64,000 nucleotides of DNA, taken from a virus. Lineage: Duplodnaviria > Caudoviricetes. Location: positions 1-64,000 of IMG/VR virus record IMGVR_UViG_3300037067_006949; one strand, given 5' to 3'. A program made the translations under genes and the position numbers. The stretch's first letter is position 1; each line of letters starts with the position of its first letter. The notes under the pieces were generated by a model. That model did not search any database, had not been told where the DNA came from, and saw nothing but the letters and a program-made list of their open reading frames with translations. Positions 1 through 64,000 of this stretch are shown here, one piece after another.

Positions 1-1
1 C

Positions 2-337
2 ATGAACTAATACAGTACTAGCACCAACTAAAGTGCTATCTCCAGTATATAAATATAATACATGAGTAGTTGAATTCCATCGTACAGACCCTAATGCTGT
101 ACCTCCCTTCATCCATTGCAATATAGTAACCTCAGGATAAGTAGTGATTGGGGCTACTGCAAGATTCCAGCGTACATAAATTTCTGATGAAGCGGGAATA
201 TATTTTCTAGCATAACCATTGCCAATACTATATCCGTAAACTCCAGTTTTATGCACAGTAGATACAGATGTTGCTATAGTAAGGTCAAAACTTAATGTGT
301 CTCCCATTTCTGCACCATCAGTAAATAATCTTGTCAT
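2..337 (-). CDS. Putative virion/tail-associated protein, truncated by the window edge (MTRLFTDGAEMGD...)
   Basis: Manual translation is open from ATG 337 to the window edge; beta-rich T/S/G composition; same strand as neighbouring structural-type genes. Confidence 0.6.
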   Translation of the reverse strand, partial: MTRLFTDGAEMGDTLSFDLTIATSVSTVHKTGVYGYSIGNGYARKYIPASSEIYVRWNLAVAPITTYPEVTILQWMKGGTALGSVRWNSTTHVLYLYTGDSTLVGASTVLVH

Positions 338-346
338 AATATTATC

Positions 347-694
347 CTATCTAAACCTAATGGTTAAATCTCTTATATAGATTAGCAATTTTGAGGTCAG
401 CACAAACAAACCACGCATATTGATAATTGCCAAAGCTGCTACTTTGAGCACAGTTCTCACATTGCCAAGAGCAGTATTAATTTGTGTAACATTCGCTGTA
501 GTAATATTCTTTATAGTTGCATTCTTGTAACTAGTGCCTTCTGTGGCCTTCAAAATTGCACCATCCATACCTGCGACGATGGCTTGAACCAAATTCATTA
601 TTCCCTGCCAATGACTTGCGTCACCGATCAATACTTTGCCGTCTTTGAAAATCGCCTCGCCGATGTTATGGCTGCTGAGATCGATCAGTTTCAT
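347..694 (-). CDS. Hypothetical protein (likely start MKLIDLSSH)
   Basis: GGAGG RBS just upstream of ATG 694; the longer 838 start overlaps the upstream gene. Confidence 0.65.
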   Translation of the reverse strand: MKLIDLSSHNIGEAIFKDGKVLIGDASHWQGIMNLVQAIVAGMDGAILKATEGTSYKNATIKNITTANVTQINTALGNVRTVLKVAALAIINMRGLFVLTSKLLIYIRDLTIRFR

Positions 695-707
695 TTGATC
701 CTCCTGC

Positions 708-1715
708 TTACCCAATCCCAAATTTATTTCTATAGAATGCCTCAACGCCCTCTCTATTTGCTTTTGAGAGAAATGTTGAAGAAGCAAATATTTCAGCAAT
801 CCATCCGGTAAAATATCCCGCCGCCGCTTGAAATGCACCTAGAAATACGGTAGAGGCAACGTTCAAGTCTGCGGCGCTGCTCGACCTGCTATATCCACAC
901 CATATTCCGTCGATAAATAGATTTATGAATGGAGTTGTTTTCTTTCTTGAGAACGTGATGATGTGAAACGCTCCATCGGCAATGAATTGTGTCCCGCGCA
1001 ATGTCGTTTCTGGGTTTCCTGTACCGGCACCGCCAGTTCCACCATCCCAAGTTAATGCCCAATCGTTTGCAACCCCTGCCGATTCAACACCAAAAATTCC
1101 TTTCTGGTTATACCAATATGCATCAGCTCCGTCTGTATTGATACTTGCTACCACGGCAATAATCGTCCAATCTCCTTCTAGTGGACGGCTGAGAGACATA
1201 ACTTTACTGCCGTTAAAATAAACTGCTGGCTGGCTGAAAGTTGTTTTATCCAGCGTTGGCTTTAATGCGGCATTGGATTGTGTAGCGTCCAATCCGCGCC
1301 CGCTCTGATCCGCCCAGGAGGCAACGGGGTCGTTGTGGTTTCCTGAGATGGTTCCTGCATCGAACCAGACCGCCTTATTTGCGACATCGCTAGGGTTGAC
1401 TTGGGTTATTCCCCCGCCGCCGCTTGGAACCGCCCCGCCGTCTTTTACTAATTTTCCTGATGTAGAATCAAAAACAACTAAGTGTCCATCAGTTGCACTA
1501 GCAGGGCCGATTACAGCATCTGGTGAACCAGCGTCTCCCCATAACGTACTTCCCGATCCATCAGAAATAAGGGCTAGACCAGAAGCGCTTGAGCCGCTAT
1601 CTATTCTCGTTGATTCAAGAGTACCTATATGGCTCGCGTTCCAGTCGGAAGGTAGTACCAAGTCGGCATTATCGCCATCCACGAATGTAGAAACTTTAGA
1701 ATGTAAAATTGCCAT
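708..1715 (-). CDS. Tail fibre/receptor-binding-like protein with C-terminal LamG/concanavalin A-like domain
   Basis: Gly/Ser linkers; WFDAG..V.SW.DQSG.G.DATQ...PT, V.F.G and F.G.IAEI motifs typical of phage LamG domains; GGAGG RBS. Confidence 0.7.
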   Translation of the reverse strand: MAILHSKVSTFVDGDNADLVLPSDWNASHIGTLESTRIDSGSSASGLALISDGSGSTLWGDAGSPDAVIGPASATDGHLVVFDSTSGKLVKDGGAVPSGGGGITQVNPSDVANKAVWFDAGTISGNHNDPVASWADQSGRGLDATQSNAALKPTLDKTTFSQPAVYFNGSKVMSLSRPLEGDWTIIAVVASINTDGADAYWYNQKGIFGVESAGVANDWALTWDGGTGGAGTGNPETTLRGTQFIADGAFHIITFSRKKTTPFINLFIDGIWCGYSRSSSAADLNVASTVFLGAFQAAAGYFTGWIAEIFASSTFLSKANREGVEAFYRNKFGIG

Positions 1716-1808
1716 AATAACCTCCTATAGAATGAATCTCCCTAAACAAAAGGAGGTCAAATTTTAAATTTTATGAGAAATTTTTTAATAAAAATATGTT
1801 TGCTTATA

Positions 1809-1841
1809 TTATTTTTTACCAGTTAAATCATTTTTATACAT
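1809..1841 (-). pseudogene. Remnant N-terminus of an HNH homing endonuclease gene (MYKNDLTGKK*)
   Basis: DLTGK matches the N-termini of the intact HNH genes at 4921 (DLSGQKFG) and 63437 (DLTGQRFG); preceded by the same RNA motif as the 4921 HNH gene. Confidence 0.55.
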
Positions 1842-1860
1842 ATGCGCTCTGAAGCTTTCT

Positions 1861-1938
1861 CTCTGAATAAAAATAAAAATGGGAAACTATCAGAGTTAGT
1901 TTGTCAATCGGATCATGACTTCCGATCTATCCCATTTT
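1861..1938 (-). ncRNA. Structured cis RNA motif, copy 1 (three-way junction plus pseudoknot)
   Basis: AAAAUGGG/CCCAUUUU; AUCGG-aagucaugau-CCGAU; AAACUA-acucuga-UAGUUU; loop CUCUGA complementary to downstream UCAGAG. Confidence 0.7.
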
Positions 1939-1966
1939 ATTTTTAAATATAAATAAAGAACAAAAC

Positions 1967-2602
1967 TTACGTTGGATCGCCTATTTGAATCTTCCCTCAA
2001 TTGTTACCCCATAGGCAACGGGGATAAGTCATTTCTGCTTATCTCTGCAATTTCTTTTGTTATAGTTGCAGGACAGACTATACCACAATCCACATAATGA
2101 ATTTTCATTCTTGGATTTCCCTTGGTAGTCGTTAGAGCGTATTAAAGAAAATAATTCTTTTATTGACGCTTCGGGATTGTCCACTTCTGGAGTTCCCCCG
2201 ATATTCGGGATTTTCTATATACATTACTGTATAAAGTCGCTATTTAGTTAACGAAGGAATATCTACAGTTCCCAAAGCAACAAGGTCTTGAGAAGTACAG
2301 GTCGTGACGTATCTTAAAGTCGAACCTGACGCAACCTCGACTAATGCTACGGCAAGCGCTGTGCCACCATTGGTAATTGGAACTCCAGCAGATGCCGTCA
2401 TCGTTAATTTTCTACCAAGAGCACCTGTTGCATCATCGGCTATCGCAAAAGAACCACTTGACATAGGTGTTCTTGCTAACATTAAATTGGTATAGGCATC
2501 TGCAAAAGTAGCAGGGCTACCACTACACACGCACATCCAATCACTTCCTGCTACGTAACTTAACGAAGCATCAATCATGGCGTTTGGGGCTAATTTTCCC
2601 AT
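1967..2602 (-). CDS. Virion-type protein interrupted by a group I intron (exon1 2602-2251, exon2 1995-1967; spliced 126 aa ending TVDIPSWKIQIGDPT)
   Basis: Removing 1996-2250 creates TCG T|GG AAG ATT CAA ATA GGC GAT CCA ACG TAA in frame. Confidence 0.8.
1996..2250 (-). mobile_element. Group I self-splicing intron, 255 nt, no internal ORF
   Basis: Exon ends in U with P1 UCGU/GCGA giving the U.G wobble; P-like AAUAUCGGGGAAC; Q-like AAUCCCGAAG; P7 GACUA/UAGUC; terminal omega-G. Confidence 0.85.
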
Positions 2603-2679
2603 TATTTACCTCCTAAATTTGTATTTGTGCCACTTGTAGAATCTTGAACTTCTAAAGTTACATGTTTATCGTCTGACAT
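2602..2679 (-). CDS. Small 25-aa ORF (MSDDKHVTLEVQDSTSGTNTNLGGK)
   Basis: GGAGG RBS; stop overlaps the next ATG (TAATG coupling). Confidence 0.5.
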   Translation of the reverse strand: MSDDKHVTLEVQDSTSGTNTNLGGK

Positions 2680-2704
2680 AATTCCTCCTAGAATTATTTA
2701 TATA

Positions 2705-2735
2705 TAAAAAAAAGGTTATAGTAAACTATAACCTT
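2705..2735 (-). terminator. Rho-independent terminator
   Basis: AAGGTTATAG-4nt-CTATAACCTT hairpin followed by a T-run on the minus strand. Confidence 0.7.
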
Positions 2736-2765
2736 GTACACACTTATTTTATTCGCTTAAAATGA

Positions 2766-3116
2766 CTATTCTATGGTTTTCAAATGAAATAAAACCCCCG
2801 CATTATACGTTGCTTGTAATTTAGCACTACCACTAGTGCCCAACCTCGCCTTTATAAAGTCGTAAGGTAAAAATGCGTTTGGGTCAACTGCATAAGTTCT
2901 AGAGGCGGACGTAACAGTTAAACTTAATTCTGTGCTGCTACTATTGTATGCAGAATAAAAATTTGTTCCATCTACCGAACCAAGGATTGTTACCAAACTA
3001 CCAGTAATGACGCTTCCAGTAATTGTTATTCCGGTCAATGTGTATAATTCATTAAGTTGTATCACGGCGGTTTCAGATGATCCAACTGCAAAAGTTCCGC
3101 TAACAGTTTTCTTCAT
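2766..3116 (-). CDS. Hypothetical beta-rich phage protein
   Basis: 116-aa ORF; GSVDGTNF motif common in virion accessory proteins. Confidence 0.6.
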   Translation of the reverse strand: MKKTVSGTFAVGSSETAVIQLNELYTLTGITITGSVITGSLVTILGSVDGTNFYSAYNSSSTELSLTVTSASRTYAVDPNAFLPYDFIKARLGTSGSAKLQATYNAGVLFHLKTIE

Positions 3117-3132
3117 ATTTTATAATCCTCCT

Positions 3133-4158
3133 TTAATTGGAGGAACTATCCTCCGGTTTAATTTTTAAATTTTCAAGTTCTTTCCACTTCCGATCTTTAA
3201 TTTCGAGATCGTTATATAATTTTGGCATTGATTCACTAGACCAACCCACAATTTCTTGTACCAACTCGCTTGGCAATCCTGCTTTAAAAAGCATTGTTGT
3301 AAAGTAATGCCTCAAACTATGTGCATAAAATGGCTTATTTACACATTTCTGTATTCTATTTACCCAACCTCTGGCTGTAGAGTCGTCTGCTGGAGAACCA
3401 TCTTTTTTTACAAAAAGAAATTCATGACTTTTACCAGTTTTATCTAATATTTTTTGACGCTCTTCTAACCATACGTTATACCTATTAATAAATACGTCTT
3501 TTAATATATATTTTACCAACATCTTTCCCGTACGGCCCCTACCCTTAGTACGAATTGATTTAGTAGTTTCTAAAAATATACCATTAAATGCGGTTCTGTT
3601 AATATCAATTAAATTTAATGAAAATCTTAAAAGTTCAGAAAACCTACATCCAGAAGCAATGGCCAATGCAAACCAACAGGCTATTTGATATTCTTTATCT
3701 TCTTCGAGTTGTTTAAAAATATCGCAAACCTCCTCCTCGGATAAGATTGTCTTATCTCTAGCTGGGTTTTTAGGCATTGATTCTATTGATTTCAAAATTA
3801 TATTTCTAAATTGGGGATGATCGTCATCTAAAAAACGTTCAACAAAATTGCTTAGAGAACTAAGACAACTTTTCATTCTTCCAAAACGAGCAGACCCAAA
3901 TCTCAATTCATCTGCACAAAACCCAAAAAAATCTGAAAAATCTAATTTTTTTATTTCGAAAAAAGATTTATTATTACAATACAATGCTCCCCAACAAAAA
4001 AATATGTTTAAGTCCGAAAAATATCCTTCTACGGTTGTATTGCTACTTCTAGTTTTCTTTTCTTTTAAAAAACTATCTCTTAGTTTTATATTTTCTGGAT
4101 TAACTTGATTTAATAGTTCGGGGGTCACGATGATTTTACGATATGTTTTGCGAGCCAT
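3133..4158 (-). CDS. Tyrosine recombinase/integrase family protein (SPbeta YomM/YopP-like)
   Basis: N-terminal SAM-like region; SGCRFSEL; KGRG; HSLRH; GW...LY catalytic tyrosine. Confidence 0.9.
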   Translation of the reverse strand: MARKTYRKIIVTPELLNQVNPENIKLRDSFLKEKKTRSSNTTVEGYFSDLNIFFCWGALYCNNKSFFEIKKLDFSDFFGFCADELRFGSARFGRMKSCLSSLSNFVERFLDDDHPQFRNIILKSIESMPKNPARDKTILSEEEVCDIFKQLEEDKEYQIACWFALAIASGCRFSELLRFSLNLIDINRTAFNGIFLETTKSIRTKGRGRTGKMLVKYILKDVFINRYNVWLEERQKILDKTGKSHEFLFVKKDGSPADDSTARGWVNRIQKCVNKPFYAHSLRHYFTTMLFKAGLPSELVQEIVGWSSESMPKLYNDLEIKDRKWKELENLKIKPEDSSSN

Positions 4159-4921
4159 CTGTAATTTTTATTACCCCCTTATTTTTTAAATTATTGTAGA
4201 TGTTTTCTATATATTGTATAAAATATTCTTTAGTATAATTACTTTTTGTATGATTACAAAATTTACAACAGGCGACTATATTTCCTGCAATATATCCAAC
4301 AGAATTATCTATTCTGTCTATACCATTATATAAATACTCTCCATACGTTGCTTTATTATTTTTAAAAACCTGATTTGGTTGTCTGCCACAATAATAACAA
4401 TTTTCACCAATGATTTTTTTAAATTCGTCTTTTGTAATTTCAAATATTAAATTGCGTTTCTTGGCATTCCTCATATAATTATCGAGAAGTTTATTAAAAG
4501 ATGATTCTCCATATATTCCATGCCTAAGACATCCACAAGAAGTTATTTTTCCGGTCTTCATATCATGCGCTGCACAAACTACAACATTTTTGTCTTCACA
4601 GTCGCATTGACATTTCCAATATGCTCCCCTATTATTCATATGATCTAATTCAATTACCGTCAAATTGCCAAAACTTTGTCCAGTTAAATCTATGAAATTT
4701 TTGTGACCAGCAACAGCACGGTTTTCTTCTCCAAGGCATCCACAAGAGCGAGTATTCCCTCTTCTCAAACTATGCCCCTTAACAACACACGGCTTATTAG
4801 AACAATCACATATGCAATTCCAATGTATAACCGTTTTGCCATTTTGTCTTATTCTATGCGATATATCAACAACCAATAATCTTCCAAATTTCTGTCCAGA
4901 TAAATCAATCAGCCTTCCCAT
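4136..4921 (-). CDS. Free-standing HNH homing endonuclease with duplicated N-terminal Cys-rich repeat
   Basis: Two DL(S/T)GQ.FG.L.V...W.C.CDC...SCGC repeats; CYYCG...NGIDRIDN..GY...N.V.CC..CN nuclease domain. Confidence 0.85.
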   Translation of the reverse strand: MGRLIDLSGQKFGRLLVVDISHRIRQNGKTVIHWNCICDCSNKPCVVKGHSLRRGNTRSCGCLGEENRAVAGHKNFIDLTGQSFGNLTVIELDHMNNRGAYWKCQCDCEDKNVVVCAAHDMKTGKITSCGCLRHGIYGESSFNKLLDNYMRNAKKRNLIFEITKDEFKKIIGENCYYCGRQPNQVFKNNKATYGEYLYNGIDRIDNSVGYIAGNIVACCKFCNHTKSNYTKEYFIQYIENIYNNLKNKGVIKITDGSQNIS

Positions 4922-4932
4922 TAATTTCCTCC

Positions 4933-5005
4933 AACTCCCAAATATAAAATGGGGAAGCGGGAGTTTCGCTTTTCAATTGGTTCATGACTTCCAATCTATC
5001 CCCAT
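4933..5005 (-). ncRNA. Structured cis RNA motif, copy 2, abutting the RBS of the HNH gene
   Basis: AUGGGG/CCCCAU; AUUGG-aagucaugaa-CCAAU; AAGCG-aaacucc-CGCUU; loop pairs with GGGAGUU next to the GGAGG RBS. Confidence 0.75.
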
Positions 5006-5021
5006 CTTTGTGTTACCATAA

Positions 5022-5333
5022 TTATTTATCCTCAACCGAGGGTTTGCTATTTTTCAATATTCTTTTCAACGTGACGCTAGGCGAAATAGTAAGCCTGTAA
5101 GTTGTATCCCTAAATTTCTCCACGCCCGTATGTAGATCGAATCCAGTGTGCGGAGCAATCTCATGCGCGTATACTTTAAACAATCCACCGATCACCAACT
5201 CATCATGAGAGGCAACCATTTCTTTTACAATTTCTTCAAAGGTATCGAACATAACCCTTACGTCACCTTGAGTAAAAGATGCTCTACTTGCAATTTCACG
5301 AATTATAAAGTCCTTGCCATATTTCTCTGTCAT
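5022..5333 (-). CDS. HU/IHF-family histone-like DNA-binding protein
   Basis: K..FI.EIA....FTQ.DV; L.IGGLF; G.D.HTG arm; F/I.PS..LK; adjacent to the YonO-like gene as in SPbeta (yonN). Confidence 0.85.
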   Translation of the reverse strand: MTEKYGKDFIIREIASRASFTQGDVRVMFDTFEEIVKEMVASHDELVIGGLFKVYAHEIAPHTGFDLHTGVEKFRDTTYRLTISPSVTLKRILKNSKPSVEDK

Positions 5334-5400
5334 TTTATTTCTCTCCTATTTTAGTATCTTAATACTCCATATACTCACGTGAATAATCTTATTAACATTT

Positions 5401-6192
5401 TCAAATTTTATATGAAGTTTTATTCCTTATTTGGCGCATACTTTTCTTACTGGATTCTCTTTGTCTTTTGCATAAATCTTTTTGATAGCATCGTTCACAT
5501 AAGTCATGTTTTTTTGATTTATTTTTAATTTTTCTTCCACACTTCTCGCAATAAAACGGATAAAACCCAACGACATCATTCATATTATTTACCGTTATGG
5601 CAATATTAGAATTTTCGAATACAAAATTGACCTTATAGCTAATATTTTTGCCCCTTGGATTAATCGTAGTAATCAATTCGCTTTGTTCTAAATCATATAA
5701 GATATCTTTGCGTTCAATCCTAGACACATTAACTTTAGCCATTTTCAAAACATTAATAAACGTATCATTAACATAAAAATCATTATCGTGTTCGCCACTG
5801 TTTTTTGGTGTCAATCTCGTATCGTTATATTTAAAATATTTAGCTATAACTAGCATTACAAATAATATCTTTTGCCTTTTATAGTCACCACAATTTTTTA
5901 TAATGTCTAATTCTGATTCGGTTACATTGACGTCTATTGGAAGCCTAAGCCCATATTCTTGAGAAGTATCAATGGCATCATTTATTTTTTTTCTAGATAA
6001 GATTTCATTGAAGTTGGGAACGAATTTTTTGCAAAAATCCAACAAGCTTTGTTTTATTTGTATTCTATTTTGACCAATGTATTTGAAATATTTGGCAAGC
6101 ACAGACAAATCTTGGTAATTCATAAAGGATGTAAAGCCATTTTTTAGTAATTTTTCAGCATGATCTTTTTCATAGAAAATCATAGATGTCAT
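5401..6192 (-). CDS. Hypothetical protein with C-terminal zinc finger, coupled to the RNAP gene
   Basis: CEKCG...CERC; overlaps the RNAP stop. Confidence 0.7.
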   Translation of the reverse strand: MTSMIFYEKDHAEKLLKNGFTSFMNYQDLSVLAKYFKYIGQNRIQIKQSLLDFCKKFVPNFNEILSRKKINDAIDTSQEYGLRLPIDVNVTESELDIIKNCGDYKRQKILFVMLVIAKYFKYNDTRLTPKNSGEHDNDFYVNDTFINVLKMAKVNVSRIERKDILYDLEQSELITTINPRGKNISYKVNFVFENSNIAITVNNMNDVVGFYPFYCEKCGRKIKNKSKKHDLCERCYQKDLCKRQRESSKKSMRQIRNKTSYKI

Positions 6193-8923
6193 CTGCTACG
6201 ATTTTTATCTCCTTTCTAGAATATTTTTTGCCCAAATATTCTATATCTCCATCATCATCTAAAAATGGTATTTCAATTTTCTTATTACCAATATTATTTT
6301 TTATATTATCTACTACGCCATCCCCAAAAATGCTCCATACAAATGCTTTATTATCCGATTCCAATGATACATAACATCTGGCTATAGCGTAATAAGCTAG
6401 TTCTCCCAAATCCGAAGATAACTTTAATGCCTCTTGACGAATTGATTTATTGTATTGTTCAATGGTTTGCCATCTGTTCTCGCCATCTTCGTTTTTTATA
6501 TTTCCAAAATTTCTTTTTTCTGATTTATATTTTTCGTGCAATAATATCAAGGCGTCAGATTTGGCATCATCCCAATCAGGAACATTTCGTTTTTTCATTA
6601 TATCTATAGAATTTTTATCCCAAGATAATTTAGAATTAACTTTTATTTCGCCAATTCTTTTTTGCATGTATTTAGAAATGCTATTTATCTCGCATGAAGT
6701 ATCAAGAAGAGGATTAAAGCGATAAAATTGCGCAAGAAATTCTTTTTGTTCGTCATCTAATAAATTTTTATCCATAGCAATCAGTTCACTCAAAAACATT
6801 TTGAACCTTGCCTGAGAAAGAATATCATAATTATAACAATGTTTCCTATAATCCTTTCCGTAGTTTGGATACAAATTTTCCATAAATTGAGGACGTTTTT
6901 CCACGAGAATAGAATTGTTAAAATTAGATTTATCAATTTCTTCTTGAGACATATCTTCTTTTATCTTTTGCCAATTTGACCATTGGGGAGGAATAGGGTT
7001 GACATCCAATCCCTTTGTTGAATCTATAATTGTTCCCTGTTGTTTTCTGCATTGCTTCAATCTGCGAATAATTTCTTTATATTCCAAAGAATTTTCTGCA
7101 AACATTGGCAGCATAGAATACATAGTCGTGCTAAGATTGGTCAAAAAACCCACCTTAGTATTAAAGCCCTTCAAATCTGCTTTATACAACTCTGACTCTA
7201 CAATCTTACATTTCGGCGCTTTTCGAGTTTCGTACATTACTGGTAATCCGCCATAAGCGCCATTTATTATTTCCTGTTGATTAGTGAGACACAGAATATC
7301 CCCGTCGAAATCGCATCCGCCAAACAGAGCCATATCTAATCCGTGTACATTTGTGATCAAACAACATTTTAAATATTTGTACCACCTTTGAATATCATCA
7401 TTGTTCTTCAAATCAAGCACATTTACTTCTGAGCGCCAAACAAGAGGCGATCTCATTCCCGCTATTCTGTTTACGCCCTTAGACAACCAATAATTGTTAT
7501 AATGTTCATTACGTTTTAATAATCCAACAATAGGTTGACCAAATATATATTCCAGCATAGCCAGCGGATCAGACGCAATAAATGTGTATTGCCCATCAAC
7601 AATCAAATTTCCAATATACGAATCTTTGATTTTGCGCCTAAGAGAATTTTGGATATGATTTTGAATGTATGGGTCTGTAATCAAATTATTGTCTAGCATC
7701 AATGCTTTAGTTACATTATCATTTATTTTATTAAAAATATTTTCATCATATTCTTTATCAATCTGCGCTCCCAATAGATAAAGTAACGTATAGTTTTTAT
7801 TTCCACTCATTACATTTTCAAAATATTCAACTGTTTTCGAGCACAAGGATTCTATTTGTTTTTGATCCAGATGCAATGCCTGTAAAAATTGGTAGTTCAA
7901 AAATGTATGTGTGTTTTCTTCTTTCGGAGTACAGCGTGTTACACCCCACCCTAAATTATTCTTACGGCATTTTTCCACATAGTCTTGCATAGAATCGAAA
8001 GCGTTCCAAAGTTTGAATTGCGAAGCGGTAAGAATGACATCCATATCCCGAATGTTTACATCATTACCATAAACATCTTTTACAATATGCTTACCAATCT
8101 CGTCTGAATACTCCATAAAGTCAATGACTGCCACCATTCCCTTGATGAAGTTACTCCGAATGATGAAAGCACCTGGTATGTAATCCAGCCCCAAGTCGTT
8201 TGCCCAAACTTCTGCCATCCTTGGAGAGATGATCCCCTGACCATCAAACAAATTAAACGTAAGTTCTTTTTCCGTAGGCTCAATGATGTCGTCTCCCCCG
8301 TCCACCTCTGTTACCCAATCCACAGTTTCTTTGCGCACAACCTCACAATCTGGAATGACACAAAAATAAGGAGTAGTTACCGGAAGAGCAGTAGATGATG
8401 CCAATGCAAAATAGGCGTTGAATTTTGCTGGTGTAATCTCAATGTCAGCACGATCATTATTCAGCACCCTCTTCAGTTCTTTTTCAATTTCAGCGTCTAC
8501 AAATAAAACATTGTTTCTTCTTGCTTGACCAGCGCTGCACATCAGCCTTACATATTTTTTGTTGTTTACAAATAAACCATGGCTAATAATATATTCGTAC
8601 TGTTTTACGTTCTTGACCACTAAAGAAATAATTTCGGATACAAAAAGAAGTTCATCAATTCTATTTTCTATATTGTATAAATCGAAGTTACCACCCTCAA
8701 CCCGCTTCAGATTATGTTTCTTGACCAACAACTCTTGCAGTTCATCAATATCGCCCGTCCTACCAGTAATTTCTCTCAACGTCCGAAGCATCTGGCTATC
8801 CCCAATACTTACCAGTTCTCCGTTCTTACGTGCTTGCCATGTATCTAATTGTATGTCGTAGTTATCTTGCTTGAGTCTATCTGTTGCTAACTTAAAAATG
8901 TGATATTGTTGCAACTTTATCAC
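6170..8923 (-). CDS. YonO-like single-subunit DNA-dependent RNA polymerase (cellular RdRP fold)
   Basis: GGCDFDGD catalytic loop; FDGQG; IRxxFIKG; SQFK; RSP motifs; 917 aa; upstream of virion genes. Confidence 0.88.
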   Translation of the reverse strand: MIKLQQYHIFKLATDRLKQDNYDIQLDTWQARKNGELVSIGDSQMLRTLREITGRTGDIDELQELLVKKHNLKRVEGGNFDLYNIENRIDELLFVSEIISLVVKNVKQYEYIISHGLFVNNKKYVRLMCSAGQARRNNVLFVDAEIEKELKRVLNNDRADIEITPAKFNAYFALASSTALPVTTPYFCVIPDCEVVRKETVDWVTEVDGGDDIIEPTEKELTFNLFDGQGIISPRMAEVWANDLGLDYIPGAFIIRSNFIKGMVAVIDFMEYSDEIGKHIVKDVYGNDVNIRDMDVILTASQFKLWNAFDSMQDYVEKCRKNNLGWGVTRCTPKEENTHTFLNYQFLQALHLDQKQIESLCSKTVEYFENVMSGNKNYTLLYLLGAQIDKEYDENIFNKINDNVTKALMLDNNLITDPYIQNHIQNSLRRKIKDSYIGNLIVDGQYTFIASDPLAMLEYIFGQPIVGLLKRNEHYNNYWLSKGVNRIAGMRSPLVWRSEVNVLDLKNNDDIQRWYKYLKCCLITNVHGLDMALFGGCDFDGDILCLTNQQEIINGAYGGLPVMYETRKAPKCKIVESELYKADLKGFNTKVGFLTNLSTTMYSMLPMFAENSLEYKEIIRRLKQCRKQQGTIIDSTKGLDVNPIPPQWSNWQKIKEDMSQEEIDKSNFNNSILVEKRPQFMENLYPNYGKDYRKHCYNYDILSQARFKMFLSELIAMDKNLLDDEQKEFLAQFYRFNPLLDTSCEINSISKYMQKRIGEIKVNSKLSWDKNSIDIMKKRNVPDWDDAKSDALILLHEKYKSEKRNFGNIKNEDGENRWQTIEQYNKSIRQEALKLSSDLGELAYYAIARCYVSLESDNKAFVWSIFGDGVVDNIKNNIGNKKIEIPFLDDDGDIEYLGKKYSRKEIKIVADDIYDFL

Positions 8924-8940
8924 TCATGACCTCCAATGAT

Positions 8941-9165
8941 CTATTCGTACTCTTTTCTTACAAATTCATCCCATTCTGATTCTTCGCCATAATCCAATAT
9001 ATCTTCTGTATATTTATTATAGCTGAACTCCTTCCATGCAACACCATATGGTAAACAATTAAAATCAATATCAATAAAATCGTAACAAATAAGACCTTCA
9101 CTCTGTAATTGTTTTTCACGTGGAGTGCAGTTGTCAAATTGATTGCAACGATTGCACTCTGTCAT
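8941..9165 (-). CDS. Small Cys-rich hypothetical protein
   Basis: CxxCxxxxxC; RBS GGAAGGA. Confidence 0.55.
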   Translation of the reverse strand: MTECNRCNQFDNCTPREKQLQSEGLICYDFIDIDFNCLPYGVAWKEFSYNKYTEDILDYGEESEWDEFVRKEYE

Positions 9166-9168
9166 TTT

Positions 9169-9651
9169 TTATTCCTTCCTTTCTTGTATTTTGATTGCTT
9201 TATATTTGTTTCTTCCTAGGTCAACAATATTGTCATGCAAGATGGTTTCTCCACATTCAATACACGGAATGGCTTCCCAATCCCCATGAGCCACCCTGAT
9301 TTCTTTACCACAGTACGGACAAGCAAAGCACATCACATCTTCATCTGCCATACGTTCCGCCTTACAGTAAGGACAGTTACAAGGTTCGCCTTCACCAGGC
9401 CAATTCAAAATATCTACACCAGCAACTTCTTGGATAGCTACGATATTGTAAATGTCGTCCCCAAAAGTTTCGTCCAGCATGGCAATAGCTTCGTCTACGG
9501 CTGTTTCAAAATTATCGCATCCTAACTGAAGATGGGTATCTACATGTTCCATCATATCTTGCTCTTCTTCAAACTCCCCTTCTAATGAACCATCCATTAT
9601 TTCAGGTTTTACTTCTCGATCAAAGGTATATTCTATATCATATAACTTCAC
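9169..9651 (-). CDS. Acidic zinc-ribbon protein
   Basis: CNCPYC, CPYCG, CIECG; GGAGG RBS. Confidence 0.7.
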   Translation of the reverse strand: MKLYDIEYTFDREVKPEIMDGSLEGEFEEEQDMMEHVDTHLQLGCDNFETAVDEAIAMLDETFGDDIYNIVAIQEVAGVDILNWPGEGEPCNCPYCKAERMADEDVMCFACPYCGKEIRVAHGDWEAIPCIECGETILHDNIVDLGRNKYKAIKIQERKE

Positions 9652-9758
9652 AAAGCCTCCACAATGAACTACAACGAATTTATTTTACAATTACTTATAT
9701 TTTACCACTATCTTACTCAAAACCCCACAGCGCCTTTCCTGTGAAGTCTGGTGGCATT

Positions 9759-9956
9759 CTAGCCACCGTTCCGCAACTGCTCATAATCTTTTTGTTGTTC
9801 CAAATAATCAATCAAATTAAGTTGCTGTTCCATGGAATCCATGATATTTTCTTGTCTTTCTATATGATCAATCAGCGCTAATACCAACTCTGAAGGTATC
9901 AAAGAATTCTTTTTAGCCATTTCTTGCCATTCTGAAATTGTAATTTTGTCAAGCAT
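9759..9956 (-). CDS. Hypothetical coiled-coil protein, first gene of the leftward operon
   Basis: GGGAGG RBS; directly downstream of the leftward promoter. Confidence 0.55.
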   Translation of the reverse strand: MLDKITISEWQEMAKKNSLIPSELVLALIDHIERQENIMDSMEQQLNLIDYLEQQKDYEQLRNGG

Positions 9957-9982
9957 ATTTCCTCCCTTCTATAAGATACTTG

Positions 9983-10011
9983 ACTATACCACAGTTATCT
10001 GATTTTGTCAA
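9983..10011 (-). promoter_or_regulatory. Sigma70-type promoter driving the leftward RNAP operon
   Basis: TTGACA-17-TATAGT with TGTGG extended -10. Confidence 0.75.
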
Positions 10012-10045
10012 GGTTAAAATAGGTAGCAGTTATGAATTAGTAATA

Positions 10046-10086
10046 TCGTAACCCGTCAGTTTTAGCCATTTAGTGACGGGTTACGA
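10046..10086. repeat. 13-bp perfect inverted repeat between divergent promoters
   Basis: TCGTAACCCGTCA-15nt-TGACGGGTTACGA. Confidence 0.8.
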
Positions 10087-10099
10087 AAAAAAATGAGAC

Positions 10100-10128
10100 T
10101 TGACAGATTAGAGATTATGTGGTAGTAT
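10100..10128 (+). promoter_or_regulatory. Sigma70-type rightward promoter
   Basis: TTGACA-17-TAGTAT with TGTGG extension. Confidence 0.7.
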
Positions 10129-10138
10129 TATGTTTCAA

Positions 10139-10218
10139 GCTGGACTAGATTGGCTTAATTACCCAATGACAAACTAGCGAATGTCTCCGCGCTAAGTCCA
10201 GCATATTATTTTGGAGAT
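10139..10218 (+). ncRNA. Structured cis RNA motif, copy 3 (5' leader)
   Basis: GCUGGAC/GUCCAGC; UAG; AUUGG/CCAAU; GACAAAC; UAGCG/CGCUA; loop UCUCC pairs with downstream GGAGA. Confidence 0.65.
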
Positions 10219-10248
10219 TAAACACATTCTATATAAGGAGAGAGCAAA

Positions 10249-10437
10249 ATGTATTATATTGGTGAAATATCTTATGAGCCTAATGCGCCTGGTGGAGTAT
10301 TGATAGAATTATGGGATGGTGGATCATATCGCTACCCAATACAAGCAAAAAGAAAAATAGAAGAAATAGAAAAAGAATATGGCAATTGTCATCTTCAAAT
10401 CATTGACGACAAAAAATACGATATGGGTTGGGAATAA
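10249..10437 (+). CDS. Hypothetical protein
   Basis: AAGGAG RBS; 62 aa. Confidence 0.55.
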   Translation: MYYIGEISYEPNAPGGVLIELWDGGSYRYPIQAKRKIEEIEKEYGNCHLQIIDDKKYDMGWE

Positions 10438-10466
10438 ATTTTAATGAAAATCAAAAGAGACAATAA

Positions 10467-11405
10467 ATGACAGAAAATAATTATGCTTTAAGGAATGATT
10501 CCTATGCCACACAACCCCAACCACCCATTGACTATTTGATCAGCGATCTGATAACTAATTCTAGTTTAAATGTTTTTTATGGGGAGGCTGGAAGTAAAAA
10601 AACATATAGCGCTCTCAGCATGGCAGTAGCAGTTGCCAACGGAAGAGATTGGTTAGGATTCAAAACAAGAAAATCTCCCGTTCTCATTATAGATGAAGAA
10701 AGTGGCGAGAAAAGACTTTCAAGAAGGTTAAATGAAACCATGAAGGGCGCAGATTGTGAAAGTACCGGACAACTCTATTTTATTTCTTTAGCGGGATTTA
10801 AGTTAGACAAAAAAGAAGATGTGAGAACCATAGAATCCGAAATTAATAAAATTGGAGCCAAACTAATCATATTTGATGCTTTGGCAGACATTATGGATGG
10901 TGACGAAAACAGCAAAAAGGATGTCCAGCCAGTCATGAATAATCTAAGGAAGATGGCAGACAATACCGACTCTTCCATTGTTCTTATTCATCATGCTAAT
11001 AAAGGTGGAGGATATCGTGGTTCAACTGCAATCAAAGCAAGTTCTGATCTTATGGTTCAGGTTACTTCTGATTTAGATGATTCTGTTATCAATTTCAAAA
11101 CTGAAAAGAATAGAGATGGCTCTTATATTAGTTGGAGCGCAGAAGCTACTTGGGAGGACGATATTTTTTACCTACAATTGACATCTCCAGTACAACGATC
11201 AAGCAGCAGAGAAGAATATGTGTTAGGATTTCTAAAAGAAAATGGAGAATCTACTATTGCTGAAATTATTAAAAATCCTGTTGGATGTACGGCTCAAGGA
11301 GCTAGAAAAGCAATTTTTAGTTTAGCTAAATCTGGGGATATTATTAGAACTAATTCTAATGAAAAAACTAAAACAGCTATTTATAAAATCGTAGAAAGAA
11401 GGTAG
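10467..11405 (+). CDS. AAA_25/RepA-like (RecA-fold) ATPase/helicase with possible C-terminal winged helix
   Basis: YGEAGSKKT Walker A variant; LIIDEE; LIIFD; IHH.NK...YRGS; K.RD. Confidence 0.85.
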   Translation: MTENNYALRNDSYATQPQPPIDYLISDLITNSSLNVFYGEAGSKKTYSALSMAVAVANGRDWLGFKTRKSPVLIIDEESGEKRLSRRLNETMKGADCESTGQLYFISLAGFKLDKKEDVRTIESEINKIGAKLIIFDALADIMDGDENSKKDVQPVMNNLRKMADNTDSSIVLIHHANKGGGYRGSTAIKASSDLMVQVTSDLDDSVINFKTEKNRDGSYISWSAEATWEDDIFYLQLTSPVQRSSSREEYVLGFLKENGESTIAEIIKNPVGCTAQGARKAIFSLAKSGDIIRTNSNEKTKTAIYKIVERR

Positions 11406-11509
11406 TACCCCTTAGTACCACCTATAGTACCCATGTTATTTAAAACAGCCAAGACCTAGTACCCACCCCTACGTAGTAGGGGGGAGGTACTAAGGGTACG
11501 AGGGTATTA
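11403..11509. repeat. Iteron-like TAGTACC cluster (4 direct, 1-3 inverted copies)
   Basis: TAGTACC at 11403, 11413, 11425, 11457; GGTACTA at 11486 and degenerate copies after it. Confidence 0.65.
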
Positions 11510-11644
11510 GTTCGATTATATTTTTATATAGAAAGGATAAAAGATGTTTTTTATATGTTCTATAATTTTGATTGCATTGATCGTTATTATAATGGATTCC
11601 AATAGATAACTCCATATATATAAGTATTTAATAATATTTTACCT

Positions 11645-11680
11645 AAAATCACCTTGATAATACCATAAGGTGATTTTTTT
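11645..11680 (+). terminator. Rho-independent terminator
   Basis: AAAATCACCTT...AAGGTGATTTT hairpin plus T-run. Confidence 0.7.
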
Positions 11681-12303
11681 ATTTAATTTGCTATATTACG
11701 TAGCGTAGAAATATATGCGTATATGTTACCCATAATTTTAAAAATTTTGATATGTATATAAGGGGGATATGATAGATGTATGTATAGATATGTTTTGGAT
11801 AGTTTTATTTTTTTTAATTTTAAGAAGTTGTGTGGATAGATGTGCTGTAGGGCGCGTTTCATTTCTGCCGTTTGCTGACTATGTAAAATAGGGCATATAT
11901 CTTATGATTATATCTATAATAATCATAGGCTATGATCATCCTGGTATGACTCAGGACATGGTATGGATCATCTTAAGTATTAACCATGGTTTAAGGTTTT
12001 TGGTTTAAATCCGATAACATGAAAAAATTCGAGGAAGTAATTTTTTTAAAAAATCAATCTACCAGGATAATAATAAGATAATAATAGTCCTATTATCTAT
12101 CATGCATGATAATCTATATAATACAATAAATAATATTAATATTATTATCAATAAACATTAATATTATTAACTTAAGTATTAAGTTAATGTATAATACAAT
12201 GCATAATCATTCATATAATCAATACTGATATAAACAATCTATCATATATTGTCTTGTATCAAGGCTGCCCATGGTAGAATATCTTATTATCCTGATAGCA
12301 GAC

Positions 12304-12337
12304 AAAAAAAATAACCTTCCTATTATGGAAGGTTATT
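12304..12337 (-). terminator. Rho-independent terminator
   Basis: AATAACCTTCC-tattat-GGAAGGTTATT plus T-run on the minus strand. Confidence 0.75.
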
Positions 12338-12356
12338 CAATCTAGCAATCAATCTG

Positions 12357-12755
12357 TTATTGGTTAAGTGACCTATCAATCATGCTTAAGAATATTGCCA
12401 ATGCATCGTTGGTATAAAATCTATGGCACTTCGCGTTCTGATTACTGATATATTCCAATAAAATAAGCGTTCGTTCTGGGAGTGAAGTATAATCACTTGA
12501 GTGTTCAGGATATCTATAGTAAACTTCGCGTTCTTTAATCAACACTTGAAAATTCATTGAGTGTTTACTGTTTTCAATAGTAAAATTGATATATTGGTTT
12601 TCTTGATAGTATTCGATATTACTAAACCATTCAATACCCAATTTTTTTAAGTGCTTAATCAATTCTGCTTTAGCCAAAATAGCGTCGTTCGTGTTTTGAT
12701 TGTTTTCATATTTCGAATCCAGCAATGTTAAGGTTTTCATTTTAGCATTCTCCAA
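12357..12755 (-). CDS. Hypothetical protein
   Basis: 132-aa ORF ending just before a terminator. Confidence 0.6.
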   Translation of the reverse strand: MENAKMKTLTLLDSKYENNQNTNDAILAKAELIKHLKKLGIEWFSNIEYYQENQYINFTIENSKHSMNFQVLIKEREVYYRYPEHSSDYTSLPERTLILLEYISNQNAKCHRFYTNDALAIFLSMIDRSLNQ

Positions 12756-12793
12756 TTCTGTATTTATGATATTACTTGATTATCGAATAGGTT

Positions 12794-13111
12794 CTATCCC
12801 ATCATGTTATTTTTAGTCAGAACGTCTTCGATCAATTCAAAAATGATGCGCGGTATATTCAATAATTCAGCAGTGTTTAATCCGATGGTGTGAGTCTGGA
12901 AGTTGTCATTTTTGTTTGAAAAATAGCTATAGACTTCCAGTTGATTTTTGGCCTTGTTAGCGCAAAAAATGAATTCCATATGGCTAGCGTCAAAAACAAT
13001 ATATGGCATATTTTTCGTTTTTGAAAATAATACGCTCTCATCATTCGAATTCAGTATGCATTCATAAAGCGTATCTAGCAGTTTATTTTTGTTAATCCGT
13101 TTTTTGTTCAT
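12794..13111 (-). CDS. Hypothetical protein
   Basis: 105-aa ORF. Confidence 0.6.
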   Translation of the reverse strand: MNKKRINKNKLLDTLYECILNSNDESVLFSKTKNMPYIVFDASHMEFIFCANKAKNQLEVYSYFSNKNDNFQTHTIGLNTAELLNIPRIIFELIEDVLTKNNMMG

Positions 13112-13252
13112 TTTATCCCATCCATCCTGAAAATTTATTTTCCTGATAAAAACCGATTAATCATCCGTATCATAGGGACGACTAAAAATGCTAAAACAAG
13201 TGCTGAGATAATTAGGGTCGAGAGTGTTAAGGGTTCGATTGTCATTTTTTTT

Positions 13253-13522
13253 TCAGTCTCCGTCCTGATTTTTCATGACTAGCATATAAATGTCTTTTTC
13301 CCAAAATTCAAAGCCGTTCGGAGTCGCGAGAGTCAATTTTGCTTTTCCGATTTTGCAAAAATTGCCATTGGCCGATTTTTGAAACCAAGTCGCGCGTTTC
13401 AATTCCGCACATTCGACCTTGACGAACATTTGAGGACGATAAGCGTCACGTTCGATAATTTGAAAATCCGATATTTTGATCCAATTTATATAGGGGTTCG
13501 TACTTGATCCTCTAGTTGTCAT
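13253..13522 (-). CDS. Hypothetical protein (start MTTRGSS)
   Basis: GGAGG RBS; TTGCAA...TATAAT promoter upstream. Confidence 0.6.
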   Translation of the reverse strand: MTTRGSSTNPYINWIKISDFQIIERDAYRPQMFVKVECAELKRATWFQKSANGNFCKIGKAKLTLATPNGFEFWEKDIYMLVMKNQDGD

Positions 13523-13892
13523 AATACCTCCCTTCGATGACTTAATTATAATCCATTTTTTGATTTTGCAACAAACAATATTTAAAATTTTAAGATTCGA
13601 TTTTTTCGTATTCAAAAATAGGCAATTTTGCCAATTATCATACCTTAAAATTTTTTAAGGTTTAAGCATTTTCTTAAGAATTGGCGCTTTATTTGGGATT
13701 TTTTTAGCCCAAATTTTTTAGATTTTTTAAGAATTGAAAAATTCGTATTCAAAATTGGTCATTTTTGCGCATTCTTTTATAATGTGATTTTTAAGTTTAA
13801 GACACATTCTTAAAAAATCTTAAGGTATAATCCGCGTGTTTTTTGATTGATTTTGGTATTCCATTATAAGGATCAACCGCGCGAATTCTGAC

Positions 13893-14024
13893 GCGTCCCA
13901 ACCTTCCGGCGTCCTGATTGCCCATGGGTCAGCGTCCCAACCTTCCGGCGTCCTGATTGCCCATGGGTCAGCGTCCCAACCTTCCGGCGTCCTGATTGCC
14001 CATGGGTCAGCGTCCCAACCTTCC
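13893..14024. repeat. 39-bp GC-rich perfect tandem repeat, about 3.4 copies
   Basis: GCGTCCCAACCTTCCGGCGTCCTGATTGCCCATGGGTCA at 13893, 13932, 13971 and a partial copy at 14010. Confidence 0.95.
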
Positions 14025-16046
14025 TTATACGTTAACGCGCGTCAATATATGGTTAACGCATAACGGTTAACGGTTAACAAAAAATGATTAACAAATAACA
14101 GTTATAAAATAGTAATTTTATGATAAAAAATTATAACCAAAAAATAACCGTAAAACGTGTAGGAAGGCTTTTCAACTTTAAAGGTATAAACATGCCAACA
14201 TACCATTTTTAAAGCCTTGCAAGCCTTCCTGCGAGATTCTTAAAATATAGAACACGCCAGAATAACAATTCATTCTATAAAATCGTATTCAAAAAATGAT
14301 CATTTTAGAAAATAACCTTAAAAAATTCTGTGTATTTAAAACCAAAAATTACCAAAAATTTTTAGAATTCTAATGTAATTTTCTATGATTTTTATGCTAC
14401 AATCTAATCAAGAAGAGAGAAAAAACAGAATAACATAAAATCCATATTTTAAGCAGAATGGGAGAAAATAAAATGACTAAAGAAAATTACGTTATAGGCG
14501 ATAAAGTTGAAAACATAGTAGAATTAACAATTGACAATCTAGAAAATACTATTATCCCCGTTGGTACTACATTAAGAATCGTTGCAATTGCGCCTAAGGT
14601 ATGCATGATGAAAAAAGATTTATATCATGACGGATTACCAAATTTTTTTAATGCCGTTATATTCGATCAAGAGAATGATTATTATAATCGCATTCGCGCT
14701 AATTTTTGTACGATTAGGAAAGCGCAATAACAGTATTATAATTTTATCCAATGGCTAGAATCAACGTGTAACACGTAATGCGCATTCTAGCCATCCAATA
14801 AGGTTATAATCTTGTAGCCAGTATAACGAAGGGATAAAACAGAATGCCAAAAAATGTTATAAATGAAAAAACATATATTCCAAAAAGAATCTGGATTATG
14901 CCAGAATATGGCCAACCATGGGCGGCGGACGTATTAAGAACGTATGACAATAACACTATTGCTATAGTGCATCCAGATAATGCGCAGGAAGATGATACAA
15001 GAAAAATCGACCTTGAAAATACAGGATGGGCAAGTTTAGACAATAACCAGGATAAAATAGAATGAAAAAATCAATTAACAAAAAATGGCAATTGAATACC
15101 AATGAGGCGCGAAGGTATAACCGGAAAATTGAACGGATCAACAAACAAGAACGGTTAAAATTTTTGACAACGATTAAATTTTAATTCGATCATATAACAG
15201 GATGTTTAAAATCCATCCTGTTATAAAATGGAAGTAAAATTTAAAGAATGGAAAAAAAATAATGTATACCTTGAATAAAGAAAAAACAGAATTATATTAT
15301 ATATGAGGAAATAGACGCGGAATTATACTTAAATGATAGCGGATTAATCGACGTTGAAAAAAGCGGTTTAAAGACTATATAATTTTTGAATGGAGAATAA
15401 ACAAAATGAAAACAGAATTAAAGGATTTTATAAAATCTCATTATCTTGAAAATTGTAAACAAAAACATTACAATCTAAAATCATCCGAAGAGGTTATTAA
15501 TTGGTTTTTTAACAGGTTCGACAATTTTAATAACTATGTAAATTTTCTTGAGAGTCATAATAGCTATTTTCACGCGGTAACAAAAAATCCGCAAGTAGAA
15601 TATGCATGTCAGAATTCAGGACTTGATTATTTTTATATCATAGGATTAATTGAATTTTGGTGTAATCAGAATAACACGCCAATGTATAACGCATAAAATA
15701 AAGATTTTAAGCATAACAGGAGGGCTTAAAAAATGGCTGACAAACAGTTTGAAAAACGCGGTAATAAAGCATATTTAACATATTCTGATTATGATTTTTT
15801 CGAACCAAGAATCATTATATCATTATGGGAGATTAAAAATTTAGATATCACGTTATTACCAGACAATCCATTTATTTATAAAAATAACGGTTTATATTTT
15901 GCAAAAACAGAATATAAAGATTATCCGCTTTATATTGAAGACTTACCAACATTAACAGAATTCATAACAGTTAAACCGCCAAGAAAAGGCGGTTATAGAT
16001 GGAATAATGGAGAATGGAAAAGGATATAACAGAATCTTAAAAAATG

Positions 16047-16074
16047 TTGACAACCGCTTAAAACGGCTTATAAT
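16047..16074 (+). promoter_or_regulatory. Sigma70-type promoter
   Basis: TTGACA-16-TATAAT. Confidence 0.7.
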
Positions 16075-17237
16075 GAATATAACAGACAATAAAAAATGAA
16101 TGAGGAGAAAATAAAATGACTACAGAATGCAAAATTAAAGCCCATGTATTGATTTTGAAAAGCAAAATTGATTTAAATGGCAATAGCTACTATTCTTGTA
16201 TAATTACAAGAACATCCGACGGAAAAATGGCACGTGGTCAAATATCCGGCGGAGAATCTAACGTAACCTATGCAATGCGCGTATATTTTGACAATTGGGA
16301 ATCTTTTATTTATACGGTTCAAGAATTGCCCAAAAGGGAATACAATAGATTAACAAAATCATTCCCATATATCGGATGTACTCCAGACGAGATTAACAAA
16401 AATATTGATAGTCAATGGGAAGGTTAACCCATGCGAAAATTAAACCGTAGACTTAAAGGTTTTTTAAACAATTTAATTCGACCTTCACAGAACGACAAGA
16501 TTTTAAACCATGCTACAATGGCTATACGGATCATTGAACGCGGATGCATAACAGAACACGAAACAAGCATCTTAACCAATTTGGGATATAAAGAAGCATA
16601 ATAAAATAAGCATTTTAAGCATGAAGGAAGGGTAAAAATGAAAAAATTCTATGTATACGTTCAAAAATGGAAAGTATACGAATTAATAAAGGTTATTGAA
16701 TGCAAAGACAAGCAAGAAGCATATAACGGATATTCATACCTTGATTATTCCGGTATTCAAAGACTGATAATTAAAACTAAATTAATGACTGGTTTAAACG
16801 TCGAAAACGGAGACTATAAAGAATGAATTACAGAATAGCCCATAAATTAGGACGGTTAAGAAGCGGAGCGGATCATACAGGAATTGTAACCCATGCGGTA
16901 ATTGGTAATAATGCCCTATGCGGTAATAATCCTAATAAAAAATCTGTTGGATGGTCAGAATATGACGATAAAATTTTAACATGCGAAAAATGCTTAAGAA
17001 TTGTTAATAAAGATAAATGGGTTATGGTTTATCATTCAGACAATTATTATTATTGGAAACACGCGGAAGGCTTTTATAATTGTACAACTGAAAATAAACC
17101 ACCATTAACAGAATCAGGATATCAATTCATAATCGCATTGGCTAGTTTAAAAAATGAAGATTACATTCATATTAACATAATGCGCGAAGAGAAGATATAA
17201 CAGAACGCTAAAAAATGTTAACGAACCTTAAAAAATG

Positions 17238-17265
17238 TTGACAATGGTTAATAACGTGCTATAAT
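17238..17265 (+). promoter_or_regulatory. Sigma70-type promoter
   Basis: TTGACA-16-TATAAT with TG extension. Confidence 0.75.
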
Positions 17266-18832
17266 TAAATTAACAAAATCAGAGAAGAGGAGATTAAAAA
17301 ATGAATAAACAGGCTAAAGAAAATTACGTTAGAACGTTTACGATTTTCATGAAAGAACATACATCTAATTTATCAATTGGTCAAATGATTGACATTTTGG
17401 AAAAATTACACTTTTACGAATCAAGATTATCGAACCTTAATACTCAGTATGCTAACGGCGATATTCAGGAAGAAGAACACACAAAAAAAACCGCATCCAT
17501 CGAAGCGAAGGTTAAGATAATTGCTGATCAGCTTGGTTTTAAGGTAGACTTCCAAAACGATCCGCGAGGCGCGGCTATCATGTTCTACCTTCCATCAAAA
17601 ACGTATAATTCTTGGGATGGGGAGTCCTGGCGCTTGTTTTGGTAAAATTTTACCTTCATCATGTAACCGGGGTTTATAACGAATTCCGGTTACAAAATGA
17701 GAATAAAATTTGAGGAAGGATAAAATAAAATGGATAAATGGATTATGGAAGTTAAGGTATATAACACAGAAACGCTAAAATGGGAATGGGCAGCGGTGCG
17801 TCCTTCCGGTGGCAAGCAATACGAATACAACACAAAAGAAGAGGCCACAAAGATGATAAATTTATGTTATGGCTCTTTATCAAATGATCAAGCACGAATT
17901 AGAAAAATACAATAAAACTTTTATGCGCGATAGAGAAGGATAAAATAAAATGGATGACTTTTCAAAACAAGAAAAATACATGCAAAAAGAATTTGACAAG
18001 TATTTTGAGATAATCACAGAATATGCAAAACAAGAATTTAACAAAAATGTTTTGCCATATGTGAAAAAATATTCTTTAATCTTTTTATCTGGTAATGGCA
18101 CTTATTATATCGGATATACAAAGAACGCGCCAAAATGGTTTATTAACAAGTATAAAAACTGGTCTGGTAATGATGAAGACTCAGAATGGGAAGGTCAGAT
18201 TAACAGAGATAAATTGCCGATCAAGTTATTATATAGTTTGAATAGTGTTATTCCGGCTTATGATTATTGCTTAGGTTCGATCATGCCAAATTATCAACCG
18301 GAAAAATCAGAATAAAATACATATTTTAAGTAATATCAAGAAGGATAATAAACCATGGAAGAAGAATTATACGAATTACAGGACGAATTAAAGGACGCAA
18401 AAACAGGACATGATTTTATAAATGTTTTGTTGGATAGAAGGGATAAAGATAAAAATACATCAAGTCAAACAATGAAAAACAATAACATGTTTTATATTAT
18501 CGGTGTAGTTGATGCATTATATTATTCTAAAAAGATAACACAGGAAGAGTACACGAATACGATCAAATATTTTGGATTGTAAAATAATCTCATTAATCCA
18601 ATAAAATCTATGTTTTATGCAAGGGAAAGGATATAACAGAATGTCATTTATAATCAACAATCATAAAATCAAATATAACAGATTTTTCAAGTTATGGAAT
18701 GTATCATACAATCCAAAAGATAAAAATGATCAAATGTTTGGATACCCATGCGGAAGTTTTAAAAAACTATCTGACGCGATAACAGAAGCAATTAACGGAT
18801 AATCCATACTCAAGATAACCGGAGGATCAAAA

Positions 18833-19393
18833 ATGTCAAAAACTATAACAGATTTACAAAAAGAATTCACGGTCAAAAATGGCCTCATTCAAAATCCAGG
18901 AAAATTTGAGAATGAGCCATTAAGCACGCCATTTTATTATGACTTGATGTTAAATGGTGAAGGAGAATTTATTGATATTGAAATTTCAGACCGCGTACAA
19001 TTCCCCAATATTCCAAATGATAAGCAGATTGCTTATGTAACAGAAGACGATCAAGGATTTGTAAGTATTGAATTTCTTGATGTCGAAGAAGAAGAATCTA
19101 TTTTTGATGATGATATTGAAGGAGAATCGTCATTTGATAAGGATCAGGACGAAGAAGAAGACTTAACCATGGATAACCAATACTTTACTTATAAGAACGG
19201 TATTATTAAAGTCAAGATCAATGCTGATATGAGTAACAGGACGCTATCAGAGATTAACACCATAACAGATATGTTAAATGATGTTTTGCATCCTATTAAT
19301 TGTCAAGCGGTTTTGAAAGATAATCAATTATGCTTTTATGATGGTATGGGCTATTACCCTATTGATGAACATTTTGACACAACAATTTATTAA
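18833..19393 (+). CDS. Acidic hypothetical protein
   Basis: 186 aa with a long D/E tract; GGAGG RBS. Confidence 0.65.
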   Translation: MSKTITDLQKEFTVKNGLIQNPGKFENEPLSTPFYYDLMLNGEGEFIDIEISDRVQFPNIPNDKQIAYVTEDDQGFVSIEFLDVEEEESIFDDDIEGESSFDKDQDEEEDLTMDNQYFTYKNGIIKVKINADMSNRTLSEINTITDMLNDVLHPINCQAVLKDNQLCFYDGMGYYPIDEHFDTTIY

Positions 19394-20809
19394 CAGATAA
19401 AATATACATTTTAAGCATAACAGAAATGATACAAAGGAGATATAAGATGGAATCTTGGACTGGCGGAAAAGTTACTTGTACGCAAAGAAAATATTTTCTC
19501 AGTTTGCATCCAGATGCAAAACATATGTTTAAATATATTGGTCATGGCAAATATGAAATGACCGGATGGGAATCTCAAATAGAAAGAGCAAGATGGGTAA
19601 AATGAAAACAAAAGAAGAAATACAAGATCAAATTAATTTGTATAAATATTACATTGAACAATGGCGACAAGAAAACGAAGTACAATATTGGTATGAGATA
19701 AAAACCTCAGAAAGAATTGTACAAGAATTAGAATGGGTTTTAAATATAACAAATTGAAACATAATAAAAGATATATTTTAAGTATACGTTCTATCAAAAT
19801 GCGAATATTTTAAGGTAATTTTCTACAATTCATGATCAAAACGTGCTACACTGTTAGTATAACAGAACGCAAAAGGAGAACACAAAATGGATTGGGCATT
19901 ATTCGGATATAAGAAAAATGATAACTTTGGCGCTTTTTTGGGAGAATCAAAGACAAAAGAAGGGCTAAAAATTTTAGAAGAAAAGGCGAAAATGCAAGGT
20001 TATATTAAATTCCAATATTCGCATTTTGATGGATCAAAACCGGATTTTACCAAAACGATTAACACTGAAACAAAGGGAGAATAAAAATGTGTAAATCATG
20101 TGAGGTATTGTATATCAATGGTGTAAAATGCCATGAAACAGGATGCCCTGAAGCATGGAAAGATGAAAAACACGAATGCGCATGGTGCGGTCAAGATTTT
20201 GAACCAGAATTTGACGGTCAGAAATGTTGTTCTGAGTCATGCAATAATGCTTATAACGGATATCCTGAACCTGACGACGAAGAAGATCAAGAATGAAAAA
20301 ATGGGTAATCCTGGCACGTCATAACTGGTTAAGCGAATGTACCATAACAGAAAGCTATTCAACAAACAATAGTTATATTAGAAGGTTTACGGCAACGATC
20401 AAAGGATGGCGAAATTTCAAAATTTATGAGGGTACAATTTCTCATAACACAATTCAAAAAATTATTGCGCAAGTGCGATATATCAGAGATAGAATCGAAA
20501 AGGAAGACGAATCCATTTTTACAGAAAACACAATGATAACAGAATTGGAGGAATGAATGCCATTATCAGGACAAGATAAAATATATAATTCTAATAAGTC
20601 AAATATTGACTATGTTTATGATCATGTTCTTGAGACGCTAAACCTCAAAGAATCTAATATGACTCCATATCAGAATCAAGAACTGTTAACGGATTTGGTA
20701 TGGTTAGTATGGGCAACGTTGAATAAACCGGAATAAAATTTAGTGTAATGTTCTATTGTATGTTCTATAATAAATGTGATACACTAATAGTACGAAAGGA
20801 GATACGCAA

Positions 20810-21262
20810 ATGGAGACTCATTTTTACGATGGTACACCAGAAAAGGTCAAACAGATTTTAGAATCTGAATTACATTCAGATAATCGCATTCGTGTATTCT
20901 TTGGGGATCAAGAAACTGGTAAAGATTGGGAAGAAGAACACGAAGTAATAGGTTATGTTGGCCGTTCAACTGGAACAAAACCAATTTTAATTCTCCTCAA
21001 TAACAATCGTTCAATGGGCGGCGGTGCAATTCTTACAAATTGCATTGTCAAGATAACAAAGAACGGCAGAGTTTTATATCAGCATCCTAATTATCATCAG
21101 AATAAACATTTTGTTGGCGATTCGGTCAATGAGGGCTATGCTGAAGCGGCATACCAGGAAAAAGAAGATGGTACAAAAGAAATGGTTGCGCAATTCAAGA
21201 AAATTGGTCAAGCTCAGCGATGGATTGATTTTATTGAAGGTAGACGTAACAATAGGAGGTAA
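20810..21262 (+). CDS. Phage hypothetical protein
   Basis: RIRVFFGD.ETG.DW.EE..V.GYVGRSTG, a motif I recognise from phage early proteins; AGGAG RBS. Confidence 0.7.
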   Translation: METHFYDGTPEKVKQILESELHSDNRIRVFFGDQETGKDWEEEHEVIGYVGRSTGTKPILILLNNNRSMGGGAILTNCIVKITKNGRVLYQHPNYHQNKHFVGDSVNEGYAEAAYQEKEDGTKEMVAQFKKIGQAQRWIDFIEGRRNNRR

Positions 21263-24200
21263 TAAAATGATTGAAAACAATACTAATAACTTGGTTGGAT
21301 TGAAAAATTACTGCATCCGATATTTTAAGGGAGACGAATTAGTTGAAGTGCTAGAAGAGGAAGAATACGACGATCAGAAATTTACGCGGTATGGAAAACG
21401 CAATGGTTATAATTCCATGGTTGTTGAGAAAAGTGAGATTATTGCCGACAAGAAGCTATAACAGATTTGAATTCAAGAATATCTGGAGGCAAAATGAAAA
21501 TTGAAACTAAAAAAATTGTATTGACTGGTAAAGTAGAAAAGGATGATTATAACGATTATTTGTATAAGATAGGTTATGATGCAATTAATGATGTTCTATA
21601 TGAATTCAAACATAAAAATGTCAAAATTACTATTGAGGAGATTAACGAAAATGAAAACTAGAAATACTGTTATTTACTTCGATGGTGGCGAAGACTATAA
21701 AGGTCAATTTGAATTAACTGCATCCATGCGTAAACAATGGCATGAAAAAGCATTTGAAGATGGGCATAATGGGTATTTATCTGGTTATAGATATTTTGAT
21801 AACAAGTCTGACTCTGTATTGGTTTATTTCAAAACAAAACCGTCAGAAGATGAGATTGATAAAAGACGTAGAAATGGTTTTAAAAATGCAAGATGGACAT
21901 ATTTGTATACGGTAAAAAGAGATGAGAATAAACTTGTCCTTAACATTACAGAAAGGTTTAATAACGCAGATGATATGGTTGACGCGGTTCGTCATATTGC
22001 GAATTTGATTGAAGAAGGTTATATTTGCGGTTATGATCCTGATTGGTCGATCAAATAAGGAGGCTAGAAATGAAAAAACTTAAATTATTTTCTCAAAACA
22101 CGGTAGAGCTTGACATTCAAGAGGAAGTAAAAAAGGTTGGCGATCCTGAAGAACAAGTTGATATATTTTTGTTCTTCATATATCGTAGTCTTCCGGCTAC
22201 TACATTTGAGGCATTGGCAAAAAGACTTGAAATTGGAGAGAATAGACTAATCCAAATTTGCGAAAAGGCATTTTTTAAGGAGGCATAGATCATGGTTACT
22301 GTAATGAACCTTGCTACTCAAGAAAAGAAATTTTATACATGCGATCCAAAAGAGGCCGTAATTGCTTGTTATGCTCAATCTATGAAGGATTATAACACAT
22401 GGGATTATGAAAAAAGGTATGGCTATCTTGTGGAAGAAGGCGCGATTACATGGTTGTGCGGAGACTTTTGTGTGTATAAAGATGGGAGGAAATTCTAATA
22501 TGTTTGAAATTATTGATGGTTGGCTTACAAAAGACGGAGAAAAGGTTAACGCAGAACATGTTATGATTGAAAGAGAACACGAAGCTGGAAGGGCATACTT
22601 TCATAACCCTGAATCAATCAGAAATTTGGCTACTATTGATATGTTTCTATATCAATGCATGATAACACATTCAACCATGCGCGAACGCAAGTCATAACTT
22701 AAAACAAGAATTTCATGTAATAATAGGAGAACAAAATGGGAAAATTCGTTAACACAGTACAATTTGTAGAGGATAAAGAATATAACAGTCAATTGGATTT
22801 TGATATGGATGTTCTTTCGTCTGCCGTTGTTTATATGCAAGATTATTATAAAAATATTTTTGAAGGATTAGATGATATGATTAGGGCATGTAACGAAGCG
22901 CAAAAACGAAAAGATTTATCTGAGTAATAACAAAACATAATAAAACAACGATTTTAAGCATAACAGGAGGATCAGAATGGATAACGTAAAAAGGTTTAAC
23001 ACGATGACTAATATAGGTCATGCAAAATATGTGGTCAATTACCATGATGGAATTAAAAAGCATACAGATGGAAGTGACTTTTTTGATATTGATATATTCA
23101 AGAACAAAAAGAAATTCAATGAATTTGTTCAATCATTAATAAATGATGGATACATTGAAGCAAAAATGGATATATATCTATAACAGGAGGATGAAAATGA
23201 AATGCATACTTGCAAGGGCTAGTTTGTTTTTCACAGAAAATTTTACAGAAGGTATTCAACAAATGATAGAAGATGGAGAATTGGAGTCTGAAGAAGATAT
23301 AAAAAATTGCATCAGAGATTATCTAATAGAAGACTTAGAAACTCATGTTGTCGATGGGCATAACAGTTTACTAAATAAGTTTATCACCTTCGATATTGAA
23401 ATAGAAGAGGAATAAAAATGATTACAAAATATGCCCTGTATGATAAGGTCAAGAAATCCTACATAGAATTTATGGCAACCGCAAATGAAGATGCGTATGA
23501 AAGTGTTGGCGTATCATTTTCATTATGGAATGGGGAAGATCAAATTTGGTTGGCAAATACATATGAAAGGGCTGATTACGTAAGAAAACATTCAACGGAA
23601 TGGTATAACGCAGATTACAATACGCCGGAACATAAATTGAATGCCAACGATATTGAGATCAGAAAAGTTGTTTTCGAATAACAGAAAGGACAACGGAGAT
23701 GAGACAATCAGAATTGACTTGGCGTGAAGTTTTTGACGGTTATAAAGCTCATGTATATGATGTAAAGGACATGTTAAAGTTATTGAAAACTACGGATTAT
23801 ATATATTTCAATTGGAATGGTGAAATACTTGAAGCCGTTGATGATTATGAGGATTATAAAGAAACGGGTCTAAGGGTTGAAAATTTGGGAGGCATAAAAT
23901 GAAAAAAATGTATGTTGATGTAACCGTTAGGCTAATTTTGAACGTCAATGATGATGATGCAGAATTATCAGAAATTATAAACGAATTAGATTATGACTTT
24001 AATTATCCAGTTACAACTGGATATAGAGGCGTAGAAATTGAGGACTCGTATATTGACGATTTTGAACAGGTTGAAGTCAAATAAAACATTGATTTTATGT
24101 GAGAATTGGAGGAAATGATGAAATGTAAACATCCTAAAAATGGAATTTTTTATCGTTGGGTTACAATGTATGGATTGCCAATTAGTTTTCTAGCTGGTGC

Positions 24201-24623
24201 AGATCAAGTAAAGAAAGAGTATACTTGTATGCAATGTGGTAAGACGTTTATTAAAACACCAAGTTGCATAGAATCATAATTTTAAGTAAATTGCCTATTG
24301 ACAAAGTTTTATATCGTGATATACTTAAAGAAGAAAAGGAGACGAAAATGACAATCTATAAAATCAGATCATGGTCATGGCGCGTAGATAGAAAGGGCAA
24401 TATGGTTGATCAAGATAGCAATGAGGATGTTGTTATTGATAACCTGGACTTCGCACAATCTATTTATAAAAGTCATTTGAACAGAGTTAAATATTCAGCA
24501 CAATTTTCAAAATACCATGGCAGATGCCAGTTGTTTATTCCTCATATTCATGAGGACGGATTGTTGGCTTATTTTCCTGATAATGATGAATACATTGAAG
24601 AATTTGCATTTGATAATTGATCA

Positions 24624-24652
24624 TTGACAACCTATGATTATTGTGGTACAAT
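24624..24652 (+). promoter_or_regulatory. Sigma70-type promoter
   Basis: TTGACA-17-TACAAT with TGTGG; a similar promoter lies at 24298. Confidence 0.7.
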
Positions 24653-24880
24653 TATACTATAACCCAAACAAAAGGAGATCAAATGAGAATGTTCAATAGT
24701 GTACCAAGCAGCGCTACTAACAACTTGACTCACGTTACTGATATAGTAGAGGTTGATAATTTGAACGAATTCTTTGAAGCAAATTTTGGCGAGTATTATG
24801 TAATGCTAAACAATAACAAATATGAGAAAGTAATTGGTGTACGCAAGAACAGAACGTTCAAAGTTATGTAGGAGGATAAA

Positions 24881-25071
24881 ATGAAAAAACATTTGAAATC
24901 TATTGGTATGGTACAATTGGTGGTGTATCTACTGTTGAGGCAGAAACAATTGAAGAAGCAATCGCAATTGCAAAAAGTGATGATTACGCAGAGCCAATTG
25001 ATAATTTAGATTATCCTGAAGATTGGCAAGTTGATGAAGATTTTACAAAAACAATGGAAAAAGAAAAATAA
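24881..25071 (+). pseudogene. Small gene frameshifted at an A6 tract after the start codon
   Basis: GGAGG-ATG AAAAAA C; one extra A gives MKKTFEIYWYG...TMEKEK*. Confidence 0.5.
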
Positions 25072-26707
25072 AAAATGGAGTAAAATTATGACAGACATGT
25101 ATAGCTTGCCTCCAGAACGTGCAAGAAACGAATATTGGTTAAATCAAGATAAGATTCCTATGGATACTCAAGAAAGGCTTCAGAGGCATAACGCTGATTG
25201 TATATTGGCACTAGCAGAAGAGGTCAAAAAATTGAGAGAAATAGTAGAAGACCTGAATGATCAAAAAAACCTTGATTTTATGACAAAACTTTATAACATT
25301 GAATAAAAATCAATAAAATCTATCTTTTATGAATAACAGAAAGGAACAACAGAATGGCATACAAATTTGATAATGCTCACGAATGGTTAGATTATGCGAT
25401 AAAAGAAGAAAAAATTGGATTGGGAGAGCTATTGAATTTTATCCATGATCTTGCGGATAACGATGATATTCAAAATTATTTTGGTGAGGAAATGGATGAA
25501 GATGGATATTTTGACGAAGGTTAATTCAATAAAATGAGACTTTTAAGCGAAGGAGAATAATCTTGAAAAAAAATAAATATTTGTTCGCAATCATAGCTGT
25601 GGTAGCGGTGGCATTGGGTGGCTTGACTGGATATGCAATGGCAAGTACATATGGGGTTTGGGGATTGCTTATAACAATTCCAGTATCGTATTCTATGGGA
25701 TCAGGAATATCCTATATCGTCTTAGAAAGGTTTGCAAAGGATTAATATGGTCGCTTGCTGTGTTTCGGATCAATTCTGTATTGCTCAGGCTAATTTAAAG
25801 CCACTGAGACACGCTAGGGGCGTCTGCTTTGCTTGTGGAGAGTCAGTTTGCTCTAAATGCTCTAGCAAACGTAAATATTATATTTATGGCGTAGTAAGGC
25901 TTTGCAACAATTGTCAGGTGGCTTATGATGGCAATGACAAGATAGTTATGAATAGAATGCGAAAAATGGCTGGATATTAAGGATAAAAATGAATACTAAA
26001 AAATATAAAAGAATTGCAGAAAAGCTTGGAATTTACAATGGACATGAATTCACAATTGCGGTAAATGCAATTCAGTCGGCAGAAAATGGCGAAATTAATA
26101 AACTCGTAGCCAGTAGGACGCATTATTCTTTTATTTTATGTACGATGTCGGAAAATAATATCACTGCTGGAGAATATCTTACCATTCGTGGCTTGTGGGA
26201 TTTGGTTGATTGATCGCATAAAATAAGAGTTTTATGCAGTAGGAGGGATTATGAAAAGTAAGGAATTTAAAGATTTAGAAAAAAGTGCTAAAAAAATCCA
26301 TTCAATCTGGTGGAATTTCTGTAAACATATGACCAAGTGGTATTATAAAGAGGTTGATGAATACAGGTACGATAAAGATGAATTTGGACAACCTACTGGT
26401 AAAAAAGTTAAAGAGTTTGATGTCACACAAATGGCAGGATATGATTGCATGTGCAGGGTTCAAAAATACGCAGAAAAGCATCCTGAAATAGTCGTCGTTG
26501 GTGTTGACGATGAATTATATGCCGGATCATACCTTGTTCTAATTCCTCATCCTACCCATGGAATTACTATGATATTTATTCCGCAATGCACGACAATCAA
26601 CAATCAATGGTTTTTGTATCCTAGTTATTTAAAGGGATTGCAAACCGCCTTGGAAGAAATGAAGAAAAAATATTCAAATTTTGATATGAAATTGATCTAA
26701 AAAACGC

Positions 26708-26736
26708 TTGACAAGATTGAATTGATGTGCTATACT
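26708..26736 (+). promoter_or_regulatory. Sigma70-type promoter
   Basis: TTGACA-17-TATACT. Confidence 0.7.
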
Positions 26737-27141
26737 TATATTATAGAAAAGGAGATAATCATATGATAGAAAAAGGTCGTTATGCCAATTTTGAAATCTT
26801 ATCTGGCGGAGATTTGAAGATTACCTTGAATAAAGATGGCAAAAAAGAATTCAAGCTCCTATATAAAGAATCCAAAGAGTCAATGAATGATTATGATATG
26901 CTTCGTGAAATTGTCGATGATTTTTTTGGCAACGGATGGACTTGGCTTGCACCAGAACAAGTTGGGGCGTTGACTGACGCGCCTATTCTTTCTAATGACG
27001 CCTTTTATAACGACGATGGTATTATGGAAGTTAAGGGTGATGTTTGGTGGTATCCTAATTACGCTGTAATTGATTTGGCAAAAGAGTTGATTGATTCTGG
27101 AGAATTGATATTTACAAAAGCCGAAGAATGGGAGGATTAAA

Positions 27142-27309
27142 ATGAACATTTATTTGCCATCAGATACACGGATCAGCGACATCGTAGACGTTATGGGCAT
27201 TCTAACTGGAAACGCAAAACATAAAGAGCCTCTTAGCGGTGACGGTAACGGTGGACGGCGAGAATATTGGCATGGTTTCTTGACCGACGGAAAGCTGGTG
27301 ACGGTATGA
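27142..27309 (+). CDS. Chimeric 55-aa ORF: N-half of a resident gene fused to a DUF6527-like C-terminus (WHGFLTDGKLVTV)
   Basis: Manual translation; GGAGG RBS; junction at GCGGTGACGG 27236-27245. Confidence 0.65.
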   Translation: MNIYLPSDTRISDIVDVMGILTGNAKHKEPLSGDGNGGRREYWHGFLTDGKLVTV

Positions 27310-27355
27310 GCGATTATGAAAATAGAATCATGATGCATCATGAGGATGGATTCAA

Positions 27356-27688
27356 ATGAAAAAAATGCTGAAATGGATGAAGAATCATTTCCCGATTCGG
27401 ATCAAGATTCAAATACTCAGGCCGTTCGCTGACGATTGCGATACTTATATCGCGTATGATTCTGAGGATGCAAAAAAGGCCTATGCGGAATCCGTGGACG
27501 AGCCCAGAGATCCAGAATTAGATCCACTTGAGCCGATCTCGCTTAATTCCAAACTGACCATTTTCTCTGAGGATCTAGATGGTCCTTGGCCGCTATTTTC
27601 AACAATCAAGGATCATACGGTCACAGCGCCGGCCTGGGCGTGGGCGTTGTGGAACGGCAGGGGTTTCCTGTGCTCGACCGAGTATTGA
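27356..27688 (+). CDS. Hypothetical protein inside the insertion (C-terminal CSTEY)
   Basis: 110-aa ORF; GC-richer codon usage. Confidence 0.65.
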   Translation: MKKMLKWMKNHFPIRIKIQILRPFADDCDTYIAYDSEDAKKAYAESVDEPRDPELDPLEPISLNSKLTIFSEDLDGPWPLFSTIKDHTVTAPAWAWALWNGRGFLCSTEY

Positions 27689-27711
27689 GGAGGTGGAAAA
27701 GGGAAAAAGTC

Positions 27712-27927
27712 ATGAACTGGGAACTAAATGCGTTGAAATTATTGGCAAAAAATCAGACTGTTCCAGGAGTCGCTTTACGAGATGCAATTACAGAAATTGA
27801 AAGACTCCAGAGTTACTTAAAGGTCATTGAAAACGAGGCACCAAATAGGAACGCTGATTGGTGCAGAAGAATTGCCAAAGAAGGATTAGTGGGAAACCAG
27901 GTGAAAAATGCTTCGAAAGAATCTTGA
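27712..27927 (+). CDS. Hypothetical protein inside the insertion (MNWELNALK...)
   Basis: Purine-rich RBS region upstream; coiled-coil-like. Confidence 0.55.
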   Translation: MNWELNALKLLAKNQTVPGVALRDAITEIERLQSYLKVIENEAPNRNADWCRRIAKEGLVGNQVKNASKES

Positions 27928-28567
27928 TGATCTTGAAACAAACGGGCTTGTGGGTGACTGGTCTTTTCTTGAAAACAAAGACGGTCTGCATATTTTCCTT
28001 CGCCATCCGCGAAAAGAACAAGAAATTTTTGGGGATGAAGCACGTGGTGAAATAGTGCATCTGCCTATCAGAATTGGTGAGAGTATTGCATCGGTTTGCT
28101 GGGGATGGAACGGAAACCGAGAGGCACCGACTATCACTCCGTCCATCCTAATTTTTGGCGGTGACGGATGGTTCTGCTCTGTTGATAATGTTAGCGGTCA
28201 TGACTCCATTGATATTAACGATGAGCCAATCAAGAATAAAAATATTTATTTGATGAGCTATAACGGCGTTCCGTCTATGCTAACCATTGTAATTCCAAGG
28301 AGCAATATTGACCGCTTTTCTCACGAATGTTCGTATCACTTTGAAGGCACAAATGGCGCAAGAGAAATTTTATGCAATGAAAGTGAGTTTTGGATTAAGG
28401 TGGGAAAGGCTTTGGTTAATTTTTTTGGTGGAAAAATTGAGTTTGATGATCCTAGAGAAGAAGATATCAAGGTAAAGAAACCACGTAGATCAAATTCTCC
28501 AGAAGATAACAAACCTTGGCAAGATTTTCAACAAGCAATGTTTGATTTACAACCTTTGAAAAAATAA
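27908..28567 (+). CDS. Chimeric ORF: DUF6527-like N-half (WGWNGNREAPTITPSI) fused to the C-half of the resident gene
   Basis: Composition and sequence change at GGDG (28158-28167). Confidence 0.7.
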   Translation: MLRKNLDDLETNGLVGDWSFLENKDGLHIFLRHPRKEQEIFGDEARGEIVHLPIRIGESIASVCWGWNGNREAPTITPSILIFGGDGWFCSVDNVSGHDSIDINDEPIKNKNIYLMSYNGVPSMLTIVIPRSNIDRFSHECSYHFEGTNGAREILCNESEFWIKVGKALVNFFGGKIEFDDPREEDIKVKKPRRSNSPEDNKPWQDFQQAMFDLQPLKK

Positions 28568-28860
28568 TAACATAAAATTAGTCTTTTATGCAAAAGGAGA
28601 ACACCATGGATTTTTACTATGTCGAATTAGATGATTATCAAGATAAAGATTACCATATTATTTCATATGGAGGTATGGTAGGGACTGGCGATCATTTGAA
28701 TGAGATGCTTGATACTAATGGAATTATAAAAGAAATATCTCAAGAAGAATATGCAATGATAATGTCTTGCCATGGAAATATATCTAAAGGCATCAGAGCA
28801 TTACATGAACCACAAAAGAAAATTGATAATTTTATAAAAACTGAGAAGGGAAAATAAAAT

Positions 28861-29136
28861 ATGCCTAAGCATCCAGAAATTAACGTTGAACTAGCAGGTC
28901 AGGACGGTAATGCCTTTTCAATCTTGGGTAGGGTAGCTCACGCTATGCGTAGGGCTGGTCTTAGCGATGAAGAAATTGCACAATTTCATGACGAAGCAAC
29001 AAGCGGTGATTATGATAACCTATTGATAACCGTTATGGAATGGGTGAACACAGATAGTGAAGATGATGAAGAAGACGAAGAAGATTGGTATGATGACGAA
29101 GAAGATGAAGAAGAACAGGACGAAGTAGAAAGTTAA
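28861..29136 (+). CDS. Phage hypothetical protein with acidic tail
   Basis: V.L.GQDGNAF.ILG.V..AMRRAG...F..EA.SGDYD.LL motif. Confidence 0.75.
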   Translation: MPKHPEINVELAGQDGNAFSILGRVAHAMRRAGLSDEEIAQFHDEATSGDYDNLLITVMEWVNTDSEDDEEDEEDWYDDEEDEEEQDEVES

Positions 29137-29618
29137 CATAAAATCAGTATTTTATATGAGGATGCTATGAAGAAAATTAGAAAAGCATATTGTAAATATT
29201 GTGGTTGCAACGTTCATTTGTTCAAAATGAATGGGTGGCGGTTTGTTCCCCATGGGGATTCTCTAGGTGTTTGTGCAAACGCCGGATATAAAGTTGAAAA
29301 TAAAAACATTATTCTGAAATAATAAGGAGAAAATAAATTGGATAACCTTGAATTGCGTAAAGATAGCGATAACAAATGGTTTGTTTTTGATAACAAAAAT
29401 AATAGGGTAGTTACAGGTCATATTCCCAATAAGGAAGTTGCATTGGAGTGGCTAAAGAAATTAGAGAACGTTCCTGATCATGTTTCCAAAAGAGAAAAAA
29501 GAGAACGCAATCCATTGTCTCGTAATGCTCAGATTCGCGCTGATCGCGCCGATAAAATGGGGATTACTATTGAAGAATATAACTTGAGGGCTGGAAACTC
29601 TCACTAAAGGATCATACG

Positions 29619-29924
29619 ATGATAAAAACAATTGATATATCTCGTCCTATCAAAACTACGGTTTGGCTGATATTGTTGGGGCAAATCATAGATGCGCTCA
29701 CTACTGCCGTTGGGTTGTCTATTGGTGGTGAAGAAATGAATCCCCTGGTTTACCAGTTAGGGTGGGGATGGGTTATAACAATAAAGGTTCTTGTCGTTCT
29801 GTTTTCTATGTTCGCGGTTCAATATATTTTTAGCAAAAAGTGGATGGAATGGGCAATTGTTATTTCATCATGCATGATTGTACCATGGAACTTGCTCAAT
29901 CTCGCATTATTGATTGTAGGCTAG
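29619..29924 (+). CDS. DUF5658-like membrane protein
   Basis: D.LTT..GL..GG.E.NP; three hydrophobic segments. Confidence 0.65.
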   Translation: MIKTIDISRPIKTTVWLILLGQIIDALTTAVGLSIGGEEMNPLVYQLGWGWVITIKVLVVLFSMFAVQYIFSKKWMEWAIVISSCMIVPWNLLNLALLIVG

Positions 29925-29930
29925 GTAATT

Positions 29931-30003
29931 GCCCTTGTAGCTCAATTGGATGAGTGCTCGCCCTCTAAGCGAAGGGATATAGGTTCAAGCCCTATCAGGG
30001 GCA
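29931..30003 (+). tRNA. tRNA-Arg(TCT), atypical (C33, one anticodon-stem mismatch, no CCA)
   Basis: GCCCTTG/CAGGGGC acceptor; TAGCTCAATTGG D-arm; GGTTCAAGCCC T-arm; loop CCTCTAA. Confidence 0.75.
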
Positions 30004-30041
30004 CTATTGCAAAAAAAATAAAAATAAAAAGGAGATATAAA

Positions 30042-30272
30042 ATGTCTAAATTTCAGAAAATTTTGGTTGTGCTGTTGGTTATTGTTGGTCTTGCTGGAAT
30101 TGGTGTCGGGACAAATATGTACATTCAATCCAGACTTGATACGACAACCGTAACAAAAGTTTTTGCTGATATTAATGGCGATGGTAAACTTGATCTAATT
30201 GTCAGAGCGGATGTTATTTTCAACGCCAGTGATCAAGAAAATTTATCAGTAAGCCAGTTGAGCAAACCATAA
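30042..30272 (+). CDS. Membrane-anchored protein with DxNGDG Ca-binding-like motif (0-frame product)
   Basis: AGGAG RBS; N-terminal TM helix; DINGDGKLD. Confidence 0.7.
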   Translation: MSKFQKILVVLLVIVGLAGIGVGTNMYIQSRLDTTTVTKVFADINGDGKLDLIVRADVIFNASDQENLSVSQLSKP

Positions 30273-30634
30273 CAGAACCTATTGCTCAGATACAAGAACA
30301 GGATAGTTCAACTGGCAAACAAATACTAGTCCGCATGTCGCACTATAATCCTGCGCTTGGTGGCGTGAACTGCGCAAATTTCGTAAACGGCGAATGTATC
30401 AGTCACTTAGCGGGCGGTGGAAGATGGCAAGATTACATGAATAAGAATGTAATTGCCTGTCCTCAAGAGTTAAACTTTGGCACTAAAATAATAATTGACG
30501 AAAAGACGTATGAATGTCGTGATCGTGGTGGCGCAATTGTTTATGACGGTAATGCATATTGGGTCGATGTCCTAACAGACGTGCCGGAATATCGTTATGG
30601 GGAGGTTGTCAAAGCCTTATTAGTTGAACCATGA
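30233..30634 (+). CDS. 3D/RlpA-like double-psi beta-barrel cell-wall enzyme domain, probably a -1 frameshift extension of the upstream ORF
   Basis: IACP....FGTKI.I....Y.C.DRGGAI.......VDV; frame open from 30233; slippery A AAT TTA at 30239. Confidence 0.65.
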   Translation, partial: SRKFISKPVEQTITEPIAQIQEQDSSTGKQILVRMSHYNPALGGVNCANFVNGECISHLAGGGRWQDYMNKNVIACPQELNFGTKIIIDEKTYECRDRGGAIVYDGNAYWVDVLTDVPEYRYGEVVKALLVEP

Positions 30635-30734
30635 GAGGAATATATGTTCTTTCTATTGTTAGCGGTTGCTAGTTTGATTCTGTTTTTTAGAAAATAATCG
30701 AGAATAAAATGATGATTTTAAGTATGGAGGTATA

Positions 30735-31091
30735 ATGGCTAAATGTGCGCGATGTGGTAGAAAAATAACAAGTCAAGAATCAATTTATCGTGGTCTTGGG
30801 GGGGAATGTTTTCGTAAAAGTATTATTTCTAAACCAGTTAAGAACTGGAGACGTGCCGTTCAAAATTCTGCCAATTTGCAAAATGGAATCGAAATTAGAG
30901 TTGGCAATCAATTGTATTCGGCAGATGATATAAAGAACGGAAAAATATCTAAAAAATGGCTTATTAAGAACAAGTTTATTGTGGGGGATAACGATGTGAG
31001 TAATGAAATGCTGGATGAAATATTTATAAATCCAGACCAATTCTTTAATGGAGGGAATAATGCCGAAGAAACAAAGTCAGGACATGAATGA
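30735..31091 (+). CDS. DUF6011-like zinc-finger protein
   Basis: CARCGRKIT..ESI.RGLG.EC. Confidence 0.7.
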   Translation: MAKCARCGRKITSQESIYRGLGGECFRKSIISKPVKNWRRAVQNSANLQNGIEIRVGNQLYSADDIKNGKISKKWLIKNKFIVGDNDVSNEMLDEIFINPDQFFNGGNNAEETKSGHE

Positions 31092-31271
31092 GGGGGATGT
31101 AAAGAAAATGTTACGTGAATACGGGGTGAAAAGTGAAGACGAATTACTTGAAAAATTAGACGAAACATGGAATAAATCATTTTGTACCAGGTGCGGAAAA
31201 GAATTAGATTTGACAACATGTATGTATGAAGATGGCGATCCAGTTTGTTTTGGTCGGTGCAGAGGATAATA

Positions 31272-31460
31272 ATGCCTATTTATGAGTATGAATGCCAAAA
31301 ATGCAAGACAAAATTTGAAATGAGTGGTACATTTGAAATGTTGATTTCCCTGAAGCCCCAATGCCCAAATTGTAAGGGGAATAAGGTGAAGAAATTGATT
31401 TCGATTCCTTTTGTCCATTATAACGGAAAAGGTTTTTACAATACAGACAAGGATGGATAA
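31272..31460 (+). CDS. FmdB-family zinc-ribbon regulatory protein
   Basis: MPIYEYEC..C...FE...CP.C....VKKLIS....Y.G.GFY.TD. Confidence 0.85.
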   Translation: MPIYEYECQKCKTKFEMSGTFEMLISLKPQCPNCKGNKVKKLISIPFVHYNGKGFYNTDKDG

Positions 31461-32644
31461 TGAAATGTTTTTATTGCGAAAAGGAAATTGATACACTTGC
31501 TGGTGAAAAGGCAATGATGGTCGCCATTGATCGACCAATGATAAATTTATTTTTTCACATGGATACTTGTTATAGAGAAATAAAAAATAGGGAATGGGAT
31601 TATTTGAAAGAGAATTCTGAAAGAATTTGGCAACAAGAGATCAATCCTATAAAGAAAGATAAGGCGACAAAGAGGAAATAAAGATGAAAAGAACAGTCCG
31701 TCTTGAATTCGATTCTTGCGTTGAATGCCCATATTTTGAAATATATGATGGATATTCCGAACATCAATATGTGTGTGAGAAATATAGTTTTGTTACTCCG
31801 CTTCTTTCTGGATCGCCGGAAGATGAAGAAATTTTTTCCTCCACATTAAGTAATTGGTTTGAAAACTTATGCCATTTAGATAAAGTAGAACAAATCTACC
31901 CTTGACACAATTGAATCAATGTGATATTGTTAATAACAGGAGGATAACTATGGATGACGAGTTTACGCGAAGATGTGATGTTAGAATAGAAAATTTAGAG
32001 CCAGTCAAAAAGAGATGCCATATGGAAAAAGATATGATTGGATATTATCAAACTATTGGCGAGATAAACGGAATTACTTATGCAAGAGATACGTACATGG
32101 CACTAATGGAATTGAAATATCAAATTGTCATTTCCGGCATAAAATGAACCTTTTAAGTAAGGGAGAAAAAAATAATGAACTTTGAAAATATGGTAAAGAT
32201 GTTTCAAGTTTCAGATTATATATTTGCCGTTTTTAGTGGTGGAACACACGATGGCCAAAGAATTAAGCTTGATTCTATTAAGGCGACGATTTGGTTCTCA
32301 AAACCACTAGAAGTCTATTCCTTTAGCTATCTTTGCTACGATAATACTTGGGCGTTTAAATTGATCGAAAATGAAAAAGGAGGAGACCATGGATAAGATT
32401 TTGAACGAAGTCAAAGAAATGCGCAAAGAATTTCTGGATAACTTATTGCTTGATCAACTTCATAGCAAATCTTATATTGATGAGAAATGCACGAAATGTG
32501 CTTTTCATAGTGAGATTTTCCATAACAATCGTGTGATCCATCTTTGTAATGATGTATGGTCTGGAGACTGGCATGTTGGGAAGCACATTTTTTATTCTGA
32601 AACAAAGGATATTTGTATAGAATGCGATGGGTTTAAGGACAAAA

Positions 32645-33088
32645 ATGGATAAAATTGAACTAGCAAAGTCGTTTGCTTATATATATCATAGAGATCAAAA
32701 ATATGGTGAAGAACCTTATTACAATCACTTATGGCGAGTTTTTGATGCTGTAAAGAAGGCTGGTTATGGAGAAGATTATCAAATTGTAGCTTTGCTTCAT
32801 GATTCTGTTGAAGACACTAGTATGAGTTATGAGACAATTGAGAGAAATTTTGGCGTTGAAATAGCAGGTGATATTGCATCTATTACCCATATAGAGCGCG
32901 AAAAATACTTTGATTATATTCGAGAATCCGTGATGCATAACGAGGTTGCCAAAGTAGTTAAGTTCTTTGACTTGATGGACAATCTTGAGCATGGTTTCTT
33001 GAATGAAAAATACGCCTCTTTAATTCCGAGATATAAAAAAGCGTTACAGATTATGACTTTGGGAGATGTGAAATGGGAAGACAAATAG
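32645..33088 (+). CDS. HD-domain hydrolase, RelA/SpoT small alarmone hydrolase-like
   Basis: A...H..Q.YG.EPY..HL; ALLHDSVEDT; VK..D..DN. Confidence 0.8.
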   Translation: MDKIELAKSFAYIYHRDQKYGEEPYYNHLWRVFDAVKKAGYGEDYQIVALLHDSVEDTSMSYETIERNFGVEIAGDIASITHIEREKYFDYIRESVMHNEVAKVVKFFDLMDNLEHGFLNEKYASLIPRYKKALQIMTLGDVKWEDK

Positions 33089-33399
33089 CAAAACAACCTA
33101 ATGGTTTATATGCGGTATGGTCTAGTATTGCTGACGATTTTATTGTTGAGGACGCAACAGAAGAAGAGATTCGCAATTGGTGGATAAAAGATGCTATTGA
33201 GGATGCAACTGAAAGGGCTAATAGAAGTTTAAACGATTCGTTTATGAGAATTGAGAAAAATGGTACAGATAATTGGGGAGATGACTACAAATATCTGTCA
33301 GAAATTCGTGATGAAGTTCATGGAGAACATAACAATTGCGACGCTTGCGATTTAGATTATCCTATTTGTAATAATTGTTTAGGCGCTTAAGGAGATTTT

Positions 33400-34491
33400 A
33401 TGTCGTCATTGATTGTAAAGATTTGTAAAGTTGAAAACGTTACCAAACATCCGAATGCTGATAGGCTGTCAATAGCTACTGTGGGCGGTTGGAATTGTAT
33501 TGTTGGTCTTGATCAATACAAGACTGGAGATAAGGTTGTTTTTATTCCTCCCGATTGTGTTATTCCAAATAACCTAATTGAGAAATATAATCTTGAATAT
33601 TTAAAACACAATGGTCGTACCGGAACGGTAAAGCTTCGCGGTTACATTTCTCAAGGTTTGATTTTGGATGTTCCAGAAGGCAGTTGGAAAGTGGGAGATG
33701 ACGTTGCTAATGCCATGGGCATTACAAAATATGAACAGCCAGAGCCCAAATTCTCAATTGGCGGCGCAAGACAATCAACCAAGAGGAAACTAAATCCGTT
33801 GTTTGATAAATACACTGATATCGAGAACATTAACAACTTCAATGACGTGTTTAAAGATGGTGATCTGGTGGTTGTAACCGAAAAAATCCATGGATGCAAT
33901 GGCAGATGGTCTTTGTTACCAATTGCATATAGTAACAAATTACCGTTGATTGAAAAGATTAAGTTTGTATGGAATAAATATATCCTAAAAAAGAAATTTG
34001 AATTTGTATATGGTAGCCATAACGTTCAGTTGACTAGTGATTCAAGAACTAAAAACTTTTATGGCGATGATGTTTGGGGAAAAATTGCGAAGAAATATGA
34101 TCTGGCAAATAAAATTTCAGAAAACACTATCGTTTATGGCGAAGTTTATGGAGAGGGAATTCAAGATTTGACTTATGGTTTGAAGGGCATTGACTTTGCA
34201 ATATTTGATATCAAACGTGATGGGATATATTTGAATTGGGAAGAGGTTGTAAATTATTGTATTCAGCATGGTCTGCCTAATGTTCCTATGATTTCCTGTA
34301 ATGTGAAATTTGATAAAAACAAATTGAAAGATTGGACTGACGGAAAATCGTTTGTTTATAAGGAACAGTTTCGTGAGGGGTGTGTCATTAAACCGATGAT
34401 TGAAGAAAATGATCCTAGAATTGGCAGAAAGATTTTGAAGAGTGTGAGCACAGAATATCTTACTCGCAAGGGTGGAACAGAATTTCAATAA
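33400..34491 (+). CDS. RNA ligase, DRB0094/Rnl2 family, with N-terminal tRNA-binding OB fold
   Basis: HPNADRL; TEKIHG (motif I); YGE; FDI; REGCVIK; K.VS.EYL. Confidence 0.88.
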   Translation: MSSLIVKICKVENVTKHPNADRLSIATVGGWNCIVGLDQYKTGDKVVFIPPDCVIPNNLIEKYNLEYLKHNGRTGTVKLRGYISQGLILDVPEGSWKVGDDVANAMGITKYEQPEPKFSIGGARQSTKRKLNPLFDKYTDIENINNFNDVFKDGDLVVVTEKIHGCNGRWSLLPIAYSNKLPLIEKIKFVWNKYILKKKFEFVYGSHNVQLTSDSRTKNFYGDDVWGKIAKKYDLANKISENTIVYGEVYGEGIQDLTYGLKGIDFAIFDIKRDGIYLNWEEVVNYCIQHGLPNVPMISCNVKFDKNKLKDWTDGKSFVYKEQFREGCVIKPMIEENDPRIGRKILKSVSTEYLTRKGGTEFQ

Positions 34492-35017
34492 AATGGTTAT
34501 TTTATGAGAAAAGGAGTTTGAATGGGTAGTTATTGCGAAGTTAGACAGATTTATAGCGGAACAGCATTTATCAATGTGCAAGAAAATATTGATGGAAGGG
34601 TTATGGTTTGGGGGAGCACATATACAAATAAAACTGTTTTAGTTTTTAATGGGATTAATTTTTCGCTGTATCAATTTGAGAATGAGGAATTTTTTAAAGA
34701 GTGGTTGGAAAATAACAGATACAATAGTAATGAAATATTTTTGTTACAGTATGATAACGAATTACGAAAAAATGTTATCGTAAAAATTGATTAAAATAGT
34801 TCTTTTAATCAGACGGAGAATTTATGAAAAAATATTATATATTTAGATGGAAGATAAATAAAATTATTCATGTTATTAAAATGATAATTAGCCCCGAATA
34901 TAGAAAGCAACAAAGGTCGTATATTATTCATCTTGAAGAATCAAGAAAAGAAATTGAAGAATTATTAAAATAACTTTATGCTTAAAACAATTATTCTATG
35001 TAAGTTTTTGGTGACAA

Positions 35018-35197
35018 ATGAGAATAAAAAACAATAAAATGATAAAAAGAAAGACGACAATAAGAATAGATCAAACTTGTTCTGTTTGTCTAGGCGCTAT
35101 TATAAGGGGTTCAGACGTTTGGGTAATAAGTAATTTGCGTGGCAAAAATAGAAAATATTATCACATTGAATGCGGAGACAACATAAATGAGTTTTGA
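35018..35197 (+). CDS. Small Zn-binding protein, paralogue of 36802-37005
   Basis: CSVC...RKYYHIEC; manual translation, 59 aa. Confidence 0.6.
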   Translation: MRIKNNKMIKRKTTIRIDQTCSVCLGAIIRGSDVWVISNLRGKNRKYYHIECGDNINEF

Positions 35198-36305
35198 ACA
35201 ATACAATAATACAATTATTCAAGGAAATGTTTTAGAAGTATTAAGGTCTTTACCATCAAATTTTATAAATATGATTATCACCAGTCCTCCATATTGGGGA
35301 TTGCGAGATTATGGTCTGCCAGATGCAATTTGGGGCGGAAATCCTGATTGCAATCATAATTGGATTGAAAATGTGAGGCATCCTGCTGGCGGAATGGGGA
35401 GTAAGGGTGCTAATGTTGGCGCTAATAGGAACGATTTTGCCAACATGAGAGATCATGACGTGATCAGTAACACTTGTGTAAAATGTGGCGCATGGAAAGG
35501 ACAATTGGGGCAAGAACCAGACTTTCACGATTACATAAAGCATTTGGTTGAAATTTTCAATGAAGCTGGTAGAACCATGGTAGATGATGGCTCCCTATGG
35601 GTAAATTTGGGTGATAGTTATGCTGGAAGTAATCAAGGTTCTGGCACAGAAAAAATAAGCGATAAACAAAAAAGTAATCGTGGCACAAATTATATGAATA
35701 CCTTAAATCACAAAAGTATTTTATCCAAAATTGATGTTCGTTCTAAATCTCTCGTTGGCATTCCAGATCGTTTCAAAGTTGCTATGATTGATTCTGGATG
35801 GATTTGCCGTAACGAAATTATATGGCACAAGCCAAATCAAATGCCATCGTCCGTCAAAGATCGTTTTACTGTTGATTTTGAGAAATTTTATTTTTTCACT
35901 AAGAATGAAAAATATTATTTCGAACAACAGCTAGAAGAGAGCGAATGGGCGAAGATAGATAAACGGGCCGAAACTGGAGCAACTCTTGGTCAAAAAGGTT
36001 CTCAGGGAGGGTATGCACAAAACGAATCTGGAAAATACAGAAAAGACAAGATGCGGAATATGCGTTGTGTGTGGAGCATAAACACCAAACCGCTTAAAGA
36101 GGCTCATTTTGCCGTTTATCCAGAGGGATTGATTGAAACTCCAATTAAAGCTTGTTGCCCTAAAAATGGCATTGTTTTAGACCCATTTTTCGGTTCTGGA
36201 ACATCTGGATTGTCATCTAAGAAATTGGGCAGAAATTATATCGGAATTGATCTCAATCCTGATTATATTGAAATTGCAAGAAATAGAATAGATAAAGTCA
36301 CATAA
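35187..36305 (+). CDS. DNA N4-cytosine/N6-adenine methyltransferase (beta class)
   Basis: TSPPY; IIW.KPN.MP; HFA.YP; LDPFFGSGT. Confidence 0.92.
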   Translation: MSFEQYNNTIIQGNVLEVLRSLPSNFINMIITSPPYWGLRDYGLPDAIWGGNPDCNHNWIENVRHPAGGMGSKGANVGANRNDFANMRDHDVISNTCVKCGAWKGQLGQEPDFHDYIKHLVEIFNEAGRTMVDDGSLWVNLGDSYAGSNQGSGTEKISDKQKSNRGTNYMNTLNHKSILSKIDVRSKSLVGIPDRFKVAMIDSGWICRNEIIWHKPNQMPSSVKDRFTVDFEKFYFFTKNEKYYFEQQLEESEWAKIDKRAETGATLGQKGSQGGYAQNESGKYRKDKMRNMRCVWSINTKPLKEAHFAVYPEGLIETPIKACCPKNGIVLDPFFGSGTSGLSSKKLGRNYIGIDLNPDYIEIARNRIDKVT

Positions 36306-36801
36306 AATTCGAGTTTTAAGCAGATTTAAGGAGAAAATATGAAAATAGAAAAGAATTTTGTTACATTTTTAAGCCCAGGGACATTTTTTAGCGAAGAAAC
36401 AGTTAAAGAAATTGATTCTTGGGACGTAAATAAGGCGGTAGAAATGTCTAAAAATATTGTAGAACGTTATGATGCAACGCCTTATGCGTTTTATTTTACG
36501 ACTCGTGCTAGAGATGATTATGATCTTGATAGTAAACAGATTGATGAAAGCGTTATATATTATCTGGGCGGTGAAATTCGTAGTTTGAAAGACGTTGAAT
36601 TAGAGCTTAATCCAGACAATAATATTCTTATTGAAAATATGAGAAACAATGGTTACAAAAGAGTAATTACCAATTCTGGAAAGTGGAAGAGTGTGCATCC
36701 ACTTAAGGACGGCGATATTGTTTTACAGTATTAAAATTTACATAAAATCTTAGTTTTAAGCATAACACATAGAATTTCAATTTTAAGTAAAGGTGGTTTT
36801 C

Positions 36802-37005
36802 ATGACTATCAAAAATGATAAAATTATTATTAGAAAAATTACGACTAGGGAAAACCAGTTCTGTAATTGGTGTGGAATGGAGATTCCAGAATACACAAAA
36901 GTCATTCTTGCTAGTGATAACAAGGGGAATAACAGAAAATATTATCACATTGAGTGTATAGAAGAAGAGATCAAAACAATCGAGTTCTATCATAAAAATC
37001 CTTGA
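36802..37005 (+). CDS. Small Zn-binding protein, paralogue of 35018-35197
   Basis: CNWC...RKYYHIEC. Confidence 0.6.
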   Translation: MTIKNDKIIIRKITTRENQFCNWCGMEIPEYTKVILASDNKGNNRKYYHIECIEEEIKTIEFYHKNP

Positions 37006-37030
37006 CAGAATGATGGATGTGTGGTAAGAT
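37002..37030 (+). promoter_or_regulatory. Sigma70-type promoter
   Basis: TTGACA-17-TAAGAT with TGTGG; a similar promoter lies at 31902. Confidence 0.65.
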
Positions 37031-39363
37031 TATAGACATTGGAGGGAGATATTATGTTCAAGATTCCTGGAGATTTCAAACCTAGTTTGTTACTGAAAAT
37101 ACTTTGGTATGTGAGCGATATGTTGCTGGTGATTATTGTTACTCTTTTCACACTATTTATGTTTGAATTGATTTTTGGAGTATAATTATGAAATACACAT
37201 CTAAACAATGTAAATATTGCAAAAACGTTTCAAAACTTGATAAAAATGGTAACGTTTACTATGCTGGTGGCATAATGCATAATTCCTGTTGGTATTGTGG
37301 AACGTCTTTTGGAAGTCAACATTGTTTAAAGTTGCTTAAAAATTAGATTTTATGTAAAAGGAGGAAATATGGGTGAATTTAAAGGAACAAAAATAGGTGA
37401 ATGTGCCGGAAGTTTTGAAACTTTGGTTATGCGTCCTTCATTTCATCAAGATGACATCTTTGATCAGGTAATTTATGTTGCTGAATCTGAAGATACGGTA
37501 TCCGTGGCAAGTTTGCAATATTATGACAGGAAGAACAATACCGGAAGTCAATATTCACATTTTTGGTTCACTCCAGAAGAGATTGATATTTTGGTAAAAG
37601 CTCTTCTTGAAGCAAAGGAAAAGGTTGTCAACGCATTGTCAATACAAAGTGAAAATATTGTCAATACAAAATAAAAGATTGCGAGGACAATAATGATTGC
37701 AAGAATAAAATCTTGGATGTATGATCAGATGTGGAAATTGATTAAATTTATAACAGAATGTATTTCTGAAGAATTACAATAAAAGACTTGTTTTAAGGAG
37801 AATATGATGAATTTTATTGAAAAAATTAGGAATGCCATTGGGGATGACATGGAAGTTGTCAGATTTGCCTTTTGGAATAAGGAAATGGCAGTTTATTTGT
37901 GGGAAAAAGAAATTCCAATTTCTGTATTCCCATTTCAAGAATCAAGCTATGACAATATTGTTCTTGATGTGGAGGGATATGAATGGAAATTGACTACATT
38001 CCAAGTTGAAAAAATTGGTGAGGTTATGAATATCTTGAGAGAAAGCATAACCGAAATTAGAGAATTGACAAAAGATTTATAACAAAACTAAGAAAGAAAA
38101 TATGAGAGGAGAAAAACAATGGTTAGGAATTTGAGCATTACATGGGAAGACAAAAACAAGTGGATTGATATTGATGGTCGTAAAGGATTCAATATCCTTT
38201 ATAGTAGCGTACCAACGGGTTATGGTATGCAATGCAATTATGATGAAGCTGACGATTCTAAGGAGTATAAAATGGTGCTAGATGTTCTCAAAAATATTAG
38301 GGATAATGTTTCCAAATTAATCGAACTCAACGAAACTCCATTTGAAAAAGACACCGAAGGTTTGACTTACGAATAAAAATTACTTAAAATTGATCTTTTA
38401 AGCATAAATGTTACATTCGCGCTTATCCAGACGAAAATATAAGCGCAGAAGGAACAGAGGAATGAAAATTCAATATTGCTTTCTATCATGGCTCGATTCT
38501 ATTTTGAGTGGATGGATACCCGTCAAACGAAGGCTACCGCGACATAAACATAAATCAGTAACGCTTGGCATACTTTGCTTCTGCTTACTTGATGGCTATT
38601 ATCCAGCCGTGTGTTTATTTTCTTCGGCAGATAAAAAGTGGTTCAGGGAAAATAGTCATGAAGATATTACAGAAAATGTAACTCACTGGAAGTCCTCTGT
38701 TACCCCTCCAATATTTTTCACTGAATGGATAATAAACAAGAGGAGGAACAACAATGAGTAAACCAGAATCTTATCATCTTAATAATGGATGTTGGAACTG
38801 TAGGTTTAAAAGCAGAACTTCAATTGTATATGACACATTTTGCATATTCGGAAATGAATATGCAAAATTCTACGATTTGGACGACATAGAAGATGATGAT
38901 GAATGGGAGAAAAAAAGAAGATTAAATTCTGAATATACCAAAAGGTGTACGGCTAAACCATATGGGCATTGTGATGAGTGGAAAATTTAAGGAGAATGAA
39001 TAATGAGTTTTATACAAAAATTAATTGATGATACTAATAAAGGTGATTGGGATTTTTATTGGAAGTATAACGAAGGATCGGACACTTTTACTTTGAATAA
39101 ACCCAAACATTATTTGACTGGATTGAATTTTACAACCGCCAATAAAAGCAAATCTGTTATTTTTCCTAATGGGTCAGAATTGTTTACTGAGCAATTGGGC
39201 AATCTTGAAACCGCCGTTAGATCGTCTTTATTGAGTACGATGAATCAAAGCATTGAAATGTATTTGGCAAATAAAGAGTTGACTCCAGATCAAGAAGCAA
39301 TTTTGGCTGAACAAGAAAGCAAAAAGAATGCGGTGGAACCCAAAGCAAAAGTAGAAAAATAAT

Positions 39364-39696
39364 ATGCTAAAAGTGTATACGTCTCAATATAAATATGATG
39401 GCGAAAATCGCCTTGACATTACGGTAAAGACTGGTTTGCAGATGTTTGCGCCCACATGGGATATGGTAAATGGAGTAAAAAGAGAAGAATCATATTCTCA
39501 TGAGAAATATACCAAAGAATATTATGAAAAAATGCGCACGTCTTATAAAACGCATAGGCTGGAGTGGGATTGGCTTTTGAAACAGGATAGAGTGGTTCTT
39601 GTGTGTTTTTGTAAAGCCGGAGATTTTTGCCATAGATTACTTTTGGCTGATATATTAGTAAAATTGGGCGCAAAATATATAGGAGAAATTCCTTAA
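39364..39696 (+). CDS. DUF488-like protein
   Basis: FAPTW; Y...Y; VL.CFC....FCHR..LA. Confidence 0.65.
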   Translation: MLKVYTSQYKYDGENRLDITVKTGLQMFAPTWDMVNGVKREESYSHEKYTKEYYEKMRTSYKTHRLEWDWLLKQDRVVLVCFCKAGDFCHRLLLADILVKLGAKYIGEIP

Positions 39697-40723
39697 AAGG
39701 AACTTTATGTATAAAGAAGTCATAGTTTATTTAAAAGATGGCACTAAAGACCTTATTGATCCGGTAAACAGCAAAGAAGATGTAAAATATTATGATGATG
39801 TAATCATTATTAGTAACGGATATAATGATTATGAATATGACAAAAGCAAAGTTGATAAAATTGAAATTATAGATATTGTTTAGGGAGAAACTATGCAAGA
39901 CAGAGAAGTAAAACATCCAAGCGAAATGACTAGAGAAGAATTGCTAGATTTAGTATGGCAAATGAGTTCTTCGGCTTTAGATTTGGCACAGCATCTTGAA
40001 AGTACGGAATGGTTAAAGGTTCAGTACAGGAAAAAATGCTATGAACGCGCTATTCAAATGGCTTGGCAAATTTGTAATGCATGGGAGTACGAGCGTAAAG
40101 AGGGCAATATGCAAATCGCATATTTCGGCGGAAACGGATTGGAAGTTATTAACGGAGATGTTTCTCAATTAGTAGATGGAACGTTGCCGACTTCTGCGCC
40201 TGATGAAGATAAAGAATTAGATTACAATGATTTTGAACAGTTATATATGGCATTAGATGGTTGGATTCCTTCTGAACAAGAGATAAAAGAACTTGATAAT
40301 CATTTCAAATATTTCAGAGAATTAACAGAAGATAAAGTGGGAAAAGATCACGTTGATGTAAAGGTTAAAACTTTGAATAGAATGGCGTATAAATCTGAAT
40401 TTATACACGACTTGGCCAAGGCGAGTAGAAAATTGTTAGACATGATCGACAAAGACGCATGGATACCAAAAACATTGGATTAAGAGGAGATTTATTTTGA
40501 TTAACGTTTGGGTTTTTATTATAGCATGTGTTATTTTTATTGGTATTTTAATCAGAGAATTTTTACACGACAAAGATATGGAAGACAAATATAAAGCCTT
40601 GCAAGAGGCTAACGAAGGTTTGATAATGGTTTTAGGATATTATTCCATGCGCTTTGGACAAATTACAACTGAAGACCTTACAAATATGGTAGGGATTGAG
40701 GCAGAAAAGTTGAGGTTAAAAAA

Positions 40724-41326
40724 ATGAATGGTGTAGACAAAATAAATACGTTCAAAAAAGAATTAGAATTTGTTAAAAATCCGCAAATCAAGTTGTTTGC
40801 AGAAAAGGCAATTGAAAGTTTGCCAGACTACTTTTTTACGATTCCTGCATCAAGTACGGGTAAATATCATCCGTCTTATGCGCTTGGCGACGGAGGCCTT
40901 GTTAGGCACACAATTGCAGCCGTAAGGATCGCTATCGAATTATTCAGAACTGGATTATGGAAATTCACCGACGATCATAAAGATTTGATTTTGGTTGGAC
41001 TTATTCTTCACGATGGATTCAAGTCTGGTAGCCCTCAAGAAAAGTATAGCAAAACAGATCATCCCAAAATCGTTTCATATGAAATTTCTCACAACGAATC
41101 ATTGAAAGGTTTGATTCCGCAAGAACAGATGGATTATTTGTTGAGTAACATAGCAACGCACATGGGACGTTGGGTTTTTGACTATAAAACCAAAGAAAAA
41201 GTTTTGGAAGAACCGAAAACTCCATCACAAATATTTACTCATCTTGCAGATTATCTTGCCAGTCGTAAGCAATTAGAATTCAATTTTGACGTAGAAATTT
41301 CAAAAGAGGACGAGCCAAAGGCATAA
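40724..41326 (+). CDS. HD-domain phosphohydrolase
   Basis: ASSTGKYHP...GGLVRHT; LHD; HMG; ADYL. Confidence 0.85.
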   Translation: MNGVDKINTFKKELEFVKNPQIKLFAEKAIESLPDYFFTIPASSTGKYHPSYALGDGGLVRHTIAAVRIAIELFRTGLWKFTDDHKDLILVGLILHDGFKSGSPQEKYSKTDHPKIVSYEISHNESLKGLIPQEQMDYLLSNIATHMGRWVFDYKTKEKVLEEPKTPSQIFTHLADYLASRKQLEFNFDVEISKEDEPKA

Positions 41327-42011
41327 CGTGACTATTAAGTGGAAAATATTCTTATTTTTTAGCGACATATCTAGATGGATTTACCGTTTGATATGGAAAA
41401 TATGTCATATAAGGTTGTATAAAAATCCAGAGAAATATATACCAAAGGATATGCCATATTGTTATGAATACACTGGAGAAATGATTACCAGATCAGTACC
41501 GTGGGGATTAGATCAATGGGGAAGAAAAAGATTTATTGATGCTTCTTTTACAGAAACTAAGCCTTGCATTTTTCACAAAAATTTATGGAATTTAGATTTA
41601 TGTATGTTTAATGGAAGTGATTGTTGCATGGATTCTTGTAAAACTTGCGGAATAAATGACTATTTAGATTAATTTTCATAAGGAGATAAAATGAGTGCTG
41701 ATACCGGAATTTATATTGCTAAATTTCCAGAAGGTTATAGAGTAACCGAAGTCGTTCAATGTATTGAAAATGTTTATTATTATAATCCTGGCACAAAAAG
41801 ACGTAAAAAAGAATTGGAAGCATATTTTGGCAATAGTGAAGTTTATCCGACGCGAGAACTTGCGTCTAGTAAGGCTTGGAAAATCTATGATGAGTACAAT
41901 CGTGAAGAAGAAGATTCTGGGATGGGATGCCCAATCGAATATGGCATTAGCTATATTGGTGAATATGAAAGTTTTGAATAAAACTGGCATTTTAAGCAAA
42001 TTTGGAGGATA

Positions 42012-43043
42012 ATGAATTATAACGAAATTATAAATACACATTATACAATTTTGGAATCTTTACCTGAAGAAGAAATTTATAATGTTGTTACAACTTTGAT
42101 TGAACATTATCGTGAATACGGATTTCCTTATTTTGAAATAGATAAAAATAAAATTAAAAAAGAATACAAATCGTTATCGAAATCTGATTCTTCAAAAATA
42201 GAATTGCCAAACAATGAATTGCAACAAGGAATGTTGGGATTGGCTACTTGTAACATGTTTCATCCAGAAATGTACTCTACGCATTGTAAAAGCGCCAAAT
42301 CTCCTATGGACGTATTTTTAGATGATAAGTTGTTTAGGGTTGCACTTATAAAAAGAATAAAATATAATGATCGTAATATCAATCCTTCATGTGTACGCAG
42401 AACCCTAACAGCTTTTGGTGCTCAAGCGGTTTCCAATTTCCGCCCATCTATTGCGAAATGGGTATATCAAAAATATTGTCTTTCAGGCGGTAAAGTTTTA
42501 GACCCATGCATGGGTTATGGAGGAAGATTGATGGGCGCATTTTGTTCTCATGTAAGCTCTTACACGGGGGTTGATCCTAACCAAGATGCGTTCAATGGTA
42601 ACAAAAATCTTTATCAAAGTTTGGTTGACTCTGCTGAAAATAACGTTTATCCAAAAATGAATTTTTATAATTTGCCATTTGAAGATTTTGAAGAAGTTGA
42701 AAAATATAATTTAGTTTTTACTTCGCCTCCATATTTTAATATTGAAAAATATTCTAATGAAGAAACTCAATCTTATTTACGTTACCCGTTATATTCAGAA
42801 TGGCGAGATAAATTTTTAAAGATTTTAATCAGTAAATCTTTTGAATACTTAGAGAATGGTGGCTATCTAGTTTTGAATGTTGGAAAGCCCGTTGATGAAG
42901 ACACAAAAGAAATCGGATCGAGCATTTTTGGAAGGCATCCAGAAGTTTATCACATGAGATTGAGTAAGCTTCTTGGTCAAGGAAATAAATCGGATGTAAG
43001 TCATAAAACGGAGCCAATATTTGTGTGGCAAAAACTTACATAA
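42012..43043 (+). CDS. DNA amino-methyltransferase
   Basis: NFRP..AK; LDPCMGYGGRL SAM-binding loop; FTSPPYF. Confidence 0.85.
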   Translation: MNYNEIINTHYTILESLPEEEIYNVVTTLIEHYREYGFPYFEIDKNKIKKEYKSLSKSDSSKIELPNNELQQGMLGLATCNMFHPEMYSTHCKSAKSPMDVFLDDKLFRVALIKRIKYNDRNINPSCVRRTLTAFGAQAVSNFRPSIAKWVYQKYCLSGGKVLDPCMGYGGRLMGAFCSHVSSYTGVDPNQDAFNGNKNLYQSLVDSAENNVYPKMNFYNLPFEDFEEVEKYNLVFTSPPYFNIEKYSNEETQSYLRYPLYSEWRDKFLKILISKSFEYLENGGYLVLNVGKPVDEDTKEIGSSIFGRHPEVYHMRLSKLLGQGNKSDVSHKTEPIFVWQKLT

Positions 43044-43333
43044 AAATTACATTTTAAGTAAAAAATAAGGAGAAAAAATGTTAAATATTACTTATGATTC
43101 AAATAGACCCATTGAAGAAGGGCAATATTATGTTGAACTTGCTTATTTTGTTGATGGCGGATATGGGGCGTCACATTTAAACAATTTGGGATATTGGTGC
43201 GATAAAGAACATTTAAAAGAGGCAATTGTAAAACCAGCACTAAAAGCTGTCAGCAATGACATTTTGGATAAAATTTTAGATTAAAAATCTAATAAAAGAA
43301 CGCTTTTATGTAAATTTTGAAGAGGAGGAATTA

Positions 43334-43966
43334 TTGAAGGGTGAAATTGTATTTTTGGAATATCAACAAGCAGTTGATTTTTTGTTACCCAGACATTATT
43401 CTGGTCGAACACCTTCAATTAGCCATGCGTTTGGTTGGCGCGTAAATAATGAATTAGTGGCAGTGTGTACTTTTGGGAAGCCCGCAAGCCCCCAATTGTG
43501 TTACGGTATTTGTGGTAAAGAATATCAGGATAAGGTATATGAATTAAATAGATTATGTAGGGTTGATGAATTAGAATTGCCATTGAGCAGTTTTGTGGCG
43601 GGGTGTTTGCGAAGATTGAGTGTTTATAATTACATTATTGTAAGTTATTCTGATACAGAAATGAATCACCATGGATATATTTATCAAGCATGTAATTTTT
43701 TATACACAGGAGCAACCAAAGAAAGAACAGATAAATATACCGAAGGCAACAAACATAGTAGACATTACAACAACGATGATCAAAATGGATTAAGAAAAAT
43801 TAGAAGTTCAAAACATAGATATGTATTTTTTGCCACAAGAAATAAAAAAATTAAGAAAGAATATATGGAACATTTAAATTATCCTATATTGCCATATCCT
43901 AAAGGTGATAATGATAATTATATTCTTGGAGAATATTTGGAGCCAAGGATCATAAAATCAACATGA
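43334..43966 (+). CDS. Mom-like GNAT-fold adenine modification enzyme
   Basis: HYS; ELNRL; SYSD....H.GYIYQA.NFLYTG; KHRY. Confidence 0.8.
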   Translation: MKGEIVFLEYQQAVDFLLPRHYSGRTPSISHAFGWRVNNELVAVCTFGKPASPQLCYGICGKEYQDKVYELNRLCRVDELELPLSSFVAGCLRRLSVYNYIIVSYSDTEMNHHGYIYQACNFLYTGATKERTDKYTEGNKHSRHYNNDDQNGLRKIRSSKHRYVFFATRNKKIKKEYMEHLNYPILPYPKGDNDNYILGEYLEPRIIKST

Positions 43967-44808
43967 AATATCAATTTTAAGTGAGGAAATGCTATGGAAA
44001 AACCAGATTTTTATCTAGAAATACTAGAATTAACAAATGAATATGCTTATGCGATTATGGGCGGATTATCGTTTGGTTGGCATTGTGTCGCCAAAATGAA
44101 AGAAAATAAGGTTGAAGATGCGGAATGGGTTCAGGCACAACTATTGGGACTAATTAAAGATTGTGAAGGATTAAAAGTAAATTTTAAGTAAGGAGATAAA
44201 ATGGGAATGTTTGATACGGTATGGATTAATTGCCCTAGATGTGGCGAACAATATGAAGCTCAATCTAAGGGTGGGGGATGCACGTTAAAGGATTATAACA
44301 TTTGGGATGCCCCACAAGATGTTTTATCTGGAGTAAATGATACGTATCCGTTTGTTTGTTCTAAGTGTCATTCATCTTTTAGGGTTATATTGCATCCCAC
44401 CATTGAATTGGTAAACGAATAAGAGGATATTATTATGACAGACAGAGAGAAAATAAAAAAGGCTTTATCAAAAGCAGTTAAGGCTCTTTATTTTGATGAT
44501 AATAGTGATTATGGGGCTTTTCTTTGGGATATTGTTGGAATATTGGGTGGTGATGAAGCCTCTGATTTGTTAGGAGAAGATGATGAAAAGGCTTTTGAGA
44601 AATATTGTAAAGAATAAATCTGCTTAAAAGGTAAATTTTATTGATAAAAGGAGATATATCATGGGGATTATTTTTGATGATGATTCTGATGAAATTATGA
44701 GCTTTGAAGAATATTGTATGGAAGTATTGGATATCCCATACTATAACTTTCTCAACAAAGAAGAATGGGAAAGTTGCTATGAAAAGTACGAAAAATATTT
44801 AGAAAGAA

Positions 44809-45786
44809 ATGTGGGAAAAGATGCAGATTGAACGTGCGTATGATTTTGACGACATCCTAATTGTTCCAAGACACTCGAACGTAAACTCCAGAAGTGAAGT
44901 TGATATTTCTGTTGATGTATTAGGAAAATTCAAGCTGGAGTTTCCCGTTATTGCTAGTCCTATGCGCGGTATTGTAAACGCTGATTTTTGTATAAAATTA
45001 GCAGAACTTGGATCAATTGGAATATTGCACAGGTTTTATGATTCACAGTTTGAATGGCAAACTGAAGCTGAAAAGATATCTGAAGCAAAACTATTTGGTT
45101 TGTCTGTTGGATTGCATGATATTAATTATTTAGATTTTTTGAAATATAAACCAAACATACTTTTGATAGATGTTGCGAACGGATATACGCAATCTTTATT
45201 AGATTTCTGCAAACAGGTAAAAAGAAACATAGATAAAATAAGTCCAGATACTTTATTAATGTCTGGAAATATTGCTACAAAAATCGGAGCAGATAATCTT
45301 TATGATGCCGGAGTTGATTTAGTTCGTTGTGGTATAGGTGGAGGCGGATTATGTTCTACCAGGAACGTCACTGGCATAGGGATTCCTCAATTGACGGCAA
45401 TTGGTGATTGTTCGGAATCTAAGGCTTTTATAGTCGCTGATGGGGGCATTAGAAACAGTGGGGATGCGATAAAAGCTTTTGCTTTTGGTGGAGATGTTAT
45501 TATGATAGGTAGCTTATTTGGTCAGATATATGAAAGTCCTTCGCAAGATACCATATTTGGTATGTCTTCAAAAAAGCTCCAAGATATGCGATATACTCAA
45601 ACTAAATCTGTCGAGGGCATTGAAAGGGCGGTTGCAAAAACAATGTCGTTGCAACAATTCGTAGATGAATTTTCTTGGGGATTGAAATCTGCGTGTACAT
45701 ATCTTGATGCTAAAAATTTGAAAGAAGTAAAAACCAACGCAAATTTTGTTTTGGCCGGAAGTGGATCAATCAAAAAGTTAGATTGA
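44809..45786 (+). CDS. GMP reductase/IMP dehydrogenase family protein
   Basis: FDDILIVP; SPM; IDVANG; GNIAT; GIGGGGLCSTR; ADGGI; GM.S (start may be 44821). Confidence 0.9.
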   Translation: MWEKMQIERAYDFDDILIVPRHSNVNSRSEVDISVDVLGKFKLEFPVIASPMRGIVNADFCIKLAELGSIGILHRFYDSQFEWQTEAEKISEAKLFGLSVGLHDINYLDFLKYKPNILLIDVANGYTQSLLDFCKQVKRNIDKISPDTLLMSGNIATKIGADNLYDAGVDLVRCGIGGGGLCSTRNVTGIGIPQLTAIGDCSESKAFIVADGGIRNSGDAIKAFAFGGDVIMIGSLFGQIYESPSQDTIFGMSSKKLQDMRYTQTKSVEGIERAVAKTMSLQQFVDEFSWGLKSACTYLDAKNLKEVKTNANFVLAGSGSIKKLD

Positions 45787-45788
45787 TG

Positions 45789-45817
45789 TTGACAAAATTA
45801 GACTTATGTGGTAATAT
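45789..45817 (+). promoter_or_regulatory. Sigma70-type promoter
   Basis: TTGACA-17-TAATAT with TGTGG. Confidence 0.7.
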
Positions 45818-46938
45818 TAAAAAAGGGAAAATATGGAACATTTTCAATGTGAATGTGGTAACGATGATTGCGATTTAGAAATCTCTGATCAAGATTACGC
45901 TAGTGCATTTAAGTTTTATTTAAATGAGGATGAAAAACTAATTATATTGAATTCCAAATGCAAACATTGGAAAGAATATAAATTTATCTTGGGCGGAAGA
46001 AATTTCATTTTGGTTAAGAAAAATTAGGAGGCAAAGGTGGATAATAACCCCATAGATCAACAGCGATATGCTACATATTATTGTAGGGATTGCCCATTCC
46101 TAAAGGTTCTTTACCAATTGGAAGAAGAACAATATCAATTTGGTTGTGATAATCAAGAAACTTGTAAATATATAGAAAAGGAATAGAATGAGAAGCTATA
46201 TTGCCCCAATGGTATTTAGCCAGTCGGACTTTGTTGAACTGCTCAAGAGTGATCTTGGCGAGTTCATGAAAAACTTAGAATCTAACCGCATAGCCTTGAA
46301 AGAAATTTCAGGTTATTATTATGACAATTCTAAGTACAGATTTGCCAATATTTATGGTGAAGAATTTGAATTTCATATTAGTGAAGCAAGCACATGGAAC
46401 AATAAAACCAGAGGTTATGACAAATTAGGAATATTCTCAATAGTAATTTGGGACTATATCGGATTGAATGAAATATTTAAAGGCACAATTCCACAAGATG
46501 ATCGACAAGAGTTCATAAACGAAATGATGGAAGCTTCTACAAAATGGTCTCATGGCGAAAAAAGATGTAATGGTTGTGGGAAATGGATAAATTACAAAGA
46601 AAATATTTCGCATAGATATTTTGCAGGAGTTTATTGCCTAGATTGTTGGAATAGCAAATGGAAGGCAATTGAGGCAAAGGAAAACTATGACTAACTGGAC
46701 AGAAAGATTATCAGTTTTAGATGAAATCAATTATTGCCCTGTGTGTGGAAAAAAGCTTATAAAAGAAAGATATCGCCATAGTTATTCTGTCAAGGATGGA
46801 TCGGAAGTTTATCGCACAGATGTAACATGTCCAAACAATAATTGGTTGCGCACACATTATCATGACATTTATGATGATGATGGCAATTCCTGCATATATT
46901 GGTCGATTGATTGACATAAAAGTAAAATTTTAAGCAAA

Positions 46939-48156
46939 ATGGAGAAAACATTGAAGGTAAATGAAATTTATTTGGGAGACAATTTAGAATTACTTAAGCA
47001 ATTGGAAGATAATAGCATTGATAGTTGCGTTTCTGATTTTCCTTATAATCTTGGTTTTATGGGTAAAAAGTGGGATACGATTGGGAATTATTACCAGTGG
47101 TGCAATGATAGGGCGATTGAACTATTTCGTGTATTGAAGCCTGGTGCATTTTGCCTTATTTTTTCTGGAACTCGTACTCAGCATAGAATGGTATGTGGTT
47201 TTGAAGATGCCGGATTTGAAATAAAAGATCAGATTGATTGGATTTATTCACAGGGGTTTCCAAAGAATTATAATATCAGTAAGGGTTTCGATAAGAAGGC
47301 TGGAGCTAAAAGAGAAATCATTGGAAGAAGCAATAGGGCTATTGGTAAAAATCCAGTTGCAACAAGTTTTGCGGGAACGTCTACCTTTTCAGAAACGGCA
47401 GATGGCAGAGAAAATAGTAAATGGATTACTGCTCCAGCAACAGACCTAGCTAAACAATGGGATGGTTGGGGAACAGCGCTCAAACCTACACATGAGCCAA
47501 TCATGATGGCGCAGAAACCCATAGAAAAGAATTATTGCTATAATGTACAAAAATGGGGTGTAGGTGGCTTGTACATTGATGGTAGCAGAATTGAACTGAA
47601 TGGTGAGGTTGTTCCCATCAATAAGTTGGAAAAGTGGTCTGGTTTTGGAGAAGAGAATAGACCAGATTATGAAGCAACAGTCAATACAAAGGGAAGATAC
47701 CCTGCCAATACTATATTCGATGAAGATGCGGGAGAAATGTTAAATGAACAAAGTGGGAAAAGGCATAGCAGTGGAATATATAATAATCAAAGCGATTCTC
47801 ACGCAAACATGTATGGAATGAATGCCAATCGTGCTAATATTCAATATTCTGATTCTGGTGGCGCATCTAGGTTTTTCTATTGTGCAAAAGCTTCGCAGAA
47901 GGATCGTACAGAAAATGGTCAAATTGAAAATAGTCATCCTACGGTGAAACCAACGTTGCTTATGACGCACCTAATTAAACTTGTAACACCTCCAAATGGT
48001 ATTAACATTGACATTTGTGAGGGAACTGGAACTTCAATGAAAGCTTGTTTATGGCTAAAAAAGGATGGTTACGAAGTCAATCATATTGGTTTTGAAAGCG
48101 ATCCAGATAGTTATGAAACGGCTTTGAAAAGAAAAGAATTAAATACCATAAAATAA
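46939..48156 (+). CDS. DNA methyltransferase, N6_N4_Mtase family, with atypical motifs
   Basis: SDFPY; FMGKKWD; GFPK; GTALKP.HEPI; SRFFY; HPTVKP; DICEGTGT. Confidence 0.85.
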   Translation: MEKTLKVNEIYLGDNLELLKQLEDNSIDSCVSDFPYNLGFMGKKWDTIGNYYQWCNDRAIELFRVLKPGAFCLIFSGTRTQHRMVCGFEDAGFEIKDQIDWIYSQGFPKNYNISKGFDKKAGAKREIIGRSNRAIGKNPVATSFAGTSTFSETADGRENSKWITAPATDLAKQWDGWGTALKPTHEPIMMAQKPIEKNYCYNVQKWGVGGLYIDGSRIELNGEVVPINKLEKWSGFGEENRPDYEATVNTKGRYPANTIFDEDAGEMLNEQSGKRHSSGIYNNQSDSHANMYGMNANRANIQYSDSGGASRFFYCAKASQKDRTENGQIENSHPTVKPTLLMTHLIKLVTPPNGINIDICEGTGTSMKACLWLKKDGYEVNHIGFESDPDSYETALKRKELNTIK

Positions 48157-50458
48157 CAGTTTTAAGTAGGTTTATAATAGGTGGCAACAGAAAAGGTAAA
48201 GGTTATGGTGATGGAAATCAATTATAAAATAGATTATGAAAAATGCCTAAAGAATAATTTTAGGAATGACGTAGCAAAGGCGGTAAGATTTTGTCTAAAT
48301 CAAGGAGAAGAGTTTAAATATTCTGTTGACGATTTTGGCGGTTTTATCTTATATCCCCATGCTTTGAATCCGTTCTTGAAAGTCATGGAAACTCTAAAAG
48401 AATCAAAGAACATTGTAATTTTACCAAGCTTTAACAATGATTCTAATGAAGAATTGAATGCTCCGGCGTATTTGATATTGAAGATTGGCGGAGATGGATT
48501 TGTAACAAATATTGTTACAACAAATATGTAATTAAAAAATAGGTTGCCACCTATTCTAAATTTATAGGAGAATAATGACAAAAACTGAATATTGGAAGGT
48601 TATGGCAAAGAACTCTCTTGATGATCCGTTTTGGGGAACGTCAGACAGAATCCAAAATGAACGACTTGCTTACGACTTGTATTTTGAATTTTTAGATAGA
48701 TTCAAATATTTAAAAATGATTCACTATATATCCGCAGAAGATGTTGTTATAGCAAATTATAATATGGAGGGAAATGAAGCGAATTAAATCAATTTCAAAG
48801 TTTTCAAAAGAACTTACTGAATCTATTAATAAACTTGACGAAAATAAATTAGATGAATTGATCAAAGATAGTGCAGAAACCGCAAACTCAGATGATTGGT
48901 GGGTGGAAAAGCGGATTGCGGAGATAGTTTGGGAAATCGCCATGAATGAGAAGAACATTAGAGAGGATGCAATTGCGTATTCATGAACGGTTTGATTACA
49001 TAAAAGAGAGATTCTATTAGGTTTTTAAGGAGAAACAATGAAACATTTTGAAGAAGAAGGGCTGTATGCTGAAGTTAAGGATGACAAATTAATTATTTCA
49101 ATTCCATTAGATGTTCTTGAAGCATCTCAAAAATTTAGAGATAATGTAACTTATAATATTATTGATAAAGACGCTATGGGTGCTTATTTTGCAGATGAAA
49201 TTTGTTGGCATGCAGATAGTGTTGGCGATGAAGAAGTTGGAGCTAGTGTTCTTACAAACCTGATTGATGAAATATTTGATTATGCTTATGAATATGGTGA
49301 GACCTGGTTGGAGAATCCAGATTATGATGAGAATGGCGAAAGTTATGAGTGAATAATGAAAAATATTAATGAAGAATTTGGAAAAGAATTTTCAAAATTA
49401 ATGAAAGATGGTAATGATTCTTGGCACGACTTATGTAAACAGGTTAAATTTTTGAATGACCTTCCAGAATTGCTTGATCTAGAAGTCTGCAAACAATTAG
49501 AAAACGCACACTTAGATATATATAAATCCGCTATTGAAGTAGCGGAGGTTGCATTGCAATCTAGTCGTTTATATCGAGATTTATGTATTATAAACGAATC
49601 TTTTACCGAAGACTCTGAAGATTCTAAATGACAACAGCATTTCCAACAGAGTCAAAATGTCCAGATTGTGGGCATTAGAAATTGAGGAAAAATGAAAAAA
49701 TATGAAATAATAGCCATTGTCAATAGCGAATATAAAATTTGTTTTAATATAGAATGTGATAATATTGAATATTATGAAAATACGCTTATTACTGATGGAG
49801 CGAAAATAATATTTAATAACAAAGAAAAGTTGGATGGTAATGTTGCAGTAGAAATTGAAAAAATTTATGCCACAGGCGAAAAAGAAATTAATTATAATAT
49901 TACGGCAAAAGATTTTTTTGTAGTTTCGAAACATGGGAAGGCCTAATAAAATCCGACTTTCATGTAAAAATTAAGGAGATAAAATGGAAAAACCAATTAT
50001 GATAGAATCGCCAGATTTATTATCATTACGAAAAATATGTCAAGAATATATAGATAATATTGCCAACAATGAATATATTGATGATGATTTTGGACACTAT
50101 GTTCTTGAATGCGCCTTAGAAGCATTTTTTGGAAAAGATGTTTGGAAATTCGTAAATCATAAAGAATAATAGTTTATTAAATTATAGAAAGCGAGATAAA
50201 ATGAATGAATCAGAGGCGTTGTTACGAAGCGCTTATCAAATCGCCAGTAGAAATGGTGAAGATACTAATTGGGAGGCGTTCAAGAATAGTCTAGAAAAAG
50301 AATTATTAGAAAGCAAGGGTGTAAAATATCCATGCGAGGACGAACAATTAGTATTAAGGGCAACATGCACCGCTAGGATTTATAAAATTTCTCCTAGTGA
50401 ATAACATAAAATGAAGTTTTTAAGCATAGAATCATTCTTTCAAACAGGATTATACGAG

Positions 50459-50679
50459 ATGTCTATGACAATAAGAGAGAATATTAATATTGGATCAACC
50501 TTTATGAAAAGTGGCAAGAAATACGTTGTCACTGGAATATGGTATGAAATGGGGGGGGATGTTCCATGGCGGTAGAATATGTAAAAGCCAATGATGACTA
50601 CGGATGTGCGTTTCCATTTAAGTTCGCAAGAGTTGTTTATAATGAAGATATTGAAAAATTAGAAATTATAAAATATTGA
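50459..50679 (+). pseudogene. Small gene frameshifted at a G8 tract (50551-50558)
   Basis: G9 or G6 would join the two frames into a single ORF of about 73 aa. Confidence 0.45.
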
Positions 50680-50714
50680 CAAAATATTGATTGTATGGTA
50701 ATATCAATATATAT

Positions 50715-50789
50715 GGTGAATGTGGCGAAATTGGCAAACGCGCCGCTCTGTGGATGCGGATATTGAGAGTTCAAGTCTCTTCATTCACC
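50715..50789 (+). tRNA. tRNA-His(GTG) with encoded G-1
   Basis: G-1:C73; GTGAATG/CATTCAC; TGGCGAAATTGG; loop CTGTGGA; GTTCAAGTC; own promoter at 50676. Confidence 0.85.
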
Positions 50790-50790
50790 C

Positions 50791-50819
50791 TTGACAAAAT
50801 GAATTATGTATGGTATGAT
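50791..50819 (+). promoter_or_regulatory. Sigma70-type promoter for the recombinase gene
   Basis: TTGACA-17-TATGAT immediately after the tRNA. Confidence 0.75.
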
Positions 50820-50856
50820 TATAGTATAAATAAGAAGGTAATCAAAGGAGAATAAT

Positions 50857-51753
50857 ATGTTCAAAGAAATGCAAGAATATTTTGACACATTAGAAATTGA
50901 TAAATCACGCCATACAGTAAGAAGTTATCGTACGTCATTGAATGTTTTTGTTCGTTATTTTGACATTCAATCTGCTAATGATATTAATAAAATTACAGAG
51001 TCAAATATTCAAAGCTATTTGAATATGCTTGCTTCAAAATCAACTGCTAAAAATTCCAATACCGCAAAAGCAAGTGCTAATGCAAACTTTCGTGTAGTTA
51101 AAGCATTTTTGAATTGGATGAAAACCAAGGGCTATATAGAGTCTTCTCCGGTTGGAACGGTTCATAGATATAAAGAAGCCAAGCACATTGGCACGATTTT
51201 CAGCAAAGATGAACGCGATAGAATCATTATGTCAACAAAGAAACGCCCAAGCTTGCAAATGATGATGACACTGATGTTTTATACAGGACTTAGAGCAGAA
51301 GAATCAATAAATGTCAAGGTAAACGACATTCAAAATGGAGTATTGAAAGTTCATGGCAAGGGTAATAAGGAACGCGAATTGGCTCTTACGCCATTTGTTA
51401 TCGGCGTGATCAACAATTATTTGAAGAATAGAATGCGCGATTCAGAATATCTTATCACGTCAATGCGTGGTGGGCACCAAATAACCACTACTTCGGTTTT
51501 GGAAAGAGTCAAAGTGGCTTGTAAAATGGCTGAAATTGACGAAGATAAAATCAACAACATCGGTGCGCATTCAGTTAGACGTAGCTTTGCTTGTTTTCTT
51601 TTGATGGATGGGTGGTCAACATTTGCAATCCAGAAGGCTTTGGGGCACGAATCCCCAATGACTACTGATCGTTATGTAGAACCAGCAAAATCGCTAACCG
51701 CAACTAAAGCGCTTTTAGGTCAATCCGCACCATCATGGTATAAGGAGAATTAA
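50857..51753 (+). CDS. XerC/D-like tyrosine recombinase
   Basis: S.HT.RSY; TGLR..E; GKGNKER; HSVRRSFA; LGH....T.RY. Confidence 0.92.
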   Translation: MFKEMQEYFDTLEIDKSRHTVRSYRTSLNVFVRYFDIQSANDINKITESNIQSYLNMLASKSTAKNSNTAKASANANFRVVKAFLNWMKTKGYIESSPVGTVHRYKEAKHIGTIFSKDERDRIIMSTKKRPSLQMMMTLMFYTGLRAEESINVKVNDIQNGVLKVHGKGNKERELALTPFVIGVINNYLKNRMRDSEYLITSMRGGHQITTTSVLERVKVACKMAEIDEDKINNIGAHSVRRSFACFLLMDGWSTFAIQKALGHESPMTTDRYVEPAKSLTATKALLGQSAPSWYKEN

Positions 51754-53461
51754 TATGCGCATCAAATACATTGCACATGAAATTGTTACAGAAGTTCGGA
51801 ATTTGCCATACAACATCAAAAATGTCTTTGGATGGTCAAGGGTATTATGGAACAATTTTGATTGGGATCATAATTATATGCTTGTAATTTTAGAATATAA
51901 GTTAAAGAAAATGAAAAAATATTTCGAAACTGCTAATTGGCTTGAAAAGGCGGAAAACGATAAAACGGCAAACGAAATTTCGGTTAGTTTAGATGCTTGT
52001 TCTAAACTTCTTGATGAAGAGTACAAGAATGAAATCTACGGAAAATTCTATGAAAAATATCCTATTTCTACTTTTGAAGAGTGGATTGACGAGCAGGGAA
52101 GAACTGTCCATGGAATGAAATCTATGGTTGGAGAAGAGAGAAGGGAGTTTACAAAAGCATACAAATTAGCTGATAAAACAGATAAAGAGTTGAGGCATCA
52201 ATTATTTGATAATATGAGAGATAATTTTGAGGGCTGGTGGGATTGAAATGAGAAAATATACAATTATTGATCCCGATCCTATGTTGCAAAACAACCTAAT
52301 GGCGTTTGGATTCGAATGTGACAAAGGTTGGCATCCAATGATCGTGGAACTAATGGATAAAATTCAGGACATTGTAGACGCTAATCCAGAATATTCCGAT
52401 TTACGAGTAGTTCAGGTTAAAGAAAAATTCGCCGGACTTCGTGTATATATGAATTATGATCCAAAGGAGATTGATGATTTAATTGATGAATACGAAAAAA
52501 GATCATACATCACATGTGAAGTTTGTGGTATGGAAGGAAAAGAAAGAGAAGACCGTCATTGGCACAAGACATTATGCGACAAGCATTATGAAGAGTGGAT
52601 AAAATAATTTAAATAAAATAGAGATTTTAAGGGAAAACAGTCATGATAAATTTGACGAGTAAATGGTTTATTGTGAAAAAAGAATATACTTATAGTGTTC
52701 CGCCTCTTTGCTATCAAACGAAAAAGGAAGCTCTAAATAATTTTGCAAATCTTAATAGCGAAGATTATGCAATTGTCAATTTAACCGATTTGAATGTATT
52801 GATCGAAAAAAATAATTATCGGTTATTTTACTAATCAGAATAAAATAACAATTTTAAGTGAGGAAAAATGAGTAAACAGAATTTGGAAGACTTACTTCTT
52901 TATGCGGATTTTGCAGACAAAAATACTAATGGTGTTTTTGGTATATCTTCAAAATGGCTTCGAGAAATCGTTGAAGAGATTAGGGGATTGCGAAAAGAAT
53001 CTGAACTTGATTATAGTGATATGCGTTCATTCCAAGCGAAATATATTGAATCTGATCAGCAAAAAAGAAGTCTTGAAAGTGCTCTGACCAAAATTGCATT
53101 TCTAAAAAATGAATGGGACGATCCACAAGATTTTATCAATGATTTACAAAATATTGCAAAAGAATCTTTGATAAAATGAGAATTTTAAGCAAGAGGAGAA
53201 TATATGTATTGTTTAATACAAGATGATGATGGGCATTGGTATGTTATTCCGGCAGAAAAAAGGCTAGAAACATATGATTATTTTGTAAGAGTGTATAAAT
53301 ATTGGGAAAATATGCCAGAAGACGAAGAAGAACCAATTGAACCAGAATGGTTAGATAGAATTAACACTGGCGTTTCTTACGTATGCTTCCCATCATATCA
53401 AATTGGAATCGGATAATTTCACATAGAATTTATGTTTTAAGCAGATTTTAAGGAGGTACAT

Positions 53462-54440
53462 ATAAAAATATTATTAGTTGATGTTGATAGCAAGATTCCA
53501 AATTTGGCATTAATGAAAATATCGACATATCATAAAAGCTTTAATAACCAAGTTGATATTGTAAAATTGGGATTTGACGGTTATCCAACGCATAAAAAAG
53601 AAAAAATAGTTGACGGAACTGGATACGATAGAATTTATGCCTCTTGTATTTTTACAGTCAATAAAGATTGGTTCAAGGTTATAAATTGCAACAATGTAAA
53701 GATAGGCGGAACTGGCATTGATTTGTCATATAACTTACCAGATTACGTTGATAAGTTAGAAGAAGACTATTCCATATATCCAGAAAACAATGATTCATAT
53801 GGTTTTATTACAAGGGGATGCATTAGAAATTGTTACTTTTGTTTTGTTCCAAAAAAAGAAGGGAAACTTTATAAATATAGAGATTGGAAAGAAATTGTAA
53901 GGCATAAAAATACCTATTTTCTCGACAACAATTTTCTTGCTTATAATGGGCATAAAAAAAATTCTCCAAGAACTGATTGACAACAAAATCCATTTTCAAT
54001 TTAATCAAGGGCTGGACATTCGTTTAATTGATGATGAGAATGCAGAGTTATTTTCAAAAACAAAATATATTGGAGAATTCATTTTCGCATTTGACGATAT
54101 AAAATATGAAAAAATGGTAGACAAAGGATTATCTATATTCAAAAAATATAATCCTAGAGATTGGAATACAAAATTTTTTGTTTATAGTCACCCTGATATG
54201 CCAATTCATGATATTATTTATAGAATTGAATGGCTAAGAAACCACAAATCTTTGCCATATATTATGCGAGATAAAGCTTGTTGGGAAGACAAAAACAATG
54301 AATTCTATATAGATTTGGCGGCATATTGCAATCAACCAAACATCTTTAAGAAAATGAATTGGCAAGAATTTTTGAATAAAAGACATACAAAACAAGATCG
54401 TATCAATTATAGCCTAAATTTATGGAAGGAAAACGTTTGA
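53462..54440 (+). pseudogene. Radical SAM protein split by an extra A in an A8 tract (53954-53961); apparent ATA start
   Basis: (I)KILLVDVDSKIPNLALMK N-terminus behind AGGAGG; TRGCIRNCYFC; DNNFL then FNQGLDIRL in the +1 frame. Confidence 0.75.
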
Positions 54441-54808
54441 TGAAAATATTTTTGATTTGTCCGGTAAGAAATGCAACAGAAAACCAAAAGAAAAGAATGA
54501 TAGAATATATTGAAGAACTTGAATCCGAAGGCAACAAAGTCCACTATCCGGCAAGAGACACAAAGCAGGAAGATTCAACTGGCGGTTGGAACATCTGTAC
54601 TACAAACAAAAACGCAATCTTGGAATCAGATGAAGTTCATATCTTTTGGGACGATAAGAGCACAGGTAGCCTATTTGATCTAGGAGTTGCATTTGGTGCA
54701 CACAAGAGGCTTGTGGTGGTCAATCCAGAGGCAATAGATACATCTAACACAAAATCTTTCCATAACGTCATTAATTATTGGAATAATTTGAACTCGCTTA
54801 AAAACTAG
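54440..54808 (+). CDS. Nucleoside 2-deoxyribosyltransferase-like protein
   Basis: KIFLICPV; V.YP; N..AI..SD; S.GS.FDLG.A. Confidence 0.6.
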   Translation: MKIFLICPVRNATENQKKRMIEYIEELESEGNKVHYPARDTKQEDSTGGWNICTTNKNAILESDEVHIFWDDKSTGSLFDLGVAFGAHKRLVVVNPEAIDTSNTKSFHNVINYWNNLNSLKN

Positions 54809-55580
54809 ATTTTAAGTAAAATGGAGATAGATATTGCAGCAAACAACTGGTCGTTTATATAAAATGCCGTTGCCAAAATTGAACTCAGATATGATAAATG
54901 AATTAATCAACATTTCCCAAAAATTGTGCCATACGGATATATCTTTGGGCGACATTGAAGGGGCGGATGAAGACGGTTATTATAAAGATTTATTTTTGTG
55001 CTTTTACATTTAAAGGAGAAATGAAATGATTTCTGAAAAAGTAAATCAGATTGATGTAAAATGCGCCTGTGGCTGTAGTACATTAGAGATTACGCAGTGG
55101 TATGAGAAAGACAAGGCGCAAGAAGTGTGGATTTCTAATAAAATGCGATCTATAAATGCATATTATCATCCTGGTTTTTATCGGTTTTTAGAACGAATTA
55201 AACTTATTTGGGCGATTATTCGCGGAAAAGAATATTATTTCTATGAATTGGATTTGAACAAGAAACAACAAATCGTTGATTTCAAAAATGCAGTAGCCAA
55301 ATTAGACGAAAATATTGAAGAATATAATAGAGGATTTTAATTAATATGAAGCATAGCAGTCGTGGTTTTAGCAAGAAGAAGTTGTTCCCAAATGCAGTTC
55401 GTATTACGAACGTGGAGGGGAAAAGGGTGTGGTCTTTTGACGGAAAGGAATACGTTTCCTTGCGATCAATTCTCAATATGGTAATTGAAGAAGTTGACAA
55501 GACTAAAAAGAAACAAAAGGATGGTAATAAAACATTACAAAAACCTTGACAAAAAAGCAATTATGTGGTAAAGTTAAGAA

Positions 55581-55701
55581 GTCTTGACACGGTGAACAAT
55601 CATGGGAAGAGGGTGGTGGGGTCGTGGTAGGGAACGCCGGACGACTAACTACTAGCAATTCAGCACAAGACATGTCGGAAATAAATGTGCGAATACCGAC
55701 A
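55581..55701 (+). ncRNA. Unidentified structured RNA
   Basis: Promoter TTGACA-17-TAAAGT at 55546; GUCUUG/CAAGAC closing stem; GUCGU/ACGAC; UGUCGG/CCGACA; GC-rich and intergenic. Confidence 0.5.
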
Positions 55702-56240
55702 ATTGACATAAAAAGTATATTTTAAGCAGAAAGGATTATATGAGGTACGATTTCAATTCAAAGGCTATTGATGATCATATTCAGAATCAGTTTGATAACA
55801 TTATGCATGAGGCGATAATGAAAAATGTTGGCACATATTGGTTTGCTGATTATTGGGCGAACAGTAAACTCAAAAGCTATAAACCTAAGCAAATTATTTT
55901 CCAGCCCGATCTAAAAACGACGGTTGTAATTTGGGAAGACGATTCTAAGACTGTTGTTAAATGTTCGGCAGAAGAGCAGTTTGTCCCAGAGATTGGATTT
56001 GCTATGGCACTGGTTAAAAAGATTTTTCCAAATCGTAGCGAATTCTTGCGTATGATTGATGGCGCATATGTACAACCAGTAAGGAATAAAAAGACATCTA
56101 ACAAAAGCGTTCATGTTGTTGCAGATGATAGTGCCTCCGCCAAAGAACTTGGAGATGCAATTTTAGATTGCATTCGTAAAGTTAGTTATTTGTAACCCTT
56201 GACATATTGGTTATTGTGTGGTAATATTATATTTAATAGT

Positions 56241-56382
56241 ACGCACCGCGCGATAGGGAAAGCCTAGCGGACTAGGGTTGAGGTTGGACAGATCATCCAT
56301 AATTCCTTTTAGTTGATATACAACTAGCGTCATTATAAAGTGGTGCGCGGTATATCCATAGGGGAGAATTAATTTTCTCCCC
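56241..56382 (+). ncRNA. Unidentified structured RNA followed by a hairpin
   Basis: Promoter TTGACA-17-TAATAT at 56199; CGCACC/GGUGCG closing stem; CCUAG/CUAGG; UAGUUG/CAACUA; GGGGAGAA/UUCUCCCC. Confidence 0.5.
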
Positions 56383-56398
56383 AAGCATCCATCTAAAT

Positions 56399-56472
56399 GG
56401 ACTTATAGCTCAATGGTTAGAGCGTCCGTCTTATACGCGGCAGGTTTGGTTGTTCGAGTCAACCTAAGTCCA
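56399..56472 (+). tRNA. tRNA-Ile(TAT)
   Basis: GGACTTA/TAAGTCC; TAGCTCAATGGTTAGAGC; loop CTTATAC; GGTTG-TTCGAGT-CAACC; A73. Confidence 0.85.
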
Positions 56473-56494
56473 CAATAACAATAAGGATAATGAT

Positions 56495-57124
56495 TTGACA
56501 AATATCGTGGCGTTCTCCGATCTGCATGGTCAATATAGCAAAAAATTAACAAGATGGTTCAATGAACATCCGGCAGATATTTTATTGTTTGCCGGAGATT
56601 TACAACTAAATGGCTATGATGATGGGTCATTCTTTTTGCAATGGCTGAATAGTTTACCTTACAAACATAGGGTTATGATTTTTGGGAACCACGATGGCAA
56701 CTATGATTATACAATGGAAGAAGCTAAAAAATACACATCTATTCATATTCTAAATAATGAAAGTATCATTGTTGATGGAATAAAAATTTGGGGATCACCA
56801 TATTCAGTTCAATTTGGAGAATGGTGGTTTATGAAACCGGATAATGAATTATATGATATATATAAAAATATTCCCGATGATACTGATATAGTAATGACGC
56901 ATACTCCTGCATTTGGCGTATTAGATAAAACTATTGATGGAATAAATGCCGGAAGTATACAATTACGTTTTCGGATTGACGAATTGAACAATCTTAAATA
57001 TCATGTGGCGGCGCATATTCACGAAGGTTACGGAATGGAAAAGGGAACTGCCACGTTTATTAATTGTAGCATTCTTGATGAAAAATATAGATTAGTAAAT
57101 GATCCTGTGATGTTTGAAATTTGA
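56495..57124 (+). CDS. Calcineurin-like metallophosphoesterase
   Basis: SDLHG; AGD; GNHD; THTP; HIHE. Confidence 0.9.
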   Translation: MTNIVAFSDLHGQYSKKLTRWFNEHPADILLFAGDLQLNGYDDGSFFLQWLNSLPYKHRVMIFGNHDGNYDYTMEEAKKYTSIHILNNESIIVDGIKIWGSPYSVQFGEWWFMKPDNELYDIYKNIPDDTDIVMTHTPAFGVLDKTIDGINAGSIQLRFRIDELNNLKYHVAAHIHEGYGMEKGTATFINCSILDEKYRLVNDPVMFEI

Positions 57125-57151
57125 CATGAAATTGTATTTTTATGTAAGTTT

Positions 57152-57231
57152 ATTGGGCGGCGTGGCGCGACACGTAGTGGCGGAGTTCCGATCAAACCAC
57201 CGTGCTTCTCAGGTTGGAATCCTGACCCAAT
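57152..57231 (+). ncRNA. tRNA-like structured RNA
   Basis: ATTGGG/CCCAAT acceptor-like stem; TCAGG-TTGGAAT-CCTGA T-arm; extended central hairpin; no normal anticodon arm. Confidence 0.5.
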
Positions 57232-57237
57232 CAAATT

Positions 57238-57307
57238 GCTCCGATAGTTTAAGGGAAGAACCTACTTTTACTAGTAGAGATGGGCGTTCGGTTGCGCTCT
57301 CGGAGCA
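57238..57307 (+). tRNA. Degenerate tRNA (Val(TAC)-like, 6-nt anticodon loop)
   Basis: GCTCCGA/TCGGAGC; CTACT-TTTACT-AGTAG; GGGCG-TTCGGTTG-CGCTC. Confidence 0.5.
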
Positions 57308-57989
57308 AATTGAATAAAATCATACTTTTAAGTAAAAATCAAGGACATAAATGAATACGGTTGTATATGAATGTGGTTGCAGTATTTCATACAGTATGTA
57401 CGGAGATAAAGAGGTGCTTGAGGCTCATATGTGCGATCAGCATTCAAGAAAATATCCGAATATATTAGAAATAATTGCCAAGGTGATTAGAGAAATTCAT
57501 GCTTAAATTTATTATTTTAAACAAAAAAAATAAAAAAGGAGAAATATGTTAACAGTAAAAGTAAATATGGATAGTTTTTATTTTATGGAGGAAACTCCCT
57601 TTGTCCAGGTATTTGACAAATATGGAATGAATCCGTATATATCATATCAGTCTTCGCGTTCAAAGTATTTCAGAGAAGTAAAAGATGGCGAAATAACCAT
57701 TATGAATTCCAACGGGATTAAAATTGACGAAATTGATTTAAGAAAAGATAGCGATGGCATTCCCAAAGAAACGCCAGCTAAGGATGCATAAAAAAATGAA
57801 ATTAGTTGACATATCAGAATACAAAGATGACGGAATAATTTGGGATAATATCGCTGGTTATCCTATCCCATATATTTTTGTAAAACCCCAAGATATAGCT
57901 GACCCAATTGATGAGCGATTGATTACGATTTCTAAATTGCGAATTGAAATAGAAAATTTAAAAGACGAACTAAGGCGAAGAAGGAGAAA

Positions 57990-58394
57990 ATGGTGAACGC
58001 ATCAGAATTAGCAGAAAAAATGTTACTATGGGAAAGGAACAGAAGGTCGCTTGATGAACTGGAAAAAGAAATTCAAGAAGAAGTTTTAAAACTTCAAAAA
58101 ACACAAGTTGTTGGCGGATGTAGAGTAACATTCTCTGGCGGAAGAAATACCTATGATTATGAGACCGCCGGAAAAACAGCGCCTAAAGAAATTATTGAAA
58201 AGCATTCTACTGTTGTTGAAACAACTGATTGGAAGAGCGTTGTAGAACTAGCGAAGGTCGATCCCGATATTATTGAAGAATGCACAGTCAAAACAACCAA
58301 TGTTGATTACAAAGAGGTTTGCAAGGAATCTAAAATTGCTCCGATTATCTTATCAACAACCCCTCCGTCCGCATCAGTTAAATTGGAAAAATAG
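57990..58394 (+). CDS. Hypothetical protein with internal duplication (YDYE/TDWK/VDYK repeats)
   Basis: 134 aa; AAGGAG RBS. Confidence 0.6.
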   Translation: MVNASELAEKMLLWERNRRSLDELEKEIQEEVLKLQKTQVVGGCRVTFSGGRNTYDYETAGKTAPKEIIEKHSTVVETTDWKSVVELAKVDPDIIEECTVKTTNVDYKEVCKESKIAPIILSTTPPSASVKLEK

Positions 58395-58426
58395 TATAGA
58401 ATGCACATTTTAAGTTAAGGATTAAC

Positions 58427-59002
58427 ATGATTATTAAAGTATTAGAAGAACATGGATATCCAAGCGCAGCCCTAGGATTTTCTTTATCATACAATAGCGG
58501 ACTTGAAAGAGCAATGGAACTTTTGCCTAAATTTGCCTTTGGTAAATCTGGAGAAACAAAATTCCTTGAATCAATATATGTTTGGCTGGATGTAACTGCG
58601 CCGATTTTCATGTGGTCTGAAATGGATACATATCGTATCTCCACGAAACAGTCGGAAAGCACTATGCACACATTGACGAAACGTGTGTTGACACATGAAG
58701 ACTTTGAATGTCCAATATCAGATAACCTCTTGGAAGAGTTAAATCACGCAATCCATATGTACAAAACATGTCCAGCCAGCGAAACATTTGCAGAAGAAAA
58801 AAGAAAAATATTTCTTTTGATAAAAAATAATCTTCCATCTGGATTTCTTCAGAGAAGAATTTGGGTTATAAATTATCGAACTCTTCAAAATATTTATAAT
58901 CAGCGTCATGATCATAAACTTCCACAATGGCGTTATTTTTGCGAACAAATACTTGTTCAGGTAGAACATCCAGAATTTATACAGGAAAATTATGTGGCTT
59001 AG
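58427..59002 (+). CDS. ThyX-like (flavin-dependent thymidylate synthase fold) protein
   Basis: AP...W.E.DTY; SESTMH; LP.GFLQ.R....NY.TL.NIY.QR..HKLP.W. Confidence 0.65.
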   Translation: MIIKVLEEHGYPSAALGFSLSYNSGLERAMELLPKFAFGKSGETKFLESIYVWLDVTAPIFMWSEMDTYRISTKQSESTMHTLTKRVLTHEDFECPISDNLLEELNHAIHMYKTCPASETFAEEKRKIFLLIKNNLPSGFLQRRIWVINYRTLQNIYNQRHDHKLPQWRYFCEQILVQVEHPEFIQENYVA

Positions 59003-59231
59003 TTGGATCGCATCTGGACTCACACTGTTAGGAAACATTATTCTTATAGGCAATAAAAGTTGGAAATCATTCGTGATCTTTGCAATCGGTAATGCTATGT
59101 TTTCATATTACTGGTTTATAAGGGAAGAATGGGCAACTTTTGTTTTAGTGTTGGTGTTTCTTGCCCAAAATGTTTGGGGTTTGATCAAATGGAGAAATGA
59201 GTCTAAAAGGAGAGGAGCAATCAAAATATAG
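58992..59231 (+). CDS. Small membrane protein (PnuC-like)
   Basis: Three hydrophobic segments; WG...W. Confidence 0.5.
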   Translation: MWLSWIASGLTLLGNIILIGNKSWKSFVIFAIGNAMFSYYWFIREEWATFVLVLVFLAQNVWGLIKWRNESKRRGAIKI

Positions 59232-59305
59232 AAATTATATAGGTTATTATTGTTGAAATTTGTAGTTGAATATTATATTTTGAAATTATAAAGGAGAAAC
59301 AAAGT

Positions 59306-60247
59306 ATGGCTGAATTTTTAAAAGCAACAAAGGGCAAGAAACCTGTTCGATTAGTTCTAGGAGGCCCGTCTGGTTCAGGAAAAACATATACCGCATTAAC
59401 GTTTGCAAAATACTTACAATCCATTACTGGTAAACCTACCGCGGCAATTGACACAGAACATTATCGTATGAGCTTGTATGCTGACAAATTTGATTTCGAT
59501 GTAAACAATTGGGAGCCACCTTTTGATCCGCGAGAATTGATTAAAACTATTCATGACGTAGAAAAGGCGGGATATGGTCAATTAATTGTAGACAGCAGTA
59601 CACACTTCTATAATTCTACTGGTGGCTTATTGGAGATTGTTCAGGATGCCGCGAAACAAAAATATGGTGGCAATCAATACGCAGGATGGGCTGTAGGGAC
59701 TCCAATTCAGGACGCTTTGATTGACGCAATTATTCGATCCCCTATTCATATGATCTTTTGTACTCGCGCAAAACAGGCATATGTTGAATCGGAAAAAAAT
59801 GGAAGAAAAACATATGAAAAGGCAGGAATGGAGCTTCAGCAAAGAGACGGTTGGGAATTTGATTTTGATTTCAGTTTGATTATGGATATGGACAATAATG
59901 CGAACGTTGCAAAAGGCATGGGGTATGTTCCAACCGGAGCGTACATCAAGAAACCAGACGAAAAAGCTATTGAGAAAATTATGAAATCAATCAGCGAAAA
60001 CACAACTGAAGAAGTGGCTATTCCTCCAGTGAAGTTTGTTGCGCCAAAACCAGAAGAGGTTTTGAAAGCAACTAAGACGAGCGTTGTTGAAAAATGTGTT
60101 TCTTTGGGCGGAAGCAAAAATGAAGCATTAATGGAAATTGTAAAATCATTTGAGCCATCTGGAAACCCAAACAAAATCAAGGACATCAATGTTCTTAATG
60201 AATTATTGGTTAAGTTATCAGAACTGGAAAAGAAAGGAATTGAATAA
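59306..60247 (+). CDS. AAA_24 ATPase, Sak4-like recombination protein
   Basis: GPSGSGKT; IDTE; VDS.TH; C.RAK; QRDG.E..FD; adjacent to SSB. Confidence 0.85.
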   Translation: MAEFLKATKGKKPVRLVLGGPSGSGKTYTALTFAKYLQSITGKPTAAIDTEHYRMSLYADKFDFDVNNWEPPFDPRELIKTIHDVEKAGYGQLIVDSSTHFYNSTGGLLEIVQDAAKQKYGGNQYAGWAVGTPIQDALIDAIIRSPIHMIFCTRAKQAYVESEKNGRKTYEKAGMELQQRDGWEFDFDFSLIMDMDNNANVAKGMGYVPTGAYIKKPDEKAIEKIMKSISENTTEEVAIPPVKFVAPKPEEVLKATKTSVVEKCVSLGGSKNEALMEIVKSFEPSGNPNKIKDINVLNELLVKLSELEKKGIE

Positions 60248-60633
60248 TGTCATTAAATATTAGTGATACACAAAGGGTTTCAGTTTGGACTATCGAAGAT
60301 CGTGAAAAGTTCGCTCTTGTTCAAATGTCTAGCTCTCGTAAAGATAAACAATCTGGAGAATACAAGAACACAAGTTGGGCATATGTTCGTTTTGTCGGAA
60401 CGGCGTATAGCAAAATTGCAACCGATGGTCTTGTACATGGGGATCGCATTGTTCTGAAGGGCGCAACCATTTCACAAGAACCATACTTGGTCGATGGGGT
60501 AAAAACATATCCGAAATATCCGCAAATCGTCGTTTTTAATTGGGAACATTATGTGCCCGATGGAACACAAGCGCCAAGCGGTATTGATGCGCCTCCACAA
60601 ATTGAGGAAGAAGACGAAGGGCTTCCGTTTTAA
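60247..60633 (+). CDS. ssb: Single-stranded DNA-binding protein
   Basis: SRKDKQ.GEY OB-fold; acidic tail ending in LPF. Confidence 0.8.
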   Translation: MSLNISDTQRVSVWTIEDREKFALVQMSSSRKDKQSGEYKNTSWAYVRFVGTAYSKIATDGLVHGDRIVLKGATISQEPYLVDGVKTYPKYPQIVVFNWEHYVPDGTQAPSGIDAPPQIEEEDEGLPF

Positions 60634-60660
60634 CATAAAATAATGCTTTTAAGTGAAACA

Positions 60661-60686
60661 ATAGGGGAAGAGAAATCTTCCCCTAT
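60661..60686. terminator. Hairpin/terminator
   Basis: ATAGGGGAAGA-gaaa-TCTTCCCCTAT. Confidence 0.6.
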
Positions 60687-60714
60687 AAAAAATATTATGA
60701 AGAAGGGAACATGA

Positions 60715-62646
60715 ATGCTTATTGAAAAAGAGCTTATTCTTGCCTCAAAAGAAAAACTTGGCGAAGATGCAGCAAGGATTATTGCAAAGGATTTAAACCT
60801 ACAACAATGGGATGACGAAAATTTAAAAGCGTTATGTTGTTTTCATCAAGAAGATAGTCCAAGTATGATCTGGTCACACAAAGATAATGCCTTTAAGTGC
60901 TTCGGTTGTGGAAGGCGACTCGGCATTATAGATCATTACATGCAATTCTACGGATTGACATATGTTGGCGCTGTAAAGAAATTGTTTGAAGTCACAGGAC
61001 AAAAATATTCGTTCGGTGAACATGGGGTAAAAACACAAAGGGATTACGTCTATCCCGTTTATGAAAAGTCAGAAGATAGAAGTGCCGTTGAAAAGTATTG
61101 CAAAACCAGAAAGATATCAAAAGAAACACTTGACTATGCAGACGTTCAGCAAGATAAAAATGGCAACGTAGTTTTCAACTTTTATGACGTAAATGATGTA
61201 TTAACTCTTGTAAAATACAGACCTTCTAGACCAGTAACAAAAAAAGAAAATAAAAGCTGGTGTCAAGTCGGAGCAGACACCTCTCCGATTCTTTTTAACA
61301 TGAACAGAATTGACTTTACCAATGGCGCACTTTTAATTTGTGAGGGAGAGTTTGACGCCCTATCAGCAATCGAATCTGGATATAAGAATGTTGTAAGCGT
61401 TCCTCTTGGCGCAAACAATTATGGGTGGATCGAAACAAATTGGGAATGGCTCGAACTGTTCGACAGGATCATTGTATGGTCTGATTCGGATGAAGCCGGA
61501 CTTAAAATGCGTAAAGAAGCTTGCTCCAGATTGGGGGTTTGGAGAACTCTTTATGTTGATCCCCCCACAAAAATAACGCTGGATGATGGAGTCGAAAAGA
61601 AAGTCAAGGACATCAATGAGGTCTTATTTTATTGCGGAAAACAAAAGGTTCTTGATCTGATAAATGAAGCCAAAGAGTTGCCAATTGAAGGCGTAAAGGA
61701 TTTGGCTTCTGTTGAAGATTTTGATATAGAAAAAGCGCCAGGCTTATATTCTGGACTCAAACCTATTGACGATGTTGTCTATAAATTTCTATTTGGAAAT
61801 ACTATTGTGGTTACTGGCAAAAGAGGTGCGGGAAAATCAACCTTATTGAACCAGTGTTTTATATGTGAACCATTGCAACAAAATTATGACGTATTTATTT
61901 TCAGTGGTGAAATGGGTGCTCCAGTTTTAAAAAGTTGGGTAGAGCTTACCATGGCTGGATGCGAAAAAGTTAAGATGAAAGGTGAGTTTATTCATATTAT
62001 AGACCCAATCGCCAAAAGTCAAATAAAAGAATGGTACACAGGAAGAACGTGGATTTATGATCATCCAAGCAATAAAATAGAAGATGTACTAGAAAAGGCA
62101 ATAAGCGTAACCAGAAAATATGGCGCAAAAGTGTGGTTGTTAGACAACCTATCAACAATTGATCTCGGAGCCAACGACAACAATATGTTGGAAAAACAAA
62201 GAGGGCTTATCGTAGAAGTCAACAGACTTGCCAAGTTATATGACGTTCTTGTGGTGCTGGTTGTACACCCAAGAAAGCTACCTGCTGGTCAGGAGATAGA
62301 AGGAGACGACGTTGCTGGCAGCGGTTCTCTTGGAAACTTGGCGCAATATATGATGTCCGTAAAAAGATTTTCTGACAAAGAAAAGGCTGGAGAAAGAGAT
62401 GGCAGGGGAAACTTAAAAAAAGGTAAAGAGCCATTTCAAGAGGATGTTGAGGTAAATATTCTTAAGAATAGATTTACTGGAAGAATAAAGGCAGTTAAAT
62501 TATTCTTCAACTATAAATCATATAGGTTCTTTTCGAATGGCGCAGAATTGTTTAAGAGATATAAATGGAATAAAGATACGTCCCCTATGCCAAAAATAGA
62601 AGATGAGGACGAAAGGTTTGCAATGCCGGAAGCTTTTAATGAATAG
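60715..62646 (+). CDS. T7 gp4/Twinkle-like DNA primase-helicase
   Basis: CC.H...C..C Zn finger; TOPRIM EGEFDA and DSDEAG; Walker A GKRGAGKST; DNL; VHPRK; KNR. Confidence 0.92.
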   Translation: MLIEKELILASKEKLGEDAARIIAKDLNLQQWDDENLKALCCFHQEDSPSMIWSHKDNAFKCFGCGRRLGIIDHYMQFYGLTYVGAVKKLFEVTGQKYSFGEHGVKTQRDYVYPVYEKSEDRSAVEKYCKTRKISKETLDYADVQQDKNGNVVFNFYDVNDVLTLVKYRPSRPVTKKENKSWCQVGADTSPILFNMNRIDFTNGALLICEGEFDALSAIESGYKNVVSVPLGANNYGWIETNWEWLELFDRIIVWSDSDEAGLKMRKEACSRLGVWRTLYVDPPTKITLDDGVEKKVKDINEVLFYCGKQKVLDLINEAKELPIEGVKDLASVEDFDIEKAPGLYSGLKPIDDVVYKFLFGNTIVVTGKRGAGKSTLLNQCFICEPLQQNYDVFIFSGEMGAPVLKSWVELTMAGCEKVKMKGEFIHIIDPIAKSQIKEWYTGRTWIYDHPSNKIEDVLEKAISVTRKYGAKVWLLDNLSTIDLGANDNNMLEKQRGLIVEVNRLAKLYDVLVVLVVHPRKLPAGQEIEGDDVAGSGSLGNLAQYMMSVKRFSDKEKAGERDGRGNLKKGKEPFQEDVEVNILKNRFTGRIKAVKLFFNYKSYRFFSNGAELFKRYKWNKDTSPMPKIEDEDERFAMPEAFNE

Positions 62647-62654
62647 GAGTAAAT

Positions 62655-63437
62655 ATGGACGAATTTTATAAGATGGTTACTGACAACATGGTGTACTCTT
62701 TTTCGTCCGTAAGCAGCTTCAAAACATGTCCTCTCATGTTCAAGTTTACGTACATTGATTCTGAAGATCGTAGTAAAAATTGGTATGCGGATTTTGGATT
62801 GTTGATGCATGAAGTCCTTGAAAGATATTTCAAAGGAGAATTGGACATTATGGAATTGTCTACCTTCTATGAAGAGAACTATTCTAAATTTGTCACTTCT
62901 CCTCCTCCGCCCTATCCGGCAGGAATTGCTGTAAGATATTATGAGGACGGTCTGGAATTTTTAAACAACTTTGATTTCAATAAAGACAACTATGATATCA
63001 TAAGCATAGAAGATAAGATAGAAACAACATTTAATGACATAAAACTTGTAGTCAAGCCAGACTTGGTTATGCGAGAAAAATCTACGGGAAATGTGATACT
63101 GTTTGATTACAAAACATCTAATCCGTTCAAAGATAATAGACCCGACAAAAAGAAAATAAAAGACTACGTTAATCAAACATACTTATATTCTTATTTTATA
63201 AATCATACCAAGGATATAAAGATAAGCAAAATAAAACTATGGTTTGTAAGGATCAATAAGTGGTATGAATTCGATTACAATGAAGAAGAAGCCGGAAACG
63301 TTGTAAACTGGTTCTATGATGGAATCTTAAATATAAGATTTGAAGAAAACTTTGATCATTGTGATGTAGAAAAAAACAAGTTCTTTTGTAGTCAATTATG
63401 TTCGTGTAAAAACTATTGTGATTATTGGATAAAATAA
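62655..63437 (+). CDS. PD-(D/E)XK nuclease, Cas4/RecB-like
   Basis: SFS....F..CP; G...H..LE; PDL...DYKT; Q...Y; C-terminal Cys cluster. Confidence 0.85.
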   Translation: MDEFYKMVTDNMVYSFSSVSSFKTCPLMFKFTYIDSEDRSKNWYADFGLLMHEVLERYFKGELDIMELSTFYEENYSKFVTSPPPPYPAGIAVRYYEDGLEFLNNFDFNKDNYDIISIEDKIETTFNDIKLVVKPDLVMREKSTGNVILFDYKTSNPFKDNRPDKKKIKDYVNQTYLYSYFINHTKDIKISKIKLWFVRINKWYEFDYNEEEAGNVVNWFYDGILNIRFEENFDHCDVEKNKFFCSQLCSCKNYCDYWIK

Positions 63438-64000
63438 TGTATTACTTTAATGATTTGACTGGTCAACGCTTTGGAAAATTATTGGTCATAGAAAGATGTG
63501 AGAATAAGCAATATAAAAATGAAAGAAGCGCCACTCAATGGACTTGCATTTGTGACTGCAATATTGAAAAATTTATTAAAATTACATCCAATGAATTCAG
63601 AAGAGGAAGGACAGATTGTGGATGCGAAAAGAAAATGCAAAGGAAGTGCTATTATGTTCATGGAATGTATAAATCTAGATTGTATAGAATTTTTTATTTG
63701 ATGCTTCAAAGATGTAACAATAAAAAAACAAAATCTTATAAAGATTATGGAGAAAGAGGAATTAAGGTATGCGATGAATGGTCTAAAAAAGATGGCTTTA
63801 TGGAGTTTTATAATTGGTCTATAGGTAATGGATATTCAGAAAATTTAACGATTGACAGAGTTGACAATGACATGGGATATTCTCCAAATAATTGTAGATG
63901 GATTACGAAAGGAGAACAACAGCTAAACAAAAGAAACTCAATCACTATTGAATATAAAGGTATGAAAAAAACCATAAAAGAATGGGCAAAAATATACGAC
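63437..64000 (+). CDS. HNH homing endonuclease, truncated by the window edge (MYYFNDLTGQRFGKL...)
   Basis: Manual translation: W.C.CDC; M.QRC; YG.RGI.VC.EW; TIDRVDN..GYSP.NCRW; not in the supplied ORF track. Confidence 0.85.
   Translation, partial: MYYFNDLTGQRFGKLLVIERCENKQYKNERSATQWTCICDCNIEKFIKITSNEFRRGRTDCGCEKKMQRKCYYVHGMYKSRLYRIFYLMLQRCNNKKTKSYKDYGERGIKVCDEWSKKDGFMEFYNWSIGNGYSENLTIDRVDNDMGYSPNNCRWITKGEQQLNKRNSITIEYKGMKKTIKEWAKIYD

Follow-up and report, generated by a model that had tools for sequence, protein, structure and literature searches.

The C4 RNA of phages P1 and P7 and the CI RNA of satellite P4 are small branched leader RNAs whose loops are complementary to repeated downstream sites, one of them at the ribosome-binding site (RBS). 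In the repZ/repA leader of I-complex plasmids, for which Rfam lists the family PK-repZ, a pseudoknot promotes translation, and a separate antisense RNA counteracts it. Homing-endonuclease genes of phages, e.g., T4 I-TevI and Aeh1 mobE, have simple hairpins that sequester the RBS, and T4-type phages carry promoter-plus-stem-loop cassettes (PeSL). The topology of flavivirus xrRNAs combines a three-way junction with pairing between a loop, L3, and the 3' tail. Finally, the int-alpA RNA (Rfam RF02996) reportedly stems from the 2017 survey of 224 motifs by Weinberg et al. Two papers that name this motif describe no function for it, and it is not discussed in the main text of PMC5737381.

We analyzed a window of 64,000 nucleotides (positions 1 to 64,000 of the IMG/VR record IMGVR_UViG_3300037067_006949). 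A sequence-only reading had proposed that it holds three copies of a covarying RNA, composed of a three-way junction and a pseudoknot, in 5' leaders. The copies, here called c1, c2 and c3, are where that reading placed them: a search for the pattern TAGATYGG..CCRAT..GAMAA yields three matches, which are these sites, and none in 100 shuffles. All three share the architecture P1-UA(G)-P2-(Y)GAMAA(G)-P3-P1', with the P3 loop pairing to the 3' tail, and the three-way junction is the minimum-free-energy fold of each (z of -3.4, -1.7 and -1.8). Because the G of UAG is able to pair with the Y ahead of GAMAA, the junction reads UA / GAMAAG, like the Rfam consensus of int-alpA.

The junction of c1 occupies positions 1876-1938 on the minus strand, with P1 formed by 1930-1938 and 1876-1884, UAG at 1927-1929, the P2 loop AAGUCAUGA and the P3 loop ACUCUGA (60.5 bits with covariance model R1, 71.1 with R2). 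The CUCUGA of this P3 loop is complementary to a proximal target, T1 (UCAGAG, 1861-1866), and the same word recurs as a second target, T2, at 1847-1852, 5 nt upstream of the AUG of a 10-codon ORF (MYKNDLTGKK*, 1809-1841, minus strand). Also on the minus strand, c2 (4946-5008; 93.7 bits with R1) has the P2 loop AAGUCAUGAA and the P3 loop AAACUCC; its T1, GGGAGUU (4933-4939), pairs with AACUCCC of the P3 loop, and its T2 is the Shine-Dalgarno (SD) sequence GGAGG (4928-4932), which lies 6 nt ahead of the AUG at 4919-4921 and whose GGAG matches the loop. On the plus strand, c3 (10139-10202; P1 10139-10145 with 10196-10202) has a P2 loop, CUUAAUUAC, with the core UAAUUA, and a P3 loop containing UCUCC, which pairs with T1 (GGAGA, 10213-10217); T2 (GGAGA, 10237-10241) lies within the SD sequence AAGGAGAG and is followed by the AUG at 10249. 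The score of c3 is 18.7 bits with R2 (E 0.013 to 0.022). In all three copies, as had been proposed, the P3 loop is complementary to its own downstream segment, T1; this proximal site is distinct from the RBS. Covariance-model searches located two extra copies beyond the window in the same virus record (122616-122677 and 124832-124894, both on the minus strand), making five per genome.

Two of the three downstream genes are as the sequence-only reading described them. Behind c2 lies an intact gene for an HNH homing endonuclease (261 aa, 4136-4921, minus strand), which matches PHROG HNH families (phrog_374 and others, E 1e-27) and has no Pfam match. Behind c3 is an operon (10249-11405, plus strand) consisting of a 62-aa ORF (10249-10437) and a gene for an AAA_25 replicative ATPase (10467-11405). 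The supposed HNH remnant behind c1, however, is the 10-codon ORF, which has DLTG-K alone in common with HNH N-termini, a likeness that is not significant (tblastn E 6.6); it is possibly an HNH relic, but not demonstrably so.

Covariance models confirm the motif in about 230 IMG/VR phage contigs, and it also occurs in Bacillus phage vB_BanS-Thrax2. Covariation in homologues, which had been set beforehand as a test, is strong across hundreds of them. In the diverse set A9, 96.0% of cells are paired, compared to 62.0% after shuffling and at most 52% in slid controls, and both sides change in 18 of 18 pairs, so that every pair shows compensatory changes; the corresponding values are 93.7% and 77.7% for set A7, and 94.5% and 81.3% for set A12. 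In the collected set, the gene behind the leader is most often a replication initiator, with DUF1376 in 60 of 120 cases; other downstream genes encode HNH or GIY-YIG nucleases, methylases or an antirepressor. The suggestion that the RNA travels with the endonuclease therefore holds in part: nucleases are among the downstream genes, but most copies precede replication initiators.

The earlier reading could not assign the RNA to a named family, and this needs amending. When searched with Rfam models, as that reading had recommended, the motif matches int-alpA over the full length of the model (positions 1-71) at a sub-threshold 21-23 bits (c2, 22.9 bits, E 0.0035; L172, 21.0 bits), and relatives of the window form score 23.8 to 33.5; no match within the window reaches the gathering cut-off of 35.8. 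In this full-length alignment the helices and both junction words are in register, and the order of elements (P1, UA, P2, GAAAAG, P3, CU, P1', a U-rich stretch and AgGG) is the same. In canonical members, too, the P3 loop has matches both proximally and in the RBS zone (e.g., UAAGGC and AAGGUG in E. coli D5; GAUUC and GAUUCAA in L439), and one canonical copy, too, stands before an HNH gene. Judged from this alignment, the motif is a divergent, long-armed variant of the catalogued candidate motif int-alpA. It differs in P2, which has 5-6 bp and a 9-10-nt loop, whereas the int-alpA consensus has 4 bp and a loop of about 4-5 nt (GCCC-GACG-GGGC or similar), and covariance model R3 fails to detect a canonical int-alpA copy. 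The setting differs as well: copies of the window form are hosted by Bacillus phages and by large phage contigs of lytic type, with replication initiators or homing endonucleases downstream, and not by the int-alpA interval of integrative islands. The copies in the window have no integrase gene and alpA-type regulator on either side but are followed by the HNH gene, the possible relic ORF and the AAA_25 operon; the canonical E. coli copy comes directly after int, ahead of a hypothetical gene and an HTH gene.

The pairing of the P3 loop extends to the family. On average, the longest Watson-Crick match of the P3 region is 6.13 nt in its own tail and 4.35 nt in non-cognate ones. Sites of 5 bp or more occur at least once in 98% of cognate leaders and 46% of non-cognate pairs, and at least twice in 46% and 10%, respectively. 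The ends of these sites form two clusters relative to the AUG, at -23 to -16 and at -12 to -1. Duplication is also seen for words that do not resemble an SD sequence: UAAACGC occurs twice in L088, L225 has a 14-nt repeat, and Thrax2 has the duplicated sites GAGUUGG and GAGUUGGUA. Purine-rich words of the SD type are frequent among the T1 and T2 sites and would match a pyrimidine-rich loop anyway, which counts against translational control by the leader. The distance from the end of P1' to the AUG is fixed at 23-36 nt (mode 28-31), c3 being an exception.

Where a transcript start can be inferred, the RNA begins at it or a few bases later; elsewhere it follows a tRNA gene by 1-3 nt. Of 119 distinct upstream regions, 77 have a TAnAAT box that ends 5-6 nt upstream of P1; c3 is preceded by a sigma-70-type promoter (TTGACA-17-TAGTAT with TG, 10100-10128, plus strand) whose predicted transcript start is about 3-5 nt before P1, and Thrax2 has the promoter-like sequence TTGACA-17-TATACT. 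In four cases P1 starts 1-3 nt downstream of a tRNA gene.

Among the functions that the sequence-only reading offered, translational control fits this anatomy best, given the AUG spacing and a loop complementary to a decoy and to the RBS zone. The role we consider most likely, with a probability of roughly 0.55, is that of a translational throttle: every copy would act in cis, as a 5' leader, on the gene that follows it. L3, here the P3 loop, would be displayed by a compact three-way junction and is complementary to two mutually exclusive sites within the short tail: T1, a proximal decoy whose 3' end is about 20 nt upstream of the AUG, and T2, within the ribosome-binding zone at -12 to -1. With L3 on T1, the pseudoknot would form and the RBS would be accessible; with L3 on T2, the RBS would be hidden from ribosomes. 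The conserved junction (UA, GAMAAG) and the P2 loop might set or sense the balance between these two putative states. As in the repZ/repA leader, a hairpin loop would pair next to the RBS of a replication initiator and set the level of translation, but here the fold is a three-way junction and an antisense gene is not evident. Like the I-TevI and mobE hairpins and PeSL, the leaders would be portable elements, recurring at cassette borders, by which the expression of selfish nucleases is limited or timed; unlike those simple hairpins, they have a conserved junction, a decoy site and a palindromic loop. Portability is seen in a leader shared by the HNH gene of the window and a GIY-YIG gene of L138. 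It is important to emphasize that some observations count against a translational throttle. The tail of c3 is longer, with 46 nt to the AUG and T1 about 31 nt upstream of it; the excess of T2 matches over non-cognate pairs is modest once G-U pairs are allowed (5.39 versus 4.83 nt); and the gene downstream of the c1 leader is gone.

The P2 loop of the window form carries a palindromic hexamer that varies between copies while its self-complementarity is preserved. A palindrome of at least 6 nt is present in 18 of 26 distinct P2-loop types, where 2.4 are expected and the maximum across 5000 shuffles is 9, and there are five distinct palindromic central tetramers (CAUG, AGCU, AAUU, GAUC and, in one G001 copy, UAUA). 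A search for a partner of the P2 loop in cis found none. The dimerisation initiation site of HIV-1 is a 9-10-nt kissing loop with unpaired flanking purines and a self-complementary hexamer that is lineage-dependent yet always palindromic (PMC7357161, PMC5874298). The apical P2 loop of the leader has the same size and unpaired flanking purines, and its hexamer has likewise stayed self-complementary while changing, but the molecule, biology and host are different, the dimer is only predicted here, and the palindrome is not family-wide. In about 15% of a GC-rich subfamily, the P2 loop can extend the stem instead (GGGA-UUGA-UCCC) or is non-palindromic (UUGCU types), and a plain GACG loop is common among canonical int-alpA members, so the family as a whole cannot depend on dimerisation. 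Where the hexamer is present, it hints at tip-to-tip pairing of two leader RNAs. It is conceivable, though rather unlikely, that the leader is an RNA-only dosage sensor: as the level of messages, or of short terminated junction transcripts, rises, two junctions would join via their P2 loops, and their two P3 loops would fill T1 and T2 of a single message and hide its RBS. Were this so, replication-initiator and selfish-nuclease genes would be shut off in a concentration-dependent manner, possibly with immunity against a related superinfecting phage, and neither a protein nor a separate antisense gene would be required.

A related possibility is that the RNA acts in trans, as the C4 RNA of phage P1 and the CI RNA of P4 do. 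Transcription would often stop at the U-rich tract past P1', giving a junction RNA of about 70 nt without T1 and T2; on a read-through message, the message's own L3 would hold T1 and the L3 of the free RNA would hold T2, the junctions being joined through their P2 loops, with dose-dependent shut-off or immunity as the outcome. P1' ends in UUUC, positions +1 to +4 after it are 70-90% U against a background of 27%, and T1 is invariably downstream of this tract. One loop with two target sites, self-complementary P2 loops and the five different L3/T pairs among this genome's five copies agree with such a small RNA, as does the Rfam type of int-alpA, "Gene; sRNA". In the E. coli island, moreover, the canonical copy is followed by ant and icd-like genes, an arrangement shared with the P1 immI operon. 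Both here and in C4 and CI, a branched operon-leader RNA has a loop complementary to repeated sites of the same transcript; however, in C4 there are two loops and two paired sites, as opposed to a single loop with two sites here, and the Rfam C4 model (RF01695) gives no match up to E 10. Moreover, what precedes the U tract is a branched junction closed by a stem, not a simple hairpin, the U runs are short (mostly 3-5), the tract is weak in the E. coli copy, and T1 and T2 are present even where the P2 loop is plain GACG. We regard a trans-acting RNA as unlikely. Quite improbable, in our estimate, is a switch in which a small molecule or host protein would bind to the junction (UA, GAMAAG and closing G-C pairs) and so decide whether L3 pairs with T1 or with T2. 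The junction bases and the closing pairs of P2 and P3 are nearly invariant amid covarying stems, one G-C pair being retained in 82 of 82 sequences, across phages of 33% to 65% GC, and the layout of decoy and RBS zone recalls the expression platform of a riboswitch. However, no Rfam riboswitch family matches, nucleases, replication initiators, methylases and an antirepressor share no metabolite logic, and the context yields no candidate ligand or protein.

Could the RNA mainly be a 5'-terminal structure that protects against 5'-end-dependent decay (by RNase J1, or RppH with RNase E), akin to exoribonuclease-resistant RNAs and 5' stabilisers, with a pseudoknot that would serve stability rather than switching? 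The motif does start at +1 or directly past a tRNA 3' end, and it shares with flavivirus xrRNAs a three-way junction with pairing of L3 to the 3' tail. Yet this same position, with P1 beginning no more than a few bases from the 5' end of the transcript, leaves no upstream strand to pair into the junction and thread a ring, as occurs in xrRNAs. Since a simple hairpin would suffice for such protection, and since it would explain neither the fixed 23-36-nt distance nor the palindrome of the P2 loop nor a second site within the RBS zone, we think this function very improbable. Even less credence goes to a self-cleaving ribozyme, one of the earlier suggestions, or a DNA-level signal, i.e., an operator, recombination or homing site. 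Models of hammerhead, twister, twister-sister, pistol, hatchet and HDV-like ribozymes have no match at E of 10 or below in 12 kb and the isolated motifs; the junction UA / GAMAAG differs from CUGANGA / GAAA, and the motif contains no conserved cleavage-type core. For a signal in DNA or a ribozyme, one might cite the repeats at cassette borders (5 in this genome, 4 in G001), the occurrence of one leader before different nuclease genes (HNH behind the window copy, GIY-YIG behind the L138 copy) and the palindromic P2 cores, which are comparable to restriction or operator sites. Nevertheless, G-U pairs and free covariation of the stems point to RNA, and the symmetry centres of the P2 stem and of the loop palindrome differ (3 nt on the 5' side, 1 nt on the 3' side), an offset unsuited to a dimeric DNA-binding protein.

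The three leader RNAs reported by the sequence-only reading are present, and the sequence at each agrees; they lie at 1876-1938(-), 4946-5008(-) and 10139-10202(+) (c1, c2 and c3). The pattern TAGATYGG..CCRAT..GAMAA matches at exactly these copies, with no match in 100 shuffles. Taken alone, each copy folds so that stem P1 closes two hairpins, and the elements follow in the order P1, UA(G), P2, (Y)GAMAA(G), P3, one or two bases and P1'. Downstream of P1' is a U-rich stretch, past which lies a short complement of the P3 loop; the pairings are CUCUGA with UCAGAG in c1, AACUCCC with GGGAGUU in c2 and UCUCC with GGAGA in c3. In the full virus record (125,426 bp, with the window as its first 64 kb), a covariance-model search found two additional copies outside the window, at 122616-122677(-) and 124832-124894(-), which precede, in order, a GIY-YIG/NUMOD3 nuclease and a 201-aa protein whose paralogues match HNH_3. 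A weak model match at 104183-104246 was rejected as a plain terminator hairpin. The genes proposed to follow two of the window copies were found, i.e., an HNH nuclease downstream of c2 and, in the operon behind c3, an AAA_25 ATPase preceded by a 62-aa ORF. The HNH remnant proposed behind c1 could not be confirmed: only a 10-codon ORF is there, and its DLTG-K likeness to an HNH N-terminus is not significant.

The RNA had also been left unassigned to any named family. This is correct in that nothing matches at Rfam's curated thresholds, but there is a full-length match to int-alpA (RF02996) below them. Rfam gave no relevant matches over the window at gathering thresholds, nor over 12 kb at E-values up to 10, and the RF02996 match emerged solely when the motif was searched in isolation. 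Against a cut-off of 35.8 bits, c2 then matches over its full length at 22.9 bits (E 0.0035), as does a GC-rich relative at 21.0 bits (E 0.012), with all elements in register. Relatives of the window form score 23.8 to 33.5 bits. Among the genomes sampled from one class, 12 of 151 hold canonical int-alpA copies, with scores of 38 to 76 bits. P2 is short in canonical copies (GCCC-GACG-GGGC) and long in the window form; the layout of loop, decoy and RBS is the same in both. We conclude that the window RNA represents a divergent variant, with a long P2, of an orphan motif already catalogued, and not a new kind of RNA. int-alpA is one among many such motifs; PMC10690425 presents 10,006 candidates. 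The papers found to name int-alpA give the RNA no function, and it is not discussed in the main text of the motif survey PMC5737381. Judging from the window and its relatives, the range of the family extends far past integrative islands.

Relatives in IMG/VR were gathered by pattern scans. The matches of a first, general scan were mostly chance. MAFFT placed the 3' half of the motif wrongly, so its alignment was dropped, and three covariance models (R1, R2 and R3) were instead bootstrapped, starting from three copies of equal length. R1, being too narrow, missed c3; R2 found c3 weakly, and R3 missed one of the canonical copies. Counting only the matches listed, the models confirmed the motif in at least ~230 phage contigs (95 of 95, 40 of 42 and 79 of 82 loci by set, and ~20 earlier loci), and cultured Bacillus phages also carry it. 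Neither a megablast search of GenBank phages with 12 kb nor blastn with one GC-rich copy gave a match. Covariation is strong in all three alignments tested. In A9 (29 diverse sequences), 96.0% of cells are paired versus 62.0% when shuffled and at most 52% in slid controls, and both sides have changed in 18 of 18 pairs. The corresponding values are 93.7% versus 77.7% in A7, where 16 of 18 pairs are compensatory, and 94.5% versus 81.3% in A12, which came from a scan with the P2 loop left free. The loop-to-tail pairing also covaries, the mean longest Watson-Crick match being 6.13 nt with a member's own tail versus 4.35 nt with other members' tails.

In most cases the fold forms the extreme 5' end of its RNA, given its spacing from promoters and its placement after tRNA genes. 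Of the distinct upstream regions among the copies listed, 77 of 119 have a TAnAAT box that ends 5-6 nt 5' of P1. In Bacillus phage vB_BanS-Thrax2, TTGACA-17-TATACT lies three bases 5' of the motif, the promoter of c3 is TTGACA-17-TAGTAT with TG, and P1 begins 1-3 nt past a tRNA gene in the tRNA array of contig G001 and at another locus (L131). No consensus promoter was found immediately upstream of c1 or c2, which may therefore be transcribed by read-through from upstream genes. The distance from the end of P1' to the AUG is 23-36 nt, with a mode of 28-31 nt, among the copies listed. The G001 array (1-17631) is dense and on one strand, with 25 tRNA genes and four leader-plus-HNH cassettes between tRNAs; three of the leaders begin 2-3 nt past a tRNA 3' end. 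The window has three tRNA genes, at 29931-30003, 50716-50789 and 56399-56472, all (+) (Rfam tRNA, 55-62 bits).

The P3 loop is usually complementary to a second site in the tail. Among the copies listed, 98% of cognate leaders have at least one site of at least 5 bp and 46% have at least two, versus 46% and 10% of non-cognate pairs. The 3' ends of the sites cluster at -23 to -16 and at -12 to -1 from the AUG. Many sites are SD-like words, so part of this signal is generic anti-SD/SD likeness, and allowing G-U pairs leaves only a modest excess of distal sites over non-cognate pairs. Clear cases that are not SD-like are UAAACGC, which occurs twice at locus L088, GAGUUGG and GAGUUGGUA in Thrax2, and a 14-nt repeat at locus L225. 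In many members the 3' half of the loop pairs with the proximal site and the 5' half with the distal site, and the two pairings are therefore mutually exclusive.

The family has a recurrent design, in which the RNA is 5'-terminal in its transcript, one loop matches both a decoy and the ribosome-binding zone and, in the long-armed form, the tip loop remains self-complementary despite change. We favor a cis-acting translational throttle as its function, with a probability of roughly 0.55. With the P3 loop on the decoy the RBS would be free, with the loop on the RBS zone it would be hidden, and the conserved junction and P2 loop would set the balance between the two pairings. A more tentative reading is that the leader is a small RNA like C4 or CI, released at the U tract. 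The four bases 3' of P1' are 70-90% U, and the gene set of an integrative island in E. coli D5 (NZ_CP010145.1 3192428-3199471), where a canonical copy lies directly after int, is reminiscent of the C4 RNA-controlled immI operon of P1. The order in this island is int, int-alpA RNA, a hypothetical gene, an HTH regulator, an antA/antB antirepressor, DUF4222 and an icd-like inhibitor. A conserved junction could also belong to a switch that responds to a ligand or protein, which we consider unlikely, and a mere protective fold, which would share the 5' placement and leave the paired tail sites aside, is rather less likely still. Some further ideas were dropped: hammerhead, tRNA-like and retron readings because, judged by eye, the cores are unsuited and ARAGORN did not call the motifs, and CsrA-site and 16S-mimicry readings because several members have no GGA or relevant words.

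A DNA signal or ribozyme is the least probable reading, and we give it very little credence.

Palindromes of at least 6 nt occur in 18 of 26 distinct P2 loop types (shuffled loops: mean 2.4, maximum 9 in 5000 trials). The core is flanked unequally, by three bases 5' and one base 3', so the symmetry centres of stem and core differ, an arrangement more in keeping with a kissing loop of RNA than with an operator in DNA. With P2 left free in the scan, the cores among the 153 distinct copies in the matches listed include UCAUGA (72 copies), GAUC types (28), (G)UAGCUA(C) (23), UAAUUA (9) and non-palindromic UUGCU types (9). AT-rich copies contribute UAAUUA (c3), UUAUAA and UAGCUA. There are exceptions: some P2 loops can extend the stem, e.g., GGGA-UUGA-UCCC, and one copy at locus L284 has a non-palindromic loop. 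A search for a cis partner of the P2 loop came up empty, with no second copy of the core nearby (5 on the upstream and 5 on the downstream side, versus ~10 expected on each). If the design works in the way it suggests, messages would pair through the P2 loops, a rare instance in bacteria of mRNA dimerisation that serves a function.

The 120 distinct downstream proteins scanned, among the copies listed, form a set biased by the search patterns. DUF1376 is matched by 60 of them, ~90 match PHROGs for primosomal or replication-initiation proteins, ~20 are HNH or GIY-YIG nucleases, and the remainder include AAA_25, methylases, an antirepressor and Mom. The leader is portable, since the c2 leader, which precedes an HNH gene in the window, recurs nearly unchanged past the same HU gene at locus L138, but with a GIY-YIG nuclease behind it. 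If the leader functions as its layout suggests, it is a brake made of RNA, compact and programmable, by which phages would control the dose of replication initiators and homing endonucleases. For the Thrax2 leader the promoter is perfect and a cultured host relative exists, so the question is directly testable with reporters.

Several neighboring features of the window may be recorded. The HU-like gene (5022-5333(-)) is directly upstream of c2, and the order HU, leader, nuclease is common to the window, Thrax2 and L138. Directly downstream of the HNH gene is a tyrosine integrase (3133-4158(-); Phage_integrase, E 2.5e-22). A 917-aa ORF (6170-8923(-)) matches Pfam RdRP (PF05183, E 1e-18), as would be expected of a YonO-type single-subunit RNA polymerase, and it belongs to an operon divergent from the c3 promoter. 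Between this divergent promoter pair (9983-10011(-) and 10100-10128(+)), an inverted repeat at 10050-10083 (aacccgtca..tgacgggtt, followed by an A run) looks like a minus-strand terminator. Past the decayed c1 cassette lie a 335-aa virion-type protein (708-1715(-); phrog_10356) with its own SD and a weak Laminin_G_3 match, and, at 347-838, a GH25 endolysin-like ORF.

Follow-up and report, generated by a model that had tools for sequence, protein, structure and literature searches.

Introduction

Tyrosine recombinases such as Cre, Flp and lambda Int require partner sites that are identical over the 6-8-bp overlap. In cassette exchange by Cre or Flp between heterospecific lox or FRT sites, built from inverted 13-bp arms and a 6-8-bp centre, recombination is restricted to sites whose centres match, and differing centres keep the exchange in register and prevent deletions; the cargo is swapped and the sites remain. 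Integron cassettes carry attC sites of 57-141 bp, which are used as folded single strands and move with the gene. XerC/XerD dif sites and the pdif sites of Acinetobacter plasmids are 28-bp, 11-6-11 sites recombined by host XerC/XerD, and they flank small gene modules in inverted orientation. The PeSL (promoter-early stem-loop) cassettes of T4-type phages, ascribed to Arbiol et al. 2010, reportedly combine sigma-70 early promoters with stem-loops and are recombined by homology. The stoperators of cluster A mycobacteriophages, recognized by L5 gp71, are asymmetric 13-mers to which an immunity repressor binds as a monomer; they have no variable centre, and we know of no link between them and mosaic junctions. 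Finally, SPBRE of phage SPbeta (about ATACAAAnAATATGTAT) is present about 12 times, in every case at a sigma-A promoter, and is bound by MrpR, a tyrosine-recombinase-fold protein that acts purely as a repressor and was found by ChAP-seq only at 10 SPBRE promoters (PMC10516654).

The window, that is, the whole stretch of 64,000 nucleotides analysed here, comes from an uncultured SPbeta-like phage (G0; whole genome 125 kb) and contains an array of 20-bp dyads. As in integrons, the genes are small, co-oriented and mostly promoterless, gene ends often fall in the site and a tyrosine recombinase gene is nearby, but the dyad shows no pairing constraint and stays where it is. With dif/pdif it shares the arm-6 bp-arm layout, an inner arm resembling ATAA-N6-TTAT and small gene modules bounded by sites; it differs in its 7-6-7 geometry, in being co-oriented (G0) or symmetric (sister phage G1) and in occurring at nearly every roomy gene boundary. 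Inverted arms around a short centre, and cargo exchanged between sites that persist, recall lox/FRT; that system, however, is a laboratory design with a proven enzyme, whereas the present one has 7-bp arms, 50-70 natural sites per genome and candidate enzymes only. Like PeSL, the dyad is a short repeated intergenic element that flanks variable small early genes (hyperplastic regions) and coincides with mosaic junctions, but it is neither promoter nor stem-loop and has a position-specific centre. Dozens of copies in short intergenic gaps within operons, oriented with transcription, are a feature of stoperators as well, although the dyad has two equivalent half-sites. SPBRE, found in the same group of phages, is likewise an AT-rich dyad of comparable length that follows the direction of transcription and often stands right before the ribosome-binding site (RBS), and its reader has the fold of the tyrosine recombinases that are the candidate readers here; in SPbeta, nevertheless, the present dyad occurs alongside SPBRE, and it stays clear of promoters and is not among the MrpR peaks.

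Results

The dyad of G0 has the consensus (C/A)ATAAAA-N6-TTTTA(A/T)G, two inverted 7-bp arms around a 6-bp centre. Exact matches to MATAAAA-N6-TTTTAAG numbered 24, against 0.03 expected from shuffled sequence, and 86 matches with up to two mismatches were found where 11 were expected. An iterated weight matrix gave 63 sites in the 125-kb genome, 50 of them on the plus strand between 14.1 and 60.7 kb and only about seven between 64 and 125 kb. These counts agree well with the original prediction, made from the window, of about 49 copies of a 7-6-7 quasi-palindrome with a variable 6-bp spacer. The same prediction had proposed a weight-matrix test of intergenic enrichment and had named an AT-rich background among the explanations that would dispose of it. 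Against a background of AT-rich intergenic sequence only, 46 loose and 29 strict sites were observed (0.6 and 0.003 expected, respectively), and for this reason the motif is not explained by intergenic composition. Nearly all the information resides in the arms and little in the centre, with weak signal at positions -7, -6, -4 and +19 to +22.

The plus-strand genes of G0 meet at about 124 boundaries. A dyad site is present at 45 of these, with a median gap of 37 bp, while about 49 are tightly coupled (gap of 18 bp or less) and too short to hold one. The TAA of ATAAAA is the stop codon of the upstream gene in 10 sites, and most of the remainder have a stop no more than 10 nt away; translation of the next gene usually starts 4-24 nt downstream of the site. 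The placement described before, between a stop codon and the next RBS with the left arm often supplying the stop, was seen here as well. Arm asymmetry also tracks transcription as had been claimed: the copy at 2756-2775, one gene downstream of the YomM-like recombinase gene, is flipped among minus-strand genes, and so are 4 of the 7 copies in the minus-strand late region. Both tandem pairs reported earlier (36741/36768 and 50405/50425) were recovered, the second member of the latter being weak, and the weight-matrix scan agreed with the earlier reading in finding no site inside the RNA polymerase (RNAP)-like gene (6170-8923) or the primase-helicase gene (60715-62646).

At least eight gaps in G0, including the one at 16047-16074, contain a sigma-A promoter but no dyad. 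Because sigma-A promoters occupy gaps without the dyad, the dyad is not the early promoter; having neither a -35 box nor a usable -10 spacing, it was rejected as a sigma-A promoter itself.

Table 1. Coordinates of the dyad sites and of related features in the window
Feature	Position	Strand	Evidence or remark
Co-oriented array of 20-bp dyads, about 50 copies, at boundaries of small early genes	14103..60653	+	pattern and weight-matrix counts
Flipped dyad copy on the stop codon of minus-strand ORF 2766-3116	2756..2775	-	pattern and weight-matrix scan
Tandem dyad pair 27 bp apart, no gene between ('empty' interval)	36741..36787	+	scan; analogy with G1 41534/41555, occupied in L021
Tandem dyad pair, second member degenerate (CATAGAA-N6-TTTCAAA)	50405..50444	+	weight-matrix scan
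Example module: site, RBS, 343-aa methyltransferase-like gene (42012-43043), site	41977..43058	+	scan; G1-family orthologue
Two sites bracketing a tRNA-like gene (57237-57308), non-protein-coding cargo	57125..57332	+	scan
Canonical sigma-A promoter TTGACA-16-TATAAT in a gap without dyad site	16047..16074	+	promoter search
Tyrosine recombinase 1, YomM family	3133..4158	-	27% identical to SPbeta YomM, 51% to the G1 copy; R, HxxR, W, Y
Tyrosine recombinase 2, Xer-like	50857..51753	+	aligns to XerA with all six R-K-H-R-H-Y residues
AAA_24 protein, Pfam family annotated on the YorG homologue of phi3T	59306..60247	+	Pfam
YonO-like single-chain RNA polymerase	6170..8923	-	similarity; not tied to the motif
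HU-family DNA-binding protein adjoining the RNAP gene	5022..5333	-	family also in motif-less relatives

Comparison of opposed arm positions gave no sign of base pairing. At positions 0/17 of the G0 sites we counted A-A 31, A-T 11, T-T 5 and T-A 3, and at positions 3/16 of the G1 sites A-C 25, A-T 22, G-T 19 and G-C 6. No covariation between the two arms was found in G0 or G1, and this independent variation fits a protein dimer on double-stranded DNA. A hairpin or stem-loop was rejected, since covariation was absent and mismatching arm combinations formed the most frequent class.

The core TAAAA-N6-TTTTA is common to the group: SPbeta has 34 copies and BUCT082 has 37, and enrichment extends to Perkons, Tsamsa, E3 and c-st. 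The sister phage G1 (91-kb contig), whose primase is 63% identical to that of G0, carries about 70 sites of the form AATRAAA-N6-TTTYATK. The YonO-like RNAP, as judged by similarity, places the present phage within the wider SPbeta-like group.

The evidence that sites have conserved addresses was drawn from the sister lineage, namely G1 and its metagenomic relatives L021-L024 (the G1 family), and from SPbeta, rather than from close relatives of the window's phage. The small genes common to G0 and G1 occur in scrambled order; colinearity is retained in the replication, glycan and late blocks. The original prediction had proposed aligning relatives to see whether gene gain and loss breakpoints fall within the 6-bp spacer; in the relatives compared, breakpoints do fall at the sites. 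Within the G1 family (L021-L024), half of the non-redundant homology breakpoints (19 of 38) lie within 5 bp of a site, where about 11% were expected (P = 5e-9). The cultured pair SPbeta and phi3T gave an independent check: sites occupy only about 12 of the 72 gene boundaries, yet of the roughly 29 breakpoints 9 fall no more than 14 bp from one. A site is present at most of the roomy gene boundaries of the G1 array, so that breakpoints held to boundaries by selection would often coincide with sites anyway.

Among these relatives the sites and their centres keep their order, whereas unrelated genes take the place of the stretch between one site and the next. Three quarters of the sites in L021, L022 and L023 (30 of 40) have an exact 6-bp centre in the G1 array, all of them colinear, and for 16 of these 30 blastn detects no homology in the 250 nt to either side. 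The G1-family orthologue of the methyltransferase-like module in Table 1, 1057 bp from site to site, is intact with different neighbours on each side. The tandem pair of G1 at 41534/41555 is occupied in L021 by a 689-bp unit of two ORFs, and the tandem pair of L021 at 2210/2233 corresponds to addresses that lie 1 kb apart in G1; by this comparison, 'empty' pairs are neighbouring addresses without cargo. Within one genome the centres are over-dispersed. No duplicate was present among 62 sites in G0 (2.4 pairs expected) or 72 sites in G1 (2.5 expected), and pairs of centres differing by one mismatch numbered 18 against 31 expected in G0 and 19 against 32 in G1. The sharing of centres between sites of relatives is consistent with the overlap identity required by tyrosine recombinases. 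Of the earlier view that the array consists of cassettes gained, lost and shuffled at the sites, one part holds, in that the sites delimit units of one to three genes which relatives gain, lose or replace; shuffling between sites within a genome does not, as close relatives keep the site order.

Both recombinases that had been noted in the window (genes starting at 3133 and 50857) have intact catalytic residues, as listed in Table 1. The gene of recombinase 2 is located within the array, preceded by tRNA-His and a sigma-A-like promoter, and the closest solved relatives of its product are XerA, a Xer-like protein and XerD; IntI4 is a weak match over residues 103-178 only. YomM is one of just nine G0 proteins that still match SPbeta by tblastn. 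In SPbeta and BUCT082 YomM, HxxK replaces HxxR and the alignment of the C-terminal Tyr is ambiguous. A YomM-like gene was present in seven of the eight motif-rich genomes tested, no YomM match was found in the motif-enriched c-st, and SEP9, VFW and phiL47, which bear YomM, show little or no enrichment of the core; across genomes the association of YomM and motif was not significant and is confounded by relatedness.

Discussion

We consider it probable that the sites are the preferred crossover points. That a site-specific recombinase performs the crossover at them is a suggestion we would put somewhat short of even. Taken together, the reading that we tentatively prefer, with rather less than even confidence, is that each site is a fixed junction with an address of its own, lying between gene modules that related phages can exchange, and that the exchange there is catalysed by a recombinase. 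The 7-6-7 geometry fits a tyrosine recombinase. Exchange would take place at a site between two related genomes that have the same centre there, for example two phages infecting one cell or a phage meeting a prophage, and the catalyst would be a phage tyrosine recombinase, for which the YomM-like (3133-4158) and Xer-like (50857-51753) proteins are the candidates. The differing centres within one genome would block deletions between direct repeats and would hold the exchange in register.

Some observations speak against a recombinase. The arms are 7 bp long and almost pure A/T, shorter than those of Xer, Cre and Flp; recombinase 2 has diverged (32% identity between G0 and G1) while the arms are nearly identical; and the link of the sites to YomM is weak.

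A bolder statement, possible but rather doubtful, is that recombinase-mediated cassette exchange exists naturally in SPbeta-like phages and related large Bacillota siphophages, with 35-70 addressed sites per genome whose 7-bp arms are read by the conserved YomM-family recombinase of the tail-gene cluster. If so, the 6-bp centres would be addresses, and relatives infecting the same cell would trade accessory genes in register while losing none of their own.

A close rival, which we regard as a real possibility though not a probable one, takes the dyad as the docking site of a non-catalytic dimeric DNA-binding protein, whether a regulator, a stoperator-like roadblock or an architectural protein, possibly of recombinase fold, and takes gene swapping as a by-product of 20-26 bp of conserved short homology, used by an annealing or general recombination system of the phage itself. 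The symmetry suits a dimer on double-stranded DNA, and the sites lie between cistrons within operons, downstream of separate sigma-A promoters, as roadblocks would; their density is high in the early region, whose silencing a prophage depends on, and low in the late region. SPbeta offers the precedent of a recombinase-fold protein that is a pure repressor (PMC10516654), and the HxxK of SPbeta and BUCT082 YomM points the same way. The sites do not overlap sigma-A promoters, however, MrpR itself was found at SPBRE promoters only (PMC10516654), and one site pair brackets a tRNA-like gene, not a cistron. As for the swapping, matched centres lengthen the identity and would favour crossover at the same address without a special enzyme, and the AAA_24 protein, of the family of SPbeta YorG, which is annotated as a Sak4-like annealing protein, is a candidate catalyst. 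This explanation would nevertheless demand very frequent double crossovers on 20 bp of homology, and a role in docking only would not account for an exact 6-bp centre where both flanks have been replaced (16 of 30 sites) or for over-dispersed centres within a genome. The 20-26-bp identity given by arms plus the same centre also favours same-address crossover by general or annealase recombination, and recombinase and short-homology models alike predict junctions at either site edge.

The integron- or pdif-like cassette, in which gene and site together are mobile and are excised and reinserted within or between genomes by the encoded recombinases, was the analogy drawn in the original prediction. 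The co-oriented array of small promoterless genes, the stop codon often within the site, the intact tyrosine recombinase within the array and the scrambled gene order between G0 and G1 speak for it, but the sites are positional, each keeping its place and its centre when the cargo is exchanged, and this conservation of centres, as far as genome comparison can tell, largely refutes it. Excision between flanking sites would leave one site, yet tandem pairs are seen. With its 20 bp and its many A-C and A-A oppositions the site is no folded attC, and the direct copies of 7-6-7 geometry are neither 11-6-11 nor arranged as inverted pairs around modules. Recombinase 2, moreover, is nearest to XerA and XerD among solved proteins, its match to IntI4 being weak and partial. 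We hold this reading to be very unlikely.

An element acting in RNA, such as a hairpin or protein-binding motif in polycistronic mRNA serving processing, stability or translation of the next cistron, would account for the tight fit between stop codon and RBS, which the site directly adjoins in G1, and for an arm asymmetry that goes with transcription. It is nonetheless highly improbable. The arms do not covary, the top combination being a mismatch (A-C in G1, A-A in G0), the stem would comprise just 5-7 A-U pairs, and a single-stranded reader would not require a reverse-complement second arm. SPbeta sites are found also beside terminators, distant from the next start, and one G0 site precedes a tRNA-like gene; the asymmetry, with TTTTAAG in place of TTTTATG, is accounted for by avoidance of an ATG and gain of a sense-strand stop.

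A compact promoter (or terminator) of the YonO-like RNAP or of a phage sigma factor, giving middle-class expression of accessory genes, is extremely unlikely, although the motif is self-contained (about 27 bp), lacks a -35 box and ends 5-15 nt before the RBS, and the YonO promoter is still undefined (PMC5467207). In SPbeta, YonO initiates at a single site upstream of yonK and is needed for the late operon only (PMC5467207). The G1 consensus is essentially symmetric; Tsamsa and E3 are motif-rich, yet no YonO-like match was found in them, whereas PMBT24, TR-TP1 and 0305phi8-36 have YonO-like genes but not the motif; and the conserved centres would be left unaccounted for.

The least probable reading, offered earlier as an alternative, makes the dyad this phage's equivalent of SPBRE, an operator of a MrpR/YopR-type master repressor, and it fails for MrpR: SPbeta holds both motifs as distinct sequences, the 10 ChAP-seq peaks of MrpR are all at SPBRE promoters with none at about 20 isolated TAAAA-N6-TTTTA sites (PMC10516654), dyad sites shun sigma-A promoters, a search of the G0 genome for SPBRE gave three weak matches against five in the reversed control, and BLASTP detected no significant similarity of either G0 recombinase to MrpR (YopR) or of recombinase 1 to YopP. 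The two elements are nevertheless alike in size and dyad character, and some SPbeta copies of the dyad lie 5-30 bp from an SPBRE.

A repeated dyad site at gene boundaries

The 125,426-bp uncultured virus contig (IMG/VR) of which the window is the first half, hereafter G0, resembles SPbeta in its genome layout, with the polymerase in a minus-strand block and the early genes in a long plus-strand block, where about 125 early genes, mostly tiny, extend from 14 to 64 kb. The window also encodes several DNA methyltransferases and two tyrosine recombinases. The original prediction was that a 20-bp quasi-palindrome, (C/A)ATAAAA-N6-TTTTAAG, is repeated along this early region, and the repeat is real: the exact pattern gave 24 matches versus 0.03 expected. 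AT-rich background is not the cause, since 46 sites were found against 0.6 expected when AT-rich intergenic DNA alone served as the null. Using a weight matrix, 50 co-oriented copies were located between 14.1 and 60.7 kb, and just 7 or so in the remaining 60 kb of the genome.

The predicted location between genes was also borne out, because 45 of approximately 124 boundaries carry a site (median gap, 37 bp); at about 49 of the boundaries the genes overlap or are tightly coupled, which leaves too little space for one. As proposed, the left arm may supply the upstream stop codon, and TAA within it serves so in ten sites. As described, one copy, at 2756, is flipped, the window has tandem site pairs, and the polymerase and primase genes are free of sites.

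Features of the window and of SPbeta discussed in the text
Feature	Position	Strand	Remark
Recombinase 1, YomM family	3133-4158	minus	
HNH endonuclease gene	4136-4921		beside recombinase 1
YonO-like single-chain RNA polymerase	6170-8923	minus	Pfam RdRP; 35% identity to Bacillus phage BUCT082, 27% to SPbeta YonO
HU-family protein			beside RNA polymerase gene
TAAAAAATGTT(G/A)AC repeat	16038-16051	plus	
Sigma-A promoter	16047		perfect
TAAAAAATGTT(G/A)AC repeat	17209-17222	plus	
TAAAAAATGTT(G/A)AC repeat	17229-17242	plus	
Sigma-A promoter	17238		perfect
tRNA Arg-tct	29931		inside array
Dyad sites of methyltransferase-like unit	41977 and 43039		
tRNA His-gtg	50716		inside array
Recombinase 2, Xer-like	50857-51753	plus	inside array
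tRNA Ile-tat	56399		inside array
Dyad sites flanking tRNA call	57125 and 57313		
tRNA call (ARAGORN), 72 nt	57237-57308	plus	
AAA_24 protein	59306-60247		
G+C-rich hairpin	60654-60714	plus	GGGGAAGA...TCTTCCCC
Primase-helicase	60715-62646		
SPbeta (NC_001884) core site	76171		near SPBRE, upstream of aimR
SPbeta (NC_001884) core site	99498		near SPBRE, upstream of yorE
SPbeta (NC_001884) core site	129297		near SPBRE, upstream of yosX

Nature of the site

The two arms were compared in G0 and in its sister phage G1. Of the 50 G0 sites, 31 have A facing A at the second arm position, and at the variable arm position of G1 the most frequent pairing is A with C (25 of 72 sites). The two arms thus vary independently, and the pair counts rule out hairpins of either RNA or single-stranded DNA, along with the cruciform, attC-like and N4-like readings. 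The pattern is what a protein dimer bound to duplex DNA through two equivalent half-sites would give, and at the level of sequence the comparison establishes a dimer-type duplex DNA site as the mark of module boundaries. The downstream arm is TTTTAAG instead of TTTTATG, and this asymmetry switches with the gene strand, which can be explained by avoidance of ATG together with an added stop codon in the sense strand.

Several other readings were rejected. A sigma-A early promoter does not fit, as there is no -35 signal and nothing is conserved upstream of position -7, and at least 8 other array gaps have perfect TTGACA-16/17-TATAAT promoters without the dyad. A second short repeat, TAAAAAATGTT(G/A)AC (4 matches versus 0.37 expected), overlaps the -35 box of two perfect sigma-A promoters, and it may be the true promoter-linked operator of G0 or an UP-like element. 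The HU-like protein was also considered as the specific reader; its family occurs in all 5 YonO-bearing phages tested, 3 of them without the motif, and is thus uninformative.

The element also differs from SPBRE, the operator of the SPbeta repressor MrpR. SPBRE was extracted from promoters that the MrpR study lists (consensus about ATACAAAnAATATGTAT, approximately 12 co-oriented copies); its sequence was different from the dyad, and it is absent from the G0 genome. Neither recombinase of the window shows any likeness to MrpR, and recombinase 1 shows none to YopP. In the published ChAP-seq of MrpR, every one of the ten peaks is at an SPBRE promoter (PMC10516654), so that MrpR does not explain the roughly 20 isolated dyad copies of SPbeta. 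At the aimR, yorE and yosX promoters, where the distance from site to SPBRE is about 5-13 bp (aimR and yosX) or about 70 bp (yorE), the ChAP-seq peaks are unable to separate the two elements. Searches of the open literature found SPBRE as the sole such element, and no description of the dyad.

Distribution across phages

The core TAAAA-N6-TTTTA, counted together with a reversed-pattern control, was abundant in SPbeta (34 versus 2 for the control), BUCT082 (37 versus 0), Psychrobacillus phage Perkons (17 versus 2), Clostridium phage c-st (31 versus 7), Bacillus phage Tsamsa (23 versus 3) and Geobacillus virus E3 (30 versus 7). The copies in SPbeta and BUCT082 are likewise placed on stop codons, before the next gene. 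Enrichment was weak in phiL47 and was not found in SEP9 or VFW, nor in PMBT24, TR-TP1 and 0305phi8-36, three phages that have YonO-like genes. Tsamsa and E3 are motif-rich and gave no YonO-like match, indicating that the site is not tied to this polymerase. The reading as a YonO promoter was rejected on this presence and absence across phages and on the SPbeta data.

Exchange of genes between conserved sites

When 12 kb of the array was compared with phage records by megablast, no match was obtained, and a scan of genome contigs found no close relatives of the window, so the following evidence is from the sister lineage (the G1 family) and SPbeta. One Logan contig encodes a methyltransferase-like protein identical to that of the window, in the same gene order. 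Three contigs with a primase about 70% identical have just 0-4 sites each and are uninformative. G1 is a 91-kb contig whose primase is 63% identical to that of G0, and it carries about 70 sites of the form AATRAAA-N6-TTTYATK, immediately before ribosome-binding sites. The order of the small genes common to G0 and G1 is completely scrambled, whereas colinearity is kept in the replication, glycan and late blocks. The large blocks are rearranged too, with the 13-kb glycan block lying upstream of the replication genes in G1, where it divides the small-gene array into three parts, and after dnaE in G0.

Four metagenome contigs (L021-L024), close relatives of G1, are mosaics of it. Within 5 bp of a site were 19 of their 38 non-redundant homology breakpoints with G1, about 11% being expected. 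With random positions as the null this is a strong result, but with gene boundaries as the null it is only a modest one, because most roomy boundaries of the G1 array carry a site. As these relatives are metagenome contigs, false joins at a 20-bp repeat are a caveat, though an improbable one, and the same tendency appears in the cultured phages SPbeta and phi3T, which provide an independent check: 9 of about 29 breakpoints in their early regions are within 14 bp of a site, and just one-sixth or so of the gene boundaries carry one. The excess in this comparison is roughly 2.4-fold. These alignments establish the site-marked boundaries as places where relatives differ. A 1057-bp methyltransferase-like unit, whose orthologue in the window is also bounded by sites, is conserved in four genomes with ends that fall exactly at the sites, and its neighbours on both sides differ; the 'empty' tandem pair 41534/41555 of G1 is filled in L021 by a 689-bp two-gene unit. 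In the 17.3 kb over which L024 and G1 are 99.96% identical, all 6 mismatches seen in the junction alignment (L024 3699-3760, G1 34205-34266) fall in the first 60 bp, the site-proximal 5′ leader, as though a short patch had been exchanged separately beside the site.

The most telling evidence is from the 6-bp spacer between the arms, here called the centre. L021, L022 and L023 together have 40 sites, of which 30 share an identical centre with a site of the G1 array, in the same order throughout, and at 16 of these 30 homology is undetectable within 250 nt on both flanks. The sites are thus conserved islands that form a fixed series of addresses, with variable cargo between them. Adjacent L021 sites 2210 and 2233 correspond to G1 sites 38096 and 39095, which are 1 kb apart, indicating that tandem pairs are neighbouring addresses without cargo. 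Duplicate centres were not found among the 62 sites of G0 and 72 of G1 (about 2.4 and 2.5 pairs expected), and near-duplicates were rarer than expected (18 versus 31 and 19 versus 32, respectively). As judged from these sequences, each centre is unique in its genome and conserved by position among relatives.

Possible mechanisms of exchange

It has long been asked how phages, with their mosaic genomes, can replace genes by unrelated ones so cleanly at gene boundaries. In these phages the boundaries are marked by a well-defined and conserved site of protein type, and its variable centre persists at each position even as the surrounding genes change. The sites are probably the preferred crossover points. 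That a site-specific recombinase performs the exchange is the leading, though more tentative, proposal. Matching of the centre between partner sites is the rule for tyrosine recombinases such as Cre, Flp and lambda Int, and if such an enzyme acted at the 7-6-7 site, the matched-centre requirement would account for the conserved centres and for exchange in register, and uniqueness of each centre in the genome would mean no self-deletion.

A close rival, only slightly less probable, is that a non-catalytic protein docks at the site and crossovers simply use the identical 20-26 bp, with the AAA_24 protein, a member of the same Pfam family as SPbeta YorG, as a possible agent. Docking with homology likewise predicts exchange at the same address and junctions at either site edge, and whether a junction falls at the left edge, at the right edge or within the site fails to separate site-specific from short-homology recombination. 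The docking model gives no direct reason for the over-dispersion of centres in each genome, or for centres kept after both flanks are replaced.

Should a recombinase be responsible, genes would be exchanged here in a natural way that is new, the conserved and unexplained recombinase encoded among the tail genes of many large Bacillota phages would gain a function, and a set of orthogonal recombination sites would be at hand for use. If the element is a docking site, it would belong to a second genome-wide regulator of SPbeta-like phages besides MrpR, previously undescribed. The 34 copies in SPbeta, a prophage of the laboratory strain Bacillus subtilis 168, make the idea directly testable with existing genetics.

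Candidate recombinases

Both recombinases of the window had been predicted to be catalytically intact, and inspection agreed: the Xer-like recombinase 2 retains six of six catalytic residues, and recombinase 1 carries R, HxxR, W and Y. No relatives of recombinase 2 were found among viral contigs. YomM, the family of recombinase 1, is one of just nine G0 proteins still recognisable in SPbeta, and the SPbeta and BUCT082 members have HxxK in place of HxxR. YomM-like genes occur in 7 of the 8 motif-rich genomes and in 3 of the 6 motif-poor ones, a co-occurrence that falls short of significance and has relatedness as a confounder. Three YomM-bearing phages (SEP9, VFW and phiL47) are those with weak or no motif enrichment, and motif-enriched c-st gave no YomM match. 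Together these data are weakly suggestive of a tie between YomM and the dyad site.

Large siphophages of Bacillota commonly encode members of the YomM-like family, with 147 phage records spread over Bacillus, Staphylococcus, Lactococcus, Enterococcus and Geobacillus. In Tsamsa and phiL47 the gene is directly upstream of the tape measure gene; in the window it has been relocated beside an HNH endonuclease gene, near the RNA polymerase block.

Other features of the array

A G+C-rich hairpin follows the last array site and precedes the primase-helicase gene, and it may act as a terminator or attenuator at the border between the accessory array and the replication operon. Three ordinary tRNAs are encoded inside the array. 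A further tRNA call, with no definite anticodon and apparently a two-base one (ta), is located exactly between two dyad sites, like the cargo of its own interval.
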